Part shown: positions 1-64,000 of the stretch, in pieces | How the letters are laid out: each line of letters opens with the position of its first letter | How positions within the stretch are numbered: position 1 is the stretch's first letter | Position numbers and translations under genes: made by a program | The notes under the pieces: generated by a model | Seen by the model: the letters and a program-made list of their open reading frames with translations, nothing else | Database searches by the model: none | Told to the model about the DNA's origin: nothing | Assembly: GCA_963921275.4 (NCBI GenBank) | Contig: OZ001293.3 | Span: 4,480,001 to 4,544,000 of the forward strand | Source of the DNA: an uncultured Hormoscilla sp. | GTDB lineage: Bacteria; Cyanobacteriota; Cyanobacteriia; Cyanobacteriales; Desertifilaceae | Length of the DNA: 64,000 nt | Direction of reading: 5' to 3'

Positions 1-3000
1 GTTAGGGAATCTTTCCAATTTGGAGAATCTCCGGCTGTTCTCCAACCAACTGACTGGCAGCATCCCGACGGAGCTAGGGAATCTTTCCAATTTGGAGGAG
101 CTCGAGCTGTACTCCAACCAACTGACTGGCAGCATCCCGAAGGAGTTAGGGAATCTTTCCAATTTGCAACTTCTCCAGTCGTAGGGACTTTGTCTACTAC
201 CGACCCCGACGAGGGAGATAGCTTTACCTACATGCTTGGATCGGGCAACAATGCCTTTACTATAGTAGGGGACCAACTGCTAACTAACAGTTCTTTGGAC
301 TTTGAGACTCAGTCCAGTTACAGCATCCGCGTCCAGACTACTGACTCTGCTAATAACAGTTATTCGGAGGTCTTGACTATTAACGTGAATGATGTTCCCG
401 AACCTCCTACCTCCATAGTCTTTAGCAGCAGCAGCATCAACGAAAACTCTCCATTGGGTGCAGTCGTAGGGACTTTGTCTACTACTGACCCCGACGAGGG
501 AGATAGCTTTACCTACATGCTTGGATCGGGCAACAATGCCTTTACTATAGTAGGGGACCAACTGCTAACTAACAGTTCTTTGGACTTTGAGACTCAGTCC
601 AGTTACAGCATCCGCGTCCAGACTACTGACTCTGCTAGTAATAGTTTTGAGGAGGTCTTGACTATTAATGTGAATGATGTCGGCGAGTCTCCTACCGACC
701 TAGTCCTTAGCAACAGCAGCATTGATGAAAACTCTCCATTGGGTGCAGTCGTAGGGACTTTGTCTACTACCGACCCCGACGAGGGAGATAGCTTTACCTA
801 CATGCTTGGATCGGGCAACAATGCTTTTACTATAGTAGGGGACCAACTGCTAACTAACAGTTCTTTGGACTTTGAGACTCAGTCCAGTTACAGCATCTGC
901 GTCCAGACTACTGATGCTGGTGGGCTTAGTTACTCGGAGGCTTTTACTATTAATGTCAACGATGTCAACGAGTCTCCTACCGATCTAGTCCTTAGCAACA
1001 GCAGCATTGATGAAAACTCTCCTGATAATGCAGTCGTAGGGACTTTTTCAACTACCGACGAAGATAATGGAGATACCTTTACCTACCAGTTAGTCGGAGG
1101 CGACGATGCCTTTACTATAGTAGGGGACCAACTGCTAACTAACAGTTCTTTAGACTTTGAGACTCAGTCCAGTTACAGCTTCCGCGTCCAGACTACTGAT
1201 GCTGGTGGGCTTAGTTACTCGGAAGCCTTGACTATTAGCGTCAACAATGTCAACGAGTCTCCGACCTCCATAGTCCTTAGCAACAGCAGCATTGATGAAA
1301 ACTCTCCATTGGGTGCAGTCGTAGGGACTTTGTCTACTACCGACCCCGACGAGGGAGATAGCTTTACCTACATGCTTGGATCGGGCAACAATGCCTTTAC
1401 TATAGTAGGGGACCAACTGCTAACTAACAGTTCTTTGGACTTTGAGACTCAGTCCAGTTACAGCCTCCGCGTCCAGACTACTGACTCTGCTAGTAATAGT
1501 TTTGAGGAGGTCTTGACTATTAATGTTATTGATGAAGCAGAGAATTCTTCTCCTACCGATATAGTTCTTAGCAGCAGTAGTATTGATGAAAATTCTCCAT
1601 TGGGTGCAGTTGTGGGGACTTTCTCTACTACTGACCCCGACGAAGGAGATAGCTTTACCTACATGCTTGGATCGGGCAACAATGCCTTTACTATAGTAGG
1701 GGACCAACTGCTAACTAACAGTTCCCCTGACTTTGAGACCCAGTCCAGTTACAGCATCCGCGTCCAGACTACTGACTCTACTGGGAACAGTTACTCAGAA
1801 GCCTTGACTATTAGCGTCATTGATGTTCCCGAACCTCCGACCTCCATAGTCCTTAGCAACAGCAGCATTGATTCTAACTCCCCTGATAATGCAGTCGTAG
1901 GGACTTTCTCAACTACCGATCCTGACTCTTCCGATCCCTTTACCTACCAGTTAGTCACAGGCGACGGTGCCGATGATAACGACGCCTTCACCATAGAAGG
2001 GAACTCACTGCTAACTAACAGTTCCCCTGACTTTGAGACCCAGTCCAGTTACAGCATCCGCGTCCAGACTACTGACTCTACTGGGAACAGTTACTCAGAA
2101 GCCTTGACTATTAGCGTCATTGATGTTGCTGTAGAGAACTCCGATCCTATCGATATCGACCTCAGCAACAGCAGCATTGATGAAAACGTCTAAGTCAATA
2201 CTGTCGTAGGGACTTTCTCAACTACCGACCCTGACATTGGAGATACCTTTACCTACCGGTTAGTCGGAGGCGCTGGTGCCGATGATAACGCCGCTTTCAC
2301 CATAGTAGGGGACCAATTGCGAATTAATAGTTCTCCGGACTTTGAGACTCAGTCGAGTTACCTCATCCGCGTCCAAACTACCGACTCTGTTGGGGCCAGT
2401 CGCGAGGAGGCCTTCATGATTAACGTCAATGATGTTGCCGAGTTTCCTACCGACCTAGTTCTCAGCAACAATAGCATTAATGAAGACTCTCCATTGGGTG
2501 CAGTTGTGGGGACTTTCTCTACTGCTGATCCTGACGATGAAGATAGCTTTACCTACGAGTTAGTCTTCGGCAACAATGCTTTTACTATAGTAGGGGACCA
2601 ACTGCTAACTAACAGTTCTTTGGACTTTGAGACTCAGTCCAGTTACAGCCTCCGCGTCCAGACTACTGACTCTGCTAGTAATAGTTTTGAGGAGGTCTTG
2701 ACTATTAATGTCAACGATGTCGGCGAGTCTCCTACCGACCTAGTCCTTAGCAGCAGCAGCATTGATGAAAACTCTCCATTGGGTGCAGTTGTGGGAACTT
2801 TCTCTACTACTGACCCCGACGAGGGAGATAGCTTTACCTACATGCTTGTCTCCGGCAACAATGCCTTTACTATAGTAGGGGACCAACTGCTAACTAACAG
2901 TTCTTTGGACTTTGAGACTCAGTCCAGTTACAGCCTCCGCGTCCAGACTACTGACTCTGCTAGTAATAGTTTTGAGGAGGTCTTGACTATTAATGTTATT

Positions 3001-4850
3001 GATGAAGCAGAGAATTCTTCTCCTACTGATATAATTCTTAGCAGCAGCAGCATCAACGAAAACTCTCCATTGGGTGCAGTTGTGGGGACTTTGTCTACTA
3101 CTGACCCCGACGAGGGAGATAGCTTTACCTACATGCTTGTCTCCGGCAACAATGCCTTTACTATAGTAGGGGACCAACTGCTAACTAACAGTTCTTTGGA
3201 CTTTGAGACTCAGTCCAGTTACAGCCTCCGCGTCCAGACTACTGACTCTGCTAGTAATAGTTTTGAGGAGGTCTTGACTATTAACGTGAATGATGTTGCA
3301 GAGAATTCTTCTCCTACCTCCATAGTCCTTAGCAGCAGCAGCATCAACGAAAACTCTCCATTGGGTGCAGTTGTGGGGACTTTGTCTACTACTGACCCCG
3401 ACGAGGGAGATAGCTTTACCTACATGCTTGTCTCCGGCAACAATGCCTTTACTATAGTAGGGGACCAACTGCTAACTAACAGTTCTTTGGACTTTGAGAC
3501 TCAGTCCAGTTACAGCCTCCGCGTCCAGACTACTGACTCTGCTAGTAATAGTTTTGAGGAGGTCTTGACTATTAACGTGAATGATGTTGCAGAGAATTCT
3601 TCTCCTACCTCCATAGTCCTTAGCAGCAGCAGCATCAACGAAAACTCTCCATTGGGTGCAGTTGTGGGGACTTTGTCTACTAGCGATCCCGACGAGGGAG
3701 ATAGCTTTACCTACATGCTTGTCTCGGGCAACAATGCCTTCACCATAGTAGGGAACCAACTGCGAATTAACAGTTCCCCTGACTTTGAGACTCAGTCCAG
3801 TTACAGCCTCCGCGTCCAGACTACTGACTCAACTGGGGCCAGTTACTCGGAGGTCTTGATTATTAACGTCAACGATGTCGGCGAGTCTCCTACCGACCTA
3901 GTCCTTAGTAGCAGCAACATCAATGAAGATTCCCTATTGGGTGCAGTCGTGGAACTTTGTCTACTACCGATCCCGATAATGGAGATACTTTTACTTACCA
4001 GTTAGTCTCGGGCGACGGTGACGATGATAATGCTGCTTTCACTATAGTGGGGGACCAACTGCGAATTAACAGTTCTCCGGATTTTGAGACTCAGGAGATT
4101 TACAGGATATTCGTTCAGACTACCGACTCGACTGGGAAAAGTTACTCGGAGGCTTTGATTATTAATGTGAACAATGTTGCTGAGTCTCCTACTGATATAG
4201 TTCTTAGTAATGGCAGCATCAATTCTAATTCCCGCGCGGGTGCGATCGTGGGGACTTTCGGAACTAGCGATCCGGACGGGGGAAATACTTTTACCTATGG
4301 GTTAATCTCTGGTTTTGGTGACGATGATAACGCTGCTTTCACTATAGTAGGGGACCAACTGCTAATTAATAGTTCTCCGGCTTTGGAGATGAGGTCGAGT
4401 TACAGCATCCGCGTTCAGACTACTGACGTTACTGGGGCCAGTTACTCGGAGGCTTTGATTATTAATGTGAACGATGTTGCCGAATCTTTTACTGACCTTA
4501 ACTTCAGCAATACTCGTCAACCCCTAACTCTCAACCCCCAACCCCTAACTTTATCACTCTTTGAGAAGGAGGAGGAGGACACTCTGATCGGCGGGGAGGG
4601 AAGCGATCGCTTCTACGGAAACCATGGAAGCGATCGTCTCTACGAAGGATCAGAGGCCAATATTTTTGTTCTGGAGTCGGACATGATGGGTACTATCATA
4701 GACTTTGAAGATTATACGGACTTTATCAGGCTAGCAGGAGGTTCTCAGGGCCTCGATACCTGGATTAATTTTGAATCGAAAACCATGGCCACCCTGCAGG
4801 GGATTGATGAGACCCTGATTAATGTCGATGATTTCACTGTGGTTAATTGA
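1..4850 (+). pseudogene. Large LRR + ~15 cadherin-repeat surface protein with C-terminal RTX-like Ca-binding remnant; broken (5' part lies outside the window)
   Basis: Frame 2 from nt 2 reads [34 protein letters not shown] (24-aa plant-type LRR) and joins out of frame to cadherin repeats (TDPD..FTY, FTIVG, DFETQSSYSIRV, ~94-100 aa units) near nt 177. There is an in-frame TAA at 2191-2193 and a frameshift near 3950. GGEGSD/GNHGSD nonapeptide-like motifs lie near the end. Confidence 0.85.
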
Positions 4851-5305
4851 AGTTTACCACGATTGGGGGAACCGCGAGGCGATCTAGTTGAAAACTCCGA
4901 CCCTCTACCTCCTACTTTGGCAATCTTCTGCGATGGGGAGGACATCGATAGAAAAGAAGCACGGGGAAGTGCCTGACTACTGAGGTAAAGTGCCGCACTC
5001 AGTCGGGGAAGTGCCTGACTCAGTCGGGGGACTCTATGTATGGGAAGCGTGAAACAAATGGGGCGGGTAGATATAAAAGACCGCTTTCAGCACGTGATTC
5101 ATTTCGTAGGTTTCACTGTAGTAAATGTCACACGCCTGGCAATGGTGGATGGTGCGGCTACCGTTGTGTTGAGTCTCAGGGAGGATCGCACTACCCCCGA
5201 GATATCGTAGTCGCACAAAAGGGGAGACACAGCTCTCTGGCTATTCAAGCGATCTTCGTCTCTTCCCTTGGTCCCATTCCTCTGTCCCCACTTGTTCGCC
5301 ATCTA

Positions 5306-6949
5306 TCAACTCCATCTTTTCTCTGAGTCAATCACTGCGGGTTCATCAGCAATTAAGTTTTCCACCCCTACGCCTTCATCTTCTAGTTCACTTTCGCGGT
5401 TCACTTGCACGGGGATAGCGTTAATAATGGCATCTAATACTTTACCTACAGGGATAATGTTCATACCCAAATCTGGCAAGGACTGACCTTTTGGTATAAT
5501 TGCTTTCTTAAATCCCAACTTGGCAGCTTCTTTGAGGCGTAACTCTAGCTGGGAAACCGGTCGCACCTGTCCGCCTAAACCCACTTCCCCAATGATGACC
5601 ATGCGCGGATCGACAGAGCGATCGCGAAAACTGGCGACCACGGCCACGGCAATTCCCAAGTCAGCTGCCGGTTCTTCAACTCTCAACCCGCCAGCAGAAG
5701 CTACATAAGTATCTAACTTAGACAGGGGAATGCCTACTCGCTTTTCTAACACTGCCAGAATTTGTAGCAGTCGATTGCTTTCCACCCCAGTCGTTGACCG
5801 GCGAGGGGAACCATAGCTCGTGGGACTCACCAGAGCTTGCAATTCCACGACAATAGGGCGGGTGCCTTCCAAGGCCACAATATTGGCCGTTCCCGAGACT
5901 AATTCATCCCGGTTGCCCAGAAATAGCTCCGAGGGATTGGAAATCTCCTTTAATCCCATGGCCACCATTTCAAATACCCCGATTTCGTGGGTAGCACCAA
6001 AACGGTTTTTCATCGAGCGCAGCAGCCGGTGGGAGGCAAAGCGATCGCCCTCAAAATAGAGTACCGTATCTACCAGATGTTCCAGCACGCGCGGACCCGC
6101 GATCGACCCTTCTTTAGTTACGTGACCGACAATAAATAAGTTAATATTTTCCCGCTTCGCCACCTGCATCAGAGCAGAGGTACATTCCCGCACTTGAGCC
6201 ACCGAACCGGGAGCTGAAGTCAGGGAGGGAAAATAGATAGTCTGGATACTGTCAATCACGGCCATCTGGGGTTTGAGAGATTCCAGTTCCCTGAGAATTT
6301 CCTCCAAGTCAGTTTCTGGCAGCAAGTAGAAATCAGTCTCTGATGCCTCTGGAGTAGTGCTCTGGGCGCTCTTCACAGACAGCGGATTTTCTCTTGTCTC
6401 CTGTTTTTCTGTCTCCTGTTCTCCTGTGGGCCCATTGGACCCATTCGTCCAATCGGTCTCCAGTTGAGAAGCTCCTACACCTAAGCGTTGACTGCGCAAT
6501 TTCATCTGCTGACCTGATTCTTCCGCTGATACATAGAGCACCCGATGCTGGTAAGATAATTGGTTAGCTACCTGAAGCAGCAGCGTCGATTTGCCAATTC
6601 CGGGCTCTCCCCCAATCAGTACTAGCGATCCCGGTACAATCCCACCCCCTAACACCCGATCGAGTTCCCCATAACCAGAGGGCCAGCGAGACACAGTCGT
6701 ATCCTTGATCTCCGATAGCTTGAAAGCTGCTCTGGGTTGACCAGATTTTTGGCTTGACTCCTGGTCTCCTCCCATGTCCCGTCTCCAGGAAGAACCGTTC
6801 AAACTCGGTCTCGTCTGGCCAATTGTGCTTAAGCCACCAGCTTGCTCGATCAGGGAATCCCAGCTGTCACAGAATGGACATTTGCCAAACCATTGTGAGG
6901 ACTCCCCCCCGCATTGGTTACATACATATATGGTTTTCGGCTTTGGCAT
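5306..6949 (-). CDS. radA: DNA repair protein RadA/Sms
   Basis: CxxC-CxxC zinc finger, GGEPGIGKST Walker A, KNRFG motif, Lon-like C-terminus. Confidence 0.97.
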   Translation of the reverse strand: MPKPKTIYVCNQCGGESSQWFGKCPFCDSWDSLIEQAGGLSTIGQTRPSLNGSSWRRDMGGDQESSQKSGQPRAAFKLSEIKDTTVSRWPSGYGELDRVLGGGIVPGSLVLIGGEPGIGKSTLLLQVANQLSYQHRVLYVSAEESGQQMKLRSQRLGVGASQLETDWTNGSNGPTGEQETEKQETRENPLSVKSAQSTTPEASETDFYLLPETDLEEILRELESLKPQMAVIDSIQTIYFPSLTSAPGSVAQVRECTSALMQVAKRENINLFIVGHVTKEGSIAGPRVLEHLVDTVLYFEGDRFASHRLLRSMKNRFGATHEIGVFEMVAMGLKEISNPSELFLGNRDELVSGTANIVALEGTRPIVVELQALVSPTSYGSPRRSTTGVESNRLLQILAVLEKRVGIPLSKLDTYVASAGGLRVEEPAADLGIAVAVVASFRDRSVDPRMVIIGEVGLGGQVRPVSQLELRLKEAAKLGFKKAIIPKGQSLPDLGMNIIPVGKVLDAIINAIPVQVNRESELEDEGVGVENLIADEPAVIDSEKRWS

Positions 6950-7217
6950 GGGGTGGTATACAAAAGTTAAATTATCTTAAAATTTTTTCATACTACCATC
7001 GACGATCCAGAAAGGACGGACTTGATGAGAGGAGCGTCAAGAAACCACAAGCTTATAGTTGCCAGATCCTCAATATTTCCTTAAAGTATACTAGAGTTGC
7101 TTGGTTGAAACTGAATACCTGCTTTCTGCTCTCGGCCATCACCTTACTACAGAAAGTGCTGATTATTGTTAAGATAAATCAAATTAGTATGATAAATCAT
7201 TGATAAAGGATTAAGGA

Positions 7218-7958
7218 GTGTTAAGTCCTTTGGAGATTCACAAAGAAAAAATTCTGGTCGTTGATGACGAAGCGAGTATCCGGCGCATCTTAGAGACACG
7301 GTTGTCTATGATTGGCTATGATGTAGTGACAGCAGGCGATGGCGAAGAAGCTCTAAAAACCTTCCGCAACAGCTTTCCCGACCTAGTAGTACTGGATGTG
7401 ATGATGCCAAAGTTAGATGGTTATGGTGTATGTCAGGAGTTACGCAAAGAGTCTGACGTGCCGATCATTATGCTAACGGCTTTGGGAGATGTGGCGGACC
7501 GGATCACGGGTCTGGAGTTGGGAGCGGATGATTACGTAGTCAAACCCTTTTCTCCCAAAGAACTAGAAGCCCGCATCCGTTCGGTGTTGCGCCGAGTAGA
7601 GAAAACCGGAACCTCAGGAATACCGAGTTCGGGAGTGATCTACGTGAGCAGTTTGCGCATTGACACCAATAAGCGACAGGTATATAAAGGAAATGAGCGC
7701 ATCCGGCTGACAGGGATGGAGTTCTCTCTGTTGGAACTGTTAGTCAGCCGCTCTGGAGAAGCATTTTCCCGCTCAGAAATCTTGCAGGAAGTGTGGGGCT
7801 ACACGCCAGAACGTCATGTAGATACCCGGGTGGTGGATGTCCACATCTCTCGTCTGCGAGCCAAGTTGGAAGACGATCTCAGTAACCCAGAGTTGATTCT
7901 GACAGCCAGAGGCACTGGCTACCTGTTCCAGCGAATTATGGACGGGCCCGATATTTGA
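7218..7958 (+). CDS. rpaB: OmpR-family response regulator RpaB (Ycf27)
   Basis: KEKILVVDDEASIRRILETRLSMIGYDV N-terminus and winged-helix C-terminus; conserved radA-rpaB-plsX context. The true start may be the TTG at 7230. Confidence 0.95.
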   Translation: MLSPLEIHKEKILVVDDEASIRRILETRLSMIGYDVVTAGDGEEALKTFRNSFPDLVVLDVMMPKLDGYGVCQELRKESDVPIIMLTALGDVADRITGLELGADDYVVKPFSPKELEARIRSVLRRVEKTGTSGIPSSGVIYVSSLRIDTNKRQVYKGNERIRLTGMEFSLLELLVSRSGEAFSRSEILQEVWGYTPERHVDTRVVDVHISRLRAKLEDDLSNPELILTARGTGYLFQRIMDGPDI

Positions 7959-8033
7959 CTTGCGCCTGGTAAAGGCAGTACACTTATGTCTTACCATAAG
8001 GTAGAATTTGTAAGGTTTTTATGACTTGGATAA

Positions 8034-9062
8034 ATGGGCTCAACTCCAGCAAAACCAAGGATAGCAATAGATGCTATGGGTGGGGACTACGCCCCGGACG
8101 AGATTGTCGCAGGAGCGCTGAGGGCAACTGAAGAACTCGGCGTTGAGGTGCTGCTGGTGGGAGACCCGCAGCTGATTAGAGACTCAATAGCGCAACATAC
8201 TCATTCACATCAGCTGGAAATAATTCCAGCGGACGGTGTGATTACTATGAGCGAAGAGCCTTTGGTAGGTATCAGACGCAAATCTAAAGCCTCCATCAAT
8301 GTGGCAATGGATTTAGTAAAGCGCCAAGAGGCTCGAGCAGTGGTATCGGCAGGTCATTCGGGTGCAGCAATGGCAGCCGGTCTATTGCGCTTGGGTCGTC
8401 TGCCGGGAATAGACCGGCCAGCGATCGGGGCAGTGCTGCCCACAATCGTGGCCAGTAAACAAGTCCTGATTCTGGATGTAGGGGCGAACGTGGACTGCCG
8501 GCCTCAGTTCTTAGAGCAATTTGCCATGATGGGAACAATATACAGCAAGTATGTGCTGGGCATACCAGACCCGAAGGTGGGACTGCTCAATATCGGTGAA
8601 GAATCCAGTAAGGGAGACGATCTGACAGTGCGCACTCACCAGCTACTGCAAGATAATCCGGAAATTCCCTTCATTGGTAACGCCGAGGGTCGAGATGTCC
8701 TCTCCGGCCGCTATGATGTAGTAGTTTGTGATGGCTTTGTGGGTAATGTGCTGCTGAAGTTTGCAGAAGCGATCGGTGCGGTAGTGCTGCAAATCCTTCG
8801 GGAGGAGTTGCCCCAGGGCTGGCGCGGCCAGATGGGTAAGGCACTGTTGAAACCGAACCTAAAGCGGATTAAGCAGCGGATGGACCACGCTGAACATGGC
8901 GGTGGCTTGTTGCTGGGAGTGGCCGGAATTTGCATTATCTCTCACGGGAGCTCTCAGGCTCCCTCGATATTTAATGCGATTCGCTTGGCTGCTGAGGCGA
9001 TCGAAAACCGGGTACTTGATCGCATTGTGTCTCAGTATCAAGAAATCTCGCAGCAATCATAA
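8034..9062 (+). CDS. plsX: Phosphate acyltransferase PlsX
   Basis: IAIDAMGGDYAP, SAGHSGA, LDVGANVD, CDGFVGN motifs. Confidence 0.97.
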   Translation: MGSTPAKPRIAIDAMGGDYAPDEIVAGALRATEELGVEVLLVGDPQLIRDSIAQHTHSHQLEIIPADGVITMSEEPLVGIRRKSKASINVAMDLVKRQEARAVVSAGHSGAAMAAGLLRLGRLPGIDRPAIGAVLPTIVASKQVLILDVGANVDCRPQFLEQFAMMGTIYSKYVLGIPDPKVGLLNIGEESSKGDDLTVRTHQLLQDNPEIPFIGNAEGRDVLSGRYDVVVCDGFVGNVLLKFAEAIGAVVLQILREELPQGWRGQMGKALLKPNLKRIKQRMDHAEHGGGLLLGVAGICIISHGSSQAPSIFNAIRLAAEAIENRVLDRIVSQYQEISQQS

Positions 9063-9069
9063 AATTCTC

Positions 9070-9172
9070 TGATATTAGCGGTCAGCGTTAGTGGTCAGTT
9101 GTTAGTAGTCAGTTGTTAGTGGTCAGTAGCTGGTGCAGTAGCTGATAGCTAATGGCTGATAGCTAATAGCTG
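9070..9172 (+). repeat. Degenerate heptamer-type tandem repeats (STRR-like)
   Basis: TAGTGGTCAGTTGTTAG and GCTGATAGCTAAT units between plsX and fabH; similar tracts at ~26620-26655 (GAGATTT) and ~47150-47200 (CAACTGACCACTTA). Confidence 0.6.
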
Positions 9173-9207
9173 TCAAACAGGATGGTGGTGTTCAGTGGAG
9201 AAATAAA

Positions 9208-10206
9208 TTGAATCAATTAAGCGTCGGTGTGGCAATTACCGGGAGTGGCTCGGCAACTCCAAAGGTTACTCTTGATAACGAAGGCTTGTCGAAGATAGTG
9301 GAAACCTCAGATGAGTGGATAACTTCCCGGACGGGAATTAAAACACGATGTCTGGCATCGCCGACTGAGTCTGTGACGGATATGGCGGCGGCGGCGGCAA
9401 GAGAGGCTCTCGCAATGGCTGGAATTACTCCAGCTTCTTTGGATTTAATCATTCTGACAACTTCTACTGCTGACGATCTATTTGGCAGTGCTAGTCTGAT
9501 TCAATCTCAATTAGGTGCATCAAAGGCTGTGGCTTTTGACTTGACAGCTGCTTGCTCTGGGTTTATCTTTGGTCTGGTGACAGGGGCTCAGTTTATCCGT
9601 ACAGGAACTTACTGGAATATATTGCTAGTGAGTGCAGATATTCTCTCACGCTGGGTAGATTGGTCCGATCGCAGCACTTGCGTCCTCTTTGGGGATGGTG
9701 CTGGTGCGGTGGTCATGCAGGCCCATGGGGAGGATCGGCTTTTGGGATTTGAACTCAAGAGTGATGGCAGTCAAAATGAATGTCTCCAACTAGCTTACCA
9801 GTCAGAACCAAAGGAACTGATCTCTGGAGTTGCCGTTGCTCGGGGAACCTATCAACCGATTACCATGAACGGCAAGGAAGTCTATCGCTTTGCCGTGCAG
9901 CGAGTGCCAGAAGTGCTCTCAAAAGCCCTGTTTAGAGCAAACATGAGGACAGATGAAGTAGACTGGCTACTGCTGCATCAAGCTAATCAGCGCATTCTGG
10001 ATGCTGTGGCGCAACGGTTGCAGATTCCCGACCATAAGGTGCTCAGCAATTTGGCTAACTACGGTAATACCTCAGCGGCTTCCATTCCTATTGCTTTGGA
10101 TGAAGCTGTGCGCTCTGGTAGAATTAAATATGGTGACGTTATTGCTGCTTCGGGTTTTGGTGCCGGGTTAACTTGGGGGGCAGCGGTTTTCCAATGGGGA
10201 AGGTAA
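9208..10206 (+). CDS. fabH: 3-oxoacyl-ACP synthase III
   Basis: AACSGF catalytic Cys, HQAN, GNTSAAS, GFGAGLTWG. Confidence 0.97.
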   Translation: MNQLSVGVAITGSGSATPKVTLDNEGLSKIVETSDEWITSRTGIKTRCLASPTESVTDMAAAAAREALAMAGITPASLDLIILTTSTADDLFGSASLIQSQLGASKAVAFDLTAACSGFIFGLVTGAQFIRTGTYWNILLVSADILSRWVDWSDRSTCVLFGDGAGAVVMQAHGEDRLLGFELKSDGSQNECLQLAYQSEPKELISGVAVARGTYQPITMNGKEVYRFAVQRVPEVLSKALFRANMRTDEVDWLLLHQANQRILDAVAQRLQIPDHKVLSNLANYGNTSAASIPIALDEAVRSGRIKYGDVIAASGFGAGLTWGAAVFQWGR

Positions 10207-10207
10207 G

Positions 10208-10795
10208 GTGACATTATGGTCGGAGGAGAAAAAACAACGAAAAAACTGGGATTTGTGCTATCAAAAGAAAGTTAAGATGGGATCGAAATTGATTAACCAT
10301 CAAGTTCCTTTAGATTTAATGGATGATGACGATGAAATATGTCACTTGGCTAGAAAATTATCTGCTAGTAGAATGCGCTGTGCGCACGCTGCGCGATCGA
10401 CAGCAGTTTTGGCATTTGTTGTTGATAATGGTTTGCACTAGATTTTCTGTACGAAAATTATCAGTTAGTAGTTGAACTCAAACCCAGATGGATTTAGGCT
10501 TGGCTTTGATGAGGTAAATGATCCGGGACTGGAACGATTTAAGAGAAATCCCCATAATTTTTTACAATCCAGGATCCCGGGTAATAAATGGCAGTATATT
10601 AATCATATTATGACAGCAGGTCGAGCTAGAAATATAGATGACACGGGAGAAGTAGTGCCAGAGCACTTGTCGCTATTATTAGGCATTGATGAAGAGCGTG
10701 CTTTGTCAGGATACCATAAATTGGAAAATGGCTATTGGTCCGATGACACTCCCATTATTGAAGATGCTAGTGAATTTAAGTTAGTTAAACGTTAA
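10208..10795 (+). pseudogene. Degraded hypothetical gene between fabH and fabD
   Basis: Two ORF fragments (10208-10441, 10472-10795) separated by stops; GC-rich micro-insertion near 10375-10400. Confidence 0.35.
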
Positions 10796-10808
10796 AGAAA
10801 TCAAAAAA

Positions 10809-11690
10809 GTGATGAAAACTGCATGGGTGTTTCCCGGACAAGGTTCCCAAGAAGTAGGTATGGGAGTGGACTTAAAAGATATACCAGCTGCTAAAGAAAA
10901 ATTCGAGAAAGCTGAGCAAATTTTAGGTTTGTCGATCCTAAAACTATGCCAAAGTGACAAAGAAAAGCTATCTCGGACTCTATATACTCAGCCTTGCATT
11001 TATGCGATCGAAAGCATTCTGGCTGATTTGATGCGGTCCCAGGGACATGAACCTGATTTGGTTGCAGGTCACAGTCTGGGAGAATATGTGGCTCTCTATA
11101 CGGCGGGTGTGTTTGATTTTGTCACGGGATTAAAGCTGGTCTATGAGCGTGCAAAACTGATGGATAGTGCTGCGGGTGGTAAGATGATGGGGTTAATGGG
11201 GTTCTCACGCTCCGAGTTGGAAGCCGCAATCTCACAAACCCCGGATGTGGTGTTAGCGAATGACAATAGTGCGGCTCAAGTGGTGATTTCTGGTACGGAT
11301 GCTGCGGTGGAAACGGTGATAGTCCAGGTGAAGGTGAAACGTGCTGTGCCATTAAAGGTCTCGGGTGCCTTTCATTCTCCGTTAATGGCACCCGTGGCGA
11401 CTGAGTTTCAGCAACTTTTGGAGTCGGTTTCCTTTGCTGATGCTCGAGTACCGGTACTATCTAACGTGGAACCGGTGCCAGCAACAGCGGCAGCCGTGTT
11501 GAAACAGCGTCTGAAACAGCAGATAACGGGTTCGGTGCGGTGGCGGGAAATCTGCCTGCAATTACCCCAGTCCGGAATTGAGCGAGTGGTGGAAATTGGA
11601 CCAGGTAAGGTGCTTACGGGTCTGATTAAACGCACTTGTGCCGAATTGCTCTTAGAAAATGTCAGCGGTCTTGCTGATTTGCCAAGTTAA
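10809..11690 (+). CDS. fabD: Malonyl-CoA:ACP transacylase
   Basis: FPGQGSQ, GHSLGEY, VSGAFHS, EIGPG. Confidence 0.97.
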   Translation: MMKTAWVFPGQGSQEVGMGVDLKDIPAAKEKFEKAEQILGLSILKLCQSDKEKLSRTLYTQPCIYAIESILADLMRSQGHEPDLVAGHSLGEYVALYTAGVFDFVTGLKLVYERAKLMDSAAGGKMMGLMGFSRSELEAAISQTPDVVLANDNSAAQVVISGTDAAVETVIVQVKVKRAVPLKVSGAFHSPLMAPVATEFQQLLESVSFADARVPVLSNVEPVPATAAAVLKQRLKQQITGSVRWREICLQLPQSGIERVVEIGPGKVLTGLIKRTCAELLLENVSGLADLPS

Positions 11691-11718
11691 CCTAACCTTA
11701 ACCTGCGAGCGAGTATCT

Positions 11719-12589
11719 GGATGGGGTCGAGCCGGGAATCGCTTCCCGACCCTCCCTTTCGGAACCGGACTTGCGATTTTCACCGCATCCGGCTACTGGG
11801 TACTAGGCCCTTTTCATAGGTAGACTTAATAGGAATTACTTCCGTTAGCCCTTGCCGCCTGTCTTTTCTTCCCTTTCCTGGTTTAGCGAGTGGTTGTTCT
11901 GATAACCGTTAGTATCACCATTTTCAAGTCAGTTTTACCAGTTATCCATACCTTATCCTCCACTTGCGTTTCGGATTAGTTCCGTGGCTTTTTAGGATTA
12001 CTCATTCCAGCAGCTTCCTAGTATCACCGACCCACGTCAGCGCTGGCTACCCAGCATCATCTACATTACTGTAGATGTTATCCCAGGAATTACCCCGGGC
12101 ATTCGCTTCTTGGGCCATCCCTCCCCCCGTGGCTTGCGCTTAACATCTAACTTGTCCTGATGGACAGCACACGAGAGGTTACTTCGTTCCCTAACAACAT
12201 TTCGCGATACCTTTAGGTCCACACTATACCCCGGGAGCTATTTGAGTACTATATTAGCCAGAGTCTAAAACTAATACTAGCTACCATTTCCTTTTTAGGC
12301 CAGCGCATATAGCCTTATTTCGCTGGTTCCTTATAACGAGGCTTGCACATGTTTGCCTGCTCTAACCTTGGATATCTTTCCTAGCGGCGTCACCGGCTTA
12401 GGCTGCCAGTTATCCTACATTTGAGTCCTCGCTTAGCACCACGATGATGTCGCTTCGTAGCACCGAGGACCGGTGTCACCCCCGTACCTGGGGGGAGGGG
12501 AATTTAACCCCCATGCGGTCAGAGTTCCCGGCTAATGAAACCGGGCTAGCGTTCCGTGTTTGACCACGTTAGGCTAGAACGAATCGCAC
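11719..12589 (-). ncRNA. ORF-less group II intron I1 (IIB/chloroplast-like type), full length, 871 nt, intergenic and antisense to flanking genes
   Basis: The minus strand starts GTGCGATTCGTTC. D5 is AGCCGGATGCGGTGAAAATCGCAAGTCCGGTT and D6 has a bulged A (…GCTCGACCCCATCC). EBS1 AGACTC pairs perfectly with the 5' exon GAGTCT. No RT ORF. The 3' end is 11721 if the canonical AY is used. Confidence 0.93.
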
Positions 12590-12645
12590 AGACTCAAGAA
12601 ATTGGCATAGAATAAGGCTAGAAATTATCCAGCACCGAAAGATAA

Positions 12646-13368
12646 ATGAAGAAGGCAATTTACTGGTTAATGGGCGAAAAGGCTGGACGCACCATAGTCG
12701 GGACTTGGAACTGGCTGTGGGGTATCCCAGTGGAACAAGGCGGCAAGGTCGCTGTGGCAACCGCTGAAGAATCATTGCAGTCGATGCAGGAGTCGGTGCA
12801 AAAGCTGGCAAAGGCGGTGGCGACTCAGGTGGCAGCCTACGAACGGGCAAAGCAAAAGTATCAGGAGAAGGTAAAGGAATTACAGAATGCAGAAAATCAA
12901 GCGGCGATCGCCCAACGTTCTGGTAACTCAGAGGCGGCGCGGATGGCGATGGCGAAGGTGCTGCAAGTGGAGAAATTGCTGCCGCAGTTGGAATCTCAGG
13001 TGAAACAGGCGGAACAGTATGTCAATGCTTCTAAGGATAAGCTGAATCGCGAACGGATGAAGATCGAAGAGTATAAGGCCCAAATGCAAAATATGAAAGA
13101 CCTGGCGGAAATTAACGAAGCCCTGGGGGCGATCGCCAAGGTGAACAACGAGTTTGATATCGGTAGCGCCCGCTCGCAGTTTGAAACCGCCAAAAATGCT
13201 GTGGAACGCCGCAACCTGCAAGAAAGCGCTATTGCAGAATTGTCAGAGAACTCAGCGGAGAAGCTCCAGGCTGAGTTGGAACAAATGACCGCAGACGATG
13301 AAATAGCTCGTAGGCTCCAAATACTGGAAGGTTTCAGTCCTCGACAACTACCTGAAGGAGAAAACTAA
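12646..13368 (+). CDS. PspA/IM30-family coiled-coil protein
   Basis: Long coiled coil (ESVQKLAKAVATQVAAYERAKQKY…AARMAMAKVLQ); stop overlaps the start of the next gene. Confidence 0.8.
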   Translation: MKKAIYWLMGEKAGRTIVGTWNWLWGIPVEQGGKVAVATAEESLQSMQESVQKLAKAVATQVAAYERAKQKYQEKVKELQNAENQAAIAQRSGNSEAARMAMAKVLQVEKLLPQLESQVKQAEQYVNASKDKLNRERMKIEEYKAQMQNMKDLAEINEALGAIAKVNNEFDIGSARSQFETAKNAVERRNLQESAIAELSENSAEKLQAELEQMTADDEIARRLQILEGFSPRQLPEGEN

Positions 13369-14276
13369 TGGCAACCAGAAGTGGTCCTCCTCCAATTGTT
13401 TACATTCTGGCATTCCTCGTTCTAGCGGGGGTGGGTGGCTGGTTCTTTTTTGGCCGGAAACCAGCTACCAATACTGGCTCAAATACTCCAGTTGCTTCTC
13501 AAGCACCAGCCTCTAATACCTGGAGTAGTCAGTTTCCCCAACTAGCTGCCGTGCCAGGTGGCACGGTGGTGAGAGTTGATGGCTCCACCAGCATGGTGAA
13601 AATTAATTCATTTCTGAGAAATGGCTTTCAAGGGCAGTATCCGGGGACGACGGTGGCAGCTCAAGCCAATGGTTCCTCCGGAGGAATTCAGGCCCTTTTA
13701 GAGGGAAGGGTGGATATAGCCGCCATCTCTCGCCCCCTGAAGCCCCAAGAACAATCAGAAGGCTTGGTGGCAGTGCCAGTTACCAGTGACGCGATCGCCC
13801 TCGTGGTGGGAGTCGGGAATCCTTTGTCAGGCGGCTTAACCCAAGCTCAAGTCAGGGATATATTCCAAGGGCGAATTACCAATTGGTCAGTTGTCGGCGG
13901 CCCGAACAGACAAATTCGGGCGATCAATCGCCCATCCATTAGTGGTACCCATCATGCTTTTAAGCAACTGGTACTGAATGGGGGTAATTTCGGCACCACC
14001 GGGAATATCACCACAATGGATCGAGATGCTACAACTCCCATGCTGCGAGAGTTGCGCGATGATGGGATTGGCTATGCCACCTACGATCAAGTCAAAAACC
14101 AGCAAACAGTTCGTGCTGTTGCTGTTGATGGGGCAACTCCAGCCTTTTCTAGCTATCCCTATCAGCGGACTCTCTATTACGTTTACAAAAATCCACCTAG
14201 CGAGGCTGTTAAAGCTTTCTTAGGTTACGTCTTTTCGCCTCAAGGACAACAAGCTGTGGCAGCAGCTTCCTATTGA
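13368..14276 (+). CDS. PstS-like phosphate-binding protein (PBP_like_2) with N-terminal membrane anchor
   Basis: VRVDGSTSM, GSSGGIQALLEGRVDIAAISRPL, SGTH, IGYAT, YPYQRTLYY. Confidence 0.85.
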   Translation: MATRSGPPPIVYILAFLVLAGVGGWFFFGRKPATNTGSNTPVASQAPASNTWSSQFPQLAAVPGGTVVRVDGSTSMVKINSFLRNGFQGQYPGTTVAAQANGSSGGIQALLEGRVDIAAISRPLKPQEQSEGLVAVPVTSDAIALVVGVGNPLSGGLTQAQVRDIFQGRITNWSVVGGPNRQIRAINRPSISGTHHAFKQLVLNGGNFGTTGNITTMDRDATTPMLRELRDDGIGYATYDQVKNQQTVRAVAVDGATPAFSSYPYQRTLYYVYKNPPSEAVKAFLGYVFSPQGQQAVAAASY

Positions 14277-14501
14277 GGTGCGATCGCATAGCGTGTCCAG
14301 ACTTGTCCATTGGATCAGATCGGATCCCATCGCTCCGCCTCCTATGTTTTTAATCTTGAAATTTGCTGATTTTTGCTAGTGCTGGTTTCACTCAAACCAG
14401 CACGGAAAATTCAGCAACTCCTTATGCTGCAAAGATACTTAATACTTCAGACTTGATTTCGACTACAGACTTTTCACCAGTTGATAAGAAGAGGTCCGAA
14501 A

Positions 14502-14956
14502 ATGTCTACCAGAAAAAGCGGTCCGCCTCCGATCGTCTTTATCCTGTTATTTATAATTCTGGCTGGTGCTGGCTATTACTGGTTTTCTATCAGGAAACCA
14601 GAACAACTGGTGAATACAGCTACTCCAGTTACACCAACAACACCTCCCATCTCCCCACCAACTGCAGATCCCGTTCCACATTCAATATCACCACGATGGA
14701 CCGCGATGCTACCACTCCCATGCTACGAGAGTTGGGCGATGATGGGATTGGTTATGCTACCTACGATCAAGTCAAAAACCAGTCAACAGTCAGGGCTATT
14801 GCCGTTGACGGGACAACCCCCAATATGGGAAATTATCTCTATCAACGCACTCTCTATTATGTTTACAAAAATCCACCTAACCAGGCTGTTGAAGATTTCT
14901 TAGGTTACGTCTTTTCCTCTCCAGGACGACAAGCTGTCGCCGCTGCTGACTTTTGA
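14502..14956 (+). pseudogene. Second PstS-like paralog with a large internal deletion and frameshift
   Basis: N-terminus MSTRKSGPPPIVFIL and C-terminus NITTMDRDATTPMLRE…QAVAAADF match the upstream gene but lie in different frames; the middle domain is missing. Confidence 0.85.
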
Positions 14957-15044
14957 GGTGCGATCGTCATATTCACTCTTTTACCCAGAAACCCGGTATA
15001 AGCAAAAAACCGGGTTTCTTAATGAGCGTCAATTCCCAATTTGA

Positions 15045-16905
15045 TTAAATTTTATATTTGACCACTTTCGCTGGCACAAGTTCGGAAGGATTACTGGGAG
15101 ATTTTATCTTTTGCGATGCTATCTTGAACCCAGTCATTGATATTTTTTCCAACTCTTCCCTGCTTGCCATCGGAATTTTCCGATACTTACTCTCGGGAAT
15201 TATGGCAATAAGTTGAAAGTTTGCTGATGCGTCATAACCTAGGTCAATGTAGTTATAAACATTCAGCGGATTTTCTATCCCCCACATCCCCCTGATTCTC
15301 AAGTATGTTATCCCCATTGGGTCTACTTTATTGACTCTTCCTAGTTCCTTCGTTTCTGAAAACTCTACATCGGGTATTTCTGTAATCTCATTGGCGATCG
15401 TCCTCTTCAGCCTTTGATAAGTCTCCTTTTCGGCCACATAACAATTCCCATAAATCAACCACAGCAATTTTAATTGCTTCTTTTCCACACAGCCTATTGT
15501 ATAGATTATATCTTTTTCTGTCCAATCTTCACCACAAGACTTCGTTATCGTGGGATTATCTGGCAATAGCTTTGATTTTGGATAAGAACTATTTAACTCA
15601 AGTTGCGACCTATAAAAATTGGATACAAAAAGCTATGATAAAGAGAATTATTTTCAACTCTAATCCCTTAGATGTAACAGCATGAATTGACTTGGGAAAC
15701 AAATTGGTGATTCAACTAAAACAGGTTTCAACTTGTTTTCTTGTTACTTTTTATATATATTCAAAACAAGAATATTCTTTTCTTTTTGAGTTCTTTTTTC
15801 GCAAAGGTTTTAACATTATACTTGACGACTCTTTTAGTAAATCCTCTAATTGATAATCATTATAAGCTTTATCTCCATAAACTATTGAATTTGATGGTAA
15901 GTCAAAGCCAAAAGATTGCAAAACTTTAACATCATTATAACTACCAGGATCTAGATAAAATTCTATTGGCTTTCTATTTTTGTTTACCAACATATGAACT
16001 CTTAATCCATAAAAATAACGTTTTTTACTGGCAATATACCCTCGATATTTTTCCTTGTTATAAATTTGGCATCTATCAATCCTAATATTATCACATACTG
16101 GCACCGGGAAACTATCAAGAATATATTCTTGGCCCGGATTGAGCTCTTTAAATGTTTGAGCTATAACTTGGAAGAAAAACATCCAAATTGGTTCGTCAAT
16201 ATTGTGTAATCGACGATTGAACCTACTTTTACTTAACAGATTTTTTATATACTTGTGTTGGACCATAAATTGACAAGAGCGATCGTGGTGTCCTCCGAAA
16301 AAATATGCAGCAACTAATCCGACTGTCATCACTTCGGCATTGTTCATTTTTACTTGTGGATCTTCTTTTATATTTAACGCTTTTAGTAGCTCGTCACAAA
16401 GAACAAAAATTGTTGTAATCATATCTTCCATCATCTACATCCCCCAGCAATTAACTATTATTTTAGTACATTATAACCTATAAACAGCCAACCCGCCGTC
16501 TAGCACAAAAAAAATATAATTTTGTATCAAAAGCTACGAAATATCCCAAATATCTGTAAAGTCTAAGTGGGTAATTCATATTTTTTTTAATAGGTCGCAA
16601 CTTAGGTTATTTAAGGCAATTTTCGTTCTGAGTGACTCAATTTTCTTAATCTCTACTGCATCTCCCTTTTTCAAGATTATATCTGGCGGGTTATTATGAT
16701 TGCCTTGATAGTCAAACACCTCACTATATGCTTCTACCCGCTTTTGCTCATTTTCCTCATTGATGGTATCGGCAAAAGCATCCTTTATAAATACCCCTAA
16801 AGCGCTGCCCACACCGTTGATGCTGCTTTTGCCTTTGTAGTGACCTAGTAAGTCTGTGACTGGATTGTTAACTATTGTCTTGATCGCTTGTAGTATGTTT
16901 GTCAT
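15045..16905 (-). pseudogene. NgoPII-family type II restriction endonuclease interrupted by IS982
   Basis: Removing the IS and one TSD rejoins NPPDIILKKGDAVEIKKIES…IALN|SSYPKSKL; C-terminal ELGRVNKVDPMGITYLRIRGMWGIENP. Confidence 0.85.
15596..16607 (-). mobile_element. IS982-family element, copy 1 (transposase truncated by a nonsense codon at 15751)
   Basis: TIRs ACTCAAGTTGCGACCTAT / ATAGGTCGCAACTTAGGT; TSD TATTTA; near-identical to the intact copy at 40587. Confidence 0.92.
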
Positions 16906-17174
16906 AACCAGTTGCGTTCGATCACGAACCTCCTGAGAATTTCATTTTAGCGGTTAGCATTCCCTAATACTTCCGGGACTACATCCCATCCGATCGCCCA
17001 TGACGGTGCTAGGCAAGGTTTTGCGCCTAGTTCCCCTGCCCAGTTGCCCAAAGCAACTGGGCACTGATAGAATCGAAGCCTTACGCTTGAGTTCTACAGC
17101 CCGATGCTTGCGGTCTGACAATCTCGCAGACAAGATGCCTGTAAACTGTCAGTAACACTAATACCTTTACCAGT

Positions 17175-17813
17175 ATGCCTAAAAACCGCGAGGCTGTTAA
17201 GAGCTTAATTCTCTATCACCTGTTAAAGTGGTCTGTGGTCAGCCCCATGCTGCATAGCTACTTTCAGGGACGCATCTACGGTGCCCAAAATGTCCCCCTG
17301 TCAGGACCGTTGGTGGTAGTCAGCAATCATGGCAGCTACTTTGACCCGCCTATTCTCTCTAATTGCGTCAGCCGACCGGTAGCTTTCATGGCCAAGGAAG
17401 AACTGTTTCGCATCCCTGTCTTGAAGCAAGGGATTCAACTGTACGGCGCTTACCCGGTCGATCGGGCCTCGGCGGACCGGAGTGCTATTCGTTCGGCCTT
17501 GTCCTTTCTTGAGAATGGCTGGGCCACTGGCATCTTTCTGTCCGGCACCCGCACCGCGTCTGGGCGCATTACATCACCCAAGCTAGGGGCGGCCTTAATT
17601 GCAGCTAAGGCTCAGGCCCCACTACTGCCGGTCTGTTTGTGGGGAACTCACAGGATTTTGTTAAAGGGTTCCTCTGTGCCCCGACCTGTGCCAGTGACGG
17701 TGCGGATCGGTCAGCCGATCGCTCCCCCTCCTGGAAAGGACCGGTCCGAATTAGAAGCTGTAACTGCAAAATGCGTGGCTGCTATTCATGCCCTGCACGA
17801 CTTGGGGCGTTAG
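17175..17813 (+). CDS. plsC: 1-acyl-sn-glycerol-3-phosphate acyltransferase
   Basis: NHGSYFD (HX4D), FMAKEELF, GTRT motifs. Confidence 0.9.
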   Translation: MPKNREAVKSLILYHLLKWSVVSPMLHSYFQGRIYGAQNVPLSGPLVVVSNHGSYFDPPILSNCVSRPVAFMAKEELFRIPVLKQGIQLYGAYPVDRASADRSAIRSALSFLENGWATGIFLSGTRTASGRITSPKLGAALIAAKAQAPLLPVCLWGTHRILLKGSSVPRPVPVTVRIGQPIAPPPGKDRSELEAVTAKCVAAIHALHDLGR

Positions 17814-17845
17814 AATGAGCGGAATTGAACTGTCCAGAAGATGTG

Positions 17846-19032
17846 ATGCCAGATTTAAGAGCGAAATTAGCCGAAAATTTAGGGCGTGTCATCAGTTAAG
17901 CCAAACAACAGTAGCAGCTAGGTAGATAGCACCCAAGAAATTCTGAGCCCTCTTATCGTAACGGGTGGCAATGGCTCGATATTGCTTGAGTTTGGCAAAA
18001 AAATTCTCAATCAAATGACGTGCTTTGTATAGATATTTGTCATAACGGCGTTGTTCTTTTCGATTGGATTTAGGCGGAATCACAGGTTCGCATTGCTGGG
18101 CTTCAAGACGTTTCAAAACCCGTTCGTCAACATCAGAAGCTTTGTCTGCGAGTAACGCATCAGCCTTAATATTATCAAGTAACACATCAGCCCCTTCCAA
18201 ATCGTGAGCTTGACCGGCTGTTAAATGAAAACCCGTTGGGTTCCCCAATGCGTCACAGGTCGCGTGAATTTTGGTACTCAAACCCCCTTTACGGCGTCCG
18301 ATGGCTTGGTCGCAATCTTTTTTTTTTGAGCACCTGCACTATGTTGATGAGCCCTTTATATCGTGGCATCAATCATCGCATATTCGTTATCGGCATCGGA
18401 CGCAAGTACCTTGAATACTCTTTCCCATACCCCGGATTTTGACCACCTACTATGGCGCGTATGAATTACCCTCAAGTCCCCAAATCGCTCGGGTAAGTCC
18501 CGCCAAGGTATCCCAGCTCTATATCGATACAAGACAGCATAGACAAATAAGCGGTTATCCTTAGCTGTCCCCCCCACATAACCCTCCCGACCTGGCAATA
18601 GGTCCCTGATTCTCTCCCACTGGTCATCTTTTAAAGCATAGCGACGCATTTCTCAAATTCTCCTGCTCTAACCTTTACCCTCTTAGATCACACCAATATA
18701 TCCTGGTTGTCAACTCAATCATCTGGTTATATATTTTTGGTGGGGACCCATATCGTTAATCTAACTGATGACACGCCCTAGATGAGGCGGAGTGGGAATG
18801 GCTCAAACCTCACGTGACCCGGGATGTAGTGGTAGTTGTCGTTCCACCGTTAGATTTGCTGGAGGTGGGAGAGGCCATAGCAGGCGATCTGGTATCATCA
18901 GTGCAACATTGGATTAGCGAAGAGTTGCTTGCCAAACCCACAGCCGCCCAGATAGCTGATTGGAGCGGACTGAAGCGGTTTCGGGCCTTGATCGTCGAGC
19001 CTTACGTTCTCGTGCAAGAATTGTCCTTATAG
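17846..19032 (+). pseudogene. DUF2288-like small protein interrupted by IS5
   Basis: Rejoining at the TA target gives MPDLRAKLAENL|DEAEWEWLKPHVTRDVVVVV…FRALIVEPYVLVQE. Confidence 0.75.
17882..18778 (-). mobile_element. IS5-family (IS427-like, two-ORF) element
   Basis: TIRs GGGCGTGTCATCAG / CTGATGACACGCCC; TA duplication; orfA MRRYALKDDQWERI (premature TAA at 18356), poly-A slip run, orfB …RAIATRYDK. Confidence 0.92.
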
Positions 19033-19034
19033 TT

Positions 19035-19736
19035 TTATTCTACGGATTGCAGATGAAAATCGGTATAGCGCCGCAAACGGGCCCCCGAGTGACCAGTAGC
19101 GAGCCAAAGCATGGCTCTGACACCATCTCGCACGGCCTTTTCGATCGGTTCGGGTTCCTGCCCGGAAGGAACTGGCACTGGCTTAAACTCGATTGACTGG
19201 CTGCCCAAGACAATCGTACCAATTACCCTGGCCCGGCGCATGTGGTAGTCCGATGTAATCAGATAGATTTTGTCAATTCCTTGCGCTTTCAGGTCATCAA
19301 CCACTGAGGTGAAGTTGGTGACCGTGTCAGTGGCCCGATAATCTAGATGCAGCCTCTCTAGGTCAACTCCCGCCTCAGAAAACAACCATTGAGCATATTC
19401 CCGGTTGCTGCCTCCAGAGATCCATATTTGCACGTTGGGGCGATCGCGCGCAAATTCGGCTGCAAACCGCTCTCGCTCTAATGCGCCACCTAGCACTAAC
19501 ATTGCCTGGGGTGGCCTGAGCAGACTTTTGATTTGCTGGTAGCCAAACCACAGCAATGCTAGCAGCACTAGAAGCCGCCAACCACAAAACATGCTTTCGG
19601 AGCGTTTTTTGGAGTGTTTTTTTCTCTGATGTTGCTTGTAACTACGTTTGTCTGGGCAGATGGGAAACACCATGATCGCAAAAGAATTTTGTTGTCCTGC
19701 TCTGATAAGACGCCATATCTGTCCAGTTGTATCCAT
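19035..19736 (-). CDS. YdcF/DUF218-family protein (start probably near 19592)
   Basis: LVLGG, WISGGS, ATDTVTNF, LITSDYHMRRA. Confidence 0.85.
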   Translation of the reverse strand: MDTTGQIWRLIRAGQQNSFAIMVFPICPDKRSYKQHQRKKHSKKRSESMFCGWRLLVLLALLWFGYQQIKSLLRPPQAMLVLGGALERERFAAEFARDRPNVQIWISGGSNREYAQWLFSEAGVDLERLHLDYRATDTVTNFTSVVDDLKAQGIDKIYLITSDYHMRRARVIGTIVLGSQSIEFKPVPVPSGQEPEPIEKAVRDGVRAMLWLATGHSGARLRRYTDFHLQSVE

Positions 19737-19840
19737 CTTGCCTGTTTTGGGGGAGCCAAACCGGCGCTCACCCTTATTGCTCGCAGCTTGCGATCGCCTT
19801 GCAGCTTGCGATAACCTTTGACGGACGATCGCTTAAGTAA

Positions 19841-19914
19841 CGGGGCTGATGGGATTTGAACCCATGACCTAGCGCTTAGGAGGCGCTCGCTCTCTCCAAC
19901 TGAGCCACAGCCCC
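19841..19914 (-). tRNA. tRNA-Arg (CCT)
   Basis: GGGGCTGTGGCTCAGTTGGAGAGAGCGAGCGC-CTCCTAA-GCGCTAGGTCATGGGTTCAAATCCCATCAGCCCCG forms a cloverleaf. Confidence 0.95.
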
Positions 19915-20016
19915 ACATACTCAAGTCTAGCAAGATTTCTCCGATCAGACAAGTTCTTGTCAAATACAATTACTCAGACAACCAAGCTTCGTCCCAAGGA
20001 CCGCCGCCTACTTCTA

Positions 20017-20103
20017 GTTAGGGGTCGAGCTGGGAATCGCTTCGGAACCCTCCCATTCGGAACCTGAAGAGCGACTTTCACCGCACACGGCTACTGGGTA
20101 GTT
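20017..20103 (-). ncRNA. Group II intron 3' remnant I2 (end of D4, D5, D6 only)
   Basis: AGCCGTGTGCGGTGAAAGTCGC…GGTTCC D5 and D6 ending GCTCGACCCCTAAC. Confidence 0.88.
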
Positions 20104-20617
20104 GGTCTTCGCCATTGGCGATCGCGTGAGGGTCGAGGTTGTTGGTGAAATAGATGTGACCCAGCTCCTGACCATTGTAGGTTCTTTTGCTAAAGCGCCA
20201 ACCTGGATTGAGTTCAATTTTGACGAAATCTTTTTTGACGCCGTTGGTGCGACCAATTTCCAGTTCTGGGGCATTGCGGTCATCGGGAACTCCCAGGAGA
20301 ACCAGATCCCCATTCCGTTCCTGGACGCGGAGACTGTATTTCAAGGCCATGTCAAGACCCGCCGTCCGGATGGAGAAGCCATTACTGTCCACATCGCGTC
20401 CGCAAATCCCAGTGAAGTCAAAATTTAGCAGTAATGGGTCTACAAGGGTTGTCCCGTCAGCTTGTGGCTTTTCACTCCAGCAAGCACGTTGGTTAGATTT
20501 TTTTTCCAGCACGAACAGTTGATAACCAACAATACCGCGAGGTGCAGCAATTGCGATAAAGTTGTCTTGGTCAACTTCCCGTTGGGCAAAAGTTGAAGCC
20601 ACAGATGGGGCGATTAC

Positions 20618-20840
20618 CTGAGGGGGCGACATGAGCACTCAAACGCTTACTAGATAAGGCTTTGAGGCTAATTTGCTCCTACTTGATACAGTCGCCAATT
20701 GACCATTCTTTCATTTTTATGAAGCTCAAACCCTTATAAATACGTCGTCTGTCGGCCCAAAACAGCATGGATATTGTTGGAGATTATGGGCTGGAATCCT
20801 TACGCTCGTAAGGATTTCAGCAGGCATGTCGCCCCCTCAG
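20618..20840. mobile_element. 223-bp MITE, copy 1
   Basis: Perfect 16-bp TIR CTGAGGGGGCGACATG; 9-bp TSD GGCGATTAC (20609-20617 / 20841-20849); no ORF. Confidence 0.93.
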
Positions 20841-21062
20841 GGCGATTACACTAACTGCCGATAGGGTAGCAGCGGTCAGAGCAGCAAAGGGTTTTAGAGA
20901 GGTTTTCATGGTAGATGTTTTCATGGCTTTAAAGTTGGGTTCTTCTCAATCTAGTATGCTAAAATAGGTCTTGAAGTTGATGCGCCCGCTCAACGGGAGA
21001 TCCTGAAAACCGGAAAACCTTTCCCAGCTTGACATTCAGCAACTAGTTGTGGTACAATTTAG

Positions 21063-22050
21063 ATGCGCGAAAAAACAGGGAGAATTTATAAGATGCCACG
21101 CTCGAATCTAAAAATACTAACAACATTGTTAAACATTCCAGAGGTGAAAGTTGTCGGGTATACTGAGACTCATTTAACAGAAGTGATGATGACAATTGAG
21201 GCAGAAAAAAAGAAGCAATTTGCCCTAGATGTCATCAAAAAAGTCTTGCATCAGAACCATAATTATTTAATTAAGGATTTGCCTTGGGGAGAAAAAAAAG
21301 TTTTTCTCAAAATCAATCGCCGTGCGCTCGCTGTTTGAAACCGTGAGAAATTGTCATATGTAGAAGGTCGGCGTAAATATACGAAGAGACTGGGAGAACA
21401 AATGGTTCGAGAAGTATTAAATGGGGATATTATTAATGTAGCGCTTCGGTATGACTTAAAAGAATCTGAGGTTCAACAAATGCTATCTGGACAGGTTAAA
21501 ATTAAACCGAACTAAAAAAGCTAGGGATCGATGAAATTGCATTGGTAAAAGGACAAGGTAATTATTTAGCTGTTTTAGCCGTGTCTCCTGGGAGCGCTAT
21601 TCGCACTACCCAGGAGACGTGGATGTTGAGAATAGCAAACTTCTGGAAATAGTGAAGTATCGGCGACAAGAATATCTGCGAGAAGTCTTGCTATCATGGG
21701 GTCCCGAGGTGTTGAATGGTATTGAAGAAGTGAGTATAGATATGTGGAAACCGTATCAAAGTTTAGTGGAAGAATTGATGCCTAATGCTGAAGTTATAGC
21801 TAACCGTGTGACTAAGCAAGTAAATGAAGAGCTAGATAATTGTCGAAAACAAATCAAGAATGAAGCTAAAAAACTTAAGAGAAAGTCAGAAAAAGAAGAG
21901 ATATCATTGGTATTAAATAAAAGTAAAGCTCATAAAAAATTAAGAAAACCTTAAAGAAGAACAAGAGATTAAGCTGAAAGAAATTCAAGAAAAAATTCCC
22001 AAATTGGGAAAAATGCACAATCTAAAGGAGCAGCTACATATATGAGAAGT
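21063..22050 (+). pseudogene. Degraded ISL3-family transposase
   Basis: Fragments IKDLPWGEKKVFLKINRR, LGIDEIALVKGQGNY, IEEVSIDMWKPY in several frames. Confidence 0.8.
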
Positions 22051-22372
22051 CCGAAAAGGTCGTTACCCAATGATTGTTCCACTGATGCTACTTCGACTCG
22101 TATCCCTCTCCTCCTCAGCTTTTCTGCTAGATAGGCAAAATCGGAATCTCCCGTGACTAATACGACTATGTTCGGTTGCACGTCTAATGCCATCTCTATC
22201 GCGTCCATTGCCATGACTATGTCTATGTTGGCTTCATAGCTGTCTCCTTTGGCCTTGCCTTCCTTTGTGACTACTAAAAATCCGTTGCTTTTGGCCCAGT
22301 AGATGAATTTTTCTTTCATCTTCCGCTGCTCTTCAAATCGTTCTCGCGCTGGCGATAATCCTACATAGATTA
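22050..22372 (-). pseudogene. NYN/LabA-DUF88 domain fragment truncated on both sides by IS elements
   Basis: ANIDIVMAMDA, VLVTGDSDFAYLAEKLRRRGIRVEVA. Confidence 0.75.
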
Positions 22373-22966
22373 CCAATCTCACCGATTTTATCCAATAGCA
22401 CGTCAGCGCCTTGTAAGTCGTGGGCTTGGCCAGGGGTAAGATGAAATCCTGTGGGATTGCCTTGGGCAATCGCAAGTGGCATGAATCTTTGTCGATAGTC
22501 CCCCTTTACTACGGCCTATGGCTTGGGTTTCGCACGTATCTGAGGGTGTTTTTTTTGCACCCGCACGCTCGTTGATGGGCACGCAGGATGGTGGCATCAA
22601 TCGCGGCGTATTCGTTATCGGCGTCTGAGGCCAAGACATCGAATACCTGCTTCCAAACTCCCTTTTCAGACCAACGGGTATGGCGGGTATGAACAACCCG
22701 AAAATCCCCAAAACACTCCGGTAAATCCCGCCAGGGAATGCCAGCACGATATCGATATAACACGGCAGAACACGAATAATCTATTGTTCTTGGCTGTAGC
22801 GCCTGGGTCACCCTCTTTACCAGGTAAAAGGTGTTCGATCCGTTCCCACTGGTCGTCTCGCAAGCCATAGCGTCTCATATCATGCCCTCTTGATTGTTAT
22901 TGCTGGATAAGGACTCCATACCGTATCCATCTATTTCTGTCAAGCAATTTGATTGATGACACACCC
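22373..22966 (-). mobile_element. Partial IS5-family element (left end plus orfA and start of orfB)
   Basis: Near-identical to 33121-33717, including the same orfA frameshift; one TIR GGGTGTGTCATCAA. Confidence 0.88.
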
Positions 22967-23377
22967 TAAGTAATCGCGGATTTTGTGCCAATCTATTTTG
23001 CGATTGAAACTTTGCGCGCTCAAGAATGTATTGTCGCTATCCGCCAGAATTAGCACCTTTCGAGAAGTTGCCATCGTTTATTCGCCTGTTACCTTTGCTT
23101 TTGCTACTTACGATTAAAACTCATGTGGGGAAAGAGGGTTTTCTCTTCTACACTGGTGCTCGTCTCTCGATGTGCCGGTTGCTTCTGACTGTCTCGCCGA
23201 TCTCCTTACAGGCGGGCGTTCCGTTTCCTGCGGAGACCCAACCTACTGATGGTTTCTCTTCTGCCGGTAGTTTTTTTATTTGCCACCGGTTGCACGGGGG
23301 GCGATCGCCTCCGACGCTCTAGGGTTTCCAGGAGACTGTTTTCTGGGAGTGATCGGTGCTTATTGAAGGCTTTGACG

Positions 23378-23530
23378 GTTATTTACGTATAGGTATGTTT
23401 TTTAAGTATCTGGTGTAAAAATGGGGTTTCTGACCCCTTTTAGGGGCTCGTGGTCGGCTCGTGGTCGGCTCGTGGTCGGCTCGTGGTCGGATTTAAAGGG
23501 ATGCTTGGGAGCGGGAGGTTTACGCAGTAT
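23378..23530. repeat. Dispersed repeat with an internal 11-bp tandem (GGCTCGTGGTC x4); second copy at ~53671-53795
   Basis: Shared blocks GGTTATTTACGTATAGGTATGTT, TTTTAGGGGCTCGTGG, AAAGGGATGCTTGGGAGCGGGAG. Confidence 0.75.
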
Positions 23531-23959
23531 GGGGTCCCAGGAGACAAACAGCACTCCTAAGCCCTGCTGATAGTTCGGTTTGCTCGAGTACAAATACCTG
23601 AGAACTTAAGAACGAAGGATTATCCTGCGGGCTTGTGGGTTTATGCTGTAGAGGCACATGAAGTTAGCTCACCTCCAGGAGTAGAACCGATTAATTGGCG
23701 GTTATTAACCACCCATGAGGTCCTTTGCCTCGAACAAGCTCTGCAAGTCATTCAATGGTATTGCTGGGCCCAGAGAGCAACTCTTTGCCACTGTTAAAAC
23801 AGCCGGGTTAAATATTGAAGCCACTCAACTCGAATCGATAGAAGCTATTAAACGCTCTTCGCATTTTGGCCTTATCGGTCGCTGTGCGGACCCTACAACA
23901 GGTCCTTGGGCGAGATAACCCAGCTCTACCTGCTGGAGTTGCTTTCTCTAATCAGCAAC

Positions 23960-24183
23960 CTGAGGGGGCGACATGAGCCCTCAAAAGCTTACTAGATAAG
24001 GCTTTGAGGCCAATAGGTTCGGACAAGATACAGTCGCATCAGTACCATCCTTTCATTTTCATGAAGCTCAAACCCTTTATAACTACGTCGTCTGTCTGCC
24101 CAAAACAGCATGTATCTTGTTGAAGCTTATGGGCTGAAATTCTTACGCTCGTATGGATTTCAGCAGGCATGTCGCCCCCCCAG
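23960..24183. mobile_element. 224-bp MITE, copy 2
   Basis: Same TIR and internal sequence as 20618-20840 (diverged); 9-bp TSD ATCAGCAAC. Confidence 0.92.
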
Positions 24184-24354
24184 ATCAGCAACAACAATGT
24201 CTCGAACAACTTGCACCTTCCTTGGAAGGACGGACTTCATGGAGAGCAAAACCCTTACCCCCTAGCTTCTTTGTCGGGTAAGAGAGGACACGTCACCGTG
24301 CCTCCCTCCCCTAAGAACCGGACTTGACAGTTTCCCATCATCCGGCTCAAGCCT

Positions 24355-24510
24355 CTAAACCTCAGAATGTTTACCTTGACCGTTCTGGGTTGCACGATAT
24401 ATTCTCTGTCTCAGGTTTCTAACAGGCTTCAACACGAGTTTCCAATCAATGGACCCCCAGTCTAAAGAGCGTTCCTTCATTCCGATGTCATTGCTGACCC
24501 TATCTTTCAT
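24355..24510 (-). pseudogene. N-terminal remnant (51 aa) of a group II intron-encoded RT/maturase in D4 of I3
   Basis: [45 protein letters not shown] resembles the W..IDW…V..L..RI.RA N-terminus of chloroplast-like IEPs. Confidence 0.8.
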
Positions 24511-24975
24511 GTCGGTTCGATTCCTTTACAAGTTTTCTATCGTTGGAGACCTGCTGAAGTCTGCCATCTTTCGATGTAGGGCAAATCTTGAACCCCTATC
24601 CCTAGCATTACCAAGGGCTTTCGCTTTTTCTAGCATCCTTTACCCTCTAGGTAGTTCCGTCTTCCTTAGGGTTGACCTACTCATATCATCGACCTGACCT
24701 GAGAACCTATAGGGTTTACCCTGTTCCGTACATTTAACCTTCAACCGATTCGGATTCCACCTATATTCCGGTGAGGATTTTGCTCTCTCGTTATTAGCCC
24801 AAGGTACTGCTAATAACTTACTCACTTGCCTTTTGGCTAGACTGTATCAGCCTTATTTCACTCTTCAGACATAACGGAATTTGCAGTGATTCACAAATGT
24901 TAACCCTTTTCGGTTTTCCCCTTGCCCTTTTGCCGATTTCGGCTCTCAGTCGGAGGGCTTTCATGCCTTGCATTC

Positions 24976-25356
24976 ATTAGGGGTCGAGCTGTCCCTCGCG
25001 GGACAACCCTCCCGTTCGGAACCGTGCATGCGACTTTCACCGCACACGGCTACTGGGTACCAGGCCCTTTTCATGGGTAGGATTACTGGGGATTACTCCC
25101 GTTGTCCCTTACTACTTGCATGTTTGCCCCTTTCCTGGTTGGTGAGTGGCGCTGCCAGAAAACCTTTAGGATCACCATTTACACATCCGTTTTACCAGTA
25201 ATACATTCCGAAATCCTCAACTCGCTTGCGCTGACGCTGTGGACGGGCTTATGACATTTTAAGGCTACTTATATCAGTAGTTTCCTGATATCACCGACCC
25301 GCGTCAGCGTATCCGTGGGCATTACCCCAGGCATTAGCTTCTCGGGCCATCTTTCC
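24976..25356 (-). ncRNA. 5'-truncated ORF-less group II intron I4 nested in D1 of I3
   Basis: J2/3-D3 (GGAAAGATGGCCCGAGAAGCTAATGCC), D4, D5 AGCCGTGTGCGGTGAAAGTCGCATGCACGGTT, end GCTCGACCCCTAAT. Confidence 0.88.
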
Positions 25357-25445
25357 GTCACACACCTTGGGCAACTTGGGTCATTGCTCGATTGGGTGGC
25401 TGCGGAACGGCTATCGCTCACAACGTCCTCCAGGAATGTCTACCC

Positions 25446-26594
25446 TTAACCATCTTCTTCCCACAGCCGACGCCCAGAAGTTCCCTTCAGACGCTGATGG
25501 GTGTCGAACAGCAGGGTGGGGATATCTAGCTGTTCTGGACATCGGGGTAGACAGTCCCCGCAGCTAGTGCACCGGTTGCCTTTCCTGCCCGGAAACCAAT
25601 GACCTGCATTTTCAAACATTCCATATCTATATTTTCCATACTCGTTCATGTCGTAGGCAACTGCTAAATTCCGCAGCCGCAATACTTCGGGAATGTTGAT
25701 CTTTTCTGGACAAGGTAAACAGCCATAGCATTGAGAGCACTTGCTTGGGCCCAATGCTGTCACTAGCTGCTTTTCTAAACCCTCTAAAACTGCTATTTCA
25801 TCTGTTGTTAACTCTTCTACCCGATCACCCACTTGCGGAGGTGCAGTGAGTTCCTCTGGGGTGGCGGGACCGACGCTGAGGGTGGTTATGCCCCGATCGC
25901 CCAACAAAAAGCGGTAATTCAATTCCAGGGGCGAAAAGGGATAGCATAGCTGTTGTAACCTAGGGGGCGGATTGTAGAGCAGACCTCCTTTATCTGCTGG
26001 TGAAATAATGAAGATGCCCATATCCTTTTCCCGGGCTAATTTCACTGCCCGAGCATTTCGCTGAAAAAATAAGTAATAATGCAGATTGACAAAGGCAAAT
26101 AAATCTGTATTAATTGCCGCCATTATCACCTCAAGGGGGGCGTGAGTAGAAAAGCCCACATGTCCTACCCTTCCAGATGCGATCGCCCTTTCCACAGCTT
26201 GCATACAGCCAGTCGGCGATTCGATCCAGATCAAATGTTCCCAAGTATTTAAGCCATGAATCGCCAGACAATCGATATAATTAACCTGCAAGCGTTCCAG
26301 AGAATCATCAATCCACCGCTCCATTTTAGCAGCCTCAGCAGTTGGCGGCAGCTTAGTAGTGATGTATAGTTGCTGTTTCGGTTTAAGAGTATCCAAGACA
26401 GCACCCAGATATTGCTCGCTTTTCCCGTATCCTCTGGCCGTTTCTAGATGATTAATCCCTAAGGATATAGCCCGTTCTACAGTCGATCGCAGATTTTCCA
26501 AAGATGCTAGAGGTCGCATCGTTCCGAGGGAAAACACTGACAAACGTAGATTTGTTTTCCCAAAACGTCGATATTGCATAACCTTAAAAGTCAA
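25446..26594 (-). CDS. Aldo/keto reductase with C-terminal 4Fe-4S domain
   Basis: YRRFGKT, ETARGYGKSE, GFSTH, CSQCYGCLPCP and CTSCGDCLPRCP. Confidence 0.92.
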   Translation of the reverse strand: MTFKVMQYRRFGKTNLRLSVFSLGTMRPLASLENLRSTVERAISLGINHLETARGYGKSEQYLGAVLDTLKPKQQLYITTKLPPTAEAAKMERWIDDSLERLQVNYIDCLAIHGLNTWEHLIWIESPTGCMQAVERAIASGRVGHVGFSTHAPLEVIMAAINTDLFAFVNLHYYLFFQRNARAVKLAREKDMGIFIISPADKGGLLYNPPPRLQQLCYPFSPLELNYRFLLGDRGITTLSVGPATPEELTAPPQVGDRVEELTTDEIAVLEGLEKQLVTALGPSKCSQCYGCLPCPEKINIPEVLRLRNLAVAYDMNEYGKYRYGMFENAGHWFPGRKGNRCTSCGDCLPRCPEQLDIPTLLFDTHQRLKGTSGRRLWEEDG

Positions 26595-26834
26595 TAGTCA
26601 ATAGTTATCAATTAAAAACTATTGATTTTGAGATTTGAGATTTGAGATTTGAGAACGGTAGATTTATTTCTTCATTTCCATTCTCAATAAGCAATTGGGT
26701 CTCCTGGGTTTTTAGCGATAAGTAAAACTTATATGTATGGAAAATCAAGTCTTTCAGCCTTTTTTCTTTATCAAAATTGTATCACAACAAAATACCAAAA
26801 ACCCAGGAGAGCCAAGCACTTTCCCATTCACAAT

Positions 26835-27329
26835 TCAATTTATCTTGCGTCCTCTCTCGATAAAATCCTCTGGTCGGAGGTTGGAAACAAAATCCCGGAA
26901 AGCTTTGCGTTCCGCTTCGTCTGCGTCTTGATCGACCGGAATTGAGGCATCGGCAATCACTTCTTCCATCACCCAGATGGGCGTTCCTGTGCGGATCGCC
27001 AGGGCGATCGCATCACTAGGACGGGCATCGATATCTTTTTTCTCATCACCCTGACGCACCGTCAGGACAGCATAGAATGTGTTGTCCTGGAGGGAGTGAA
27101 CGATCACCCGATCGAGGGCCATCTCCCAGGCTGACATAATATTGACCATCAGGTCGTGAGTCAAAGGTCGCGGGGGACTTTGCCTTTCCAGCGCATTTAT
27201 AATTGCCCTGGCCTGGTCTTGACCGATATAAATTGGTAAGGCCCTGCGGTCCGTGGTATCTTTTAACAGGACGATCGGGCTGCGCGTGCCCGCATCCAAT
27301 GCTATTCCAGCGACTTTCATCTCAATCAT
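26835..27329 (-). CDS. Bifunctional nuclease family protein (DUF151)
   Basis: LPIYIG, RPLTHDL, DARPSDAIALA. Confidence 0.93.
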   Translation of the reverse strand: MIEMKVAGIALDAGTRSPIVLLKDTTDRRALPIYIGQDQARAIINALERQSPPRPLTHDLMVNIMSAWEMALDRVIVHSLQDNTFYAVLTVRQGDEKKDIDARPSDAIALAIRTGTPIWVMEEVIADASIPVDQDADEAERKAFRDFVSNLRPEDFIERGRKIN

Positions 27330-28054
27330 GGGCTGAGCCTCTAGATCCTCCGTTTTACATGTTCTCCTATCTTAGGGAAATACATTAGAACCGTTTTTTC
27401 TCTGACGTGGAAACCGGGTAAAAGCCAAGTTTTTATACCATTTTAACTTAATGATGATACAATTAGTAACTCCTTAAGTATCTCATAATCCTGTTGCCGA
27501 GCCCCCCAACCCCCCTTTCCAAAAGGGCTTATATAAGCCCCCCTTACTAAGGGGGAGCTCTTAACTGTTTCATCACTTTATAAAATTGCGAGCATACGAT
27601 CTCCACCTATTCAGCTAATGTACCCGATCGGGTTGCGGGTGGGGGGATTTCTCCGGCAAATATCCTATACTTAACCGGCTGTCCGGGCTGCTATCACCCC
27701 CCAACAAGAGTGGGTACAGCCTTAGAGGAATTTTAACTATATTTGTCATACTTTTATGCTTCATCCCATCCCGATGACTTTCCGATCTCACTTTTGGCAT
27801 CCCTTGGGAGCGCCTTAAGCACTACCCAAGGGATGCCGCCGAGAGATTTCCCGATCGTCCGGTGGCGGCTAGCGGTTGGACCTGGCGGTTCTAACTTTGG
27901 TTCTAACACAACCATCATCCTTTTGCTCTGATGCGCTGCTATTGTATCATGCGATCGCCATCGACTAGATCGTCGGCTCATATTAGGTGTATTTTGTAGT
28001 GTAACCTTATTTCCCAGCGGGAAATCTCAAATCTCTGTTAAAAAATCATCGATC

Positions 28055-28708
28055 GTGTTTACTGGATTAGTTCAAGCAAGAGGCACCCTGAAGCCTTTCG
28101 GGGAAAACCAGCTACAGATCGAGTCCGAGTCGCACTCGATCTTGCAAGACTTGGCCCTAGGTGACAGTGTAGCAGTAGATGGTGTGTGCCTGACCGTGGA
28201 AAAGATTCTTCCTGCCAGCTTCGTGGTTGCTGTCTCACCCGAAACCCTCCGCCGTACCACTCTGGGACGCCAGCTGCTTGCGCAGGGTCGCGTCAATCTG
28301 GAAACTTCTTTGCGAGTGGGTAGTAAGCTGGGGGGACATTTTGTCACAGGTCATGTGGACGGAACCGGTTGCTTACAGGAGTCGGTATCCACTGCTACAT
28401 CCTGGGAGATGAGTTTTACGGCAACTGCAGCGGAGGTTTCTCGCTACATTGTCTCCAAAGGCAGTATCGCTATCAACGGCGTGAGTCTGACGGTGGCCGA
28501 GTGCAATTCCACTGGCACTTGGTTCAAAATTGCGGTCATTCCCCATACTTTTGCCGAAACTAACCTGCGTGACCTGGGCCTGGGCAGTTGGGTGAATCTG
28601 GAAGGGGATATCCTGGGCAAATATGTGGAAAAATTCCTTCGGTCTGGCCAGTTACCCTCTACAGCTGAGATTACACCCAGTTTTCTGGCAGAACATGGAT
28701 ATCTTTAG
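28055..28708 (+). CDS. ribE: Riboflavin synthase alpha chain
   Basis: MFTGLV start, GDSVAVDGVCLTV, GGHFVTGHVDG, VNLEGDILGKYV. Confidence 0.95.
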   Translation: MFTGLVQARGTLKPFGENQLQIESESHSILQDLALGDSVAVDGVCLTVEKILPASFVVAVSPETLRRTTLGRQLLAQGRVNLETSLRVGSKLGGHFVTGHVDGTGCLQESVSTATSWEMSFTATAAEVSRYIVSKGSIAINGVSLTVAECNSTGTWFKIAVIPHTFAETNLRDLGLGSWVNLEGDILGKYVEKFLRSGQLPSTAEITPSFLAEHGYL

Positions 28709-28783
28709 GTTGATGAATAGCGAATGGGAAATGGCGATATGATACAATCGTAATTGTACAAAATAGATCGGGAGCTAACATTC

Positions 28784-30227
28784 ATGTCTCTGTGCGATTC
28801 GTTCTAGCCTAACGTGGTCAAACACGGAACGCTAGCCCGGTTTCATTAGCCGGGAACTCTGACCGCATGGGGGTTAAATTCCCCTCCCCCCAGGTACGGG
28901 GGTGACACCGGTCCTCGGTGCTACGAAGCGACATCATCGTGGTGCTAAGCGAGGACTCAAATGTAGGATAACTGGCAGCCTAAGCCGGTGACGCCGCTAG
29001 GAAAGATATCCAAGGTTAGAGCAGGCAAACATGTGCAAGCCTCGTTATAAGGAACCAGCGAAATAAGGCTATATGCGCTGGCCTAAAAAGGAAATGGTAG
29101 CTAGTATTAGTTTTAGACTCTGGCTAATATAGTACTCAAATAGCTCCCGGGGTATAGTGTGGACCTAAAGGTATCGCGAAATGTTGTTAGGGAACGAAGT
29201 AACCTCTCGTGTGCTGTCCATCAGGACAAGTTAGATGTTAAGCGCAAGCCACGGGGGGAGGGATGGCCCAAGAAGCGAATGCCCGGGGTAATTCCTGGGA
29301 TAACATCTACAGTAATGTAGATGATGCTGGGTAGCCAGCGCTGACGTGGGTCGGTGATACTAGGAAGCTGCTGGAATGAGTAATCCTAAAAAGCCACGGA
29401 ACTAATCCGAAACGCAAGTGGAGGATAAGGTATGGATAACTGGTAAAACTGACTTGAAAATGGTGATACTAACGGTTATCAGAACAACCACTCGCTAAAC
29501 CAGGAAAGGGAAGAAAAGACAGGCGGCAAGGGCTAACGGAAGTAATTCCTATTAAGTCTACCTATGAAAAGGGCCTAGTACCCAGTAGCCGGATGCGGTG
29601 AAAATCGCAAGTCCGGTTCCGAAAGGGAGGGTCGGGAAGCGATTCCCGGCTCGACCCCATCCAACCATTGCCGACCTAGAACAACTCCAAACCCAATTGG
29701 CTGATGCCCATCTTGATTACAAGATGGAATTAGTCGATGGTAAAATTATCATTATGGGACTTTCAGATTATCTTTCTGAAGAAATCATCGCTCGATTAAT
29801 CACTTTTCTCAATATCTGGATACTTCCCCGCAAGTTGGGACGAGTCACTGGTTCTTCTGCTGGCTTCAGACTGCCCGATGGCAACTTGCGCGGACCTGAT
29901 GTCTCTTTTGTCCCCGCTGAGAAAATGCGTCAATCTCCTAGGAGTTTTGCGGAAATTGTACCAGACTTGATGTTTGAAGTTAGGTCTTCTACAGATAATG
30001 TTAGACCACTATTACAGAAAATCCAGAGATTTATCGAATTGGGGACGCAAGTTGGCATATTTGTAGACCCCAAAAATTTGACCGTAACTGTTTATCGTCC
30101 TACTGCCGAACCTATTCTGCTCAAAGATGATGATATCTTAACTATACCCGAATTCTTGCCCGGTTGGGAATTGCCCATTGACCAAATCTGGCCTCCAGTT
30201 TTTGCACCAGAAAATATTCAACCGTAA
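28784..30227 (+). CDS. Uma2/DUF820-family endonuclease split by intron I5 (exon 1 28784-28791; exon 2 29663-30227)
   Basis: GGAG RBS, then ATG TCT CT | A ACC ATT GCC gives MSLTIADLEQLQ…ELVDGKIIIMG…GFRLPDGNLRGPDVSF…PDLMFEVRS. Confidence 0.8.
28792..29662 (+). ncRNA. ORF-less group II intron I5, full length, apparently identical to I1
   Basis: GTGCGATTCGTTC … GCTCGACCCCATCC; same length, and by eye the same sequence as the reverse complement of 11719-12589. Confidence 0.93.
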
Positions 30228-30235
30228 AAGCAAAG

Positions 30236-30358
30236 AGGCAGAGCCTCCCAATGGGCGTTACCTGCCGGAGACAGGGAACGAGGGGAACGAGGGGATTTGA
30301 GAGCGGCAGGCAGAGCCTCCCAATGGGCGTTCCCTGCCAGAGACAGGGAACGAGGGGA
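30236..30358. repeat. Two direct copies of a REP-like cyanobacterial intergenic repeat
   Basis: AGGCAGAGCCTCCCAATGGGCGTT(A/C)CCTGCC(G/A)GAGACAGGGAACGAGGGG twice, between convergent genes. Confidence 0.7.
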
Positions 30359-30381
30359 TGGACAAGCAATAAATGGTAAGG

Positions 30382-31210
30382 TTATGAATCTTTCCTGACT
30401 TTAACAATGGGCATGTCTTCAGGTGCGATCTCCTGGAACCCTAACTTCTTCAGTTTATTGAGGGCTTTTTCTGCTGGAGAATTATCTTCTTCCGCTGGTG
30501 CAACCGCCGCTGTTTCCCAAGTCTGGACGAGTTCAGCTAAGGCGTATTCTAATTGCGCCCCCGGATCTAATGTTACCCAACCTTCGGAGGTCAGTTCCCG
30601 CAGTTCAAAGTGCAGGTGCGGTCCTGTGGAATAGCCGCTGCTGCCCACACTGCCGATTATACTGCCTTGCTTGACTTCTTCTCCAGGTTGGACGAAGATT
30701 TCTGATAGGTGCGCGTACAGGGTTTGTTGAAGGGGTTTCTCTGGTTGGGCATGTTCTAGCACAACTGATAACCCATAGCCTTTCAGGGCGTCCGCGATTG
30801 CGACTTTTCCGGCCAATGCTGCTAACACTGGGGTCCCCGATATCCGTGCCGTGGTGGAACTGTTCCGATCCTGAGATCGGATGGGTCCGCCAACCAAACA
30901 AGGAAGTAATCGGTGAGGGAATTGATAAGGGAAAGATGATGCTATCATTGCCACGATCGGGACGGAGGTTGGGTCGAATCAGCTGATAGTAACTGCGACC
31001 TATGGGCGTTGCATCCCCATATTCGATCTCACTGGGACTGTAACTTGCTGGTCCGAGATTTACTTCCCCCCCTGGTGATTTTTGGCCTTGGCAAGGCCCG
31101 CTGATGCTGCGGCCTCCATACCGGGATGGGAGCTGATTTGGGACGCCAAACCGGTGGCTGGTAACTTGTCCTGGATCTTACGGTCACTGGTGCTGGTGGC
31201 GGGCGGAGCC
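30382..31210 (-). pseudogene. M23 peptidase (NlpD-like), frameshifted and 5'-truncated
   Basis: ITSLFGWRTHPI…HHGTDIG and TPVLAA…TLYAHLS…STGPHLHFE lie in different frames. Confidence 0.85.
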
Positions 31211-33092
31211 ACATCGCCGTGGTGCTAAGCGAGGACTCAAATGTAGGATAGCTGGTAGCCTAAACCGGTGACTCCGCGCTTGTTAGATGCCCAAGGTTAG
31301 AATAAGCGAACCTATGTAAACTTCGTAAATGGGAACCGGCGAAATAAGGCTTTATGCGCCGGAGACAAAAGTCAATGTAGTTAGTGTTAGTTTTGTACTT
31401 TGGCTAACATCGTACTCGGATAACTACCGGAGGAAAGTAGGGGCCTAAAGGTATCGTGAAATGATATCAGGGAACGAAGTAACCTCTCGTGAGCTGTCCT
31501 CATATGGACAAGTTAGATGTAAAGCGCAAGCCACGAGGGGAGAGATGGCCCAAGAAGCTAATGCCTGGCGGTGTCTGGAGCATGCCGTATCCCTTGCGGG
31601 AGCGCCAGCCGTTCGCGGCAGCGCGGCGCCAGCCGTGTCCTTCAGGACAAGAGCATGCGGAAGACGCCGGGTAATTCCTATGGATATGCTGACGTGGGTC
31701 GGTGATAGATAGAATCTTTGGGTGAAAGTAGCCTTAAATGTTCTAGACCAGGAGAAATCCTAGGTAGTTAATTTTGGACTAAAGACCTAACCGGGTAAAA
31801 CTTGGAGAACCTAGTAAATTAACTCAAGTTGCGACCTATAAAAATTGGATACAAAAAGCTATGATAAAGAGAATTATTTTCAACTCTAATCCCTTAGATG
31901 TAACAGCATGAATTGACTTGGGAAACAAATTTGTGATTCGACTAAAACAGGTTTCAACTTGTTTTCTTGTTACTTTTTGTATATATTCAAAACAAGAATA
32001 TTCTTTTCTTTTTGAGTTCTTTTTTCGCAAAGGTTTTAACATTATACTTGACGACTCTTTTAGTAAATCCTCTAATTGATAATCATTATAAGCTTTATCT
32101 CCATAAACTATTGAATTTGATGGTAAGTCAAAGCCAAAAGATTGCAAAACTTTAACATCATTATAACTACCAAGATCTAGATAAAATTATATTGGCTTTC
32201 CATTTTTGTTTACCAACATATGAACTCTTAATCCATAAAAATAACGTTTTTTACTGGCAATATACCCTCGATATTCTTCCTTGTTATAAATTTGGCATCT
32301 ATCAATCCTAATATTATCACATACTGGCACCGGGAAACTATCAAGAATATATTCTTGACCCGGATTGAGCTCTTTAAATGTTTGAGCTATAACTTGGAAG
32401 AAAAACATCCAAATTGGTTCCTCAATATTGTGTAATCGACGATTGAACCTACTTTTACTTAACAGATTTTTTATATACTTGTGTTGGACCATAAATTGAC
32501 AAGAGCGATCGTGGTGTCCTCCGAAAAAATATGCAGCAACTAATCCGACTGTCATCACTTCGGCATTGTTCATTTTTACTTGTGGATCTTCTTTTATATT
32601 TAACGCTTTTAGTAGCTCGTCACAAAGAACAAAAATTGTTGTAATCATATCTTCCATCATCTACATCCCCCAGCAATTAACTATTATTTTAGTACATTAT
32701 AACCTATAAACAGCCAACCCGCCGTCTAGCACAAAAAAAATATAATTTTGTATCAAAAGCTACGAAATATCCCAAATATCTGTAAAGTCTAAGTGGGTAA
32801 TTCATATTTTTTTAATAGGTCGCAACTTAGGTTAAATTAGGTAAATGTTAGTAAAGAGCGGTCTATATGGGTTGGTACTGTTATCCCCCGCGAACCTTCC
32901 GGAGTTAAGCATTTATCTAGTCTGAGACTAACCATAAGGGGTTCCATTGCATGAGGAAAGGAACAAAGGGAGTAATCCTGAGTAATTCTACCCATGACAA
33001 GGGCTATCTACCCAGTAGCCGTGTGCGGCTCCAGTCGCATGCACGGTTCCTCAAGGGAGGGTCGGGAGGCGACAATAGGCTCGACCCCGACT
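31211..33092 (+). ncRNA. 5'-truncated ORF-less group II intron I6 with an IS982 insertion in D4
   Basis: Homologous to I5 from ~nt 140; EBS1 loop GTACTT; D3 GGCCCAAGAAGCTAATGCC; D5 AGCCGTGTGCGGCTCCAGTCGCATGCACGGTT (loop mutated); end TCGACCCCGACT. Confidence 0.87.
31822..32832 (-). mobile_element. IS982-family element, copy 2 (nonsense codon at 32187)
   Basis: Same TIRs as copy 1; TSD TAAATTA; transposase split into 32187-32660 and 31836-32147. Confidence 0.92.
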
Positions 33093-33120
33093 TCCTTAGT
33101 CTATGACTTTTTTAAGGCTA

Positions 33121-33993
33121 GGGTGTGTCATCAATCAAATTGCTTGACAGAAATAGATGGATACGGTATGGAGTCCTTATCCAGCAATAACAATCAAGAG
33201 GGCATGATATGAGACGCTATGGCTTGCGAGACGACCAGTGGGAACGGATCGAACACCTTTTACCTGGTAAAGAGGGTGACCCAGGCGCTACAGCCAAGAA
33301 CAATAGATTATTCGTGTTCTGCCGTGTTATATCGATATCGTGCTGGCATTCCCTGGCGGGATTTACCGGAGTGTTTTGGGGATTTTCGGGTTGTTCATAC
33401 CCGCCATACCCGTTGGTCTGAAAAGGGAGTTTGGAAGCAGGTATTCGATGTCTTGGCCTCAGACGCCGATAACGAATACGCCGCGATTGATGCCACCATC
33501 CTGCGTGCCCATCAACGAGCGTGCGGGTGCAAAAAAAAACACCCTCAGATACGTGCGAAACCCAAGCCATAGGCCGTAGTAAAGGGGGACTATCGACAAA
33601 GATTCATGCCACTTGCGATTGCCCAAGGCAATCCCACAGGATTTCATCTTACCCCTGGCCAAGCCCACGACGGGAAAGGCGCTGACGTGCTATTGGATAA
33701 AATCGGTGAGATTGGCGCGCTGCTTGCAGATAAAGCCTATGATGCGGAACAACGTGTGCTCGAGCGCCTGAAAGAGGCGGATTGGATGGCTGTCATTCCT
33801 CCAAAAAGTAACCGCACAGAACACAGAGAATACGATGAAGAAATGTACAAGTGGCGGCATCTAATTGAAAATCTATTCCAAAAACTCAAGCAATACAGGG
33901 CTCTGGCGACACGCTACGATAAAACGGCTCGCAATTTCTTGGGTGCCATCTACCTCGCGGCAGCTGTAATATGGCTTAATTGATGACACGCCC
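33121..33993 (+). mobile_element. IS5-family element (frameshifted orfA)
   Basis: TIRs GGGTGTGTCATCAAT / ATTGATGACACGCCC; TA duplication; [14 protein letters not shown] and …RALATRYDKTARNF. Confidence 0.92.
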
Positions 33994-34001
33994 TAGTTTC
34001 T

Positions 34002-35387
34002 GGTCGGGGTCGAGCTGTCCCTCGCGGGACAATCCTCCCATTCGGAACCTGAAGAGCGACTTTCACCGCACACGGCTACTGGTTGGTAAACCCTTGTCAC
34101 GGGTAGGATTACTAGGGATTACTCCCGTTGTCCCTTGCCCTATGAAATATAGCCCCTTTATGGTCAGTCATGAACTAGTTGAGTACCTAACTCCGGAAGG
34201 TTTACGGGGGAGAACTAGAAAACCACTATGACCGTTCTTTACTAACAGGTGCCCGTATGGGGCCTCTAAATTTTTTACCCGGTTAGGATTTCAGTCCATC
34301 ATTACTACCTAGTGTTGCCACTGGTTAAGCACGTTTAGAGGGCTACTATCTCCTAGAGCTTTTTACCATATCCGTCCTACGTCTGCATATCCACAGGCAT
34401 TACCCCGGGCATTAGCTTCTTAGGACCTCCCTCCCCACGCGGGCATGCGCTAGGCGCTGCGCGCACGCTACGACGCACATCTGACTTGTCCATCTGGACA
34501 GCACCGCTCTTGTCCGGAACGTTCCCTGGTATCATTTCACGAGGCTTTTAGGTCTCCCCTATACACCGGCAGTCATTTCGGGTACGATATCAGTGACTTT
34601 CACCGCACACGGCTACTGGGTAGTTGGTCCTTGTCACTGGTAGGTAACTTCGGGATTACTCCCGTTGTCCCTCGTCTCATGAGATTTGGCCCCTTGAGCT
34701 TATCCATCTCTGACAGGTTTCCCCCGAGCTGTAGGCATATTTAGGGCTACTTTTACCCAAGACTTCCAACTATCACCGACCGACGTCTGCATATCCCAGG
34801 CGTTACTCCGGGCATTTGCTTCTTAGGCCATCTTTCCCATTCGCGGCTTGCGCTTCACATCTGACTGGTCCTTTAGGACAGTACACGAAGGGTTACTTCG
34901 TTCCCTGGTCTCATTTCACGATGCCTTTAGGCCCCTACTTTTCCCCGGCAGTTATTTGGGTACAATGTTAGCCAATTCCCTAACTAACACTAACTGCATT
35001 AACTTTTGTTCCAGCGCATTAAGCCTTATTTCGCTAGTTGGGTTTAACGAGGTTTACATAGGTTCGCTTGTTCTAGCCATGGACATCATCGAGCGCGAAG
35101 TTACCGGCTTAGGCTGCCAGCTATCCTACATTTAAGTCCTCGCTCAGTACCACGGTGATGTTACTCCGCAGCGCCGAGGACCGGTGTTACCCCCGTACCT
35201 GGGGAGGGGGAATTAAACCCCCATGATTACCAGAGTTCCTAGTTTCCTAGGCCAGCGTTCCGTATATGACTACGTTAGGCTGGAACTCATCGCACGGGAA
35301 TTTAACCCTCATGGCACCAAAGTTACCTGGCACATAAGACCAGGCCCGATTTTCACCATTACTGGTTTACATCAGAACGAGTCGCAC
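34002..35387 (-). ncRNA. ORF-less group II intron I7, outer member of a twintron, internally deleted
   Basis: 5' GTGCGACTCGTTC at 35387 (92 nt before I8); 3' part ~34595-34002 with D1 end, D2-D6, and terminus GCTCGACCCCGACC. Confidence 0.85.
34595..35295 (-). ncRNA. ORF-less group II intron I8 nested in D1 of I7; lost the 3' half of D5 and D6
   Basis: Starts GTGCGATGAGTTCC; EBS1 GGGAAT pairs with the preceding ATTCCC of I7; breaks off after AGCCGTGTGCGGTGAAAGTC. Confidence 0.87.
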
Positions 35388-35550
35388 CATATGATTTACC
35401 CTGGATGGATATTCGCGCAAGCGTAAGAGTCATGATACAGAATTCTGATTACGTTTTTCCGCTAGGACATCGGTTAAGTATTATCATTGACCGGGTTTTT
35501 TGACTGACTCTCTAGGTGCTTTCGCGCCTGGGAAGCACTCTTCGTGCTTA

Positions 35551-36387
35551 CTACGAACGGGGCGATCGATCGTAACCGAGACTGATTTTACCAGGTTCTA
35601 GGTAAATTTCTGACCCTGGTGCCCCAGAAGTGGGGTTGAGGCGAACCCGCAGCTTTCCGCAAGCAGAAATTCCCGTGACCAGGCCCGGATGGCCATCTAC
35701 CAGGACTGGACGGGCCATGCTGGTGAGCAGTTGTTGGTAAGATGACAACAAATTCCCCATGGGTTGCAGTTGGGCCTGCTGGTATCCCCAGACTATTCCT
35801 TGCAAGGTCATAGCTGCTAGCTTTTCTAGGGATGTTACGAGTGGCCGTGGGTCTGAGGCCAGGAAGCTTTTGAGGTTGATACCGATTTCCGGTACAGGAT
35901 TTTCCCAGTTTATCCCCACCCCGACTACGACTTTGGTAATTTGGCCCCTCTGGACGCGGGTTTCGGTGAGTATGCCGCCCAGTTTGCGATCTTTGAGAAT
36001 AATATCATTGGGCCACTTCAGTTGCACGGGAATCCTGGGTTGGTCTGGATCTGAACTACTGGGAAGTTGGCGCCAGGTTGTGGCAATGCCCCAGGCACTG
36101 CTAATTGTTAGCAGTAGGGCATTCTGGGCGCCCATCTTGGGGGTGAGTGCTAGGGAGAGGTATAATCCACCGAGAGGCGATCGCCATTGGTGTCCGCGCT
36201 GTCCCCGACCTGCGGTTTGCTGGGCGGCGATGACGACTGTTCCTTCTGTTGCTCCTCGGTCAATTAGCTCCCACAGAACGCTGTTAGTCGAACTAACTGT
36301 ATCATAAATGTGGAGCACAAAGGGAAATGGGCATGTTGACTCTTGCTTGAGGGCGTTTTTTAAAAGATCGCGATCGATTCTCACCAT
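35551..36387 (-). CDS. birA: Biotin--[acetyl-CoA carboxylase] ligase
   Basis: SSTN, QTAGRGQRG, KWPND, KLGGIL, GVGIN. Confidence 0.95.
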   Translation of the reverse strand: MVRIDRDLLKNALKQESTCPFPFVLHIYDTVSSTNSVLWELIDRGATEGTVVIAAQQTAGRGQRGHQWRSPLGGLYLSLALTPKMGAQNALLLTISSAWGIATTWRQLPSSSDPDQPRIPVQLKWPNDIILKDRKLGGILTETRVQRGQITKVVVGVGINWENPVPEIGINLKSFLASDPRPLVTSLEKLAAMTLQGIVWGYQQAQLQPMGNLLSSYQQLLTSMARPVLVDGHPGLVTGISACGKLRVRLNPTSGAPGSEIYLEPGKISLGYDRSPRS

Positions 36388-36467
36388 TACTCACCGAAAT
36401 AATTCTGTCTTAGATTAGCATGGCGCGATCGCCTTAAATTTCTTTTCTAATGCAATAATTTTGAATT

Positions 36468-37253
36468 TTGAATTTTGAATTGCTTATGAATAGTTGGCAT
36501 TGGCAGACTGGGTCGGAATTATCTTACTTGACTTGCAGTCTTTTATCACCCTGGTCCCACGGTTTTTTTACCAGGCAGTTTTTTCCGCGTCCCCCGGTGG
36601 AGTTGGTGGAGGTGTTGCAACCTACTGCTGCTGTCTATCAGGCGAAACAGGTACATGGTAATGTGGTGGTTACGCCTGCGGAATTCATCAACCAGTCTTT
36701 ACCAGAGGCGGATGGAGTAATGACTGCAACTCACAATCAATCTGTATGGGTTTGTTCTGCTGATTGCGTTCCCGTGCTGATCGCTGATGCTCATACTGGT
36801 CAGGTGGCGGCGGTGCATGCGGGTTGGCGCGGTACTGCTGCTGAAATTATATCACGGGCGATCGCCCGTTTGCAAGCACGAGGTAGTCAATTGTCAGATT
36901 TGTGCTTTGCCATCGGGCCTGCGATCTCGGGCCCTGTCTACCAGGTTTCTGTGGAGGTTGCTGCCCAGGTGGGGGCTACGATCGCCCCTACTGGGGATGA
37001 TAATGCTATTTTAGAGTATTTGTTCGCTTTGCGCGATTCTCCTTTGTTTCCGGATCCGGAACCAGGACGGGTACGTTTGGATGTTCCCCGCGTGAATGCT
37101 ATCCAGTTGCAACAGTTGGGTGTGCAGGGGACTCAGGTGGCGATCGCCCCTCATTGCACTTACCAAGAACCCGAACATTTCTTTTCCTACCGCCGTAAAG
37201 ATATCAAAAAAGTGCAATGGTCTGGTATTGTTAGTTCGTCTAGGGGGAGATAA
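36468..37253 (+). CDS. pgeF: Peptidoglycan editing factor / purine nucleoside phosphorylase YfiH family
   Basis: HGFFTR, QVHG, SADCVPVL, HAGWRG, FFSYRR; start may be 36486. Confidence 0.9.
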   Translation: MNFELLMNSWHWQTGSELSYLTCSLLSPWSHGFFTRQFFPRPPVELVEVLQPTAAVYQAKQVHGNVVVTPAEFINQSLPEADGVMTATHNQSVWVCSADCVPVLIADAHTGQVAAVHAGWRGTAAEIISRAIARLQARGSQLSDLCFAIGPAISGPVYQVSVEVAAQVGATIAPTGDDNAILEYLFALRDSPLFPDPEPGRVRLDVPRVNAIQLQQLGVQGTQVAIAPHCTYQEPEHFFSYRRKDIKKVQWSGIVSSSRGR

Positions 37254-37262
37254 TCGCTCTTC

Positions 37263-38900
37263 GTGATTACTACGAACGCTTATAGGAATGCCTTGACTCT
37301 GGCAATTGTGAAAATCGGGGGTTCTTTGATTACCGATAAGTCTCAACCTTTTACTTTGCACGATCGCAATTTATCTACGATTATTACCGAAATTGCTGCT
37401 ATTAAACAATTTCAACCTGACTTGCGATTGATTCTTATCAACGGTAATGGCTCTTTTGGACATGCTACCGCCCAAAAGTTTAGTACCGATCGTGGTTTTG
37501 CTGACGCAACAGTATCACTTGACATGCGATCTAATATAATAATATAACTCAAGTTGCTACCTATTAAAAAAAAATGGATTACCCACTTAGAGATTTCCGA
37601 TATTTTTGGTAGGATACAGAAATATATTATTTTTATGCTATCAGTAGCCATCCCTGTTTATAGGTTATAATGTACTAAAATAACAGTTGATTGCGGTAGA
37701 TTATGGAAAATATGATTATAACAATTTTTGTTCTTGGCGATGAACTGCTAAAAGCACTCAATATCAAAGAAGATCCACAAGTAAAAATGAATAATGCGGA
37801 GGTGATGACAGTAGGATTAGTTGCTGCTTATTTTTTGGGAGGGCGATAGAGATCGTCAATTTATGGCAGAACATAACTAGATCAAAAATCTGTTAAGTAA
37901 AAGTAGGTTTAATCGTCGAAAACATAAGATTGATGAAACAATTGTATGGGAGTTTATTTCAAGCAATGGCTCAATCGTTCGCTAAATCCGGGGCAAGAAT
38001 ATATTATCGATAGTTTCCCTGTGCCAGGATGTGACAACATTAGGATCGATAGATGTAAAATTTATACAGAAGAAGAATATAGAGGATATATCGCCAGCAA
38101 AAAACGTTATTTTTATGGATTGAGAGTTCATATGTTAGTCAACAAAACTGGTAAACCAATAGAATTTTATTTTGCTCCTGGTAGTTGTAATGATGCGAAA
38201 AAATTGCTTTGCCATCAAAGGTTTATGGGGACAAAATTTATAACAATTATCAATTAGAAGATTTACTAAAAAAGTCAATGAATATAATGTTCAAACATTT
38301 GCGTAAAAAGAACGCGGGTTCAATATGTACAGAACGTAACTAGAAAACAAGTAGAAACATGCTTTAGTTGAATAACTAATTTGTTTCCTAAGTCCTGCTG
38401 TTACATCCAAAGGGTTCGAGTTAAAATTAATTCTATTTATCATAGCTTTTTGTGTTCAATTTTTATAGGTCGCAACTTAAGTTAATATATTATATCGCGC
38501 ATGTCAAGTGATACTGCGGGGTTCTGTTGCTTGCAAAAAGATACCGCCCAACTAAATCCCTTGCTGGTCGATCGCCTCAGCAAGCATTCCTGCTATTAGT
38601 TTTACTCCCGGAAATGTTTTTTGGACAGACGATAGCCAAGATTTTTATGGTAACATAGAAATCTTATAACATTGCTTGGTGCGAAATTTTGTCCAGGTTT
38701 TATATGTGGAGGCAATTATCGACTTGAAGTTAAACGGTACGACCATTTCTTCTGACGTTATCTTGCAGTTACTGGCAGCATATTTTGCTAACTATCCTGA
38801 TTTCACTATGCACAAGTTAGTCAATGCTGGCAAGGGGGGGTTTTAGATGATAAAGGACAAGTAATTCCGCAAATTACCGATTTTTCCGGAACGGTGGAAA
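37263..38900 (+). pseudogene. Amino-acid-kinase family protein (isopentenyl phosphate kinase-like), disrupted
   Basis: IVKIGGSLITDKSQP and LILINGNGSFGH N-terminus; degraded continuation after 38516. Confidence 0.65.
37547..38482 (+). mobile_element. Old, degenerate IS982-family element, copy 3
   Basis: TIR-like ends, TSD TAATATA, multiply frameshifted transposase homologous to copy 4. Confidence 0.85.
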
Positions 38901-39628
38901 ACTTTGCCCAAGTGCAAGGATATTTGTACAACCTACATTCCCCACGGATAAATATCGACGATAGCTTGACAAACAGCTTGTGATTTTACAAATTATTATA
39001 CAACCGATCCCTATAAATAGATATACGTCCTGTTTACTAAATTGTCAGAAGTCAGTACGGATTACAAAAGTAATATAATAGTAATCTAAGTGATAAATTA
39101 CGTATTACTTAGTATGTTACAAATTGTCGTGCGTAAAGTGGGGTACTTGACATTGGCAGATATTTCTGGCGGGATGGCAAAATGTGGGAGTTCTTAAAAT
39201 TGGCAAGGTTAAAGCAGCAAACGATCGTTATCGATAGGTCCATACCCGGGAATTTGCAGAATGTTTTTCGGAATGAAGAGTTTGTGGGGACTGTGTGCGA
39301 CAAAGGGTACGGCGAGTAGCACGGAGTACATCGGTGTTGTGAAGAGGCGATCGCTCTTCCGGGTTAGGCGATCGCCTAACCCGTATGGGGACGGACCTCT
39401 GGAGAGAAGTCACCCATCTAATTTCAAGCGCATTGACAAACCCAAGCACTAATCTTGATTTTCTCTTGATAATTTCTCGTTAATCGCGGTTGGCGGTATC
39501 GAAAAAATTTGACCCCAAGAGCCCCTGACGATCGGGGTCCTAAGGGAAGATGCAACTTTTTCTTAAGTCTATCGCATCCTTGATAAAACAGTATTAGTAG
39601 TCAGAATAACTGACAACTGACTGACCAT

Positions 39629-41912
39629 TCAACCCTTGTGGAACTCATAGACACCCAAAATTGAGTGAGCAGCCCCCAATCCTTGTTGGAGGTTCCACTC
39701 TAGATCCCTTAGTAAAAAGGCCAGTTGGGGTTCGATTAAATTGGATCGCGGGTCATCGAGGTGGAATGCTGGTGCTTGTTGCACCCCATGGCGAATCCCG
39801 CGAATGGCTTGCTGCACGACTGGTCGATAACTAACCGGGGGTTCTGCCACTAACTTTGGGGGGTTCCGCCACTCAGCCAGGGCATCCATGCAAGCATAAA
39901 CCAAGGAATTCCAGGCATCTTGCAGGGTGTAGAAAAATCGGTTCAAGTGTAGCGTAGTCCCATGAGGTTTGTACTCGAAAATTAGCTGAGACAAGTCCGT
40001 GCGGCAATTAGTTTCGTGCAAAGAGTTGACCGCAGCGCGGATGGGAGGCGCGTCGGGATTGTATTCGCGAGTATCCATATGACGACCGACCAAAATGGAG
40101 CGATCGCACAGCCGTCGGCGGTAAACCTTCACCCCTTTGCTAGCAACTGTCTTGTTCACGAACCGGTCCAACTCTTCGCCACCCCAGTAGCGAATGGGAA
40201 ACCGCTCCACCTCAATCTCCTTACTAACGTTGGGACCATAGATATAAGACATCGAGTACATTTTTTGGGTTGACTCATTTTCCTGGGAGTTCTCCCAGTA
40301 GCAGGGCCATTCATAGGAATAGCGACCGAGGAAATCACCGACAAAAATTGCTCTTTCCCCCATATGGTCGCAAATATCGGACAGAACTTTAGCCAAGTTG
40401 GGGTCATTCAGGTGGGATAACGACGCATAAGAGGAAAAGTAGACGTCGTAAGCGAATTCTCCCGCTGGCAGTTGAAGTCCCTCATTGAGATCGGTCACCG
40501 CAAACTCAGCTTGGGGGTGGTTGCGGTGGAGATCTTTTGCCTTGTCAATCATCGCTGGACTGATATCCAAGCCTTTGTAACAACTAACCTAAGTTGCGAC
40601 CTATTAAAAAAAATATGAATTACCCACTTAGACTTTACAGATATTTGGGATATTTCGTAGCTTTTGATACAAAATTATATTTTTTTTGTGCTATACGGCG
40701 GGTTGGCTGTTTATAGGTTATAATGTACTAAAATAATAGTTAATTGCTGGGGGATGTAGATGATGGAAGATATGATTACAACAATTTTTGTTCTTTGTGA
40801 CGAGCTACTAAAAGCGTTAAATATAAAAGAAGATCCACAAGTAAAAATGAACAATGCCGAAGTGATGACAGTCGGATTAGTTGCTGCATATTTTTTCGGA
40901 GGACACCACGATCACTCTTGTCAATTTATGGTCCAACACAAGTATATAAAAAATCTGTTAAGTAAAAGTAGGTTCAATCGTCGATTACACAATATTGAGG
41001 AACCAATTTGGATGTTTTTCTTCCAAGTTATAGCTCAAACATTTAAAGAGCTCAATCCGGGTCAAGAATATATTCTTGATAGTTTCCCGGTGCCAGTATG
41101 TGATAATATTAGGATTGATAGATGCCAAATTTATAACAAGGAAGAATATCGAGGGTATATTGCCAGTAAAAAACGTTATTTTTATGGATTAAGAGTTCAT
41201 ATGTTGGTAAACAAAAATGGAAAGCCAATAGAATTTTATCTAGATCCTGGTAGTTATAATGATGTTAAAGTTTTGCAATCTTTTGGCTTTGACTTACCAT
41301 CAAATTTAATAGTTTATGGAGATAAAGCTTATAATGATTATCAATTAGAGGATTTACTAAAAGAGTCGTCAAGTATAATGTTAAAACCTTTGCGAAAAAA
41401 GAACTCAAAAAGAAAAGAATATTCTTGTTTTGAATATATACAAAAAGTAACAAGAAAACAAGTTGAAACCTGTTTTAGTCGAATCACAAATTTGTTTCCC
41501 AAGTCAATTCATGCTGTTACATCTAAGGGATTAGAGTTAAAAATAATTCTCTTTATCATAGCTTTTTGTATCCAATTTTTATAGGTCGCAACTTGAGTTA
41601 ACAACTAATGTCTTGATAGTCCAGTACCTTCTCAATTTTGGTATCCAATGTAGCCTGGGTTTGAGGCAAGCTCGTAAGGATATTCAGACCTTCACCAGCA
41701 CCGCATCCGAGATCCAGCACGCGAATGCCAGTACCGGACTGTCGCTTGCTGGCAACCAAGGGACTGATAAAATGGCCGATCAAATTACGGCTAAAGCGAT
41801 CTTCCCAATGCCGCCTGACATTATCATGCTTCCCGAATAGACCAGCTGAATGCAGATCGTAGGCTCCAATAGCCACTGCCTTAGCGTAGTTTTTGAGAAC
41901 CTCTTGTTTCAT
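39629..41912 (-). pseudogene. Class I SAM-dependent methyltransferase interrupted by IS982
   Basis: VLDLGCGAGEG in the 5' part; GLDISPAMIDKA in the 3' part; junction at TSD TAACAACTA. Confidence 0.85.
40587..41598 (+). mobile_element. IS982-family element, copy 4, with intact 274-aa transposase (40760-41584)
   Basis: TIRs; 9-bp TSD TAACAACTA; DDE motifs ILDSFPV, YGDKAY, RKQVETCFS. Confidence 0.95.
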
Positions 41913-42294
41913 ATAGGGGGGGCCTTTATTGTTAATGTCTAACAGACCCAATATACTTGAATTGCTGGGAGCTACACAAGCATCCACCTACGGGTGTGGT
42001 CATGCCTTTGTCGATCGCTCAGACTCCACCAATAACCTGGTTTCGCAGGAGAAACCAGATTTCTGGTCCCACGCGACTACCTCCTCTACCAACTGGTGCA
42101 AGACCGCACCCTCCACCCACGTGCAAGGGTTTCTTAACGCGCTCATCTAGAATTGCTGTTGTCAATAACAAACCATAAAGCATAGTTATTATGCTAAAAC
42201 CCCTGCTTATTGACAATAGGCGCTTACCCTGGAATTCAATGACATATCTAGTTGCATTCTTATCTAACTATCCACCCGTTCACGTTCAATACAT

Positions 42295-43563
42295 CTAGCA
42301 AAAGTCTACCACTTCTGCCGGTCCCACTAAGGATATATAAGGGGCTGTAAAATACCGATTAGCCACTGCTTGGGCCGCTTCAGACGTTACACTAGCAATA
42401 TCTTCCTGAAACTGAATGTCAAATTCCACCCCTAGCCCCATAGTTTCGTACCAACCGAGAACTTGGGCGATCTGGGAATTTGTCTGTTTCCCTAAAGCGT
42501 ACTGTCCTAGCAGCTTGTTCTTGCAAGCTTGCAATTCCTTTGGAGTCAGTTCCACATTCCGTAGACGTTCCACTTCCGATTGTAAACTTCCCAGCGCGAT
42601 CGCGGTATTTCTCGGTGCCGTGCCCATATAAACCACAAAATTAGCAGTTTCCTGGCGGGTGGGGTACATAACCGAAACATCGTAAGCTAATCCTCGTTTT
42701 TCCCGCAATTCTACAAATAAGCGGCTCGAAAGTCCATTTCCCAAGTAGGTATTCAGCAATTTCAGGTGGGCGTAGTCCTGACTGTGAACTGAAGCTGCTA
42801 AATAGCCTATCATAATCACGGATTGTTGAGTTTCTTGAGCCGTAACGATCTGGTGAGGTTCTCCAGTAATAGCAATCTGAGTGGCCTCCGGTATGGACAT
42901 GTCCGGTGCCTGCCAATCTCCAAAGACATCTTTTACTAGGGCGATCGCATCATTTGGTGAGATTCGTCCTGAGATACTAATTACCATATTATCTGGGCGG
43001 AAGTAGGTAGAGTGAAACTCTTGCAGATCCTGGCGCTTCATGCTGCATACGCTTTCTTCCGTTCCCAGTGGTGACCTGCCATAGGGATGCTGCTGGTACA
43101 TCGCTTCCCGCAGGGCCTTAAAGGCCACAGCAAAGGGTTGTTCTTGCTGAGAACGAATCCCTTGCATGGTGATGCGTTTCTCCAGTTCCACTTCTGCTTC
43201 CGGAAAACTCGGCGATCGCAATATTTCCCCTACCAACGCCAAAATCTCCGCAAAATCTGCCGATACCGTCTGAAGACTCACCAAAAAATAATCTGCTGCG
43301 GCATCTGCCCCCACACTCGCACCCACCGATTCTACCTTTTCGGCAATTTCCAGGGAAGATAACTTAGGAGTACCCTTAGTCAGTCCTGACGATACCAAAT
43401 GTGCTAGTCCTGCTTTTCCTTCCTTGCCACTGCCCGCTCGTAGGAAAATCCGACTAGCAATGATATCAGCAGCTGGGTTTTCCACTACTAATATTACTAG
43501 GCCATTCTCCAGAACTGTACGATGAGTTTGGTAGCTTTGACGCCGCTTCACATTTAATTTCAC
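42295..43563 (-). CDS. M16 family peptidase-like subunit lacking HXXEH
   Basis: GLAHLVSSGLTKGT, SSRLFVELREKRGLAY; paired with the catalytic subunit upstream. Confidence 0.9.
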   Translation of the reverse strand: MKLNVKRRQSYQTHRTVLENGLVILVVENPAADIIASRIFLRAGSGKEGKAGLAHLVSSGLTKGTPKLSSLEIAEKVESVGASVGADAAADYFLVSLQTVSADFAEILALVGEILRSPSFPEAEVELEKRITMQGIRSQQEQPFAVAFKALREAMYQQHPYGRSPLGTEESVCSMKRQDLQEFHSTYFRPDNMVISISGRISPNDAIALVKDVFGDWQAPDMSIPEATQIAITGEPHQIVTAQETQQSVIMIGYLAASVHSQDYAHLKLLNTYLGNGLSSRLFVELREKRGLAYDVSVMYPTRQETANFVVYMGTAPRNTAIALGSLQSEVERLRNVELTPKELQACKNKLLGQYALGKQTNSQIAQVLGWYETMGLGVEFDIQFQEDIASVTSEAAQAVANRYFTAPYISLVGPAEVVDFC

Positions 43564-43680
43564 ACAATCTTCCTTAATACTTTATAGCAACTCTATGAGT
43601 TTCCCAAGGAAACCCAACAGTCGAGCATGTTCAGATACTTATCTCTGTATTTTTTATTTAACAGTCTAATTACCTGTCGG

Positions 43681-43890
43681 ACAGGCGAGACGCCCCTCCT
43701 ACGGGAACTCCCACAGGCGAGACGCCCCTCCTACGGGAACTCCCACAGGCGAGACGCCCCTCCTACGGGAACTCCCACAGGCGAGACGCCCCTCCTACGG
43801 GAACTCCCACAGGCGAGACCCCTCCTACGTCTCCGACAGGCGAGACGCCCCTCCTACGCTGACTCCCACAGGCGAGACGCCCCTCCTACG
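43681..43890. repeat. 32-bp tandem repeat, about 6-7 copies
   Basis: Unit ACAGGCGAGACGCCCCTCCTACGGGAACTCCC; no spacers. Confidence 0.9.
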
Positions 43891-43900
43891 CTTGACTATT

Positions 43901-45184
43901 TTACCACAGCGGTCTGAGGGTAGCGACCGCATATCTGTCAACGGAGAGATATTCCCTCGCCAAGCGCTGTAAATCTTCTGCTTGTAATGCTTGGATACTT
44001 GCCGGATAGGTGACTGATTGTTCGGCGGAGGCAATAGTGTTGTAGTATCCATAAAGACCAGCCAATTGTCCGGGGGTTTCCGTAGAAAAGGCATATTCAT
44101 TGCACAGTTGCCTCTTGCAGCGGGATATTTCCCAATCTGACACTGGTGTATTTTGTAACTCTACCACCTGTTCGCAAATCAGTCTTTCTACATATTCGAT
44201 ATATTGCGGTTCTAACCAGGCTGTAATCGTAAAGAGACTGGAGTCCCGTTGCAGGGAAAAGTCACTTAATATCCCTTGCACCAATTCTGACTCTTCCCGC
44301 AATTGGCGCACTAACCGGGAAGACCGACCCGCCGCTAACAGCACCGACAACAAGTCTAAACCGTGGGCATTTGACAACTTTTCTACTCCCGGTCCCGCCC
44401 AGGCCATCATCAGACGCGCTTGTTCCAACCGGGGCAAACTCAGGGAGCGACGCTCAATTTCCGCGATCGCAGGTGTTGATGATGCTAATCTGTAGAGGCG
44501 GTCTGCAATCGGACACTGCGATCGGGGACGAAAACCCTGGAAATTTTGGCTGACCAATTCTTTTGCCTTTTTCTGAGATATGCCTCCGACCACCACCACG
44601 GTCATATTTTCCGGTTGATAATAACACTGGTGGAAACGGTGCATCTGTGCGGGAGTCTGTTGCATCAGCTGCACCTGGGTACCCAGTACTGGCCTGCCGT
44701 AGGGATGTTGTGGATAGACCGTCTCCATCAAAGCTTGGAAACCCAACCAGTCGGGGTCGTCTTCTGATTGGCGAATTTCTTCCATCACCACTTCTCGTTC
44801 CCGGACAAACTCGCCGTCCGGGATAGCAGGATGCAGCAGCAACTCCGCCAGATAGGGGAGAGTTTCTTCTAAGTGCTCTACCGCAGCGATCATAAAATAA
44901 TGGGCAAAGTCATGGCTAGTTACAGCATTGCTGACTCCTCCCCGACGTTCGATCGCGCGATCGAACATGCCCGGGCCCACCCGCGCGGTACCCTTAAAAA
45001 TCATATGTTCTAGGAAGTGGGCCATCCCCGGGGCCTCAAGGGGGTCCACTGCCGCACCTGCCCGTACCCATACATCTACCACGGCAACTGGCGTTGCCGG
45101 AATTTCTTGATGGATAACAGTTAAGCCATTGTCCAGCTGGCAAATATTCGCTGGCAATCTGGAAATATCAAGCAATTGAGACAA
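43901..45184 (-). CDS. M16 family zinc peptidase (pitrilysin-like)
   Basis: GMAHFLEHMIFKGT (HXXEH). Confidence 0.93.
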   Translation of the reverse strand: MSQLLDISRLPANICQLDNGLTVIHQEIPATPVAVVDVWVRAGAAVDPLEAPGMAHFLEHMIFKGTARVGPGMFDRAIERRGGVSNAVTSHDFAHYFMIAAVEHLEETLPYLAELLLHPAIPDGEFVREREVVMEEIRQSEDDPDWLGFQALMETVYPQHPYGRPVLGTQVQLMQQTPAQMHRFHQCYYQPENMTVVVVGGISQKKAKELVSQNFQGFRPRSQCPIADRLYRLASSTPAIAEIERRSLSLPRLEQARLMMAWAGPGVEKLSNAHGLDLLSVLLAAGRSSRLVRQLREESELVQGILSDFSLQRDSSLFTITAWLEPQYIEYVERLICEQVVELQNTPVSDWEISRCKRQLCNEYAFSTETPGQLAGLYGYYNTIASAEQSVTYPASIQALQAEDLQRLAREYLSVDRYAVATLRPLW

Positions 45185-45342
45185 TTTTTGACATAGCTAG
45201 TGATGATGTTCCTCATTCTAGCCTCCGATCTCCAGCCAATTTGCAACATTTAATACAGTTTGTTCCTATTTGATGGTTTATTATGTCGTCAATGCTGCTG
45301 CGGCGTAGCAAGTGCTTCGCCCCTGACGCCGTTTCTCACAAC

Positions 45343-45749
45343 TCACTGATTCCAAAACTCTAGGTCTTTAAACGCAGCCAAGTCTCGGTAATTTATTGTC
45401 CATACTGGACAGCGGTAGCGTCGGGCAGTTAAGATCACTGTGGCATCTTCTAAACTACCACCCCAATTTGAAAAAGTTCTGACTAACGTTTGTAGTTCTT
45501 CTAGTTCCAATTGACCAATAGGGACTAGGTTAAAGCTCTCTAGCATCATATCAAGTGTACTTTGAGCTGTGCTTGGGTTTACTCTTTGTAATAGCCATTT
45601 GTAGACCTCGAAGACAATGGGAATGGGAACAATATGGCAGTTTTTCCTTGCTGTAACTGGTTAACAGCCGCTACACATTCGTTATGTTGCGGATCTTTAG
45701 CATAAAAGAAGCTAATGAGGGGACCCGCGTCAACCACCAGTTTTTTCAA
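45343..45749 (-). pseudogene. PIN/VapC toxin, frameshifted
   Basis: MKKLVVDAGPLISFF N-terminus; frame change near 45635; C-terminal SLEDA…VWTINYRDL. Confidence 0.75.
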
Positions 45750-45950
45750 TTAATTTGCTCCTAGAACTTGATTTTCGGGCGCTTCCTTAACCAGTCCTGC
45801 TAAGGATATCAATCTTGAAAGATATTTAAATTCTGGTTCGAGCGGTATTGCCGACTTCAGCAAGCGGCATAATTCCTCACTCGAATGATACTTGAGATAC
45901 TTATCCAGTAGGTCAACTAACTCCTCGGGCAGCTCAATAGTTCGTTTCAT
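45750..45950 (-). CDS. Probable antitoxin (RHH-like)
   Basis: MKRTIELPEELVDLLDKYLK; abuts the PIN gene. Confidence 0.6.
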   Translation of the reverse strand: MKRTIELPEELVDLLDKYLKYHSSEELCRLLKSAIPLEPEFKYLSRLISLAGLVKEAPENQVLGAN

Positions 45951-46094
45951 AACACAAGTGATCTAATGCTACACGTTTATTATACACCAATGCGCCCGTT
46001 CGCGTGGCAATCCTTAACTCCTGGAAACTGCCTCCTATGGCCCGGCCACGCACGGGCGTGGCCAAATTTGATTTACCCCTTACCCATGCTGTTT

Positions 46095-47045
46095 TTATCC
46101 TAGGGCTTCTGCACCACCCACAACTTCCAGAATTTCTTGGGTAATTGCAGCTTGTCGCGCTTTGTTGTAAGACAGCGTCAGGGTTTTGATCAACTCACTG
46201 GCGTTATCGCTGGCATTGTTCATCGCCGTCATCCGCGCCGCTAACTCACTTGCCGCTGATTCTTGGAGCGATCGCAACAACTGATTATTCAGGTACAGTG
46301 GTAAAAGAGCTTGCAGAATTTGTACCGGATCCTGCTCGAATATCATCTCACGCGGCATACTTTCGGGAGTGGCACGGATGACCTTTTCCCGCGTCACCTT
46401 AAAATCACCCCCACTGCTCGTCAGTCGGAATATTTCATCATCTTGAGCTTCCAAACCTTGCGGGTCCAAGGGCATCAGGGTTTGCACTACCGGTCGCGAG
46501 CTAATTAAAGACACAAATTTGCTATAGATCAACTCCACCTTATCCACTGATTCTGAGAGGAACAACGATAGCAGTTCGTCAGCAATCATCGAAGCTTCCG
46601 CTGATGTCGGAATCTGCTCTAGACCGTTGTACGTTGCATCGATCGGTTGATTCCGGCGTTGGAAATATTGGATCGCTTTGCGACCTACCAGGACATATTT
46701 ATAATCGCGACCTTCCGCCTTGATTTCCTTGGCCCGATTTTCTGCCCTCTTGATCACGTTATTATTGTATGCTCCGCACAGGCCCCGATCGCCCGACACC
46801 ACCAGCAGTCCCACTGTTTTCACCGGTCGCTTTTTCAGCAGGGGTAGGTCCACATCTTCAAACTTCAGGCGACCCTGAAGCCGATACAGCACCTGGGCCA
46901 ACCGGTCTGCAAATGGACGAGTTGCTATTACCTGTTCCTGGGCTCTACGTACTTTTGCTGCTGCGACCAAACGCATCGCTTCGGTAATTTTTTTCGTGTT
47001 CTTTACCGACCAGATTCTGTCTCTAATTGCTTTAAGATTTGCCAT
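46095..47045 (-). CDS. atpG: ATP synthase F1 gamma (atpC in cyanobacterial nomenclature)
   Basis: [39 protein letters not shown]. Confidence 0.97.
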
Positions 47046-47214
47046 ATTTCCTACTCTTCCCTTTGCTTACCCTAGTTACTAATTGCTAATTGCTAATTTT
47101 TAGCCGTAGGGTGGGCACTGCCCACCTTACTTGCCCGATCGTCTATCACAACTGACCACTTACAACTGACCACTTACAACTGACCACTTACAACTGACCA
47201 GCAACAATTTACAA

Positions 47215-48732
47215 TTAAGCTGATACCAAGAACGTCTTCTTGTATTCTGCGATCGCCTCTTTCAAGATGCCTTCAGCTTCATCTGTCAGCTTCTTATCCG
47301 AACGGATAATTTCTGCAAACTTCGGCTTGTTATTTGTCAGATAAGAACGCAGTCCCTGGGCAAAACTGGCTACTTTTTCTGTCGCTATATCATCCAGATA
47401 GCCATTCAGACCCGCATAGACTATCGCCACCTGTTCGTACACGTTTAGCGGTGAATTTTGCGGCTGTTTCAGCAGTTCCTGCAATCGTTGACCCCGGGAC
47501 AGTTGGTCCTGAGTCGCTTTATCCAAATCTGAAGCAAACTGAGCAAAGGCCCGCAAATCGTCGTACTGCGCCAACTCCAGCTTCAACTTCCCTGCCACCT
47601 GTTTCATGGCTTTTATCTGTGCCGCAGAACCTACCCGCGACACCGAAATACCCGCGTTAATTGCCGGTCGCTGACCCGAGTTGAACAGGTCAGAAGACAG
47701 GAATATCTGTCCATCCGTAATCGAAATCACATTCGTGGGAATATAGGCCGACACGTCACCAGCCTGAGTTTCAATAATCGGCAGTGCTGTCATGCTACCG
47801 CCACCCAGTTTGTCATTCAGTTTAGCTGCCCGTTCTAGCAAGCGCGAGTGGATATAGAACACATCTCCCGGATAAGCTTCCCGACCCGGGGGACGCCGCA
47901 GCAGCAGTGACATCTGGCGATAGGCTTGGGCTTGCTTGGAGAGGTCATCGTAGATCGTCAGGGTCGCCTTGCCATTGTACATGAAGTATTCCGCTATGGT
48001 CGCCCCCGCGTAAGGAGCCAGGTATTGCAGCGTCGCTGGATCGCTAGCATTGGCCGCCACCACGATCGTGTAGTCCATTGCCCCTTTTTCCTCCAGGGTT
48101 GCCACTACCTGGGCCACCGTGGAAGCCTTTTGACCGATCGCCACGTACACGCAGATCACATCTTCTTCTTTTTGATTGATGATCGTGTCGATCGCCACCG
48201 TTGTTTTGCCTGTTTGTCTGTCACCAATGATCAGTTCCCGCTGACCCCGTCCGATCGGAATCATCGCGTCTATAGCAGTGATTCCCGTTTGCATCGGTTC
48301 GTAAACCGACCGACGGGCCACAATTCCCGGTGCTGGCGATTCTAGCAGGCGGCTTTCTGTCGTGTTGATTTCCCCTTTTCCATCTATTGGTTGTCCCAAG
48401 GAGTTCACCACCCGCCCCAGCATCGCCTCTCCCACTGGCACCTGAGCAATTTTGCCTGTAGAAGTCACCGAACTGCCTTCTTGGATGTCGCGGCCTTCAC
48501 CCATCAGCACCGCACCCACATTATCTTCTTCCAGGTTCAAGGCGATGCCTATTGTCCCATCTTCAAACTCTAGCAATTCCGCCGCCATTGCCTTTTCCAG
48601 ACCGTATATCCGGGCAATGCCGTCACCTACTTGCAACACTGTCCCCACATTTTGGGCTTTTACCTGTTGATCGTACTGCTCGATTTGTTGCCGAATGATG
48701 CTGCTGATTTCGTCAGGTCTGATTGCTACCAT
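47215..48732 (-). CDS. atpA: ATP synthase F1 alpha
   Basis: [20 protein letters not shown]. Confidence 0.98.
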
Positions 48733-48795
48733 ATCTTTTCTCTGTTTTCAATCGTCAATTTGCTTCCGTTTCCCTTATTTTCTTCTGGGCCGCGC

Positions 48796-49356
48796 TCAAC
48801 TTGCCGCATTCAGGGATATGCCAATTCTTCGCAGCTGTCCCCGCAGACTTGCATCTATTACCTGAGAGCCTACTTTTATTATCACCCCTCCGATTATTTC
48901 TGGATCGATTTTGCTTTCCAGTTCTACTGCTGCTGCACCTGTCATCCCCTTTACCCGATCGATCGCTGCTTGTTTTTGTGCTTCTGTCAGTTCCACTGTC
49001 GAGGTCACTTCTGCCAACACCGTTTGGTTTAGCTTCCGCAATATTGCCTGATACTGCTTGCAAATACCTTCTAGGAACTGGATCCGACGCCTGTCTACTA
49101 GCAGCATTAAAAAGTTGAGCGTATAGGGGTGCATCCGATCGCCTCCCACCTGCCGCAGCACGGCTTTCTTTGCCTCTGGTTTAATCAAGGGATTAGCTAT
49201 CAACTGACTTAACTCTGGAGAACTTGACAGCATCTCCAGTATATCTCGCACGTCCTCTCCCAATCTTTCTGTCAAGTTTTGCCCTTGCGCTAGAGACATC
49301 AGTCCCTCTGCATAAGGCTCCACTATTTCACCGATCACCATCCCGCCTTTCATCAC
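48796..49356 (-). CDS. atpH: ATP synthase F1 delta (atpD in cyanobacterial nomenclature)
   Basis: EPYAEGL, IIGGVIIKVGSQVIDASL; operon position. Confidence 0.95.
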   Translation of the reverse strand: MMKGGMVIGEIVEPYAEGLMSLAQGQNLTERLGEDVRDILEMLSSSPELSQLIANPLIKPEAKKAVLRQVGGDRMHPYTLNFLMLLVDRRRIQFLEGICKQYQAILRKLNQTVLAEVTSTVELTEAQKQAAIDRVKGMTGAAAVELESKIDPEIIGGVIIKVGSQVIDASLRGQLRRIGISLNAAS

Positions 49357-49883
49357 TAACCTCCCAGCATTGCGATGCTACGGTCAATTAACTGTTGTTG
49401 AGCGCCAGCGTCTACAGATTCTTTCAGCCTCGACTCCGATCGTGACAGCGCCATTTCTACTACTCGCCGTCGCAGTTGGGCGATCGCCCGTTTTTTTTCC
49501 AAATTCAAATCCTGCACTGCCTCTTCTCGCAAGCGTTCTATCTCCTTCTCTGACTTAGCCAAGATTTCTTGTTTTGCCGACTCTGCTCTTTTCTCCGCCT
49601 CTTTTTTGATCTTTTCTGCCTCAGCTTGGGCCGCCGCCAACTTTTGCTGCTGATCTGCTAGGACTGCCGCCGCCTCTTTCTGTCTTGCTTCTACTTCTTT
49701 TATTGTCGAGGCTATTTCCGAGCTTCTCGTTTTCAGGGTTTCCCCTAACACCTTACTGCCCAAATAGTACAAAATCCAAATTACAATTGCCAGGTTAATC
49801 AGGTTAGTTTCTAAAATGTTAAAGTTCAATCCGAAACCACCTTCATGACTAGCTTCTGTTGCTAGCAATAAAACTTTCTCCAT
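49356..49883 (-). CDS. atpF: ATP synthase F0 subunit b
   Basis: FGLNFNILETNLINLAI plus coiled coil. Confidence 0.95.
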   Translation of the reverse strand: MEKVLLLATEASHEGGFGLNFNILETNLINLAIVIWILYYLGSKVLGETLKTRSSEIASTIKEVEARQKEAAAVLADQQQKLAAAQAEAEKIKKEAEKRAESAKQEILAKSEKEIERLREEAVQDLNLEKKRAIAQLRRRVVEMALSRSESRLKESVDAGAQQQLIDRSIAMLGG

Positions 49884-49927
49884 TTTCTTTTCCTATCCCA
49901 TCAACATTTTACCTCGAACCTCCCTAA

Positions 49928-50359
49928 CTATCTTACCAGTTCTGGTCCCAATATTTTTTCCAGAATCTGGCGACTGAGGCCATCCACCTGTTGTTCTAGC
50001 TGTTGCATTGCCTCTTGCTTTTGCTGCTCTATTTCTTTGGCCGCCTCTTCTCGCCTTGCTTGAGCTTCTTTGAGCGCCTCGGCTATTTGACTTGAGGTTA
50101 TTTTCTGGACTTCCGCCTGGGCCGATGCCACTATTTCTTGAGACTGTCTAATGCTAGTCGCCAGCTCTTTTTCATATTGTTGAGCTAATTCTTCCGCTTT
50201 CGCCAACCTCTCTTTCGCTCCTCGTTCATTTTTTCTAATGTACTCCGAGCGTTCTTCTATTGCCTTAGTCAGTGGCTTGTAAAAAACTGCGTTTAATACT
50301 ACTGCCAGGATCAAAAACTGTACTGCCATCACTGGCAGGGTTGCATCAAAATCAAACAT
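49928..50359 (-). CDS. ATP synthase F0 subunit b'
   Basis: [18 protein letters not shown]. Confidence 0.95.
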
Positions 50360-50466
50360 TTCCGTCCCCTTGCTGACGCCTCACCTATTCTTCTCCATTT
50401 TTACCCACTTCTCGGACGTAAGCATTCAGCTGCTGGCCGCTGAATGCTGAATGCTTACCTCACTTT

Positions 50467-50751
<285 letters not shown>

Positions 50752-50795
50752 TTATTTTACTCCCATGGGAGTCATTGAGATGCAAGCTTTTTTCT

Positions 50796-51542
50796 TCAAT
50801 GTCCTTCCCCTTCAGTTTCCATCGCCTCATGAATGTAGGCGGCTGCCAAGGTGGCGAACACTAGAGCTTGAATTGCGCTAGTAAATAGGCCTAGCAGCAT
50901 TAATGGTAGAGGCACGAACAGGGGAACCAGTAATACTAGCACCGCCACCACCAGTTCGTCTGCGAGGATATTACCAAATAGACGGAAGCTGAGGGACAGG
51001 GGCTTAGTAAAATCTTCCAAAATTTTGATCGGCAATAGGATCGGTATGGGCTGGACATAGTTAGCAAAGTAACCCAGGCCCTTCTTGCGAAAACCTGCGT
51101 ATAAATATGCCAGAGATGTCAGCAACGCCAGGGCCACCGTCGTATTGATATCGTTTGTCGGAGCCGCCAGTTCCCCCTCTGGCAAATGGATCAGTCTCCA
51201 GGGCATCAACGCCCCCGACCAATTTGACACGAAGATGAACAAAAATAAAGTACCTATAAATGGCACCCAGGGGCGATATTCTTTTTCCCCCAGTTGGTTT
51301 TTTGCCAGGTCCCGAACGAATTCCAGAGCATATTCCATGAAATTTTGCATTCCTGCAGGCACTCTCTGGATATTGCGAGTAGCTAGCACTGAGGCTATTA
51401 CCAACAGGGCGATTACAAACCATGAAGTCAGCAATACCTGGCCGTGGACTTTCAGATTCCCAATTTCCCAGTATAAATGCTCGCCGACTTCTATTTTTGC
51501 GAGATGCAGGCTATTGGCAAAAAGCAGATTTAGCGTTTCCAT
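50796..51542 (-). CDS. atpB: ATP synthase F0 subunit a
   Basis: [29 protein letters not shown]. Confidence 0.97.
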
Positions 51543-51595
51543 TCTTCCGTGAGTCTCTAAGCTCCGATTGGCAGGATTCCTTCACCTAAAGTTTG

Positions 51596-52012
51596 TCAGC
51601 TTTTAACGATATCACCAAACATGTAAAAGATGATGGCGGCTTTATAGGTCAGAAATCCCAGAAATATGGGGATTATCTGCAACTGGTCTAATTGGGAGGC
51701 GAGGATTATCACCCCCATTAGCACAGCCAGTCGCTCCTTGCTGATGCGATTTTTCGATCGTCCCAGCTGCTCTACGTTTCTGGCCAACATCTTTAAGTAA
51801 ACCACACCCGTGCCTGCCCCGATTAAATAATTTAGGGCAATGTCAAGGGAGTAGACCATCCAGACACTGATAAATATCACCCCTGTCACGGCCAGAGTCA
51901 CCATCAACAGGTTCTGTTGCAGCCGGTGGTACTCCAGCATAGAGGTGTTTGGTTCGGGTAGGACAGAACCCCCAAGGCGATTCTCTGTGGTTTCCCGGTC
52001 AGAGTCGTTCAC
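51596..52012 (-). CDS. ATP synthase protein I (Atp1)
   Basis: Hydrophobic protein, [23 protein letters not shown]; first gene of the operon. Confidence 0.88.
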
Positions 52013-52125
52013 TTCTACTTGGCCCCTTATGCAGTTATGATTGACGTTAGTTTACAAACCATCTGAAATCATATCATGTATGGCAAGCACTTATAAAGAA
52101 AAAGTTAAGCAAATTTTTGCACAAG

Positions 52126-53307
52126 TCAGGCTGTCTGTAGCAGCAGCAACTGTTGGCTGTGGAGTCTGCGCACTGCCGGTAGTCCCAAGTTCACTTCTGC
52201 CAAGACTTCTGTTACTGTTCGGGTGCCGTCACAAGCTAGCAGAAAGGCGAACTCCCCCTCTGCTAGCGTCACTGGCTGGTAGTCATGATTCAGGAAAGAC
52301 TGACTCGGCCATCCATGCATACAAGGGTTTACTTCCCCTATGGCCCCTAATAGCCGTTTGTCTGGGGACCAGTCGGGTTTGGCTAGGGGCGGACGGCCTA
52401 GGAAGAACTCGTAATGGGTGATTTCTGGATCTAGCAGTTCTATTAACCGGTATCTGGCCCGATCGCCCAACTGTGATGCCCGGGCCATTAATTCTGGGGA
52501 CTTGCCCACCAGTCGTTCGATATTCCAGTATTGGGGGTTGGAGAAACCGATGAACTCTAACCCCGAGGCATCAATCAGTTCAAACAGGGTATTGATGTTA
52601 TAGTCAATTTCCTGGGGATGGACGTACATGTCGGCGAAGCACTCGTCCTGATGGTTTTCCAGGGACCAGCTCTGTTTGTCTTGCTTGACAATTCTGTTGT
52701 TTTCTGGTAAAGCGGCAAACAGTTGCCGACCGATCTGGACCCCATCCCGGTAGTCCCCCTGGCGATCGCCTTGCAGGAGGGAGATGGCCTGTTGCATGAG
52801 GCGAATTTCCCAACGTCCCAGTTCGGCATAGACGAATATATGCATGATACCACCAGTAGCCAATTTAGCAGCCAGTGCTTGGATGCCTCGGATGGGGTCC
52901 GGTAGGTGATGCAGGACGCCGACACAGTTAATCAGATCGAATTTACCAGGGAGTTGGTCGAGATTGTAGAGGCTGAGGTGATGAAATTCCGCCCGGTCGG
53001 CACCCGATCGCTGACAGCGTTCCTTGGCCAGGGCCAAAGCTTGTCCGCTGAGATCGATGCCAATGATAGATGCTTGGGGGTTGAGGTGAACCAGATATTC
53101 CGTACTCACGCCAGTGCCGCAACCAGCATCGAGGATGCGGATATCTTGCTTTTGGGGTATTTGCCCGGTGCAAAAGTGATGTGCAGTTAACCAGTTCCAG
53201 CGCCAGTTGTACCCTGGAGGAGGTTCGTCTAGCAATGGGTCCGGCGGAAAAGGATAGGTGTCGTAGAGTTTCGCCACGGAGTCGGCGATCGCCTGGTTGT
53301 CTGACAT
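52126..53307 (-). CDS. Class I SAM-dependent methyltransferase (conserved upstream of the cyanobacterial atp operon)
   Basis: LYDTYPFP, ILDAGCGTG, CVGVLHHL. Confidence 0.9.
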   Translation of the reverse strand: MSDNQAIADSVAKLYDTYPFPPDPLLDEPPPGYNWRWNWLTAHHFCTGQIPQKQDIRILDAGCGTGVSTEYLVHLNPQASIIGIDLSGQALALAKERCQRSGADRAEFHHLSLYNLDQLPGKFDLINCVGVLHHLPDPIRGIQALAAKLATGGIMHIFVYAELGRWEIRLMQQAISLLQGDRQGDYRDGVQIGRQLFAALPENNRIVKQDKQSWSLENHQDECFADMYVHPQEIDYNINTLFELIDASGLEFIGFSNPQYWNIERLVGKSPELMARASQLGDRARYRLIELLDPEITHYEFFLGRPPLAKPDWSPDKRLLGAIGEVNPCMHGWPSQSFLNHDYQPVTLAEGEFAFLLACDGTRTVTEVLAEVNLGLPAVRRLHSQQLLLLQTA

Positions 53308-54029
53308 GGACTGTATGCTTTGCCCACTGGGAATCTAAGATGGTCCGGTGGATGCTGTCCACCAGGGTTTATTGTACTGCGATCGCTGCCCGCCACTTTG
53401 CAAAAACGAGAAAAGATGCTATATCTTTCACTACAAGCATTATAAGCACCTCTGTACCTCGTTTCCAGGCGATCGCCTGGAAACGAGTTCTCTTGTAGGT
53501 GGCGATCGAGATGTCAGGATTTTGCTAGGAATGATCGAGCTATGTCTGCTACCAACAACACCAACAATACTTTGCGTCTGTACCAATACCTCTCGGTGCG
53601 GTGCGATGCTAACCGCGTTTCGGTGGAGACTGTTTTCTGGATGTGACCGGTGCTTAAAGAAGGTTTTTCCGGTTATTTACGTATAGGTATGTTCTTGACC
53701 CATTTTAGGGGCTCGTGGGTGGCTCGTGGGTGGCTCGTGGTCGGATCATGGTGGGCTTTAAAGGGATGCTTGGGAGCGGGAGCTTTATGCAGTATTGGGT
53801 AATTTTTTTTGTCGATCGCTATCGGGGCGATCTTTGCTTCTAGTACAGCCGGTGATTTATGAGGCTTTGGTTCGGTGCCGGTCTGTTCTGAGAATCTGAT
53901 TGCTTAATGACCGGCGATTGGCCTCAAGTACGGGTAAAACAATTGCCCAACTTCATTGCCATGCAAGGGCTGTAAAATAAGTGGCAAGGTTGCCGATCGC
54001 CCTTTACTCAATCCACAGGAGACTTCATC

Positions 54030-54440
54030 ATGGGCCGTAAGTTCGCCGAAATTGCTTTCACCCCCTCCGTCAAAGCCATTCAGGAACGGATGGACTCGCG
54101 GGAGTCCTATCAACGATTTGAAGAAGGAGATTTGGGCAACGATCTCCTCACGCCCCAACTGATAGAATTCATTGCCGAACGGGAAAGTTTCTACATCGGT
54201 AGCAACAATGCTAATGGCTGGCCTTACATTCAATTTCGCGGTGCCAAACCGGGTTTTCTCAAGGTTCTCGATGAACAAACCCTGGGTTTTGCTGATTTTG
54301 AAGTGAAGCTTATATGGTTGAGTTATTTGGTGGGTGGGTTAAGGCAGAAGTGGGAAGTGATTTCGTTCCTGCTGCCGAGAACGAACCCGGTGCCTTTATG
54401 GAAACTATTGGCGTGGAAACTGTTTATCCCCACCAGTTGA
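54030..54440 (+). pseudogene. Pyridoxamine 5'-phosphate oxidase-like gene truncated by a deletion and fused to another gene's 3' end
   Basis: MGRKFAEIAFTPSVKAIQE…GWPYIQFRG…LGFADF; sequence becomes unrelated after ~54300. Confidence 0.7.
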
Positions 54441-54455
54441 AATTAGCGAAAACTA

Positions 54456-54662
54456 ATGCGTTATGCAGTTGTGATTGAAAAAGCAGCAGGTAACTATTCG
54501 GCTTACGTTCCTGACTTACCCGGATGCGTGGCCACAGGCTCAACGATCGAGGAAACTCAACAGCATATTCAAGAGGCGATCGCTTTTCATTTGGACGGTT
54601 TAAAAGAAGAGGGTTTTCCCATTCCCGAACCGACAGCGATCTGCGAGTATGTGGAAGCGTAA
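54456..54662 (+). CDS. HicB-family antitoxin (no intact HicA adjacent)
   Basis: YAVVIEK…YSAYVPDLPGCVATGSTIEE…EAIAFHLDGL. Confidence 0.9.
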   Translation: MRYAVVIEKAAGNYSAYVPDLPGCVATGSTIEETQQHIQEAIAFHLDGLKEEGFPIPEPTAICEYVEA

Positions 54663-54705
54663 GTAAACCTGCCTTTAACCCCTAAACCCCTAACCGAGAG
54701 GTATT

Positions 54706-54900
54706 GGCTCGGGTGCGGCTCGGGTGCGGCTCGGGTGTGGCTCGGGTGCGGCTCGGGTGTGGCTCGGGTGCGGCTCGGGTGCGGCTCGGGTGTGGCTCGG
54801 GTGCGGCTCGGGTGTGGCTCGGGTGCGGCTCAACCTCGGCTCAACCTCGGCTCAACCTCGGCTCAACCTCGGCTCGACCTCGGCTCAACCTCGGCTCGGG
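54706..54900. repeat. 11-bp tandem array: ~11x GGCTCGGGTG(C/T), then ~6x GGCTCAACCTC
   Basis: Direct inspection. Confidence 0.9.
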
Positions 54901-54953
54901 TATGGCTACTGGCGTGTAAGCAATTTCGCTGAGGGCTGTTGCTTTGCGATCGC

Positions 54954-55220
54954 CTAAGATCTGGGATGGCTGCGAACGTGGTAGTCTTCTCCGATAACTT
55001 CCAGAATGTCACCGGGATGAAGTAAAGGATAGATGCTGTGTCGCTTTTCCCACACGCCTCTTCCCGTGCCTGGGTCCGGACAGGTGATGCGGTAGGTATT
55101 CGCTAGCACTCGCTCTACTTGGCAATTCGGTGGTAGAATCAGAGAAATGAGGGTGCAGGTGGTATCGCTGTCGATCATGTTCGGATTCTGAGAACAAAAG
55201 ATGATAAAGCAGTAGGGCAC
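54954..55220 (-). CDS. Small hypothetical protein
   Basis: Open 88-aa frame with plausible composition; no motif recognised. Confidence 0.4.
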   Translation of the reverse strand: MPYCFIIFCSQNPNMIDSDTTCTLISLILPPNCQVERVLANTYRITCPDPGTGRGVWEKRHSIYPLLHPGDILEVIGEDYHVRSHPRS

Positions 55221-55337
55221 CTTCCATCGCCCACCACCAGTAACTTCCTGTTGGGGCAGGTTGAGATGAGCACTTGCCCATTACTAATCTAAAGGCAAAG
55301 CCTTTCATATAGGATAAAGTATGCCAGCAGACTTGCC

Positions 55338-56618
55338 ATGAGTTACTGTATCAACCCCCAATTGCCCCAATCCTCAAAACTCTGACAACCAGCTATTTGG
55401 CGCTGCTTGCGGTTCGGAATTACTCCTAGAAGGACAATATCGCATCCTGGGCAAACTAGGCGGCGGTGGTTTTGGCACTACCTATGAGGTAGATGACCCG
55501 AAACAACTGCCGGTATAAAGGAGAGACCTAAAAGCCTCGCGAAATGATACTAGGGAACGAAGTAACCCCTCGTGAGCTGTCCAGTAGGACCAGTCAGATG
55601 TGAAGCGTAAGCCACGAGTGGGAAAGATGGCCCGAGAAGCTAATGCCTGGGCGGTGTCTGGAGCATGCCGTGTCCTTCAGGACAAGAGCCCGGTGTCTGG
55701 AGCGTACCGATGGCGCTACGCTGGGCGCGCAGCGCATGTCCTTCAGGACAAGAGTACGCTCCAGACACCGGAGCGGAAGACGCCGGGTAATGCCCATGGA
55801 TACGCTGACGCGGGTCGGAGATATCAGGAAGCTACTGGTTGAAAGTAACCCTAAAAGGTTATAAACCATGCACAATTAGTGACATAGGGATAAATAACTG
55901 GTAAAACGAGCGAGTAAATGGTGATCCCTTAAGGTTTCTCGGCTGCACCAATCACCAACCAGGGAAGGGGCCAAATTGCAAGTAGTAAGGGCCAACGGTG
56001 AGCAATCCCTAGTAAGCCTATCCATGACAACGGACCTGGTACCCAGTAGCCGGATGCGGTGAAAATCGCACGTCCGGTTCGGAATGGGAGGGTTGGGAAG
56101 CGATTTCCAGCTCGACCCCGACTGGAACGGCAAAGGTTTTGAAAGTCCTGCATCTGAACGAACCCAAAGCTATCTCCCTATTTCAGCAAGAAGCAAAGGT
56201 ATTAGAACAGTTGCATCATTCAGGGATTCCCAAGGTTGACCCTGATGGCTATTTTACCTTTGTTCCCAGAAGCAGCCAAGAGCCCCTGCACTGCTTAGTC
56301 ATGGAAAAAATTGAGGGAGAAGATTTGCAGAATTGGCTAGAAAAACGAGGACGCCCTATCAGTCAAAAGTTAGCACTCAAATGGCTGACTCAGCTAGTAG
56401 AGATTCTCGATGAGGTACATCAGAAGCATTTTTTCCATCGGGATATCAAACCGCCCAATATCATGCTGCGCCCCAGCGGACAACTAGCATTGATTGATTT
56501 CGGCACGGTTAAAGAAATCACGGCTATCTACATGGCAAATGTGAATGCAGGACAGCCAGGTACTGTTGTTTATTCTAGGGGTTATGCGCCAACGGAGCAA
56601 GAAAACGGTCATACATTG
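55338..56618 (+). pseudogene. Ser/Thr protein kinase with N-terminal Cys motif; frameshifted, split by intron I9, truncated by an IS
   Basis: MSYCINP…LGGGGFGTTYEVDD | GTAKVLKVL…HRDIKPPNIM…LIDFG…GYAPTEQ. Confidence 0.88.
55498..56123 (+). ncRNA. 5'-truncated ORF-less group II intron I9
   Basis: End of D1 (GGGAACGAAGTAA), D2, D3, D4, D5 AGCCGGATGCGGTGAAAATCGCACGTCCGGTT, end CTCGACCCCGACT. Confidence 0.9.
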
Positions 56619-58067
56619 CTTACCACCCCTCAGTTTTCCAGCGAGCCCATAGAGGGGGGACCGGGAGTCCATGACGAATCACTCGAATAATCAGACGAAG
56701 TCCAGTGGTAAACAAAGAACACCAAGAACGGAAGCGTTTTGAAGGAGACTTGGGTAAAGGCGTCTCATCACTCATACCAGCAGATGTAGACCAATACATC
56801 GCTAGTGCCATAACCAAAATCAAACGTTCAATACGATCTGCATGCTCAAGTTGAGTTTCAGTAATGCCAAAACCTCTGGTTTTGAAATCCGAAAACATGG
56901 GTTCAATTCCCCAACGAATCCCATAATCTCGTGTTTTGTATTCGGAGGCAGGACAATCCAGAGCTACGATCCAAGGTTCGTCATAGCCAGGGTCTTGAAG
57001 TATACCAATATTAGTTTTTACTTCTTTCTCGTTAAAGCAAGCTCCATTCGAGATTTTTACTCCCAGTGCTGCGGCATCTCTACCAGTAATTTCTCCTCCT
57101 TGGTGTTGGAAAATCAGGTTACCCTTCAGGCGAATCCGGTAACTCCATTGATGATTTTGACACCATTCTACCATCGATGGCGTGCCATAGAATCTGTCAG
57201 CCATCAACAAGATGGAAAAATCTTCAGACAGCATCTGGTATACTTTTTCTAGTAATTGCTTTTCCTCTGAGAACCCTATAGCTCCCTTGGTTTTTTTTAC
57301 ATACCATAGCAATGGCAAAGACCTCCCCCCCATACTGACACTCACCATCAGCACTTCAAAGCCATTTCCCACTTTGCTTTGATCCAATATTAGGAGCAAC
57401 TGCTCTCCATAAGCGGTCATGTTCTCACACAACTCTCTTCCGTAAGAAGCCATTACCAAAGTAACGTCCACTTCGTCACTTGCGAGAAATCTGCTGATAT
57501 ATTGATAGCGTTTTTCATTGTGCTTGATGGGACGGGGTAGTGTGGCGGCCAAGACCATTAGATTGGCAGTTCTCTCTGACAACATGCAACTGACCAAATT
57601 TGCCAAACCTAGTCGCCTAGGTTTACTTAAGCCTGTATCTCGCTGTTCGATATCTGCTAAGATATCGGAGCAAATTTTCGGAATTCCGCCTGATTCCATG
57701 TTGTCAATAAAACTGTGTTTTTTTTCGTTGGGCTCTCCTGCGTTTATCGTAGTAAATGTATCACAAAATACAAATATAGCGGGACAAAAAGGCTGAAACC
57801 CTTGATTTTGTGTGAATATAAGTTTGACTTATCACCCAAAAGGCCGGAGACCCTTCGTTGTCTATTAACGCACGTGGATAACTAGTATTTTTGCTGAGTC
57901 CCCAATTGGGAGATGCTCTCCGTTTTTCTGACTAGACAAATATTTCCATGTATTAATGATCGATCCATAAAAACTCTTTGGAATCAACAATCCATCTCAT
58001 CCCCTAATTGTGCAACGGCTTTTTTTGTACTCTTGGGAATCATAGCAGAATTTTGAGGGGTGGTAAG
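56619..58067 (-). mobile_element. IS4-like DDE element with a 359-aa transposase (56620-57699)
   Basis: 14-bp TIR CTTACCACCCCTCA / TGAGGGGTGGTAAG; LILDQS, LMADRFY, YGIRWGIEPMFSDFK motifs; no TSD seen. Confidence 0.85.
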
Positions 58068-58424
58068 GACAGACTCCCTAAAGCCTTGACATATTCCCAC
58101 TCATATGGTAAGTAGACGCAGGCGGGGACAGCGGCGGCCTAACAACCCCCAGCGATCGCCGGTACAAGGTCGTCAGTGCTAGAGAAATGTAACAAAACTT
58201 ATAGTTTTCTCAGATACCGACAGAGGTAGCCTAAGATAAACATCGTTACGCTTTTTAATAAACGGCGTGGTCAACCCAGATTAATCTAGATCCTGAGTTC
58301 GATCGGGGCCACAGGCAGTCGGTCGCGGTGAAGAGCGAGCAGCTGGCGCTAGGAGGTAGAAATAGGGTTGCCCAGTGGCACGCTTAACTCAGATAAAGAG
58401 CAAAAATTAGAAGGGAGCTGATGA

Positions 58425-61697
<3,273 letters not shown>

Positions 61698-61988
61698 GAT
61701 CGCCGGCTATCCAGGCAGTTCAGGGGTAAGATAAAGGCCCCTGAACCGCTACACAGCTCCTGCCGGGGGAAGCAAAATGAGGGGAAATATTAAATATTGT
61801 GAAGAAGAGATTGAAAATGTAACCGAGATGCAGCAAAATAAAAGCTGAGTTAGTTGCGGCGCAGGAAATCCAACTGAGGTCGCTCCAGCAGGCCCAAAAG
61901 AAACAACTGAGTATAAACTCTCTCTCAGCCTTGGCTTGCGCCAAGTGAAGACCGATTTGGTTACATTAATTATTGGAGGAATCCACGC

Positions 61989-62474
61989 ATGAGTATAGTC
62001 ACGAAATCAATCGTGAATGCAGATGCCGAGGCTCGTTACCTCAGCCCAGGCGAACTAGAACAGATCAAAAGCTTTGTCGGTTCGGGCGAACAGCGTCTGC
62101 GGATCGCTCAAGTTTTGACAGACTCCCGCGAACGGATCGTTAAGGAAGCAGGAGACCAACTGTTCCAAAAGCGTCCAGATGTGGTTTCTCCCGGTGGAAA
62201 TGCCTATGGAGAAGAAATGACCGCTACCTGTCTGCGGGACATGGACTACTATCTGCGTCTGATCACCTACGGAATTGTAGCAGGCGATGTCACCCCGATC
62301 GAAGAAATCGGTCTAGTGGGTGCCAAAGAAATGTACAAGTCTCTGGGAACTTCCCTGGATGCGTTGGCGGAAAGCGTCCGCTGCATGAAGGGTGTCGCCG
62401 TCGGGATGATGTCTGGTGACGACGCTGCGGAAGCAGGCTCCTACTTTGACTACGTGATCGGTGGTCTGCAATAG
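61989..62474 (+). CDS. apcA: Allophycocyanin alpha
   Basis: [29 protein letters not shown]. Confidence 0.98.
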
Positions 62475-62567
62475 GACTGCAATAGGAGATATTCCTTTCC
62501 TTCGGACGACGCACAGAAGCGTCAACAGAAAGTTCGCAAATTTAGGTAACTTCAAAGAAGCAAAACA

Positions 62568-63053
62568 ATGCAAGACGCAATTACCGCTGTAATCAATTCC
62601 TCTGATGTCCAAGGTAAGTACCTGGACATTGCCGCCCTCGACAAGCTGAAAGGCTACTTCCAAACGGGTGGATTGCGCGTGCGCGCAGCAACAGCTATTA
62701 GCGCTAATGCAGCCGCGATTGTCAGGGACGCTGTGGCCAAATCCCTGCTATACTCTGACAGCACCCGTCCGGGTGGCAACATGTACACCACCCGTCGCTA
62801 TGCTGCTTGCATTCGCGACTTAGACTACTTCCTGCGCTACGCCACCTACGCCATGTTGGCAGGAGATCCTTCCATCCTGGATGAGCGCGTGCTCAACGGC
62901 TTGAAGGAAACCTACAACTCCTTGGGCGTGCCCATTGGCAATACAGTGCAAGCCATTCAAGCGATGAAAGACGTCACGGCTGGCCTGGTGGGCCTAGATG
63001 CCGGTAAGGAAATGGGCGTCTATTTTGACTATATCTGCTCTGGCTTGAGCTAG
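62568..63053 (+). CDS. apcB: Allophycocyanin beta
   Basis: [19 protein letters not shown]. Confidence 0.98.
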
Positions 63054-63241
63054 GAATTTTTCCGGCTGCCTGGCCACTCATTGAGTCTGGGAAGTCGAAA
63101 GTGAGTCCTAGCCCGTTACTAGCCTAGGGAATGGGTTGGATCGGTCTAGGATTGACTCTTGACTCCCAGACTTTAAGATGTAAAATTTAATAAGTTCTAT
63201 AGATTTAAGCTTGAGAGCAAGTACTCAGGAGAAATAGACCC

Positions 63242-63445
63242 ATGCGGATGTTTAAGATTACAGCCTGCGTTCCCAGCCTAACTCGGATTCGCACCCAGCG
63301 GGAACTGCAAAACACATACTTTACCAAGCTAGTCGCCTACGACAACTGGTTTCAGGAGCAGCAGCGGATCATGAAAATGGGTGGCAAAATTGTCAAAGTG
63401 CAACTGGCGACTGGTAAAGTAGGAGCTAACGCAGGGCTGATGTAA
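63242..63445 (+). CDS. apcC: Phycobilisome 7.8-kDa core linker
   Basis: MRMFKITACVPS…RTQRELQNTYFTKLV. Confidence 0.97.
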   Translation: MRMFKITACVPSLTRIRTQRELQNTYFTKLVAYDNWFQEQQRIMKMGGKIVKVQLATGKVGANAGLM

Positions 63446-63506
63446 ACGAAGCTCTTTGATTATACTGCGAAGGTTAGGAACTGCGCTTATTTTAGCAGCC
63501 AATATG

Positions 63507-63696
63507 TCATTGCGAGGGGGGAGATAATTGAGAGATCCTTGTGCAGTAGGAGTAAAACCCCTCGAAGCAATCTCGGCGCGTTGGGTAGGAGATTGCTAGC
63601 GCTCCTGCCGTCGCACGCTTACGCTGCTGCGCTAACGGGAGAGTCTGATAGTAGGGCATACTACAGTTACTGCTTTGGGATCCCCCCTCGCAATGA
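63507..63696. repeat. Intergenic inverted-repeat element (REP/MITE-like)
   Basis: 16-bp IR TCATTGCGAGGGGGGA / TCCCCCCTCGCAATGA enclosing GCAATCT…AGATTGC. Confidence 0.6.
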
Positions 63697-64000
63697 TGCC
63701 TTCTTCTCCATTTTGCGCTCGTCGATCCTTTTCAAAGTGTATCAGCAGATTCAGCAGGGCAAAAGCAGGAAATCTTCCTTTACTTTTGCCTTTTTAAGTT
63801 TTAAGTTTTATTGATAATGCTAGGTCGCTTAACCCATTTTTTCAATCCCTCGGCAGAGGAATGGGCAATGGAAGCCCGACTGCTGCGGTGGCTGACATTC
63901 CTGTGGCTGCTGGTGGGGTTGGGGGTGTTGTTTTCAGCATCTTATTCTGTAGGCGATGCCGACTATGGGGATGGGCTGTACTATTTTAAGCGACAATTGC

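Follow-up and report, generated by a model that had tools for sequence, protein, structure and literature searches.

A mostly broken ORF-less group II intron family, with two possibly live copies, in a 64-kb stretch of a Hormoscilla genome

The window analysed here, a 64-kb stretch of DNA, contains nine group II intron D5 sites, all of them genuine, and eight of these belong to a single family of ORF-less introns. The swarm is mostly a graveyard, 7 of the 9 elements being dead remnants, with two possibly live members. Judged from sequence, the family probably consists of retroelements that are not autonomous and are moved in trans, in the manner known from Thermosynechococcus elongatus, and we hold this account as a whole with reasonable confidence.

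Nine D5 sites and one ribozyme family

The Rfam Intron_gpII (D5-D6) scan proposed in the earlier note was run on the window and scored above gathering (40 bits) at five of the nine sites, with E-values of 6e-9 to 2e-5 (11721-11797(-), 24273-24350(-), 24976-25054(-), 29584-29660(+) and 56045-56122(+)). A sixth site, 33014-33091(+), reached 29.9 bits, under the gathering score, and those at 20.05, 34.05 and 34.6 kb had no Rfam match even at E<=10. The D5s of the latter three align column for column with the remaining sites, and a family HMM built in this analysis recovers all of them (fragment H, 20118-20019, E=9e-24; fragment I, 34595-34003, E=4e-112; and a half D5, 34703-34595, E=2e-22). The nine D5 motifs of the earlier note are thereby confirmed, five by Rfam above gathering and the others by alignment or the family HMM, although its list of nine elements missed a tenth piece, fragment J at 35387-35296.

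The single architecture claimed for eight of the sites was likewise borne out by a 12-sequence alignment, in which GGGAACG closes D1, GGCCC..GAAGC.AATGCC lies in D3 and CCCAGTAGCC forms the D4/D5 junction. These eight elements are six-domain (IIB-like) ribozymes of about 750-980 nt without a domain IV ORF; among the matches listed, the full-length copies (n=23) measure 754-979 nt each. Family copies have the 5' end GTGCG, the AGC triad of D5 and the bulged A of D6. Pairwise identity of the window copies is 61-84%, the identical copies A and B excepted, and subfamilies of full-length relatives are 61-79% identical to one another, in agreement with the several diverged subfamilies proposed earlier. 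In 12 non-redundant full-length copies, pairing is kept in 96.6% of cells versus 84.2% in shuffles, and compensatory changes occur in 109 of 198 pairs versus 56.5 in shuffles (0 of 500 as high) and 21-32 in slid controls. The RNA structure is that of a conserved ribozyme, backed by covariation.

Two identical copies at different sites

Copies A and B are the only complete copies in the window. Copy A (28792-29661, + strand; 870 nt; family HMM positions 1-944, E=3e-252) is an intact ORF-less intron with the first letters GTGCG and an Rfam D5-D6 match of 46.4 bits at 29584-29660; its 3' end was set by alignment, to within 1-2 nt. Upstream of it, at a distance of 84 nt, ribE ends, and at its other side it adjoins the start of a Uma2-family ORF. 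Copy B (11720-12589, - strand), also intact and ORF-less, is placed between fabD and a PspA/IM30 gene. As strings the two are 100% identical over 870 nt. This identity ends exactly at the intron boundaries, and 3 of the 11 nt directly upstream differ, which fits insertion and does not fit duplication. Against its own 5' flank, copy B pairs perfectly (EBS1 6/6, EBS2 6/6) and copy A partially (EBS1 4/6, EBS2 4/6). On these sequence features A and B appear to be young, intact copies that are possibly live; gene conversion between older copies could be an alternative source of their identity.

We regard it as very improbable that the host retains the intact copies for splicing alone or for regulation, for instance in control of the Uma2-family ORF, and that they are not selfish retroelements. 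Copy A does lie in sense directly before an ORF with no ATG, GTG or TTG between the intron end and the start of the Pfam match, and 7 of the 9 elements are co-oriented with the adjacent or host gene, both of which would suit such a role. Copy B, however, is antisense to both its neighbours, the ATG upstream of A is out of frame with the Uma2 ORF (given the alignment-based 3' end), and relatives carry copies at non-orthologous sites.

Broken copies and their effect on genes

Five elements, D, E, F, G and H, lack their 5' part and keep an exact 3' end, the preserved sequence starting at HMM positions 120, 344, 469, about 232 and 845, respectively. Fragment D (31181-33091, + strand; HMM positions 120-498, 496-683 and 684-945) starts at about intron nt 120. 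A 1017-bp IS (31819-32834) splits its domain IV; past this IS, which has two further window copies of about 99% identity, the HMM match resumes exactly. The D5 loop of fragment D is mutated, and its Rfam score is only 29.9 bits. Fragment F (24977-25356, - strand; HMM 469-944, E=2e-67; Rfam 43.9 bits) runs from D3 to D6 and lies 90 nt downstream of an aldo/keto-reductase gene. Fragment H (20019-20118, - strand; HMM positions 845-944, E=9e-24) is reduced to about 100 nt of D5-D6, is fused to a DUF3747 gene at that gene's 3' end, lies upstream of tRNA-Arg(CCT), and shares with fragment I a mispairing block in the 3' strand of D5.

Fragment E (55497-56122, + strand; HMM 344-499 and 497-945; Rfam 50.1 bits), which starts at about HMM position 344, lies in sense orientation within a Ser/Thr protein-kinase gene, its 5' junction falling within 55496-55508. 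The 5' piece of this gene (55342-55496, + strand) encodes the glycine-rich loop GKLGGGGFGTTYEVDD in its translation; alone (58 aa), it gave no Pfam match. The 3' piece (56123-56690, + strand; GTAKVLKVL...) aligns with the Pkinase profile over positions 30-160 (E=3e-19) and is cut short by an opposite-strand IS4-type transposase gene at 56620-57699(-). Fragment E abuts the upstream kinase exon, and in-frame joins of the 5' and 3' kinase pieces are possible. IS elements have done at least as much gene damage in the window as the introns.

The kinase gene is the only one clearly split by any of the nine insertions. A reaches the Uma2-family ORF at its start and H the DUF3747 gene at its 3' end, so that these two insertions touch the ends of genes; the remaining six are intergenic or within another intron. 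The description of the swarm as a major gene-disrupting agent consequently fails in the window, where one insertion in nine clearly splits a gene and IS damage is no smaller.

A collapsed twintron

The half site at 34.6 kb, the site at 34.05 kb and the 95-nt piece J make up one collapsed twintron. Fragment J (35296-35387, - strand; HMM 1-95, E=1e-12) represents nt 1-95 of the outer intron, its 5' part, with GTGCGAC beginning at 35387, and fragment I (34003-34595, - strand; HMM positions 332-945) is its 3' part with a degenerate D5. Between them lies copy C (34595-35295, - strand; HMM 1-632 and 782-890), the inner intron whose insertion severed the outer one; it runs from nt 1 to mid-D5, its 3' end being deleted. 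Fragment I is joined to C's D5 via a TCAC microhomology read from the sequence. The flank with which EBS1 (GGGAAT) and EBS2 of copy C pair, GGGTTAAATTCCC, is the outer intron's D1 hairpin. On this reading copy C homed into a D1 hairpin that is conserved in its own family, and both introns were destroyed by a deletion that came later. Further nested copies occur in relatives (L009/L019, L025 and L016).

Reverse transcriptase: one remnant and candidate drivers

The claim that the window encodes no RT stands. An RT domain was found in 0 of 53 window ORFs scanned, picked from 83 of at least 100 aa by omitting overlapping shadow ORFs, and tblastn of the window with a Hormoscilla intron RT gave two weak matches, both within element G. 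This element (24273-24976, - strand; Rfam D5-D6 58.5 bits) is the remnant of an RT-bearing intron. Its D1 has 48-50% identity to the main family, marking a different lineage, and matches the family HMM weakly (positions 232-532, 40 bits). A 51-aa stretch at 24355-24510(-) corresponds to positions 1-30 of Pfam RVT_N (29.5 bits; cut-off 28.1). The 5' part of element G is gone, as is nearly the whole ORF, and an RT N-terminal remnant of about 30 residues is followed directly by D5. The earlier description of all nine elements as ORF-less is correct for the eight-member family but needs amending for G, which keeps residues 1-30 at the start of an RT domain.

Element G is exactly what would be expected if every ORF-less copy had arisen recently and independently by deletion from an intron with an ORF. 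As an explanation of the main family this has very little probability. D4 is ORF-less in all eight members and in the 23 full-length relatives, although identity between subfamilies is as low as 61-79%; tblastn detected no ORF remnant in main-family domain IV; and, among the matches listed, none of 30 distinct D5 pattern matches carries an RT in its own D4. An ORF-less D4 across such diverged subfamilies implies that the ORF was lost once long ago, or was never there. Recent loss of the ORF describes G only and not the main family.

The survey of relatives that yielded these matches covers at least 28 loci and was seeded on D5, so its primary matches are biased toward copies with a 3' end. Family relatives occur in at least four Hormoscilla genome assemblies among the matches listed, two long copies (L010 and L012) holding transposases in place of an RT. 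RT-bearing introns of Thermosynechococcus TeI4h type adjoin or surround some of the relatives' copies. One locus (L022) encodes an intact 608-aa IEP with RVT_N, RVT_1, GIIM and HNH domains, for which the nearest solved structure is 6me0 chain C (E=7.5e-115), which we take to be the T. elongatus TeI4h complex; RT fragments are present at L013, L016 and L027. The L022 intron RNA matches the family HMM (positions 1-497, 81 bits). In D1-D3, the RT-bearing introns of relatives share just 52-58% identity with the family, compared with 77-84% for ORF-less subfamilies among themselves. Recognition of family RNA by the relatives' IEPs is plausible, and we infer that a trans-acting driver is present in the source organism.

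Marks of mobility

The family bears several marks of retromobility, namely identical copies A and B at different flanks, covariation of EBS with flank, twintrons, and 5' truncation with exact 3' ends. Of 24 insertions among the matches listed, 15 show 6/6 pairing between EBS1 and the cognate 5' flank and 23 show at least 5/6; for non-cognate EBS1/flank pairs (n=490) the corresponding shares are 4.5% and 39.6%. Moreover, in each of two Hormoscilla assemblies a single subfamily is present six times, at different sites; the six copies are identical in one assembly and 99.8-100% identical in the other.

In the proposed mechanism, the EBS1 and EBS2 loops recognise a site by base-pairing with the 5' exon DNA, the step shown by the cognate flanks, and the intron RNA would reverse-splice into it. 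The DNA copy would be made by an RT/maturase not encoded by the family intron; RT-bearing introns at other places in the genome presumably provide it in trans. Incomplete cDNA synthesis would leave copies such as D, E, F, G and H, although later deletion could also have produced them, and IS insertion and point mutation would have added further damage.

It is unlikely, though less so than the alternatives above, that the family is a fossil, formerly mobile with no member moving now, in which a small duplication or a recent event of gene conversion, and not recent retromobility, made A and B identical. Such a reading accommodates the broken state of 7 of the 9 elements, the lack of an RT among the scanned ORFs and beyond the weak tblastn matches in G, and the C-type homing site, which is unoccupied in both A and B; most bacterial copies, moreover, are described as truncated or inactivated amid other mobile DNAs (PMC4424553). 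It sits poorly with the ending of A/B identity at the intron boundaries beside differing upstream nucleotides, with the perfect EBS1 and EBS2 pairing of B's flank, with the near-identical sixfold copies in related assemblies, and with a ribozyme structure still selected across subfamilies. Mobilisation in trans remains our preferred account.

Comparison with known systems

In eukaryotic SINE/LINE pairs, a non-autonomous element borrows its partner's RT, leaving 5'-truncated, dead-on-arrival copies and many diverged subfamilies. The introns resemble these in the presumably borrowed RT, truncated copies and diverged subfamilies, by analogy only: the systems are not homologous, and here targeting is by ribozyme RNA-DNA base-pairing, with self-splicing from RNA. 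The SINE-like reading of the earlier note keeps its force as regards ORF-less elements, diverged subfamilies, marks of retromobility and RT introns in relatives; that the family is expanding was overstated, with 7 of 9 elements dead.

For the T. elongatus genome, Mohr, Ghanem & Lambowitz (2010, PMC2882425) describe 17 introns that are ORF-less, 8 that bear an ORF and 3 fragments, twintrons among them, and they showed that a T. elongatus IEP mobilises an ORF-less intron. As reported there, its CL/IIB1 introns TeI3 (ORF-less) and TeI4 (ORF-bearing) are like ours in being cyanobacterial, with many ORF-less copies beside fewer RT-bearing ones, in having subfamilies defined by EBS sequence with identical copies at different sites, and in having twintrons formed by homing into introns, fragments, and an IS within an intron. 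The two systems differ in that T. elongatus introns are 85-100% identical, whereas subfamilies here share 61-79%; that its ORF-less introns retain clear N- and C-terminal ORF remnants with one shared breakpoint, whereas none is detectable in D4 here; and that 25 of its 28 are intact, whereas most window copies are dead (PMC2882425). The low D1-D3 identity of Hormoscilla RT-bearing introns to the ORF-less family (only 52-58%) is a further difference.

Trichodesmium erythraeum, compared by description only, is a cyanobacterium of marine, filamentous habit; much of its DNA is non-coding, and it has group II introns and a twintron (PMC4649490). Miura et al. 2022 report that some cyanobacteria carry over 100 group II introns, for the most part of CL type, and that ORF-less introns have increased in certain genomes; the text considered here names Arthrospira and the Phormidiaceae and not Hormoscilla, and relatives may be listed in the supplementary tables (PMC8919778). 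A swarm of RT-less introns with broken copies is already known from other intron-rich cyanobacteria.

Nine group II introns and a further intron piece in the window

All nine domain V (D5) sites claimed by the earlier note were confirmed using Rfam, register alignment and a profile HMM built on 12 full-length relatives (family HMM). Five of the nine sites pass the gathering score of the Rfam Intron_gpII model (RF00029, covering D5-D6), and a sixth falls below threshold at 29.9 bits. The sites at 20.05, 34.05 and 34.6 kb gave no Rfam match even at E≤10; these are in register with the other D5s and match the family HMM with E values of 9e-24 to 4e-112. Alignment also bore out the proposal of a common architecture for eight of the sites, with the motifs named for it, and these eight ORF-less insertions form a family from which the ninth, element G, stands apart. 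The original list of nine had nevertheless overlooked a 95-nt piece, J (35387-35296, minus strand). The D1-D4 model that was to complement Intron_gpII stayed below its gathering score (RF01999, group-II-D1D4-2, 36 bits): its best scores were 25.7 bits for copy C and 22 bits for copies A and B. Since all RF01999 scores are below 36 bits, the family is not covered by the Rfam D1-D4 models. H and I have a degenerate D5, D has a mutated D5 loop and C retains half of its D5, and A and B are the only elements in the window with all six domains. Together the intron elements amount to 5,818 nt, 9.1% of the window, and as anticipated this fraction is unseen by ORF-based annotation.

Structure of the ribozyme

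The alignment of 12 sequences gives a consensus fold of six domains, D1-D6. Pairing is kept in 96.6% of pairing cells, compared with 84.2% in shuffled alignments. Compensatory changes occur at 109 of 198 pairs, D5 and D6 pairs among them, against 56.5 in shuffles (0 of 500 reaching the observed value) and 21-32 in controls with slid partners, the test favouring the structure somewhat as the consensus was predicted from the same alignment. Group II introns are recognised by a D5 hairpin of 34 nt, with an AGC triad and a 2-nt bulge, and a D6 with a bulged A behind it; here the AGC triad is kept, and the bulged A of D6 stands seven nucleotides before the intron end (alignment column 1149). All 23 full-length copies among the matches listed start with GTGCGA, in agreement with the group II 5′ GUGYG. 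At the 3′ end, where a group II intron is expected to have AY, most relatives read ...CCCCGAC or ...CCCCTAC and the subfamily of A reads ...CCCCATCC, its last nucleotide being placed within 29660-29662.

Domain III of D (31568-31667) and E (55651-55784) holds a GC-rich, partly palindromic insert containing TCCTTCAGGACAAGAG. This sequence occurs three times in the window, always in these inserts, compared with 0.08 occurrences expected. The insert could represent a small hairpin element or else a stem extension peculiar to the subfamily.

Two identical copies and their target sites

Copies A (28792-29661, plus strand) and B (11720-12589, minus strand) are complete introns of 870 nt and are 100% identical. 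Their upstream 11 nt differ at three positions, and downstream the sequences diverge after 2-3 nt. We took putative EBS1 loops, the intron loops that pair with the exon, from the alignment and paired them with the last six exon nucleotides. EBS1 pairs at all six positions with its own 5′ flank in 15 of 24 insertions and at five or more in 23 of 24; when introns and flanks are mismatched, pairing at all six positions falls to 4.5% (n=490). The flank of B pairs fully with both EBS1 and EBS2 (6/6 each). A is a weak exception, with 4/6 for EBS1 and 4/6 for EBS2, and since its flank pairs so poorly A looks like an insertion at an ectopic site.

A adjoins the start of a Uma2-family ORF, and no ordinary start codon lies between the intron and the Pfam match. 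For splicing of A to join this ORF in frame to the upstream ATG, the 3′ end would have to be 29659 or 29662; 29660-29661 is the placement favoured by the alignment. B lies between genes and runs antisense to its neighbours.

Truncated and nested copies

The family HMM identifies five independent remnants, D, E, F, G and H, each with an exact 3′ end and without its 5′ part. D (31181-33091, plus strand) starts at about intron nt 120, and its domain IV is split by a 1017-bp insertion sequence (IS), across which the HMM match picks up again exactly. E (55497-56122, plus strand) starts at HMM position 344 and F (24977-25356, minus strand) at position 469. G (24273 to about 24976, minus strand) scores 58.5 bits for D5-D6 and has a weak D1 match from HMM position 232; H (20019-20118, minus strand) consists of D5-D6 only. 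We considered whether F had inserted into G and rejected this, as there is no G sequence upstream of F. Secondary fragments in the loci from related assemblies mostly lack their 5′ part too, a tendency favoured by the selection of those loci through D5.

E is the clearest of these remnants. Upstream, on the same strand, is the portion of a Ser/Thr kinase that carries the glycine loop (GKLGGGGFGTTYEVDD), and the kinase restarts right after the last nucleotide of E with GTAKVLKVL (Pkinase profile positions 30-160), such that in-frame joins are possible. Because the piece starts at HMM position 344, E is predicted to be unable to fold or splice. The simplest reading is that E would have been dead on arrival, inserted through incomplete cDNA synthesis; deletion of the 5′ part after insertion is a possible route to the same remnant. 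Dai and Zimmerly are reported to have described 5′-truncated copies of bacterial group II introns in 2002.

The sites at 34.6 kb (listed earlier as a half element) and 34.05 kb belong to one composite on the minus strand, in which J (nt 1-95 of an outer intron) is followed by C (nt 1 to the middle of D5) and then by I (HMM 332-945), the remainder of the outer intron. The 5′ flank of C is the D1 hairpin sequence of J, GGGTTAAATTCCC, which is perfectly paired to the EBS1 of C (GGGAAT) and to its EBS2. C thus homed into a family member, and the result was a twintron. A TCAC microhomology marks a later deletion, which removed the sequence from D5 of C as far as nt ~325 in the outer intron. The C-type homing site is unoccupied in A and B.

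Antisense twintrons occur in related assemblies (L009/L019, 3152-4948; L025, 2605-4407), where a full ORF-less copy lies reversed at HMM position ~320 of a family member. The insertion point adjoins the EBS1 hairpin of the host member, and the truncation points of I (332) and E (344) fall in the same short region.

No reverse transcriptase in the window

The earlier note had found no reverse transcriptase (RT) here and the scan upheld this, none of 53 ORFs carrying an RT domain. Searching the window with a related intron RT (tblastn) gave only two weak matches, both within G. Domain IV of A, at about 245 nt, contains no ORF. Using the intron-encoded protein (IEP) of locus L022 as a tblastn query, we found no ORF remnant in D4 of family members, at E≤10 for the window and E≤1e-3 for the related loci. 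G differs in having, just upstream of its D5, a 51-amino-acid stretch whose match to Pfam RVT_N (positions 1-30) exceeds the curated cut-off, a match of 30 residues only. Judged from its sequence, G is a separate lineage, a 5′-truncated and ORF-deleted remnant of an RT-bearing intron. Its retention of the RVT_N start implies that an RT intron once existed in the genome from which the window comes.

Relatives in other Hormoscilla assemblies

A 27-nt D5 pattern, run against the genome collection, matched at least 28 loci. All 28 listed come from four Hormoscilla assemblies and correspond to 30 distinct pattern matches, L009 and L019 overlapping; in none of these 30 does the copy itself contain an RT ORF within domain IV. 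The window is not among the loci listed. The best match to the window among those listed is confined to the intron (91.9% to L014), with no match in the flanks. The 23 full-length copies among the matches listed are 754-979 nt long and all ORF-less, with 61-79% identity between subfamilies. Long copies at L010 and L012 carry transposases. In each of two assemblies at least six copies belong to a single subfamily and occupy different sites; within one assembly they are identical and within the other 99.8-100% identical. Besides C within J and I, twintrons are present at L009/L019, L025 and L016, the last an ORF-less copy nested inside an RT intron. Copy A had no blastn match in the plasmid collection.

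At four loci (L013, L016, L022 and L027) RT introns and ORF-less copies are no more than 3 kb apart. Three of these hold RT fragments, while L022 encodes an intact IEP of 608 amino acids with RVT_N, RVT_1, GIIM and HNH domains. Its best solved relative is 6me0 chain C (E=7.5e-115), which we take to be the Thermosynechococcus elongatus TeI4h RNP. The RNA of the L022 intron matches the family HMM over D1-D3 (81 bits) but is only 52-58% identical to family members there, whereas ORF-less subfamilies are 77-84% identical among themselves.

Genomic setting and effect on genes

The host is a phycobilisome-bearing cyanobacterium, with apcE/A/B at 58.4-63 kb; the window also holds an ATP-synthase operon (46-52 kb, minus strand) and plsX-fabH-fabD (8-11.7 kb). 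Mobile DNA is dense, comprising copies of a 1017-bp IS with a DDE_Tnp_1_3 transposase and several further transposase fragments. Three IS copies are 98.8-99.3% identical (15593-16609, 31819-32834 and 40585-41601, the last on the minus strand) and one is diverged at about 77% (37545-38485). A restriction endonuclease gene of NgoPII type (15045-15566 and 16576-16905) is interrupted by the first, and the second lies within intron D; ORF 41598-41987, a candidate for the missing N terminus of an IS-adjacent methyltransferase, was rejected as it has no Pfam match. Pieces of an IS4/IS5-type element that carries DUF4096 and DDE_Tnp_1 domains lie at 22373-22968, 33119-33715 (minus strand) and 17880-18652, two being 99% identical and the third about 68%.

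That the introns are a major gene-disrupting agent, as had been proposed, is not borne out in the window, where one of nine events clearly breaks a gene. This is E in the kinase, which has also been struck by an IS4-type element and so joins the restriction gene and intron D among the sequences split by IS. A DUF3747 gene is fused at its 3′ end to H; F, G, D and the J-to-I composite are intergenic, and C is within another intron. The earlier interpretation holds for the identity of the elements and their probable way of moving, and fails for gene disruption in this window.

Several other repeats were observed. A cadherin-repeat surface protein gene (1-4850) contains a 285-nt unit about 13 times and spans three consecutive ORFs, and given these it may be frame-broken. 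Tandem arrays of 11-nt repeats at 54706-54897 and 23445-23490 comprise GGCTCGGGTGC (11.5 units), CGGCTCAACCT (6.5) and GGCTCGTGGTC (4.2), and the related non-coding stretches 23331-23535 and 53625-53800 share 76% identity. The interval 43681-43890, between two M16 peptidase genes, holds 6.7 copies of a 32-nt unit. A PBP-like solute-binding protein gene has a second copy of its 3′ end some 400 nt downstream, with 83% identity between the two (14004-14290, 14684-14971).

Comparison with known systems

[quoted passage not shown] A cyanobacterial survey reports genomes whose group II introns number more than 100 and, in some genomes, increases of ORF-less ones (PMC8919778). The T. elongatus account describes 28 related introns, of which 17 are ORF-less, 8 are ORF-bearing and 3 are fragments, together with EBS-defined families, twintrons, one IS-carrying intron and an IEP demonstrated to mobilise an ORF-less intron (PMC2882425).

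The Hormoscilla family fits this known, T. elongatus type of ORF-less intron. As with TeI3, identical copies occupy different targets and twintrons occur, both in the window and in relatives. Unlike TeI3, no N- or C-terminal ORF remnants at a shared D4 breakpoint are detectable. The family also differs from known ORF-less cases, T. elongatus included, in the much greater divergence of its ORF-less subfamilies and in its distance from the nearest RT introns among the matches listed. Our literature search found no paper linking Hormoscilla with group II introns. T. elongatus is the worked-out exception to this rarity in bacteria, and Hormoscilla is a second cyanobacterial lineage, with a much more diverged family that is entirely ORF-less. 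Moreover, its recent identical copies, twintrons and 5′-truncated insertions provide independent material on one RT serving many introns in trans, a step invoked in models of spliceosomal intron origin.

We tentatively put forward a broader reading, to which we give somewhat less than an even chance: that the family is an old, self-perpetuating non-autonomous lineage. Its own target specificities would have diversified into many EBS subfamilies (61-79% identical, all ORF-less) across several Hormoscilla-like species, parasitising only distant RT introns (52-58% in D1-D3) and homing into conserved hairpins of its own members. Were this so, the family would be the equivalent in bacteria of a SINE family of long standing, and not one of the short-lived deletion derivatives of the reviews.

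Follow-up and report, generated by a model that had tools for sequence, protein, structure and literature searches.

The adenosine that bulges from domain VI of a group II intron normally lies 7-8 nt from the intron 3' end. The rule given for the 3' boundary itself in two published accounts is an AY dinucleotide (PMC4424553, PMC4238363). The question raised by the present locus is where its introns end. A first-pass annotation of the window, by which we mean the whole 64,000-nt stretch of DNA analysed here from an uncultured Hormoscilla sp., had proposed that a family of introns within it ends 9 nt from the branch A, often on CC or CU. Positions 29640-29670 comprise the domain VI 3' strand and the 3' junction of one such intron, I5. 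The 1x2 loop that holds its bulged A agrees with the RF00029 consensus; the position of that A, -9, falls outside the 7-8 nt range. The host is a sponge-symbiont-like cyanobacterium.

The 3' border of I5 in its Uma2-family host gene

I5 is an 871-nt, ORF-less group IIB intron (28792-29662, on the forward strand, as are all features of I5 and its host gene given below), which is inserted after base 8 of a gene for a Uma2-family endonuclease and whose borders were set by the N-termini of orthologues. Exon 1 (28784-28791), with a GGGAG 14 nt upstream of the ATG, reads ATG TCT CT and thus encodes Met and Ser and provides positions 1 and 2 of a Leu codon; exon 2 (29663-30227) begins with A29663, which is both IBS3 and the third base of that codon. 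PF05685 is present in all 120 listed protein matches, the best orthologues being 95-100% identical. The same locus has been called as a 209-aa ORF (P0001) starting inside domain V, and open stretches reading through the intron 3' end amount to only 20-28 aa, which is too little for a protein query.

Of 1173 candidate proteins from a search with exon 2 alone, 1040 passed E <= 1e-10, and 120 of these were listed, including the window's own ORF call. The start MSLTIADLEQ is found in the intron-free P0002 (98% identity) and at the N-termini of proteins from Hormoscilla sp. GM102CHS1 (P0003, 95% identity) and Hormoscilla sp. SP12CHS1 (P0004, 100% over 90% of the query). More widely, 46 of the 120 listed proteins carry MSL directly before a T[IV]xDLE-type motif and 83 of the 120 have an M-x-x-motif start, with the pattern used for this count missing 16 of the listed proteins. 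When exon 1 was joined at each point from 6 to 11 nt after the A, MS/LTIADLEQ emerged from the 9-nt join only, which unites 28791 with 29663; the 6-nt join is in frame, but introduces an extra Pro, and the 7-, 8-, 10- and 11-nt joins leave the ATG frame open for only 5-14 codons. Thus the earlier contention that only a 9-nt end restores the Uma2 frame, with 7 or 8 nt producing a frameshift, is upheld, and the proposed comparison with intron-free orthologues, whose MSLT starts agree with the same border, points the same way. Since the start of the intron-free orthologues is reproduced only by the junction of 28791 with 29663, I5 ends in ACCCCAUCC, with the branch A at -9 and a CC terminus; the empty site is known here at the protein level, and under the 9-nt border intron-free Uma2 DNA would read ATGTCTCTAACCATT.

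An identical intron, I1 (11719-12589, reverse strand), matches I5 over 871 of 871 nt at an unrelated site, and it has the same 3' border, the identity running out after the CC and one shared A (A11718 at the start of exon 2 in the case of I1). By the intron-free orthologues, the 9-nt non-AY end of I5 and I1 is shown. I1 lies in an intergenic stretch flanked by an acyltransferase gene and a PspA/IM30 gene, on the opposite strand to both, which rules it out as a frame test in its own right.

I5 begins with GUGCGAUUCG. Domain V (29587-29618) is identified by its predicted fold and by an RF00029 score of 46.4 bits, above the gathering score of 40, and the domain VI helix GGGAGGG...CUCGACCC (29625-29657), with its 1x2 internal loop, folds into the layout of the RF00029 consensus, the upper helix being supported by covariation among copies and relatives. 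A pairing between J5/6 and the tail appears in the fold of I5 and is absent from those of the other copies. The last nine bases run from the putative branch A29654 to C29662, the gamma' base, which pairs with gamma (G29261) in the J2/3 triplet GGA (29261-29263), and the first exon-2 base pairs with the proposed EBS3, U29155, in the A-U-A strand of the coordination loop (29154-29156). The 5' boundary motif GUGYG takes the form GUGCG at 28792, at 12589 (reverse strand) and at 35295 (reverse strand).

EBS1 (AGACUC, 29115-29120), located by its pairing with the 5' exon, occupies the terminal loop of the ID3 hairpin, directly after the candidate delta base U29114. It pairs at all six positions with the hexamer directly preceding I1, GAGUCU; at I5 pairing is possible at four of the six (the three adjoining the splice site and position -6). 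This loop placement is supported by the copy I8, in which GGGAAU pairs 6/6 with AUUCCC, and an IBS1-EBS1 pairing is likewise seen in two plasmid introns described below, L120 and that of Acaryochloris. A candidate EBS2, AGGAAA (29089-29094), would be a stem-less single strand; proposed from pairing, it forms 6 bp, one of them a G.U, with UUUCUU on the 5' side of I1 and matches 4/6 positions at I5. Because its 5' exon pairs poorly with EBS1 in comparison with the 6 bp at I1, the insertion of I5 may be ectopic and its splicing poor.

Related copies in the window and on cyanobacterial plasmids

A search of both strands of the window recovered exactly seven occurrences of CTCGACCCC, each preceded by a domain V and each belonging to a copy in which CUCGACCCC is followed by four bases. 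From the bulged A, I1 (11727 to 11719, reverse) and I5 (29654-29662, forward) read ACCCCATCC, I2 (20025-20017, reverse) ACCCCTAAC, I4 (24984-24976, reverse) ACCCCTAAT, I6 and I9 (33084-33092 and 56115-56123, both forward) ACCCCGACT, and I7 (34010-34002, reverse) ACCCCGACC, exactly as they had been listed at first reading. The terminal dinucleotide is CC in I1, I5 and I7 and CU in I6 and I9, so that these five lack the AY boundary, which is found only in I2 and I4. Counting I8, five of the eight family copies are 5'-truncated, I4, I6, I7 and I9 among them: I4 (24976-25370, reverse, 5' limit approximate; J2/3 AGA at 25352-25350) ends in ACCCCUAAU before G; I6 (31204-33092, forward, 5' limit approximate; AGA) ends in ACCCCGACU before U and carries an AT-rich, insertion-sequence-like insert at about 31830-32830; I7 (34002-34593, reverse; GGA) ends before A; and I9 (55496-56123, forward, 5' limit 55496-55501; AGA), which lies in a decayed Ser/Thr kinase gene with its 5' junction within a 4-6 nt microhomology, ends in ACCCCGACU before G. 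I2 (20017-20100, reverse) is a domain V-VI fragment ending in ACCCCUAAC before U, and shares two broken domain V pairs with I7. I8 (34595-35295, reverse) is 3'-truncated, being broken off within domain V, and sits in domain I of a further family member with a 5' end at 35387. I3 (24273-24975, reverse), a group II intron unrelated to the family, is 5'-truncated and has the canonical end ACCCGAC. The surroundings of the copies are rich in insertion sequences and pseudogenes, and no intron-encoded protein of the I5-type family was found within the window.

The Rfam model RF00029 (gathering score 40 bits) detects I5 and I1 at 46.4 bits, I9 at 50.1, I4 at 43.9 and I3 at 58.5, and I6 below threshold at 29.9; I2 and I7 gave no match to it even at E <= 1. 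Its predicted end precedes the border by 2 nt in two copies and by 1 nt in another two, which bears out the expectation that automated callers would misplace the border by 1-2 nt (four of the five family copies it detects). Assignment to subgroup IIB agrees with the coordination-loop EBS3, which at 10 of 11 sites pairs with the base that opens exon 2. For a finer placement in the chloroplast-like class (CL2/IIB2) there are only two leads, sub-threshold matches to the plastid domain V model RF04356 (26-35 bits versus 61) and the 5' GUGCGAUUC of the window family, which equals the 5' consensus of Tr.e.I7.

Full-length I5 gave no blastn match among plasmids at E <= 1e-5, and the plasmid relatives (L120-L130) were found with shorter domain V-VI queries and with the sequences of relatives themselves. 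Among them L120 (Chondrocystis sp. NIES-4102 plasmid3, 2252-3079) is, like the window family, ORF-less; its domain VI also has the four C, and it ends at 9 nt, reading ACCCCUAAC before U. Its gamma G pairs with C and its EBS3 A with U only at that end. Unlike I5, it has a canonical AC terminus, and the two are alignable by blastn in domain V-VI only. The introns of Acaryochloris (L123, L125, L126 and L130) and of a Leptolyngbya boryana plasmid (L124) share with the window family the 5' GUGCGAUUCGUU, J2/3 GGA, the A-N-A strand, the domain VI arrangement GGGAGGG...CUCGACCC and a 4-nt tail, UAAC in their case, but possess three C instead of four and an RT ORF in domain IV; their likeness to I5 is confined to domain V-VI and short core motifs. 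These RT-encoding relatives end in ACCCUAAC, with the branch A at -8 and an AC terminus, and the +1 base is U at the four Acaryochloris sites and C in L124. That they share the four-base tail indicates that it is a feature of the clade. Among 596 Gb of genome contigs, a 14-base domain V pattern, which is too short for this use, hit at least 119 loci, and none of the 119 examined has a group II domain V-VI.

Pairings at the splice junction and the choice between borders

Eight distinct introns were available for comparison of the gamma-gamma' pair, five from the window (I5 with its twin I1, I4, I6, I7 and I9) and three from cyanobacterial plasmids (L120, the Acaryochloris intron, counted once, and L124). 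With the last base set four bases past the C-run, gamma forms a Watson-Crick pair with it in 8/8; an end one base earlier pairs in 2/8, two earlier in 0/8 and one later in 2/8. Just before domain III, the J2/3 triplet reads GGA in I1, I5 and I7 and AGA in I4, I6, I8 and I9, so that the covariation of gamma with position 9 reported for the window copies is recovered, and the pairing of gamma with the last base persists in the larger sample that includes the plasmid relatives. The gamma state differs even between close copies: I5 (G:C) and I9 (A:U) are 84% alike over the last 140 nt, and I4 (A:U) and I7 (G:C) 85%. The A-N-A strand is AUA in I5 and I7 and AAA in I6, I8 and I9, and EBS3 and IBS3 form a Watson-Crick pair at 10 of the 11 insertion sites (U:A, A:U and G:C), against 3 of 11 with the border one base earlier. 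As previously noted, EBS3 matches the next base in I1, I5, I7 and I6, the sole mismatch being I9 (A versus G at +1), and the unrelated I3 follows the same pairing rules with its canonical 7-nt end (GGA, AUA, and ACCCGAC before A). In the eight four-C copies (the seven of the window and L120) position 9 is always a pyrimidine, and position 10 is A, A, U, G, U, A, G and U. All these counts were made by eye on a small sample of copies that may be recombinant. The pattern of terminal bases among the copies is not due to chance, and the two covariations (8/8 and 10/11) support a 9-nt end for the family as a whole.

We therefore regard as probable the reading in which the window houses a proliferated family of ORF-less, chloroplast-like (IIB) introns. 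In these the bulged A of domain VI would be followed by four C and then by the last four bases of the RNA, which puts the branch A at -9 instead of -7 or -8. A Watson-Crick gamma-gamma' pair with the first J2/3 base, G or A, would set the terminal C or U, and the first exon-2 base would pair with EBS3, the middle base of the coordination-loop A-N-A strand; at the penultimate position either A (UAAC, UAAU) or C (GACC, GACU, AUCC) would be allowed. Under this proposal A29654 would be the branch point, splicing would proceed through a lariat with a trans-acting maturase, and the GACY copies would obey the same border rule.

One competing reading would keep a canonical AY and let the spacing vary instead, with AU at 7 nt in I1 and I5, AC at 8 nt in I6, I7 and I9, and AU or AC at 9 nt in I2 and I4. 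Each copy does have AY at one of these positions, which are also where the RF00029 alignments stop, but a 7-nt end frameshifts the I5 host gene in conflict with the MSLT orthologues, and the CC is common to I1 and I5 at two unrelated loci. For the GACY copies I6, I7 and I9, it is covariation alone that disfavours the 8-nt AC end: such an end would set gamma A opposite C in I6 and I9 and EBS3 U opposite C in I7, and the three satisfy 3/6 pairings at 8 nt versus 5/6 at 9 nt. In I7 both positions 8 and 9 are C, so that gamma pairing does not distinguish its two possible ends, and the EBS3 of I9 (A) would fit the U at position 9, as an 8-nt end requires. Around I9 the kinase frame is in keeping with this and closes equally with either end; the commonest kinase layout, DDxGTAKVLKVL, fits both CC+U (8-nt) and CCG (9-nt), and no orthologue of this kinase was found above about 75% identity. 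On balance, variable spacing with a constant AY appears unlikely.

Alternatively, the non-AY ends could be a functionally meaningless product of decay in dead copies. The 5' truncations, the insert in I6, the damaged domain V of I2 and I7 and a region full of insertion sequences and pseudogenes are all in keeping with such a view. The CC-ended intron, on the other hand, is full length and present in two identical copies, and the terminal base covaries with gamma throughout the eight distinct introns. In target-primed reverse transcription, a 3' junction formed by reverse splicing preserves the end of the active RNA despite 5' truncation. The junctions of the 5'-truncated copies would thus still record that end, and decay seems an improbable explanation of the non-AY ends.

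A third possibility accepts the border at position 9 and holds that the geometry at the active site is unaltered: GGG would pair with the last three C, the A and the first C would form a two-base bulge, and the tail would remain 4 nt. The relatives with CCC and UAAC have the same GGG 5' strand, to which the window family adds one C, and domain VI is reported to exchange between one- and two-base bulges (PMC6868427). The same study links the two-base bulge to a sugar pucker inactive in branching (PMC6868427), and minimum-energy folds of three of the four folded four-C copies (I5, I4 and L120) pair GGG with the first three C, leaving 5 nt free; I9 takes another register. We regard this interpretation as less likely than not. 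The first-pass proposal of a lineage with altered 3' splice-site geometry stands as regards the 9-nt, non-AY end, and its altered geometry would come down, relative to the RT-encoding relatives, to one extra C.

Going beyond the preferred border at position 9, it may tentatively be supposed that a cyanobacterial chloroplast-like lineage has dispensed with the near-universal penultimate A, with a longer domain VI tail and a 3' site chosen by gamma-gamma' and EBS3-IBS3 alone. If so, the contact between the first and penultimate bases would have been replaced, for instance by G1:C, or lost, and the close paralogues ending in AC, AU, CC and CU would constitute a natural allelic series for the second splicing step, independent of RmInt1.

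Comparison with known systems

Our literature search found no report of a 9-nt spacing or of the window intron family, such ends being of a kind that the Calgary database or supplements could list, and none that connects Hormoscilla to group II introns. Where a model presupposes AY at 7-8 nt, it sets the 3' borders of such introns 1-2 nt early, and in intron-rich cyanobacterial genomes errors of this kind translate into false frameshifts and pseudogene calls.

Of the described introns, Tr.e.I7 (IIB2) of Trichodesmium erythraeum and its ORF-less neighbours are comparable in being cyanobacterial and in having the 5' GUGCGAUUC, a stem-less EBS2 and also an EBS3, and the neighbours include many ORF-less copies relying on trans-acting maturases. 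The likeness is taken from the published description, which, so far as available, mentions neither a shifted nor a non-AY end. In class B introns that carry a 3' extension (the B.c.I4 type, with its 'domain VII') the 3' splice site is also displaced from the canonical AY, but the displacement amounts to 50-70 nt and is brought about by an added domain, as against 1-2 nt within the domain VI tail in the window family (PMC4424553).

The nearest precedent for the terminus is RmInt1 of Sinorhizobium meliloti (class D/IIB3), which ends in CC instead of AY and is described as the sole exception at the penultimate position (PMC4238363). As in the window family, a J2/3 purine is the partner of its last base, and an EBS3, located in the internal loop ID(iii)-ID(iv), that of the first exon base; unlike it, RmInt1 belongs to another class and phylum, encodes its own protein and has a CC that runs into two exon C. 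A Sinorhizobium plasmid intron considered as a candidate for RmInt1 was ruled out by its canonical ACCCGAC end and 563-aa intron-encoded protein. The comparison concerns ends and pairings, and the window family, unlike RmInt1, has close copies that differ in ending on CC, CU, AC or AU. The CC terminus itself is already known from RmInt1. With AY and CY ends side by side in near-identical ribozymes, a second lineage, unrelated to RmInt1, would offer a clean test of the roles of the penultimate base and tail length in second-step fidelity.

The 3' border at the Uma2 gene

The segment 29640-29670 spans the end of a group II intron, from the domain VI 3' strand to the intron's last base, and continues into the first bases of the exon. 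This intron (I5, + strand) begins at 28792 with GUGCGAUUCG, is 871 nt long and lacks an ORF. The Rfam model of domains V-VI, RF00029, matches it at 29584-29660 with 46.4 bits (gathering score, 40), and also matches four more places in the window above the gathering score and a sixth below it. The host is a Uma2-family endonuclease gene, with ATGTCTCT (28784-28791) as exon 1. A protein search with exon 2 alone (29664-30227), a query including no junction sequence, recovered 1040 matches at E <= 1e-10 among 1173 candidates, and PF05685 (Uma2) is present in all 120 of the 1040 that were listed. The closest among the matches listed, P0002 (98% identity, 190 aa), P0003 (named Hormoscilla sp. GM102CHS1; 95% identity to the query) and P0004 (Hormoscilla sp. 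SP12CHS1; 100% identity across 90% of the query), all have the N-terminus MSLTIADLEQ. Among the 120 listed matches, MSL immediately precedes a T[IV]xDLE-type motif in 46, and in 83 the motif comes directly after an initial M-x-x; the pattern missed the motif in 16, and one match, P0001, is the window's own ORF.

When exon 1 was joined to sequence beginning 6-11 bases past the bulged A29654, the putative branch A, only the 9-base offset yielded MS|LTIADLEQ; the 6-base offset is in frame with an extra proline, and the remaining offsets give 5-14 open codons in the ATG frame. As the intron-free orthologues start with MSLTIADLEQ, which only the 9-nt join reproduces, the inserted element is 871 nt long. 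Given the GUGCG 5' end, I5 spans 28792-29662 and has the CC-ended terminus ACCCCAUCC. Were the intron cut canonically, after CCCCAU, the mRNA would retain CC and lose a reading frame that sister strains keep intact. The first-pass annotation had held that the 9-nt boundary alone restores the Uma2 frame and had proposed empty-site alleles as a check; the join test upholds the former, and at the protein level the intron-free orthologues match the 9-nt end rather than the CCCCAU cut. This direct comparison extends to I1 (12589-11719, - strand), a perfect copy of I5 (871/871 in blastn) with the same CC terminus at an unrelated intergenic site, the two flanks having in common only UCU upstream and A downstream of the intron.

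The expectation that automated callers would mis-bound such introns by 1-2 nt was borne out in part: the RF00029 alignments end 2 nt short in I5 (29660) and I1 (11721) and 1 nt short in I9 (56122) and I6 (33091), but that of I4 (24976) is exact. P0001, a public ORF call of 209 aa (29598-30227, + strand), is an artefact of annotation produced by the intron: from a GTG start within domain V it continues across domain VI and on into exon 2 (MKIASPVPKGRVGKRFPARPHP and then TIADLEQ...).

Copies of the family in the window

Additional partial copies were detected by blastn with I5 as query. The window contains the motif CTCGACCCC seven times, and at all seven the bases after it agree exactly with those first reported for each copy. 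Five of the eight family copies (I8 counted) are 5'-truncated with an intact 3' junction, namely I2 (20017-20100, -), I4 (24976-25370, -), I6 (31204-33092, +), I7 (34002-34593, -) and I9 (55496-56123, +), a pattern expected of abortive target-primed reverse transcription. I2 and I7 (20040-20100 and 34030-34090, -) have identical substitutions in the domain V 3' strand (GCACGG to UUCAGG, breaking two pairs), and neither has an RF00029 match even at E <= 1 in the window scan. Their tails nevertheless differ (UAAC in I2, GACC in I7), suggesting that they are mosaic or recombinant copies.

The I2 fragment lies downstream of a DUF3747 gene (20078-20638, -), with a tRNA-Arg (CCU) gene (19840-19915, -) about 100 nt further downstream. 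Domain IV of I6 is interrupted by an AT-rich element (31830-32830) with DDE-transposase fragments on the - strand. A second insertion sequence (33110-34000) separates the I6 3' end from that of I7 and has DUF4096 and DDE_Tnp_1 ORFs and inverted ends TAGGG(T/C)GTGTCATCAAT; a near-identical DUF4096 ORF is found at 22509-22868. In I3, which is unrelated to the family, domain IV retains only the first ~50 codons of an RT-like ORF (24380-24535, -), presumably the RT N-terminus, which marks I3 as an ORF-deleted derivative.

Tertiary pairings and their covariation

The domain I-III regions of I5, I6, I7, I8 and I9 were aligned and combined with motif coordinates. EBS1, assigned on this basis to the ID3 hairpin loop, is AGACUC in I5/I1 and pairs at 6/6 positions with the GAGUCU preceding I1; only 4/6 positions can pair at the I5 site, which suggests that I5 was an ectopic insertion. 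The GGGAAU of I8 likewise pairs at 6/6 positions with the AUUCCC preceding that copy. I8 (5' end at 35295, -) lies within domain I of a family member that has its own 5' end, GUGCGACUCG, at 35387. I8 stops short in domain V at 34595, the point at which the 5'-truncated I7 starts. Given the perfect IBS1-EBS1 match, this arrangement (34595-35387, -) is, judging from the sequence, a twintron relic.

In textbook models gamma is the first base of the J2/3 triplet; the numbering A287-G288-C289 is that of ai5-gamma. The junction so numbered is given in PMC6868427. The triplet immediately 5' of domain III is GGA in I1, I5 and I7 and AGA in I4, I6, I8 and I9, which reproduces the earlier partition and adds I8 to it. 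The CCGG..A-N-A-G strand, the middle base of which is the proposed EBS3, reads AUA in I5 and I7 and AAA in I6, I8 and I9.

Among the loci listed for a 14-base pattern in the genome contig collection there were only chance matches, and relatives were taken from plasmid records. L120 (Chondrocystis plasmid, 2252-3079) is an ORF-less intron with the four-C domain VI of the window family, the end ACCCCUAAC|U, J2/3 GGA and the strand AAA. An RT-encoding intron at four Acaryochloris sites (L123, L125, L126, L130) ends in ACCCUAAC|U with GGA and AAA, and a Leptolyngbya boryana intron (L124) in ACCCUAAC|C with GGA and AGA. The Acaryochloris intron, 99.9-100% identical, is present at at least four plasmid sites, with U at +1 in all four; three of these (L123, L126, L130) have an annotated dsRNA-binding-motif protein gene immediately upstream, on the other strand.

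Pairings were counted by eye, without a script. Across eight distinct introns (I5=I1, I4, I6, I7, I9, L120, the Acaryochloris intron and L124), gamma-gamma' is Watson-Crick in 8/8 when gamma' is taken as the base at the C-run plus four, as against 2/8 one base earlier, 0/8 (one G.U) two earlier and 2/8 one later. EBS3-IBS3 is Watson-Crick (U:A, A:U, G:C) at 10/11 insertion sites with the proposed border and at 3/11 with the border one base earlier. Thus, the proposals that gamma tracks position 9, counted from the bulged A, and that EBS3 pairs with the next base, I9 being the sole mismatch, survive in the larger sample. Position 9 is a pyrimidine in 8/8 four-C copies; no such uniformity is seen at position 10. 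Nearest neighbours in the last 140 nt (I5/I9, 84%; I4/I7, 85%) have opposite gamma states within each pair, implying at least two compensated switches or pairing-preserving recombination events.

The copies with GACY tails (I6, I7, I9) may instead have an 8-nt end with a canonical AC. The EBS3 of I9 favours this reading, but its gamma favours the 9-nt end; EBS3 of I6 fits both ends alike (U at positions 9 and 10), as does gamma of I7 (C at positions 8 and 9). Over the three copies the 9-nt end satisfies 5/6 pairings against 3/6 for the 8-nt end. The host of I9 is a Ser/Thr kinase gene, frameshifted near its start and interrupted by an insertion sequence; most kinase homologues have the layout DDxGTAKVLKVL, whose x is supplied equally by CC+U under the 8-nt end and by CCG under the 9-nt end. 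In this decayed gene (55338-56690, +) the frameshift follows MSYCINPQ, the I9 fragment comes after the glycine loop, and truncation is by a DDE transposase gene (56620-57699, -). Kinase exon and intron share 4-6 nt of microhomology, ACCC(G), and the 5' junction of I9 falls within it. Two adjoining 11-nt tandem repeat arrays, GGCTCGGGTGC x 11.5 and CGGCTCAACCT x 6.5, at 54706-54897 (+) are preceded by a short ORF. Across the whole family, the 9-nt end is supported by the covariation, including that in three other cyanobacterial genera.

Origin of the shift and relation to known introns

The normal spacing from branch A to 3' end is 7-8 nt. By eye, the A is at -7 in the other group II introns I3, L121, L122, L127 and probably L128, and at -8 in L129. 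GGGAGGG is the 5' strand in all relatives, and each has the 1x2 internal loop (A opposite GA) of the RF00029 consensus. RT-encoding relatives combine CCC with a 4-nt tail, placing the putative branch A at -8, whereas the window family and L120 combine CCCC with the same tail, placing it at -9. In the folds of I5, I4 and L120 GGG pairs with the first three C and five bases are free; I9 folds in a different register. A possible alternative pairing, with A and C as a two-base bulge, would keep a 4-nt tail. The comparison supports a shift in which one extra C would move the putative branch A to -9, with the penultimate A apparently dispensable.

A search of the accessible literature returned no report of 9-nt spacing, of this intron family or of Hormoscilla group II introns. 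The 3' exceptions listed in PMC4424553 are only class B introns, in which an added domain moves the site by 50-70 nt. The family is a variant, small but genuine, of a ribozyme that is well known; its interest lies chiefly in annotation and in the natural series that it offers for studies of the second step. In RmInt1, according to PMC4238363, every substitution at the penultimate position impaired the second step. RmInt1 shares the CC end with the window family although it belongs to a different class, so the CC terminus has one studied precedent. The 5' GUGCGAUUC, stem-less EBS2 and EBS3 of the window family match the IIB2 description of Trichodesmium Tr.e.I7 in PMC4649490.

Follow-up and report, generated by a model that had tools for sequence, protein, structure and literature searches.

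The window (the whole 64,000-nt stretch of DNA that was analysed) was read on its minus strand across 34002-35387, and the features found there and in neighbouring parts are collected in Table 1. All intron ends used were verified by direct sequence reading. The locus is downstream of a lipoate/biotin-ligase-like ORF, amid a pile-up of mobile elements.

Table 1. Coordinates of the intron remnants, guide and target sequences and insertion sequence in the window
Feature	Position	Strand	Basis or remark
Host intron I7, nt 1-92 only (5' GTGCGAC...)	35296..35387	-	Terminates with the target hairpin
Target motif GGGTT-AA-ATTCCC (GGGTTAAATTCCC)	35296..35308	-	Direct reading; hairpin in predicted folds of related 5' regions
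IBS2 of the I8 target	35304-35308	-	Within motif GGGTTAAATTCCC
IBS1 of the I8 target	35296-35301	-	Within motif GGGTTAAATTCCC
Inner intron I8 (I8s type, 754 nt when complete), nt 1-698	34598..35295	-	D5 3' strand and D6 absent
I8's own D1 hairpin motif GGGTTTAATTCCC, next base C; unoccupied	35208..35220	-	Direct reading
I8 EBS2, AACCC	35040..35044	-	Covaries with flank positions -13 to -9 across families
I8 EBS1, GGGAAT, loop of GTTAG/CTAAC hairpin	34975..34980	-	Covaries with flank positions -6 to -1 across families
Deletion junction, GTC common to I8 D5 loop edge and 3' strand of X EBS1 stem	34595..34597	-	Alignments
Third intron, family X, nt ~348-943 including D5 and D6; 5' part deleted	34002..34594	-	
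X domain 5, atypical 3' strand GCTCTTCAGGTTC incapable of the canonical lower helix	34045..34077	-	Sequence read
I7 remnant of nine nt (about nt 553-562), adjoining the 3' end of X	33993..34001	-	
IS5-family insertion sequence, ~880 bp, two ORFs, within I7	33118..33997	+	Pfam DUF4096, DDE_Tnp_1
I7 nt 558-585, far side of the insertion sequence	33093..33121	-	96.6% identical to empty I7 over 29 nt (BLAST)
3' part of another group II intron, antisense, abutting I7 nt 585	32833..33092	+	BLAST to 3' parts of other introns
Abundant-family intron, EBS1 AGACTC; free motif 28871-28883, then C	28792..29660	+	
Second abundant-family intron; free motif 12498-12510	11721..12589	-	

Anatomy of the nested introns

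Read 5' to 3' on the minus strand, the interval opens with a 92-nt stub of host intron I7 (5' end GTGCG at 35387) that was 96.7% identical to nt 1-92 of an empty 914-nt I7 copy (C1:2751471-2750558) and 72.8% identical to nt 1-92 of intron family X. The motif that ends the stub accounts for both strands and the loop of a small domain 1 (D1) hairpin (GAGGG/CCCTC in the empty I7 copy). A second intron, I8, begins with GTGCG at 35295, directly after GGGTTAAATTCCC and 92 nt inside I7; this boundary had been noted originally and was borne out by direct reading. Over nt 1-698, the window I8 was 95.4% identical to an intact I8s copy (C1:4581308-4580556), and it retained of its 3' domains only the 5' strand and loop of domain 5 (D5). 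The sole minus-strand D5-D6 match in the interval was the 3' end of X at 34003. An Rfam search of 34002-35387 returned no match at gathering score, and only a sub-threshold D1-D4-2 match at 35104-35222 (E 0.36).

The 596-nt 3' piece (34002-34597) was 99.3% identical to nt 345-943 of X (C1:564725-565667 and eight other full copies, making nine in the genome) and 76.8% (global alignment) or 73.7% (BLAST) identical to true I7. A deletion fusing the I8 D5 loop to the I7 EBS1 stem near 34595 had been proposed; the position stands, and so does the nature of the joint (a D5 loop against an EBS1 stem, on its 3' strand), but the partner is X, not I7. Because I7 nucleotides directly follow X, X once sat inside I7. 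The 10-nt flank CAGAAACTAG after X was also present at a paralogous locus (C1:6224910-6225849), and empty I7 reads GGG and then AGAAACTAG at this point. The X domain 5 had a fold z-score of 0.10; direct pattern counting across the genome, which carries roughly 450 group II intron copies, gave 318 canonical-like and 32 atypical (X-type) D5 forms.

Further 3', I7 is interrupted by the IS5-family element, of which ~35 genome copies were found at a level of at least 99%. The two I7 remnants flanking this element overlap by ~5 nt, as a target-site duplication would produce. The antisense intron beyond them gave a D5-D6 match at 33014-33091 (29.9 bits, under the gathering score) and is truncated at 32833-32840 by a second insertion sequence, with a DDE_Tnp_1_3 fragment at 26.6 bits, just below the 27-bit cut-off. 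At this locus, then, the inner intron is without its 3' end, and the outer intron persists only as nt 1-92, about 553-562 and 558-585. I8 is inserted in I7, but in the strict sense of the twintron label first given to the locus, a complete inner intron within a complete outer one, the locus as it stands is no twintron; nor is it a simple two-intron nest with an internal deletion, but one of three introns. Judged by its sequence, the window copy of I8 is dead and the locus is a three-intron fossil, further hit by an insertion sequence.

An alternative is that misassembly among near-identical repeats created the joint at 34595-34597, and possibly further mosaic joints too. The region is made wholly of repeats, the listed short-read contigs (four runs) end at 34595-34597, 35295/35296 and other repeat borders, and among the pieces listed for 33900-35500 none bridges 34595-34597 with 31 nt on both sides, so that the deletion junction is taken from the assembly alone. 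Short-word contigs, however, break at repeats regardless of truth, and the chromosome was assembled as one 6.88-Mb contig despite hundreds of repeats. Alignments placed I8s nt 1-698 at 35295-34595 and X nt 345-942 at 34597-34003, with an overlap of 3 nt (GTC); the joint thus connects non-homologous positions (D5 loop and D1 stem) that share 3 nt, unlike a repeat-collapse error. An artefact is considered very unlikely.

Guide sequences, target motif and the I8 family

EBS columns were located by MAFFT alignment of 287 intron 5' regions. The EBS1 loop column covaried with 6 nt of the 5' flank in at least eight families, which places the EBS1 assignment beyond chance; examples are AGACTC/GAGTCT with TAAGG/CCTTA (140/287 copies) and TGCACT/AGTGCA with TCTAG/CTAGA (72/287 copies). 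EBS2 AACCC was taken from the same alignment and pairs with GGGTT of the motif. Both pairings, EBS1-IBS1 (GGGAAT/ATTCCC) and EBS2-IBS2 (AACCC/GGGTT), were found in the I8 family, in keeping with the complementarity of GGGAAT to ATTCCC that had been noted before.

The exact 13-mer GGGTTAAATTCCC had 247 genome copies (reversed control, 0). As had been noted, it also occurs elsewhere in the window; it was read in both abundant-family introns, on the plus strand at 28871-28883 and on the minus strand at 12498-12510, and I8 carries the related GGGTTTAATTCCC. In most resident introns the target hairpin belongs to domain 1, about 75-92 nt from the start of the intron, and not, as for the F3-type introns discussed below, in an intron ORF or domain IV. 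Among 388 GGGTTNNNTTCCC sites in the genome, 14 were occupied and about 374 free. By +1 base, free in-intron sites comprised 136 with T and 173 with C, and occupied sites 8 with T, 1 with C and 1 with G (Fisher p 0.013, on counts that are not independent, I8 copies being related); these figures suggest a modest preference for T at +1. Since only 14/388 sites are filled and ~136 in-intron sites with +1 T are free, the I8 family is either weakly active, recent, or limited by further features.

GGGAAT EBS1 hairpins were present in 12 copies genome-wide, and two further 5' fragments belonged to the family. For 11 of the 12 copies the sequence immediately upstream was GGGTTA[AG][AG]TTCCC, part of the D1 hairpin of a host intron that could be recognised. 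Both fragments also occupy this intron site, which brings the junctions in introns to 13/14. The twelfth (C1:5978581) lay in unique non-intron DNA after a look-alike sequence, ATGAGGGCAAGATTCCT; it was I8L at 99.8% identity, with 3/17 flank positions differing. The contrary outcome, GGGAAT copies mainly in non-intron DNA, had been named in advance as the one that would count against the original prediction, and the result favoured the intron-targeting reading. The junction pattern GGGTTNNNTTCCCGTGCG occurred 14 times in this genome (reversed control, 0), and the GTGCG 5' boundary was present at all 14 I8 junctions.

I8 elements measured 754, 895 or 994 nt; 3' ends carry a 1-nt ambiguity, inserts being one Y longer than ...GAC or ...TAA in empty-versus-filled comparisons. 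Intact copies have a canonical D5-D6: with RF00029 (gathering score 40), I8L reached 47.9 bits at two loci and I8s reached 45.2 bits at one. Complete twintrons, with four ends in nested order, were found at seven loci (C1:371314, 1428599, 1540259, 4581401, 4584451, 5193306 and 6223364), and C1:6622023-6625993 is likewise a complete inner intron within a complete outer intron. The paralogue C1:6223364-6226211 is intact and has the structure I7 with I8L after nt 92 and X after nt 552. At the seven intact twintrons, no ligated-exon frame stayed well open through both flanks, which suggests that these hosts lie between genes or at the edges of genes. Serial nesting had also been raised as a possibility. 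Multi-layer nests are present in the genome but involve other families, and self-nesting of I8 was not seen (0/13 genome GGGTTTAATTCCC sites with next bases CCTCC, as in I8, were occupied).

The family had been called ORF-less. Of 75 maturase-domain (GIIM) matches across the genome, 22 were in stop-free frames of at least 550 aa and none fell within I8 intervals; I8 carries no reverse transcriptase or maturase ORF, and such ORFs are present elsewhere in the genome. One of these long-frame proteins, with RVT_N, RVT_1, GIIM and HNH domains, is encoded by a composite intron with an I8-like outer ribozyme and is a candidate for supply in trans. Intron Q encodes a 592-aa RT/X/HNH protein.

In contigs of other genomes, the exact 20-mer junction had 0 matches. 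A looser junction pattern, run against 150 other genomes of the same order, gave no convincing junction and eight single matches. These were rejected as chance, since they fell in unrelated sequence that mostly looked coding and lacked a GTGCG at 85-95 nt upstream. Four genomes of the same genus held 0 junctions, with a best identity to I8 of 78%.

Homing, its alternatives and the proposed history

I8L inner copies were 99.3-99.7% identical while their hosts were 67-81% identical, showing the insertions to be independent. Copies sit in at least nine different sequence or exon settings, with differing 5' exons, and empty sites are known for two host families (I7 and O). Empty I7 matched the filled locus at 1-92 and 93-552, and comparison of an empty O copy (C1:1143255) with the filled copy at 6622023 gave a precise empty site. 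The I8 family therefore combines the marks of intron homing, namely a homologous site in different hosts, inner copies closer to each other than the hosts are, and precise empty sites. It is highly probable that the window holds an inactive remnant of three nested ORF-less group II introns and that I8 homes to the D1 hairpin by its guides.

Nests could also multiply without repeated I8 insertion if a single ancestral composite had been copied, through segmental duplication or mobility of the whole twintron. Two loci whose flanks differ both hold ORF-less ribozyme O with intron Q inside, 99.4-99.9% identical, and composite mobility seems, on these sequences, to occur in this genome. Within I7, the window and the 6223-kb locus also have X at one shared, poorly matching site, and the hosts at C1:4581401 and C1:4584451 share identical 93-nt 5' parts, 141 nt apart. 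Against this origin for the I8 nests stand the divergence of I8L hosts relative to their inner copies, the number of host or exon contexts, empty sites in host copies otherwise 99% identical, and the look-alike site of the C1:5978581 copy in non-intron DNA. Composite copying in place of repeated insertion is judged very improbable.

A similarly poor prospect is entry at the RNA level, whereby I8 would reverse-splice into a host intron transcript and reach the genome through cDNA and recombination, with no retrohoming to a DNA target. The RNA target is plentiful, given hundreds of transcribable introns, and the measurements made here are compatible with either kind of target. In RNA, however, the target is locked in a G-C stem (predicted fold), nothing around the ectopic copy, which is in unique DNA, points to an intron transcript, and a resident intron-encoded protein has the HNH endonuclease domain that priming at a DNA target would call for. 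Retrohoming is known to favour DNA targets.

The anatomy first proposed, a two-intron twintron in which one internal deletion brought the D5 loop of I8 against the EBS1 stem of I7 itself, does account for the place and nature of the junction, and I7 and X are homologous enough (76.8%) to be easily mistaken by eye, but it is extremely unlikely given the closer match of the 3' piece to X nt 345-943, that of the stub to empty I7, and the nine I7 nt that follow X exactly as in the intact paralogue.

The locus most probably arose as follows. Host I7 (914 nt, EBS1 loop CATATG) was invaded twice, by I8 after nt 92 and by X after nt 552. An illegitimate deletion at a 3-nt microhomology then removed the I8 3' end, I7 nt 93-552 and X nt 1-344, so that the D5 loop of I8 now abuts the EBS1 stem of X. 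Later, the IS5-family element and the antisense intron struck the remaining I7. For the spread of the family, the guides EBS2 AACCC and EBS1 GGGAAT are predicted to pair with GGGTT-nn-ATTCCC of the D1 hairpin in resident introns. Excised I8 RNA would reverse-splice into a DNA copy of the hairpin, usually before T, and be copied by target-primed reverse transcription with a reverse transcriptase supplied in trans. Reverse splicing, priming and the protein used are presumed from the sequences, as are splicing and mobility of the family as a whole, and hosts would have to lose the inner intron before folding and splicing. The observation first made at this locus is partly confirmed, and its interpretation is supported.

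Known systems and biological meaning

The Thermosynechococcus elongatus genome has 28 introns, versus roughly 450 copies here. In T. elongatus, F3 ORF-less introns (TeI3a-e, i) lie inside F1/TeI4 introns (Mohr, Ghanem and Lambowitz, 2010; PMC2882425), and the twintrons are said there to expand non-essential DNA offering new target sites. As far as that paper's account goes, F3 and I8 are alike in being cyanobacterial, ORF-less and multi-copy, in having near-identical inner copies within diverged outer introns, and in occupying a single conserved site within other group II introns, where EBS/IBS pairing is good. F3 uses reverse transcriptases in trans, with mobility established by experiment (PMC2882425), and for I8 help in trans and mobility are both predicted. 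The F3 site is described as lying in the domain IV intron ORF, with one start codon on each side, or in what remains of that ORF, and so is tied to ORF-bearing hosts and leaves the ribozyme core unbroken (PMC2882425). The I8 site, unlike that of F3, is a domain-1 hairpin in nearly all resident families (388 sites), and the host ribozyme is split.

By its title, the 2003 study of Dai and Zimmerly reportedly concerns targets in related intron ORFs, whereas the I8 target is the domain-1 hairpin. The Methanosarcina acetivorans nests (Dai and Zimmerly, 2003, as related in PMC4424553 and PMC2882425) were termed a perpetual homing site. According to those accounts, they share with I8 the repeated, site-specific homing of group II introns into group II introns, and nests with no coding exons around them and deletions by recombination. 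M. acetivorans is archaeal, with nests up to five deep (PMC4424553; PMC2882425); I8 is cyanobacterial, in nests of mixed families, with no self-nesting seen.

The Tery_4732 twintron of Trichodesmium erythraeum (Pfreundt and Hess, 2015; PMC4649490), so far as described, likewise consists of cyanobacterial group IIB-type introns starting GUGCGAUUC, with the inner intron within domain 1 of the host and an atypical domain V in one partner, noted by its authors. Sequential splicing is required there, in an order shown by experiment (PMC4649490), and is here predicted from sequence. Unlike I8, it is a single conserved locus in a protein gene, with the site described as adjacent to the theta element and IEP ORFs in both partners, and not a multi-copy family retargeted to introns (PMC4649490). 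Euglena chloroplast twintrons (Copertino and Hallick, via PMC4424553) are also introns within introns, in which inner removal is often needed before the outer intron folds; unlike those here, they come from an organelle and are degenerate group II/III introns that interrupt essential genes, and in what PMC4424553 relates of them there is no family programmed to a conserved ribozyme motif.

Intron-into-intron homing and the growth of its target pool are already published for Thermosynechococcus and Methanosarcina, as set out in PMC2882425 and PMC4424553. New here are a target inside the D1 ribozyme core, a mosaic 5' targeting module and a setting of roughly 450 intron copies. A broader reading is offered tentatively, as possible but doubtful: twintrons would serve as recombination reactors for a portable I8 targeting module, and I8 would be a parasite of parasites. 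The module would be the first ~400 nt of I8, with both guides. At a single hotspot, immediately past the EBS1 hairpin on its 3' side, it would have been fused to catalytic 3' halves from three or more other resident lineages, at least one of which (I7) is a known I8 host. Inner-host recombination would create new mobile lineages, and I8 can throttle host proliferation by splitting domain 1; its hosts would include a composite intron encoding a reverse transcriptase.

The I8 family offers a natural example of a retroelement building its own niche, with two short guides retargeted to a structural motif. Every relative must keep the motif, so each expansion of the intron population adds neutral landing sites. 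Earlier targets were an intron ORF or domain IV; the I8 target is in the ribozyme core, and the parasite would therefore have to be removed before the host could splice. A defined target of 13 nt and a preference at +1 make the system suited to standard targetron-type assays. In a cyanobacterial genome closest to sponge-symbiont MAGs and carrying several hundred intron copies, this system bears on intron proliferation, module shuffling and the tolerance of atypical catalytic domains, which are linked to the origin of spliceosomal introns.

Anatomy of the locus and its ancestor

Direct reading of the sequence, on the minus strand for the locus itself (34002-35387), confirmed the sequence observations of the original prediction, namely the start of the inner intron I8 within the host intron I7, the motif preceding it, the guide complementary to that motif, and further motif copies in abundant-family introns and in I8 itself. 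Window features are tabulated below; chromosome positions carry the prefix C1. EBS1 and EBS2 are intron guide segments and IBS1 and IBS2 the paired target segments.

Features of the window locus and related motif copies
Feature	Position	Strand	Detail
Second IS	at or below 32840		beyond antisense intron 3' part
Antisense intron 3' part	32833-33092		adjoins I7 nt 558-585 piece
I7 nt 558-585, far piece	33121-33093	-	BLAST match; ~5-nt overlap with other I7 remnant
IS5-family element, ~880 bp, interrupting I7	33118-33997	+	Pfam matches DUF4096, DDE_Tnp_1
X nt 345-942	34597 to 34003	-	match to X family
Atypical domain 5	34045-34077	-	3' strand GCTCTTYAGGTTC instead of GCAYGYRCGGTTC
Deletion junction, GTC microhomology	34595-34597	-	I8/X alignment ends
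I8 nt 1-698	ending 34595	-	aligned with intact 753/754-nt copy C1:4581308-4580556
I8 EBS1 GGGAAT	34975-34980	-	loop of GTTAG/CTAAC hairpin
I8 EBS2 AACCC	35040-35044	-	within segment CTCGTT-AAACCC-AACC
Motif inside I8	35208-35220	-	direct reading
I8 5' end, second GTGCG	35295	-	92 nt into I7
Target motif GGGTTAAATTCCC	35296-35308	-	directly 5' of I8 start
I7 5' end GTGCG	35387	-	direct reading
BPL_LplA_LipB-family ORF	35551-36387	-	164 nt upstream of locus
Motif copy, abundant-family intron	28871-28883	+	direct reading
Motif copy, abundant-family intron	12498-12510	-	direct reading

A deletion fusing I8 to I7 had been proposed near 34595. The junction was found there, but its partner was X, a third intron family, and not I7: the 3' piece (34002-34597) was 99.3% identical to X versus 76.8% (global) or 73.7% (BLAST) to true I7, and the 92-nt stub was 96.7% identical to empty I7 versus 72.8% to X nt 1-92, so the 3' piece was assigned to X. 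Full-length X was present in 9 copies (96-100% identity) at different sites (e.g., C1:564725-565666). An empty true I7 (914 nt, C1:2751471-2750558) retained the free target ...GGGTTAAATTCCC, followed by TCCGCC..., and its EBS1 loop CATATG matched the window 5' exon ...TCATATG. At C1:6223364-6226211, a 99% identical I7 copy was interrupted after nt 92 by an I8 variant and after nt 552 by a full X, and the flank CAGAAACTAG 3' of X was the same there and in the window. This shared flank, with a paralogous I7 holding both inserts, points to a window ancestor in which I8 and X were nested in I7. A deletion at the GTC microhomology would have taken out the 3' end of I8, I7 nt 93-552 and X nt 1-344. 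None of the three introns can be active at this locus.

The IS5-family element was present in about 35 genome copies at >=99%, and the overlap of the I7 remnants around it is as would be expected of target duplication. The second IS had roughly 100 genome matches (98-100% over the first ~340 bp). A ~50-60-nt repeat upstream of I7 (35509-35568), overlapping the ligase-like ORF at its 3' end, recurred at 15 other genome places (86-98% identity). A 77-nt match to the 3' end of I7 (nt 835-911; 94.8% identity) was present at 20021-20097, about 100 nt away from a tRNA gene (19841-19914, minus strand).

Guide sequences and target specificity of the I8 family

BLAST of the genome gave 432 HSPs, and the 287 intron 5' regions reaching the 5' end were aligned. 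In at least 8 families, the EBS1 column covaried with positions -6..-1 of the 5' flank and the EBS2 column with positions -13..-9, with AGACTC/GAGTCT and TAAGG/CCTTA in 140/287 copies and TGCACT/AGTGCA and TCTAG/CTAGA in 72/287. By this covariation, GGGAAT and AACCC are true exon-binding sites of I8, which is thus complementary over 11 positions to GGGTT-nn-ATTCCC, the target motif of the domain-1 (D1) hairpin.

The hairpin with GGGAAT, searched with up to 4 substitutions allowed, was found in exactly 12 genome copies. Rather than lying mostly in non-intron DNA, 11 of the 12 started directly after GGGTTA[AG][AG]TTCCC, inside a host intron whose own GTGCG was visible 85-93 nt upstream (host 5' end interrupted or clipped by another element in 2 of the 11). 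Two further I8 5' fragments (C1:1387525 and C1:5243199) were also at the intron site, and with 13/14 junctions in introns, the genome-wide counts support the proposal that I8 is aimed at an intron motif. The twelfth copy (C1:5978581-5979573; 99.8% identical to other 993-nt copies) lay in unique DNA without intron similarity, directly after ATGAGGGCAAGATTCCT, which agreed with the usual target at 14/17 positions, including ATGA at -17..-14, upstream of IBS2. The site fits a rare ectopic insertion guided by pairing, and this single case hints that positions beyond IBS2 are recognised. An I8 copy in unique DNA also counts against intron-intron recombination as the insertion route. The pattern GGGTTNNNTTCCCGTGCG was found 14 times in the genome versus 0 for the reversed control, and 13 of these matches were I8; the fourteenth (C1:5258757) had a different backbone at the same site, with EBS1 GAGAAT and EBS2 AACC. 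The host of this last intron starts at about C1:5258647, and the inner intron is itself interrupted by an AT-rich IS.

I8 hosts spanned at least 9 sequence and exon contexts, and three inner copies of the 993/994-nt variant (I8L) were 99.3-99.7% identical in hosts of 67-81% identity, which supports repeated separate insertions; a report on Thermosynechococcus F3 makes the same argument from inner copies more alike than their hosts (PMC2882425). Empty and filled sites of two host families differed by clean insertion. In three such comparisons (I7/I8L, I7/X, and the ORF-less I8-like ribozyme O with the 753/754-nt variant I8s), D6 alignment predicted an insert ending in ...CCCCGAC or ...CCCCTAA, but the actual insert had one extra pyrimidine (...GACT, ...TAAT or, for X, ...GACC). 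This implies either a 3' splice site one nucleotide beyond the predicted position or the gain of a base during integration. With these boundaries, the first 3' exon base was T in 8 of 10 intact I8 copies; C and G were each seen once, G in the ectopic copy.

The target GGGTTNNNTTCCC was present at 388 chromosome sites (14 occupied, 374 free), and 342/374 free sites had GTGYG 73-108 nt upstream. At +1, 206 free in-intron sites had C and 136 had T. Among the sites examined, none belonging to the most abundant family, whose +1 base is C, was occupied. Given its modest size (Fisher p 0.013) and the relatedness of the copies, the preference for T is treated as a lead only. The exact 13-mer numbered 247 here versus 13, 5, 5 and 3 in four same-genus genomes, from which the I8 junction was absent (closest I8 match, 78%), and a sample of 150 further genomes of the order contained no true I8 junction. 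Of all the genomes searched, only the one with the most abundant target has the I8 family.

The same-genus genomes also hold many introns, yet far fewer D1 13-mer copies. Raw counts in the 7.03 Mb genome, which are not curated introns, were 471 for a home-made D5-D6 profile (402 reaching the 3' end), 443 for a 5'-end profile and 75 for maturase domains; the largest intron number in any prokaryote genome was 101 in a 2022 survey (PMC8919778). One contig of run X5 (a second study, with a differently coded organism) spanned 35272-35312, taking in the start of I8 and 17 nt of the hairpin, before passing into the 5' part of another host; this hints weakly that such junctions are present in a further data set.

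Mosaic backbones and proposed mobility

Three I8 variants (753/754, 894/895 and 993/994 nt) were 98-100% identical from nt 1 to about 400 and then diverged sharply. Two of their 3' parts were about 98-100% identical (50-nt windows) to non-I8 introns with other guide sequences (C1:1436761-1437523 and near C1:861960-862932), and the third was 90.5% identical to I7, a known host. The common 5' part with differing 3' parts argues that the guide-bearing 5' module was recombined onto several backbones just 3' of the EBS1 hairpin, possibly by exchange between inner and host intron inside twintrons. Mosaicism was pervasive: ~400-nt 5' modules were combined with 3' modules of other families, and the breakpoints were concentrated immediately 3' of that hairpin (C1:1436761-1437523; ~C1:861960-862932; C1:1428685-1429579). 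The atypical domain 5 (D5), with three mismatches in the lower helix beside the catalytic bulge, was present in 32 genome copies, in X, I7 and the families around C1:5193306 and C1:5258757. Eight of the 9 full X copies were 99.2-100% identical at different sites with the common target consensus GTAAGA-n-GCA directly before the insertion, so X looks recently mobile despite its atypical D5.

From established knowledge of group II introns, ordinary retrohoming is the most likely route for I8: EBS2 and EBS1, and probably a contact at +1, would direct reverse splicing, and target-primed reverse transcription would follow. I8 has no ORF, and the genome contains many potential helper proteins; 22 of the 75 maturase-domain matches were in stop-free frames of at least 550 aa. 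A candidate helper for I8 is the 592-aa protein (RVT_N, RVT_1, GIIM and HNH domains) encoded by intron Q (2392 nt), which is nested in O, whose ends are 90-92% identical to I8. One O[Q] copy (C1:6622023-6625993; L026) holds I8 in its D1 hairpin, and another (C1:1143255-1147412), 99.4-99.9% identical to it, has the I8 site empty; the two differ in their flanks, which suggests movement of the whole composite. Q is a complete intron with its own D5-D6 (54-61 bits), inserted directly after GGGACAATGAGAGTAAT, 5' of the O D5, and was also found alone inside an IS (C1:5054162-5051771). In the predicted fold, the intron begins with a ~60-nt three-way structure, directly followed by the G-C hairpin that I8 splits, so the host should need the inner intron removed before folding, by analogy with described twintrons (PMC4424553).

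Relation to known nested introns

Thermosynechococcus F3 is likewise ORF-less, its identical copies share a conserved insertion site within other introns, and its authors noted that twintrons enlarge the pool of target sites (PMC2882425). Methanosarcina nests are similarly described as introns homing repeatedly into others, which provides a perpetual homing site (PMC4424553). In a Trichodesmium twintron, the inner intron lies in domain 1 and one partner has an atypical domain V, but this is a single locus in a gene (PMC4649490). Unlike in these cases, the I8 target is part of the ribozyme core and occurs in nearly all families; the mosaic guide module and the extreme intron load are further differences. 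Neither a description of a domain-1-targeting intron family nor a paper combining Hormoscilla with 'group II intron' was found in the literature searched. On sequence grounds, intact I8 copies would be spliced and mobile. The concept of intron homing into introns is itself already known, and the I8 family is a further variant of it with a target in the ribozyme core.
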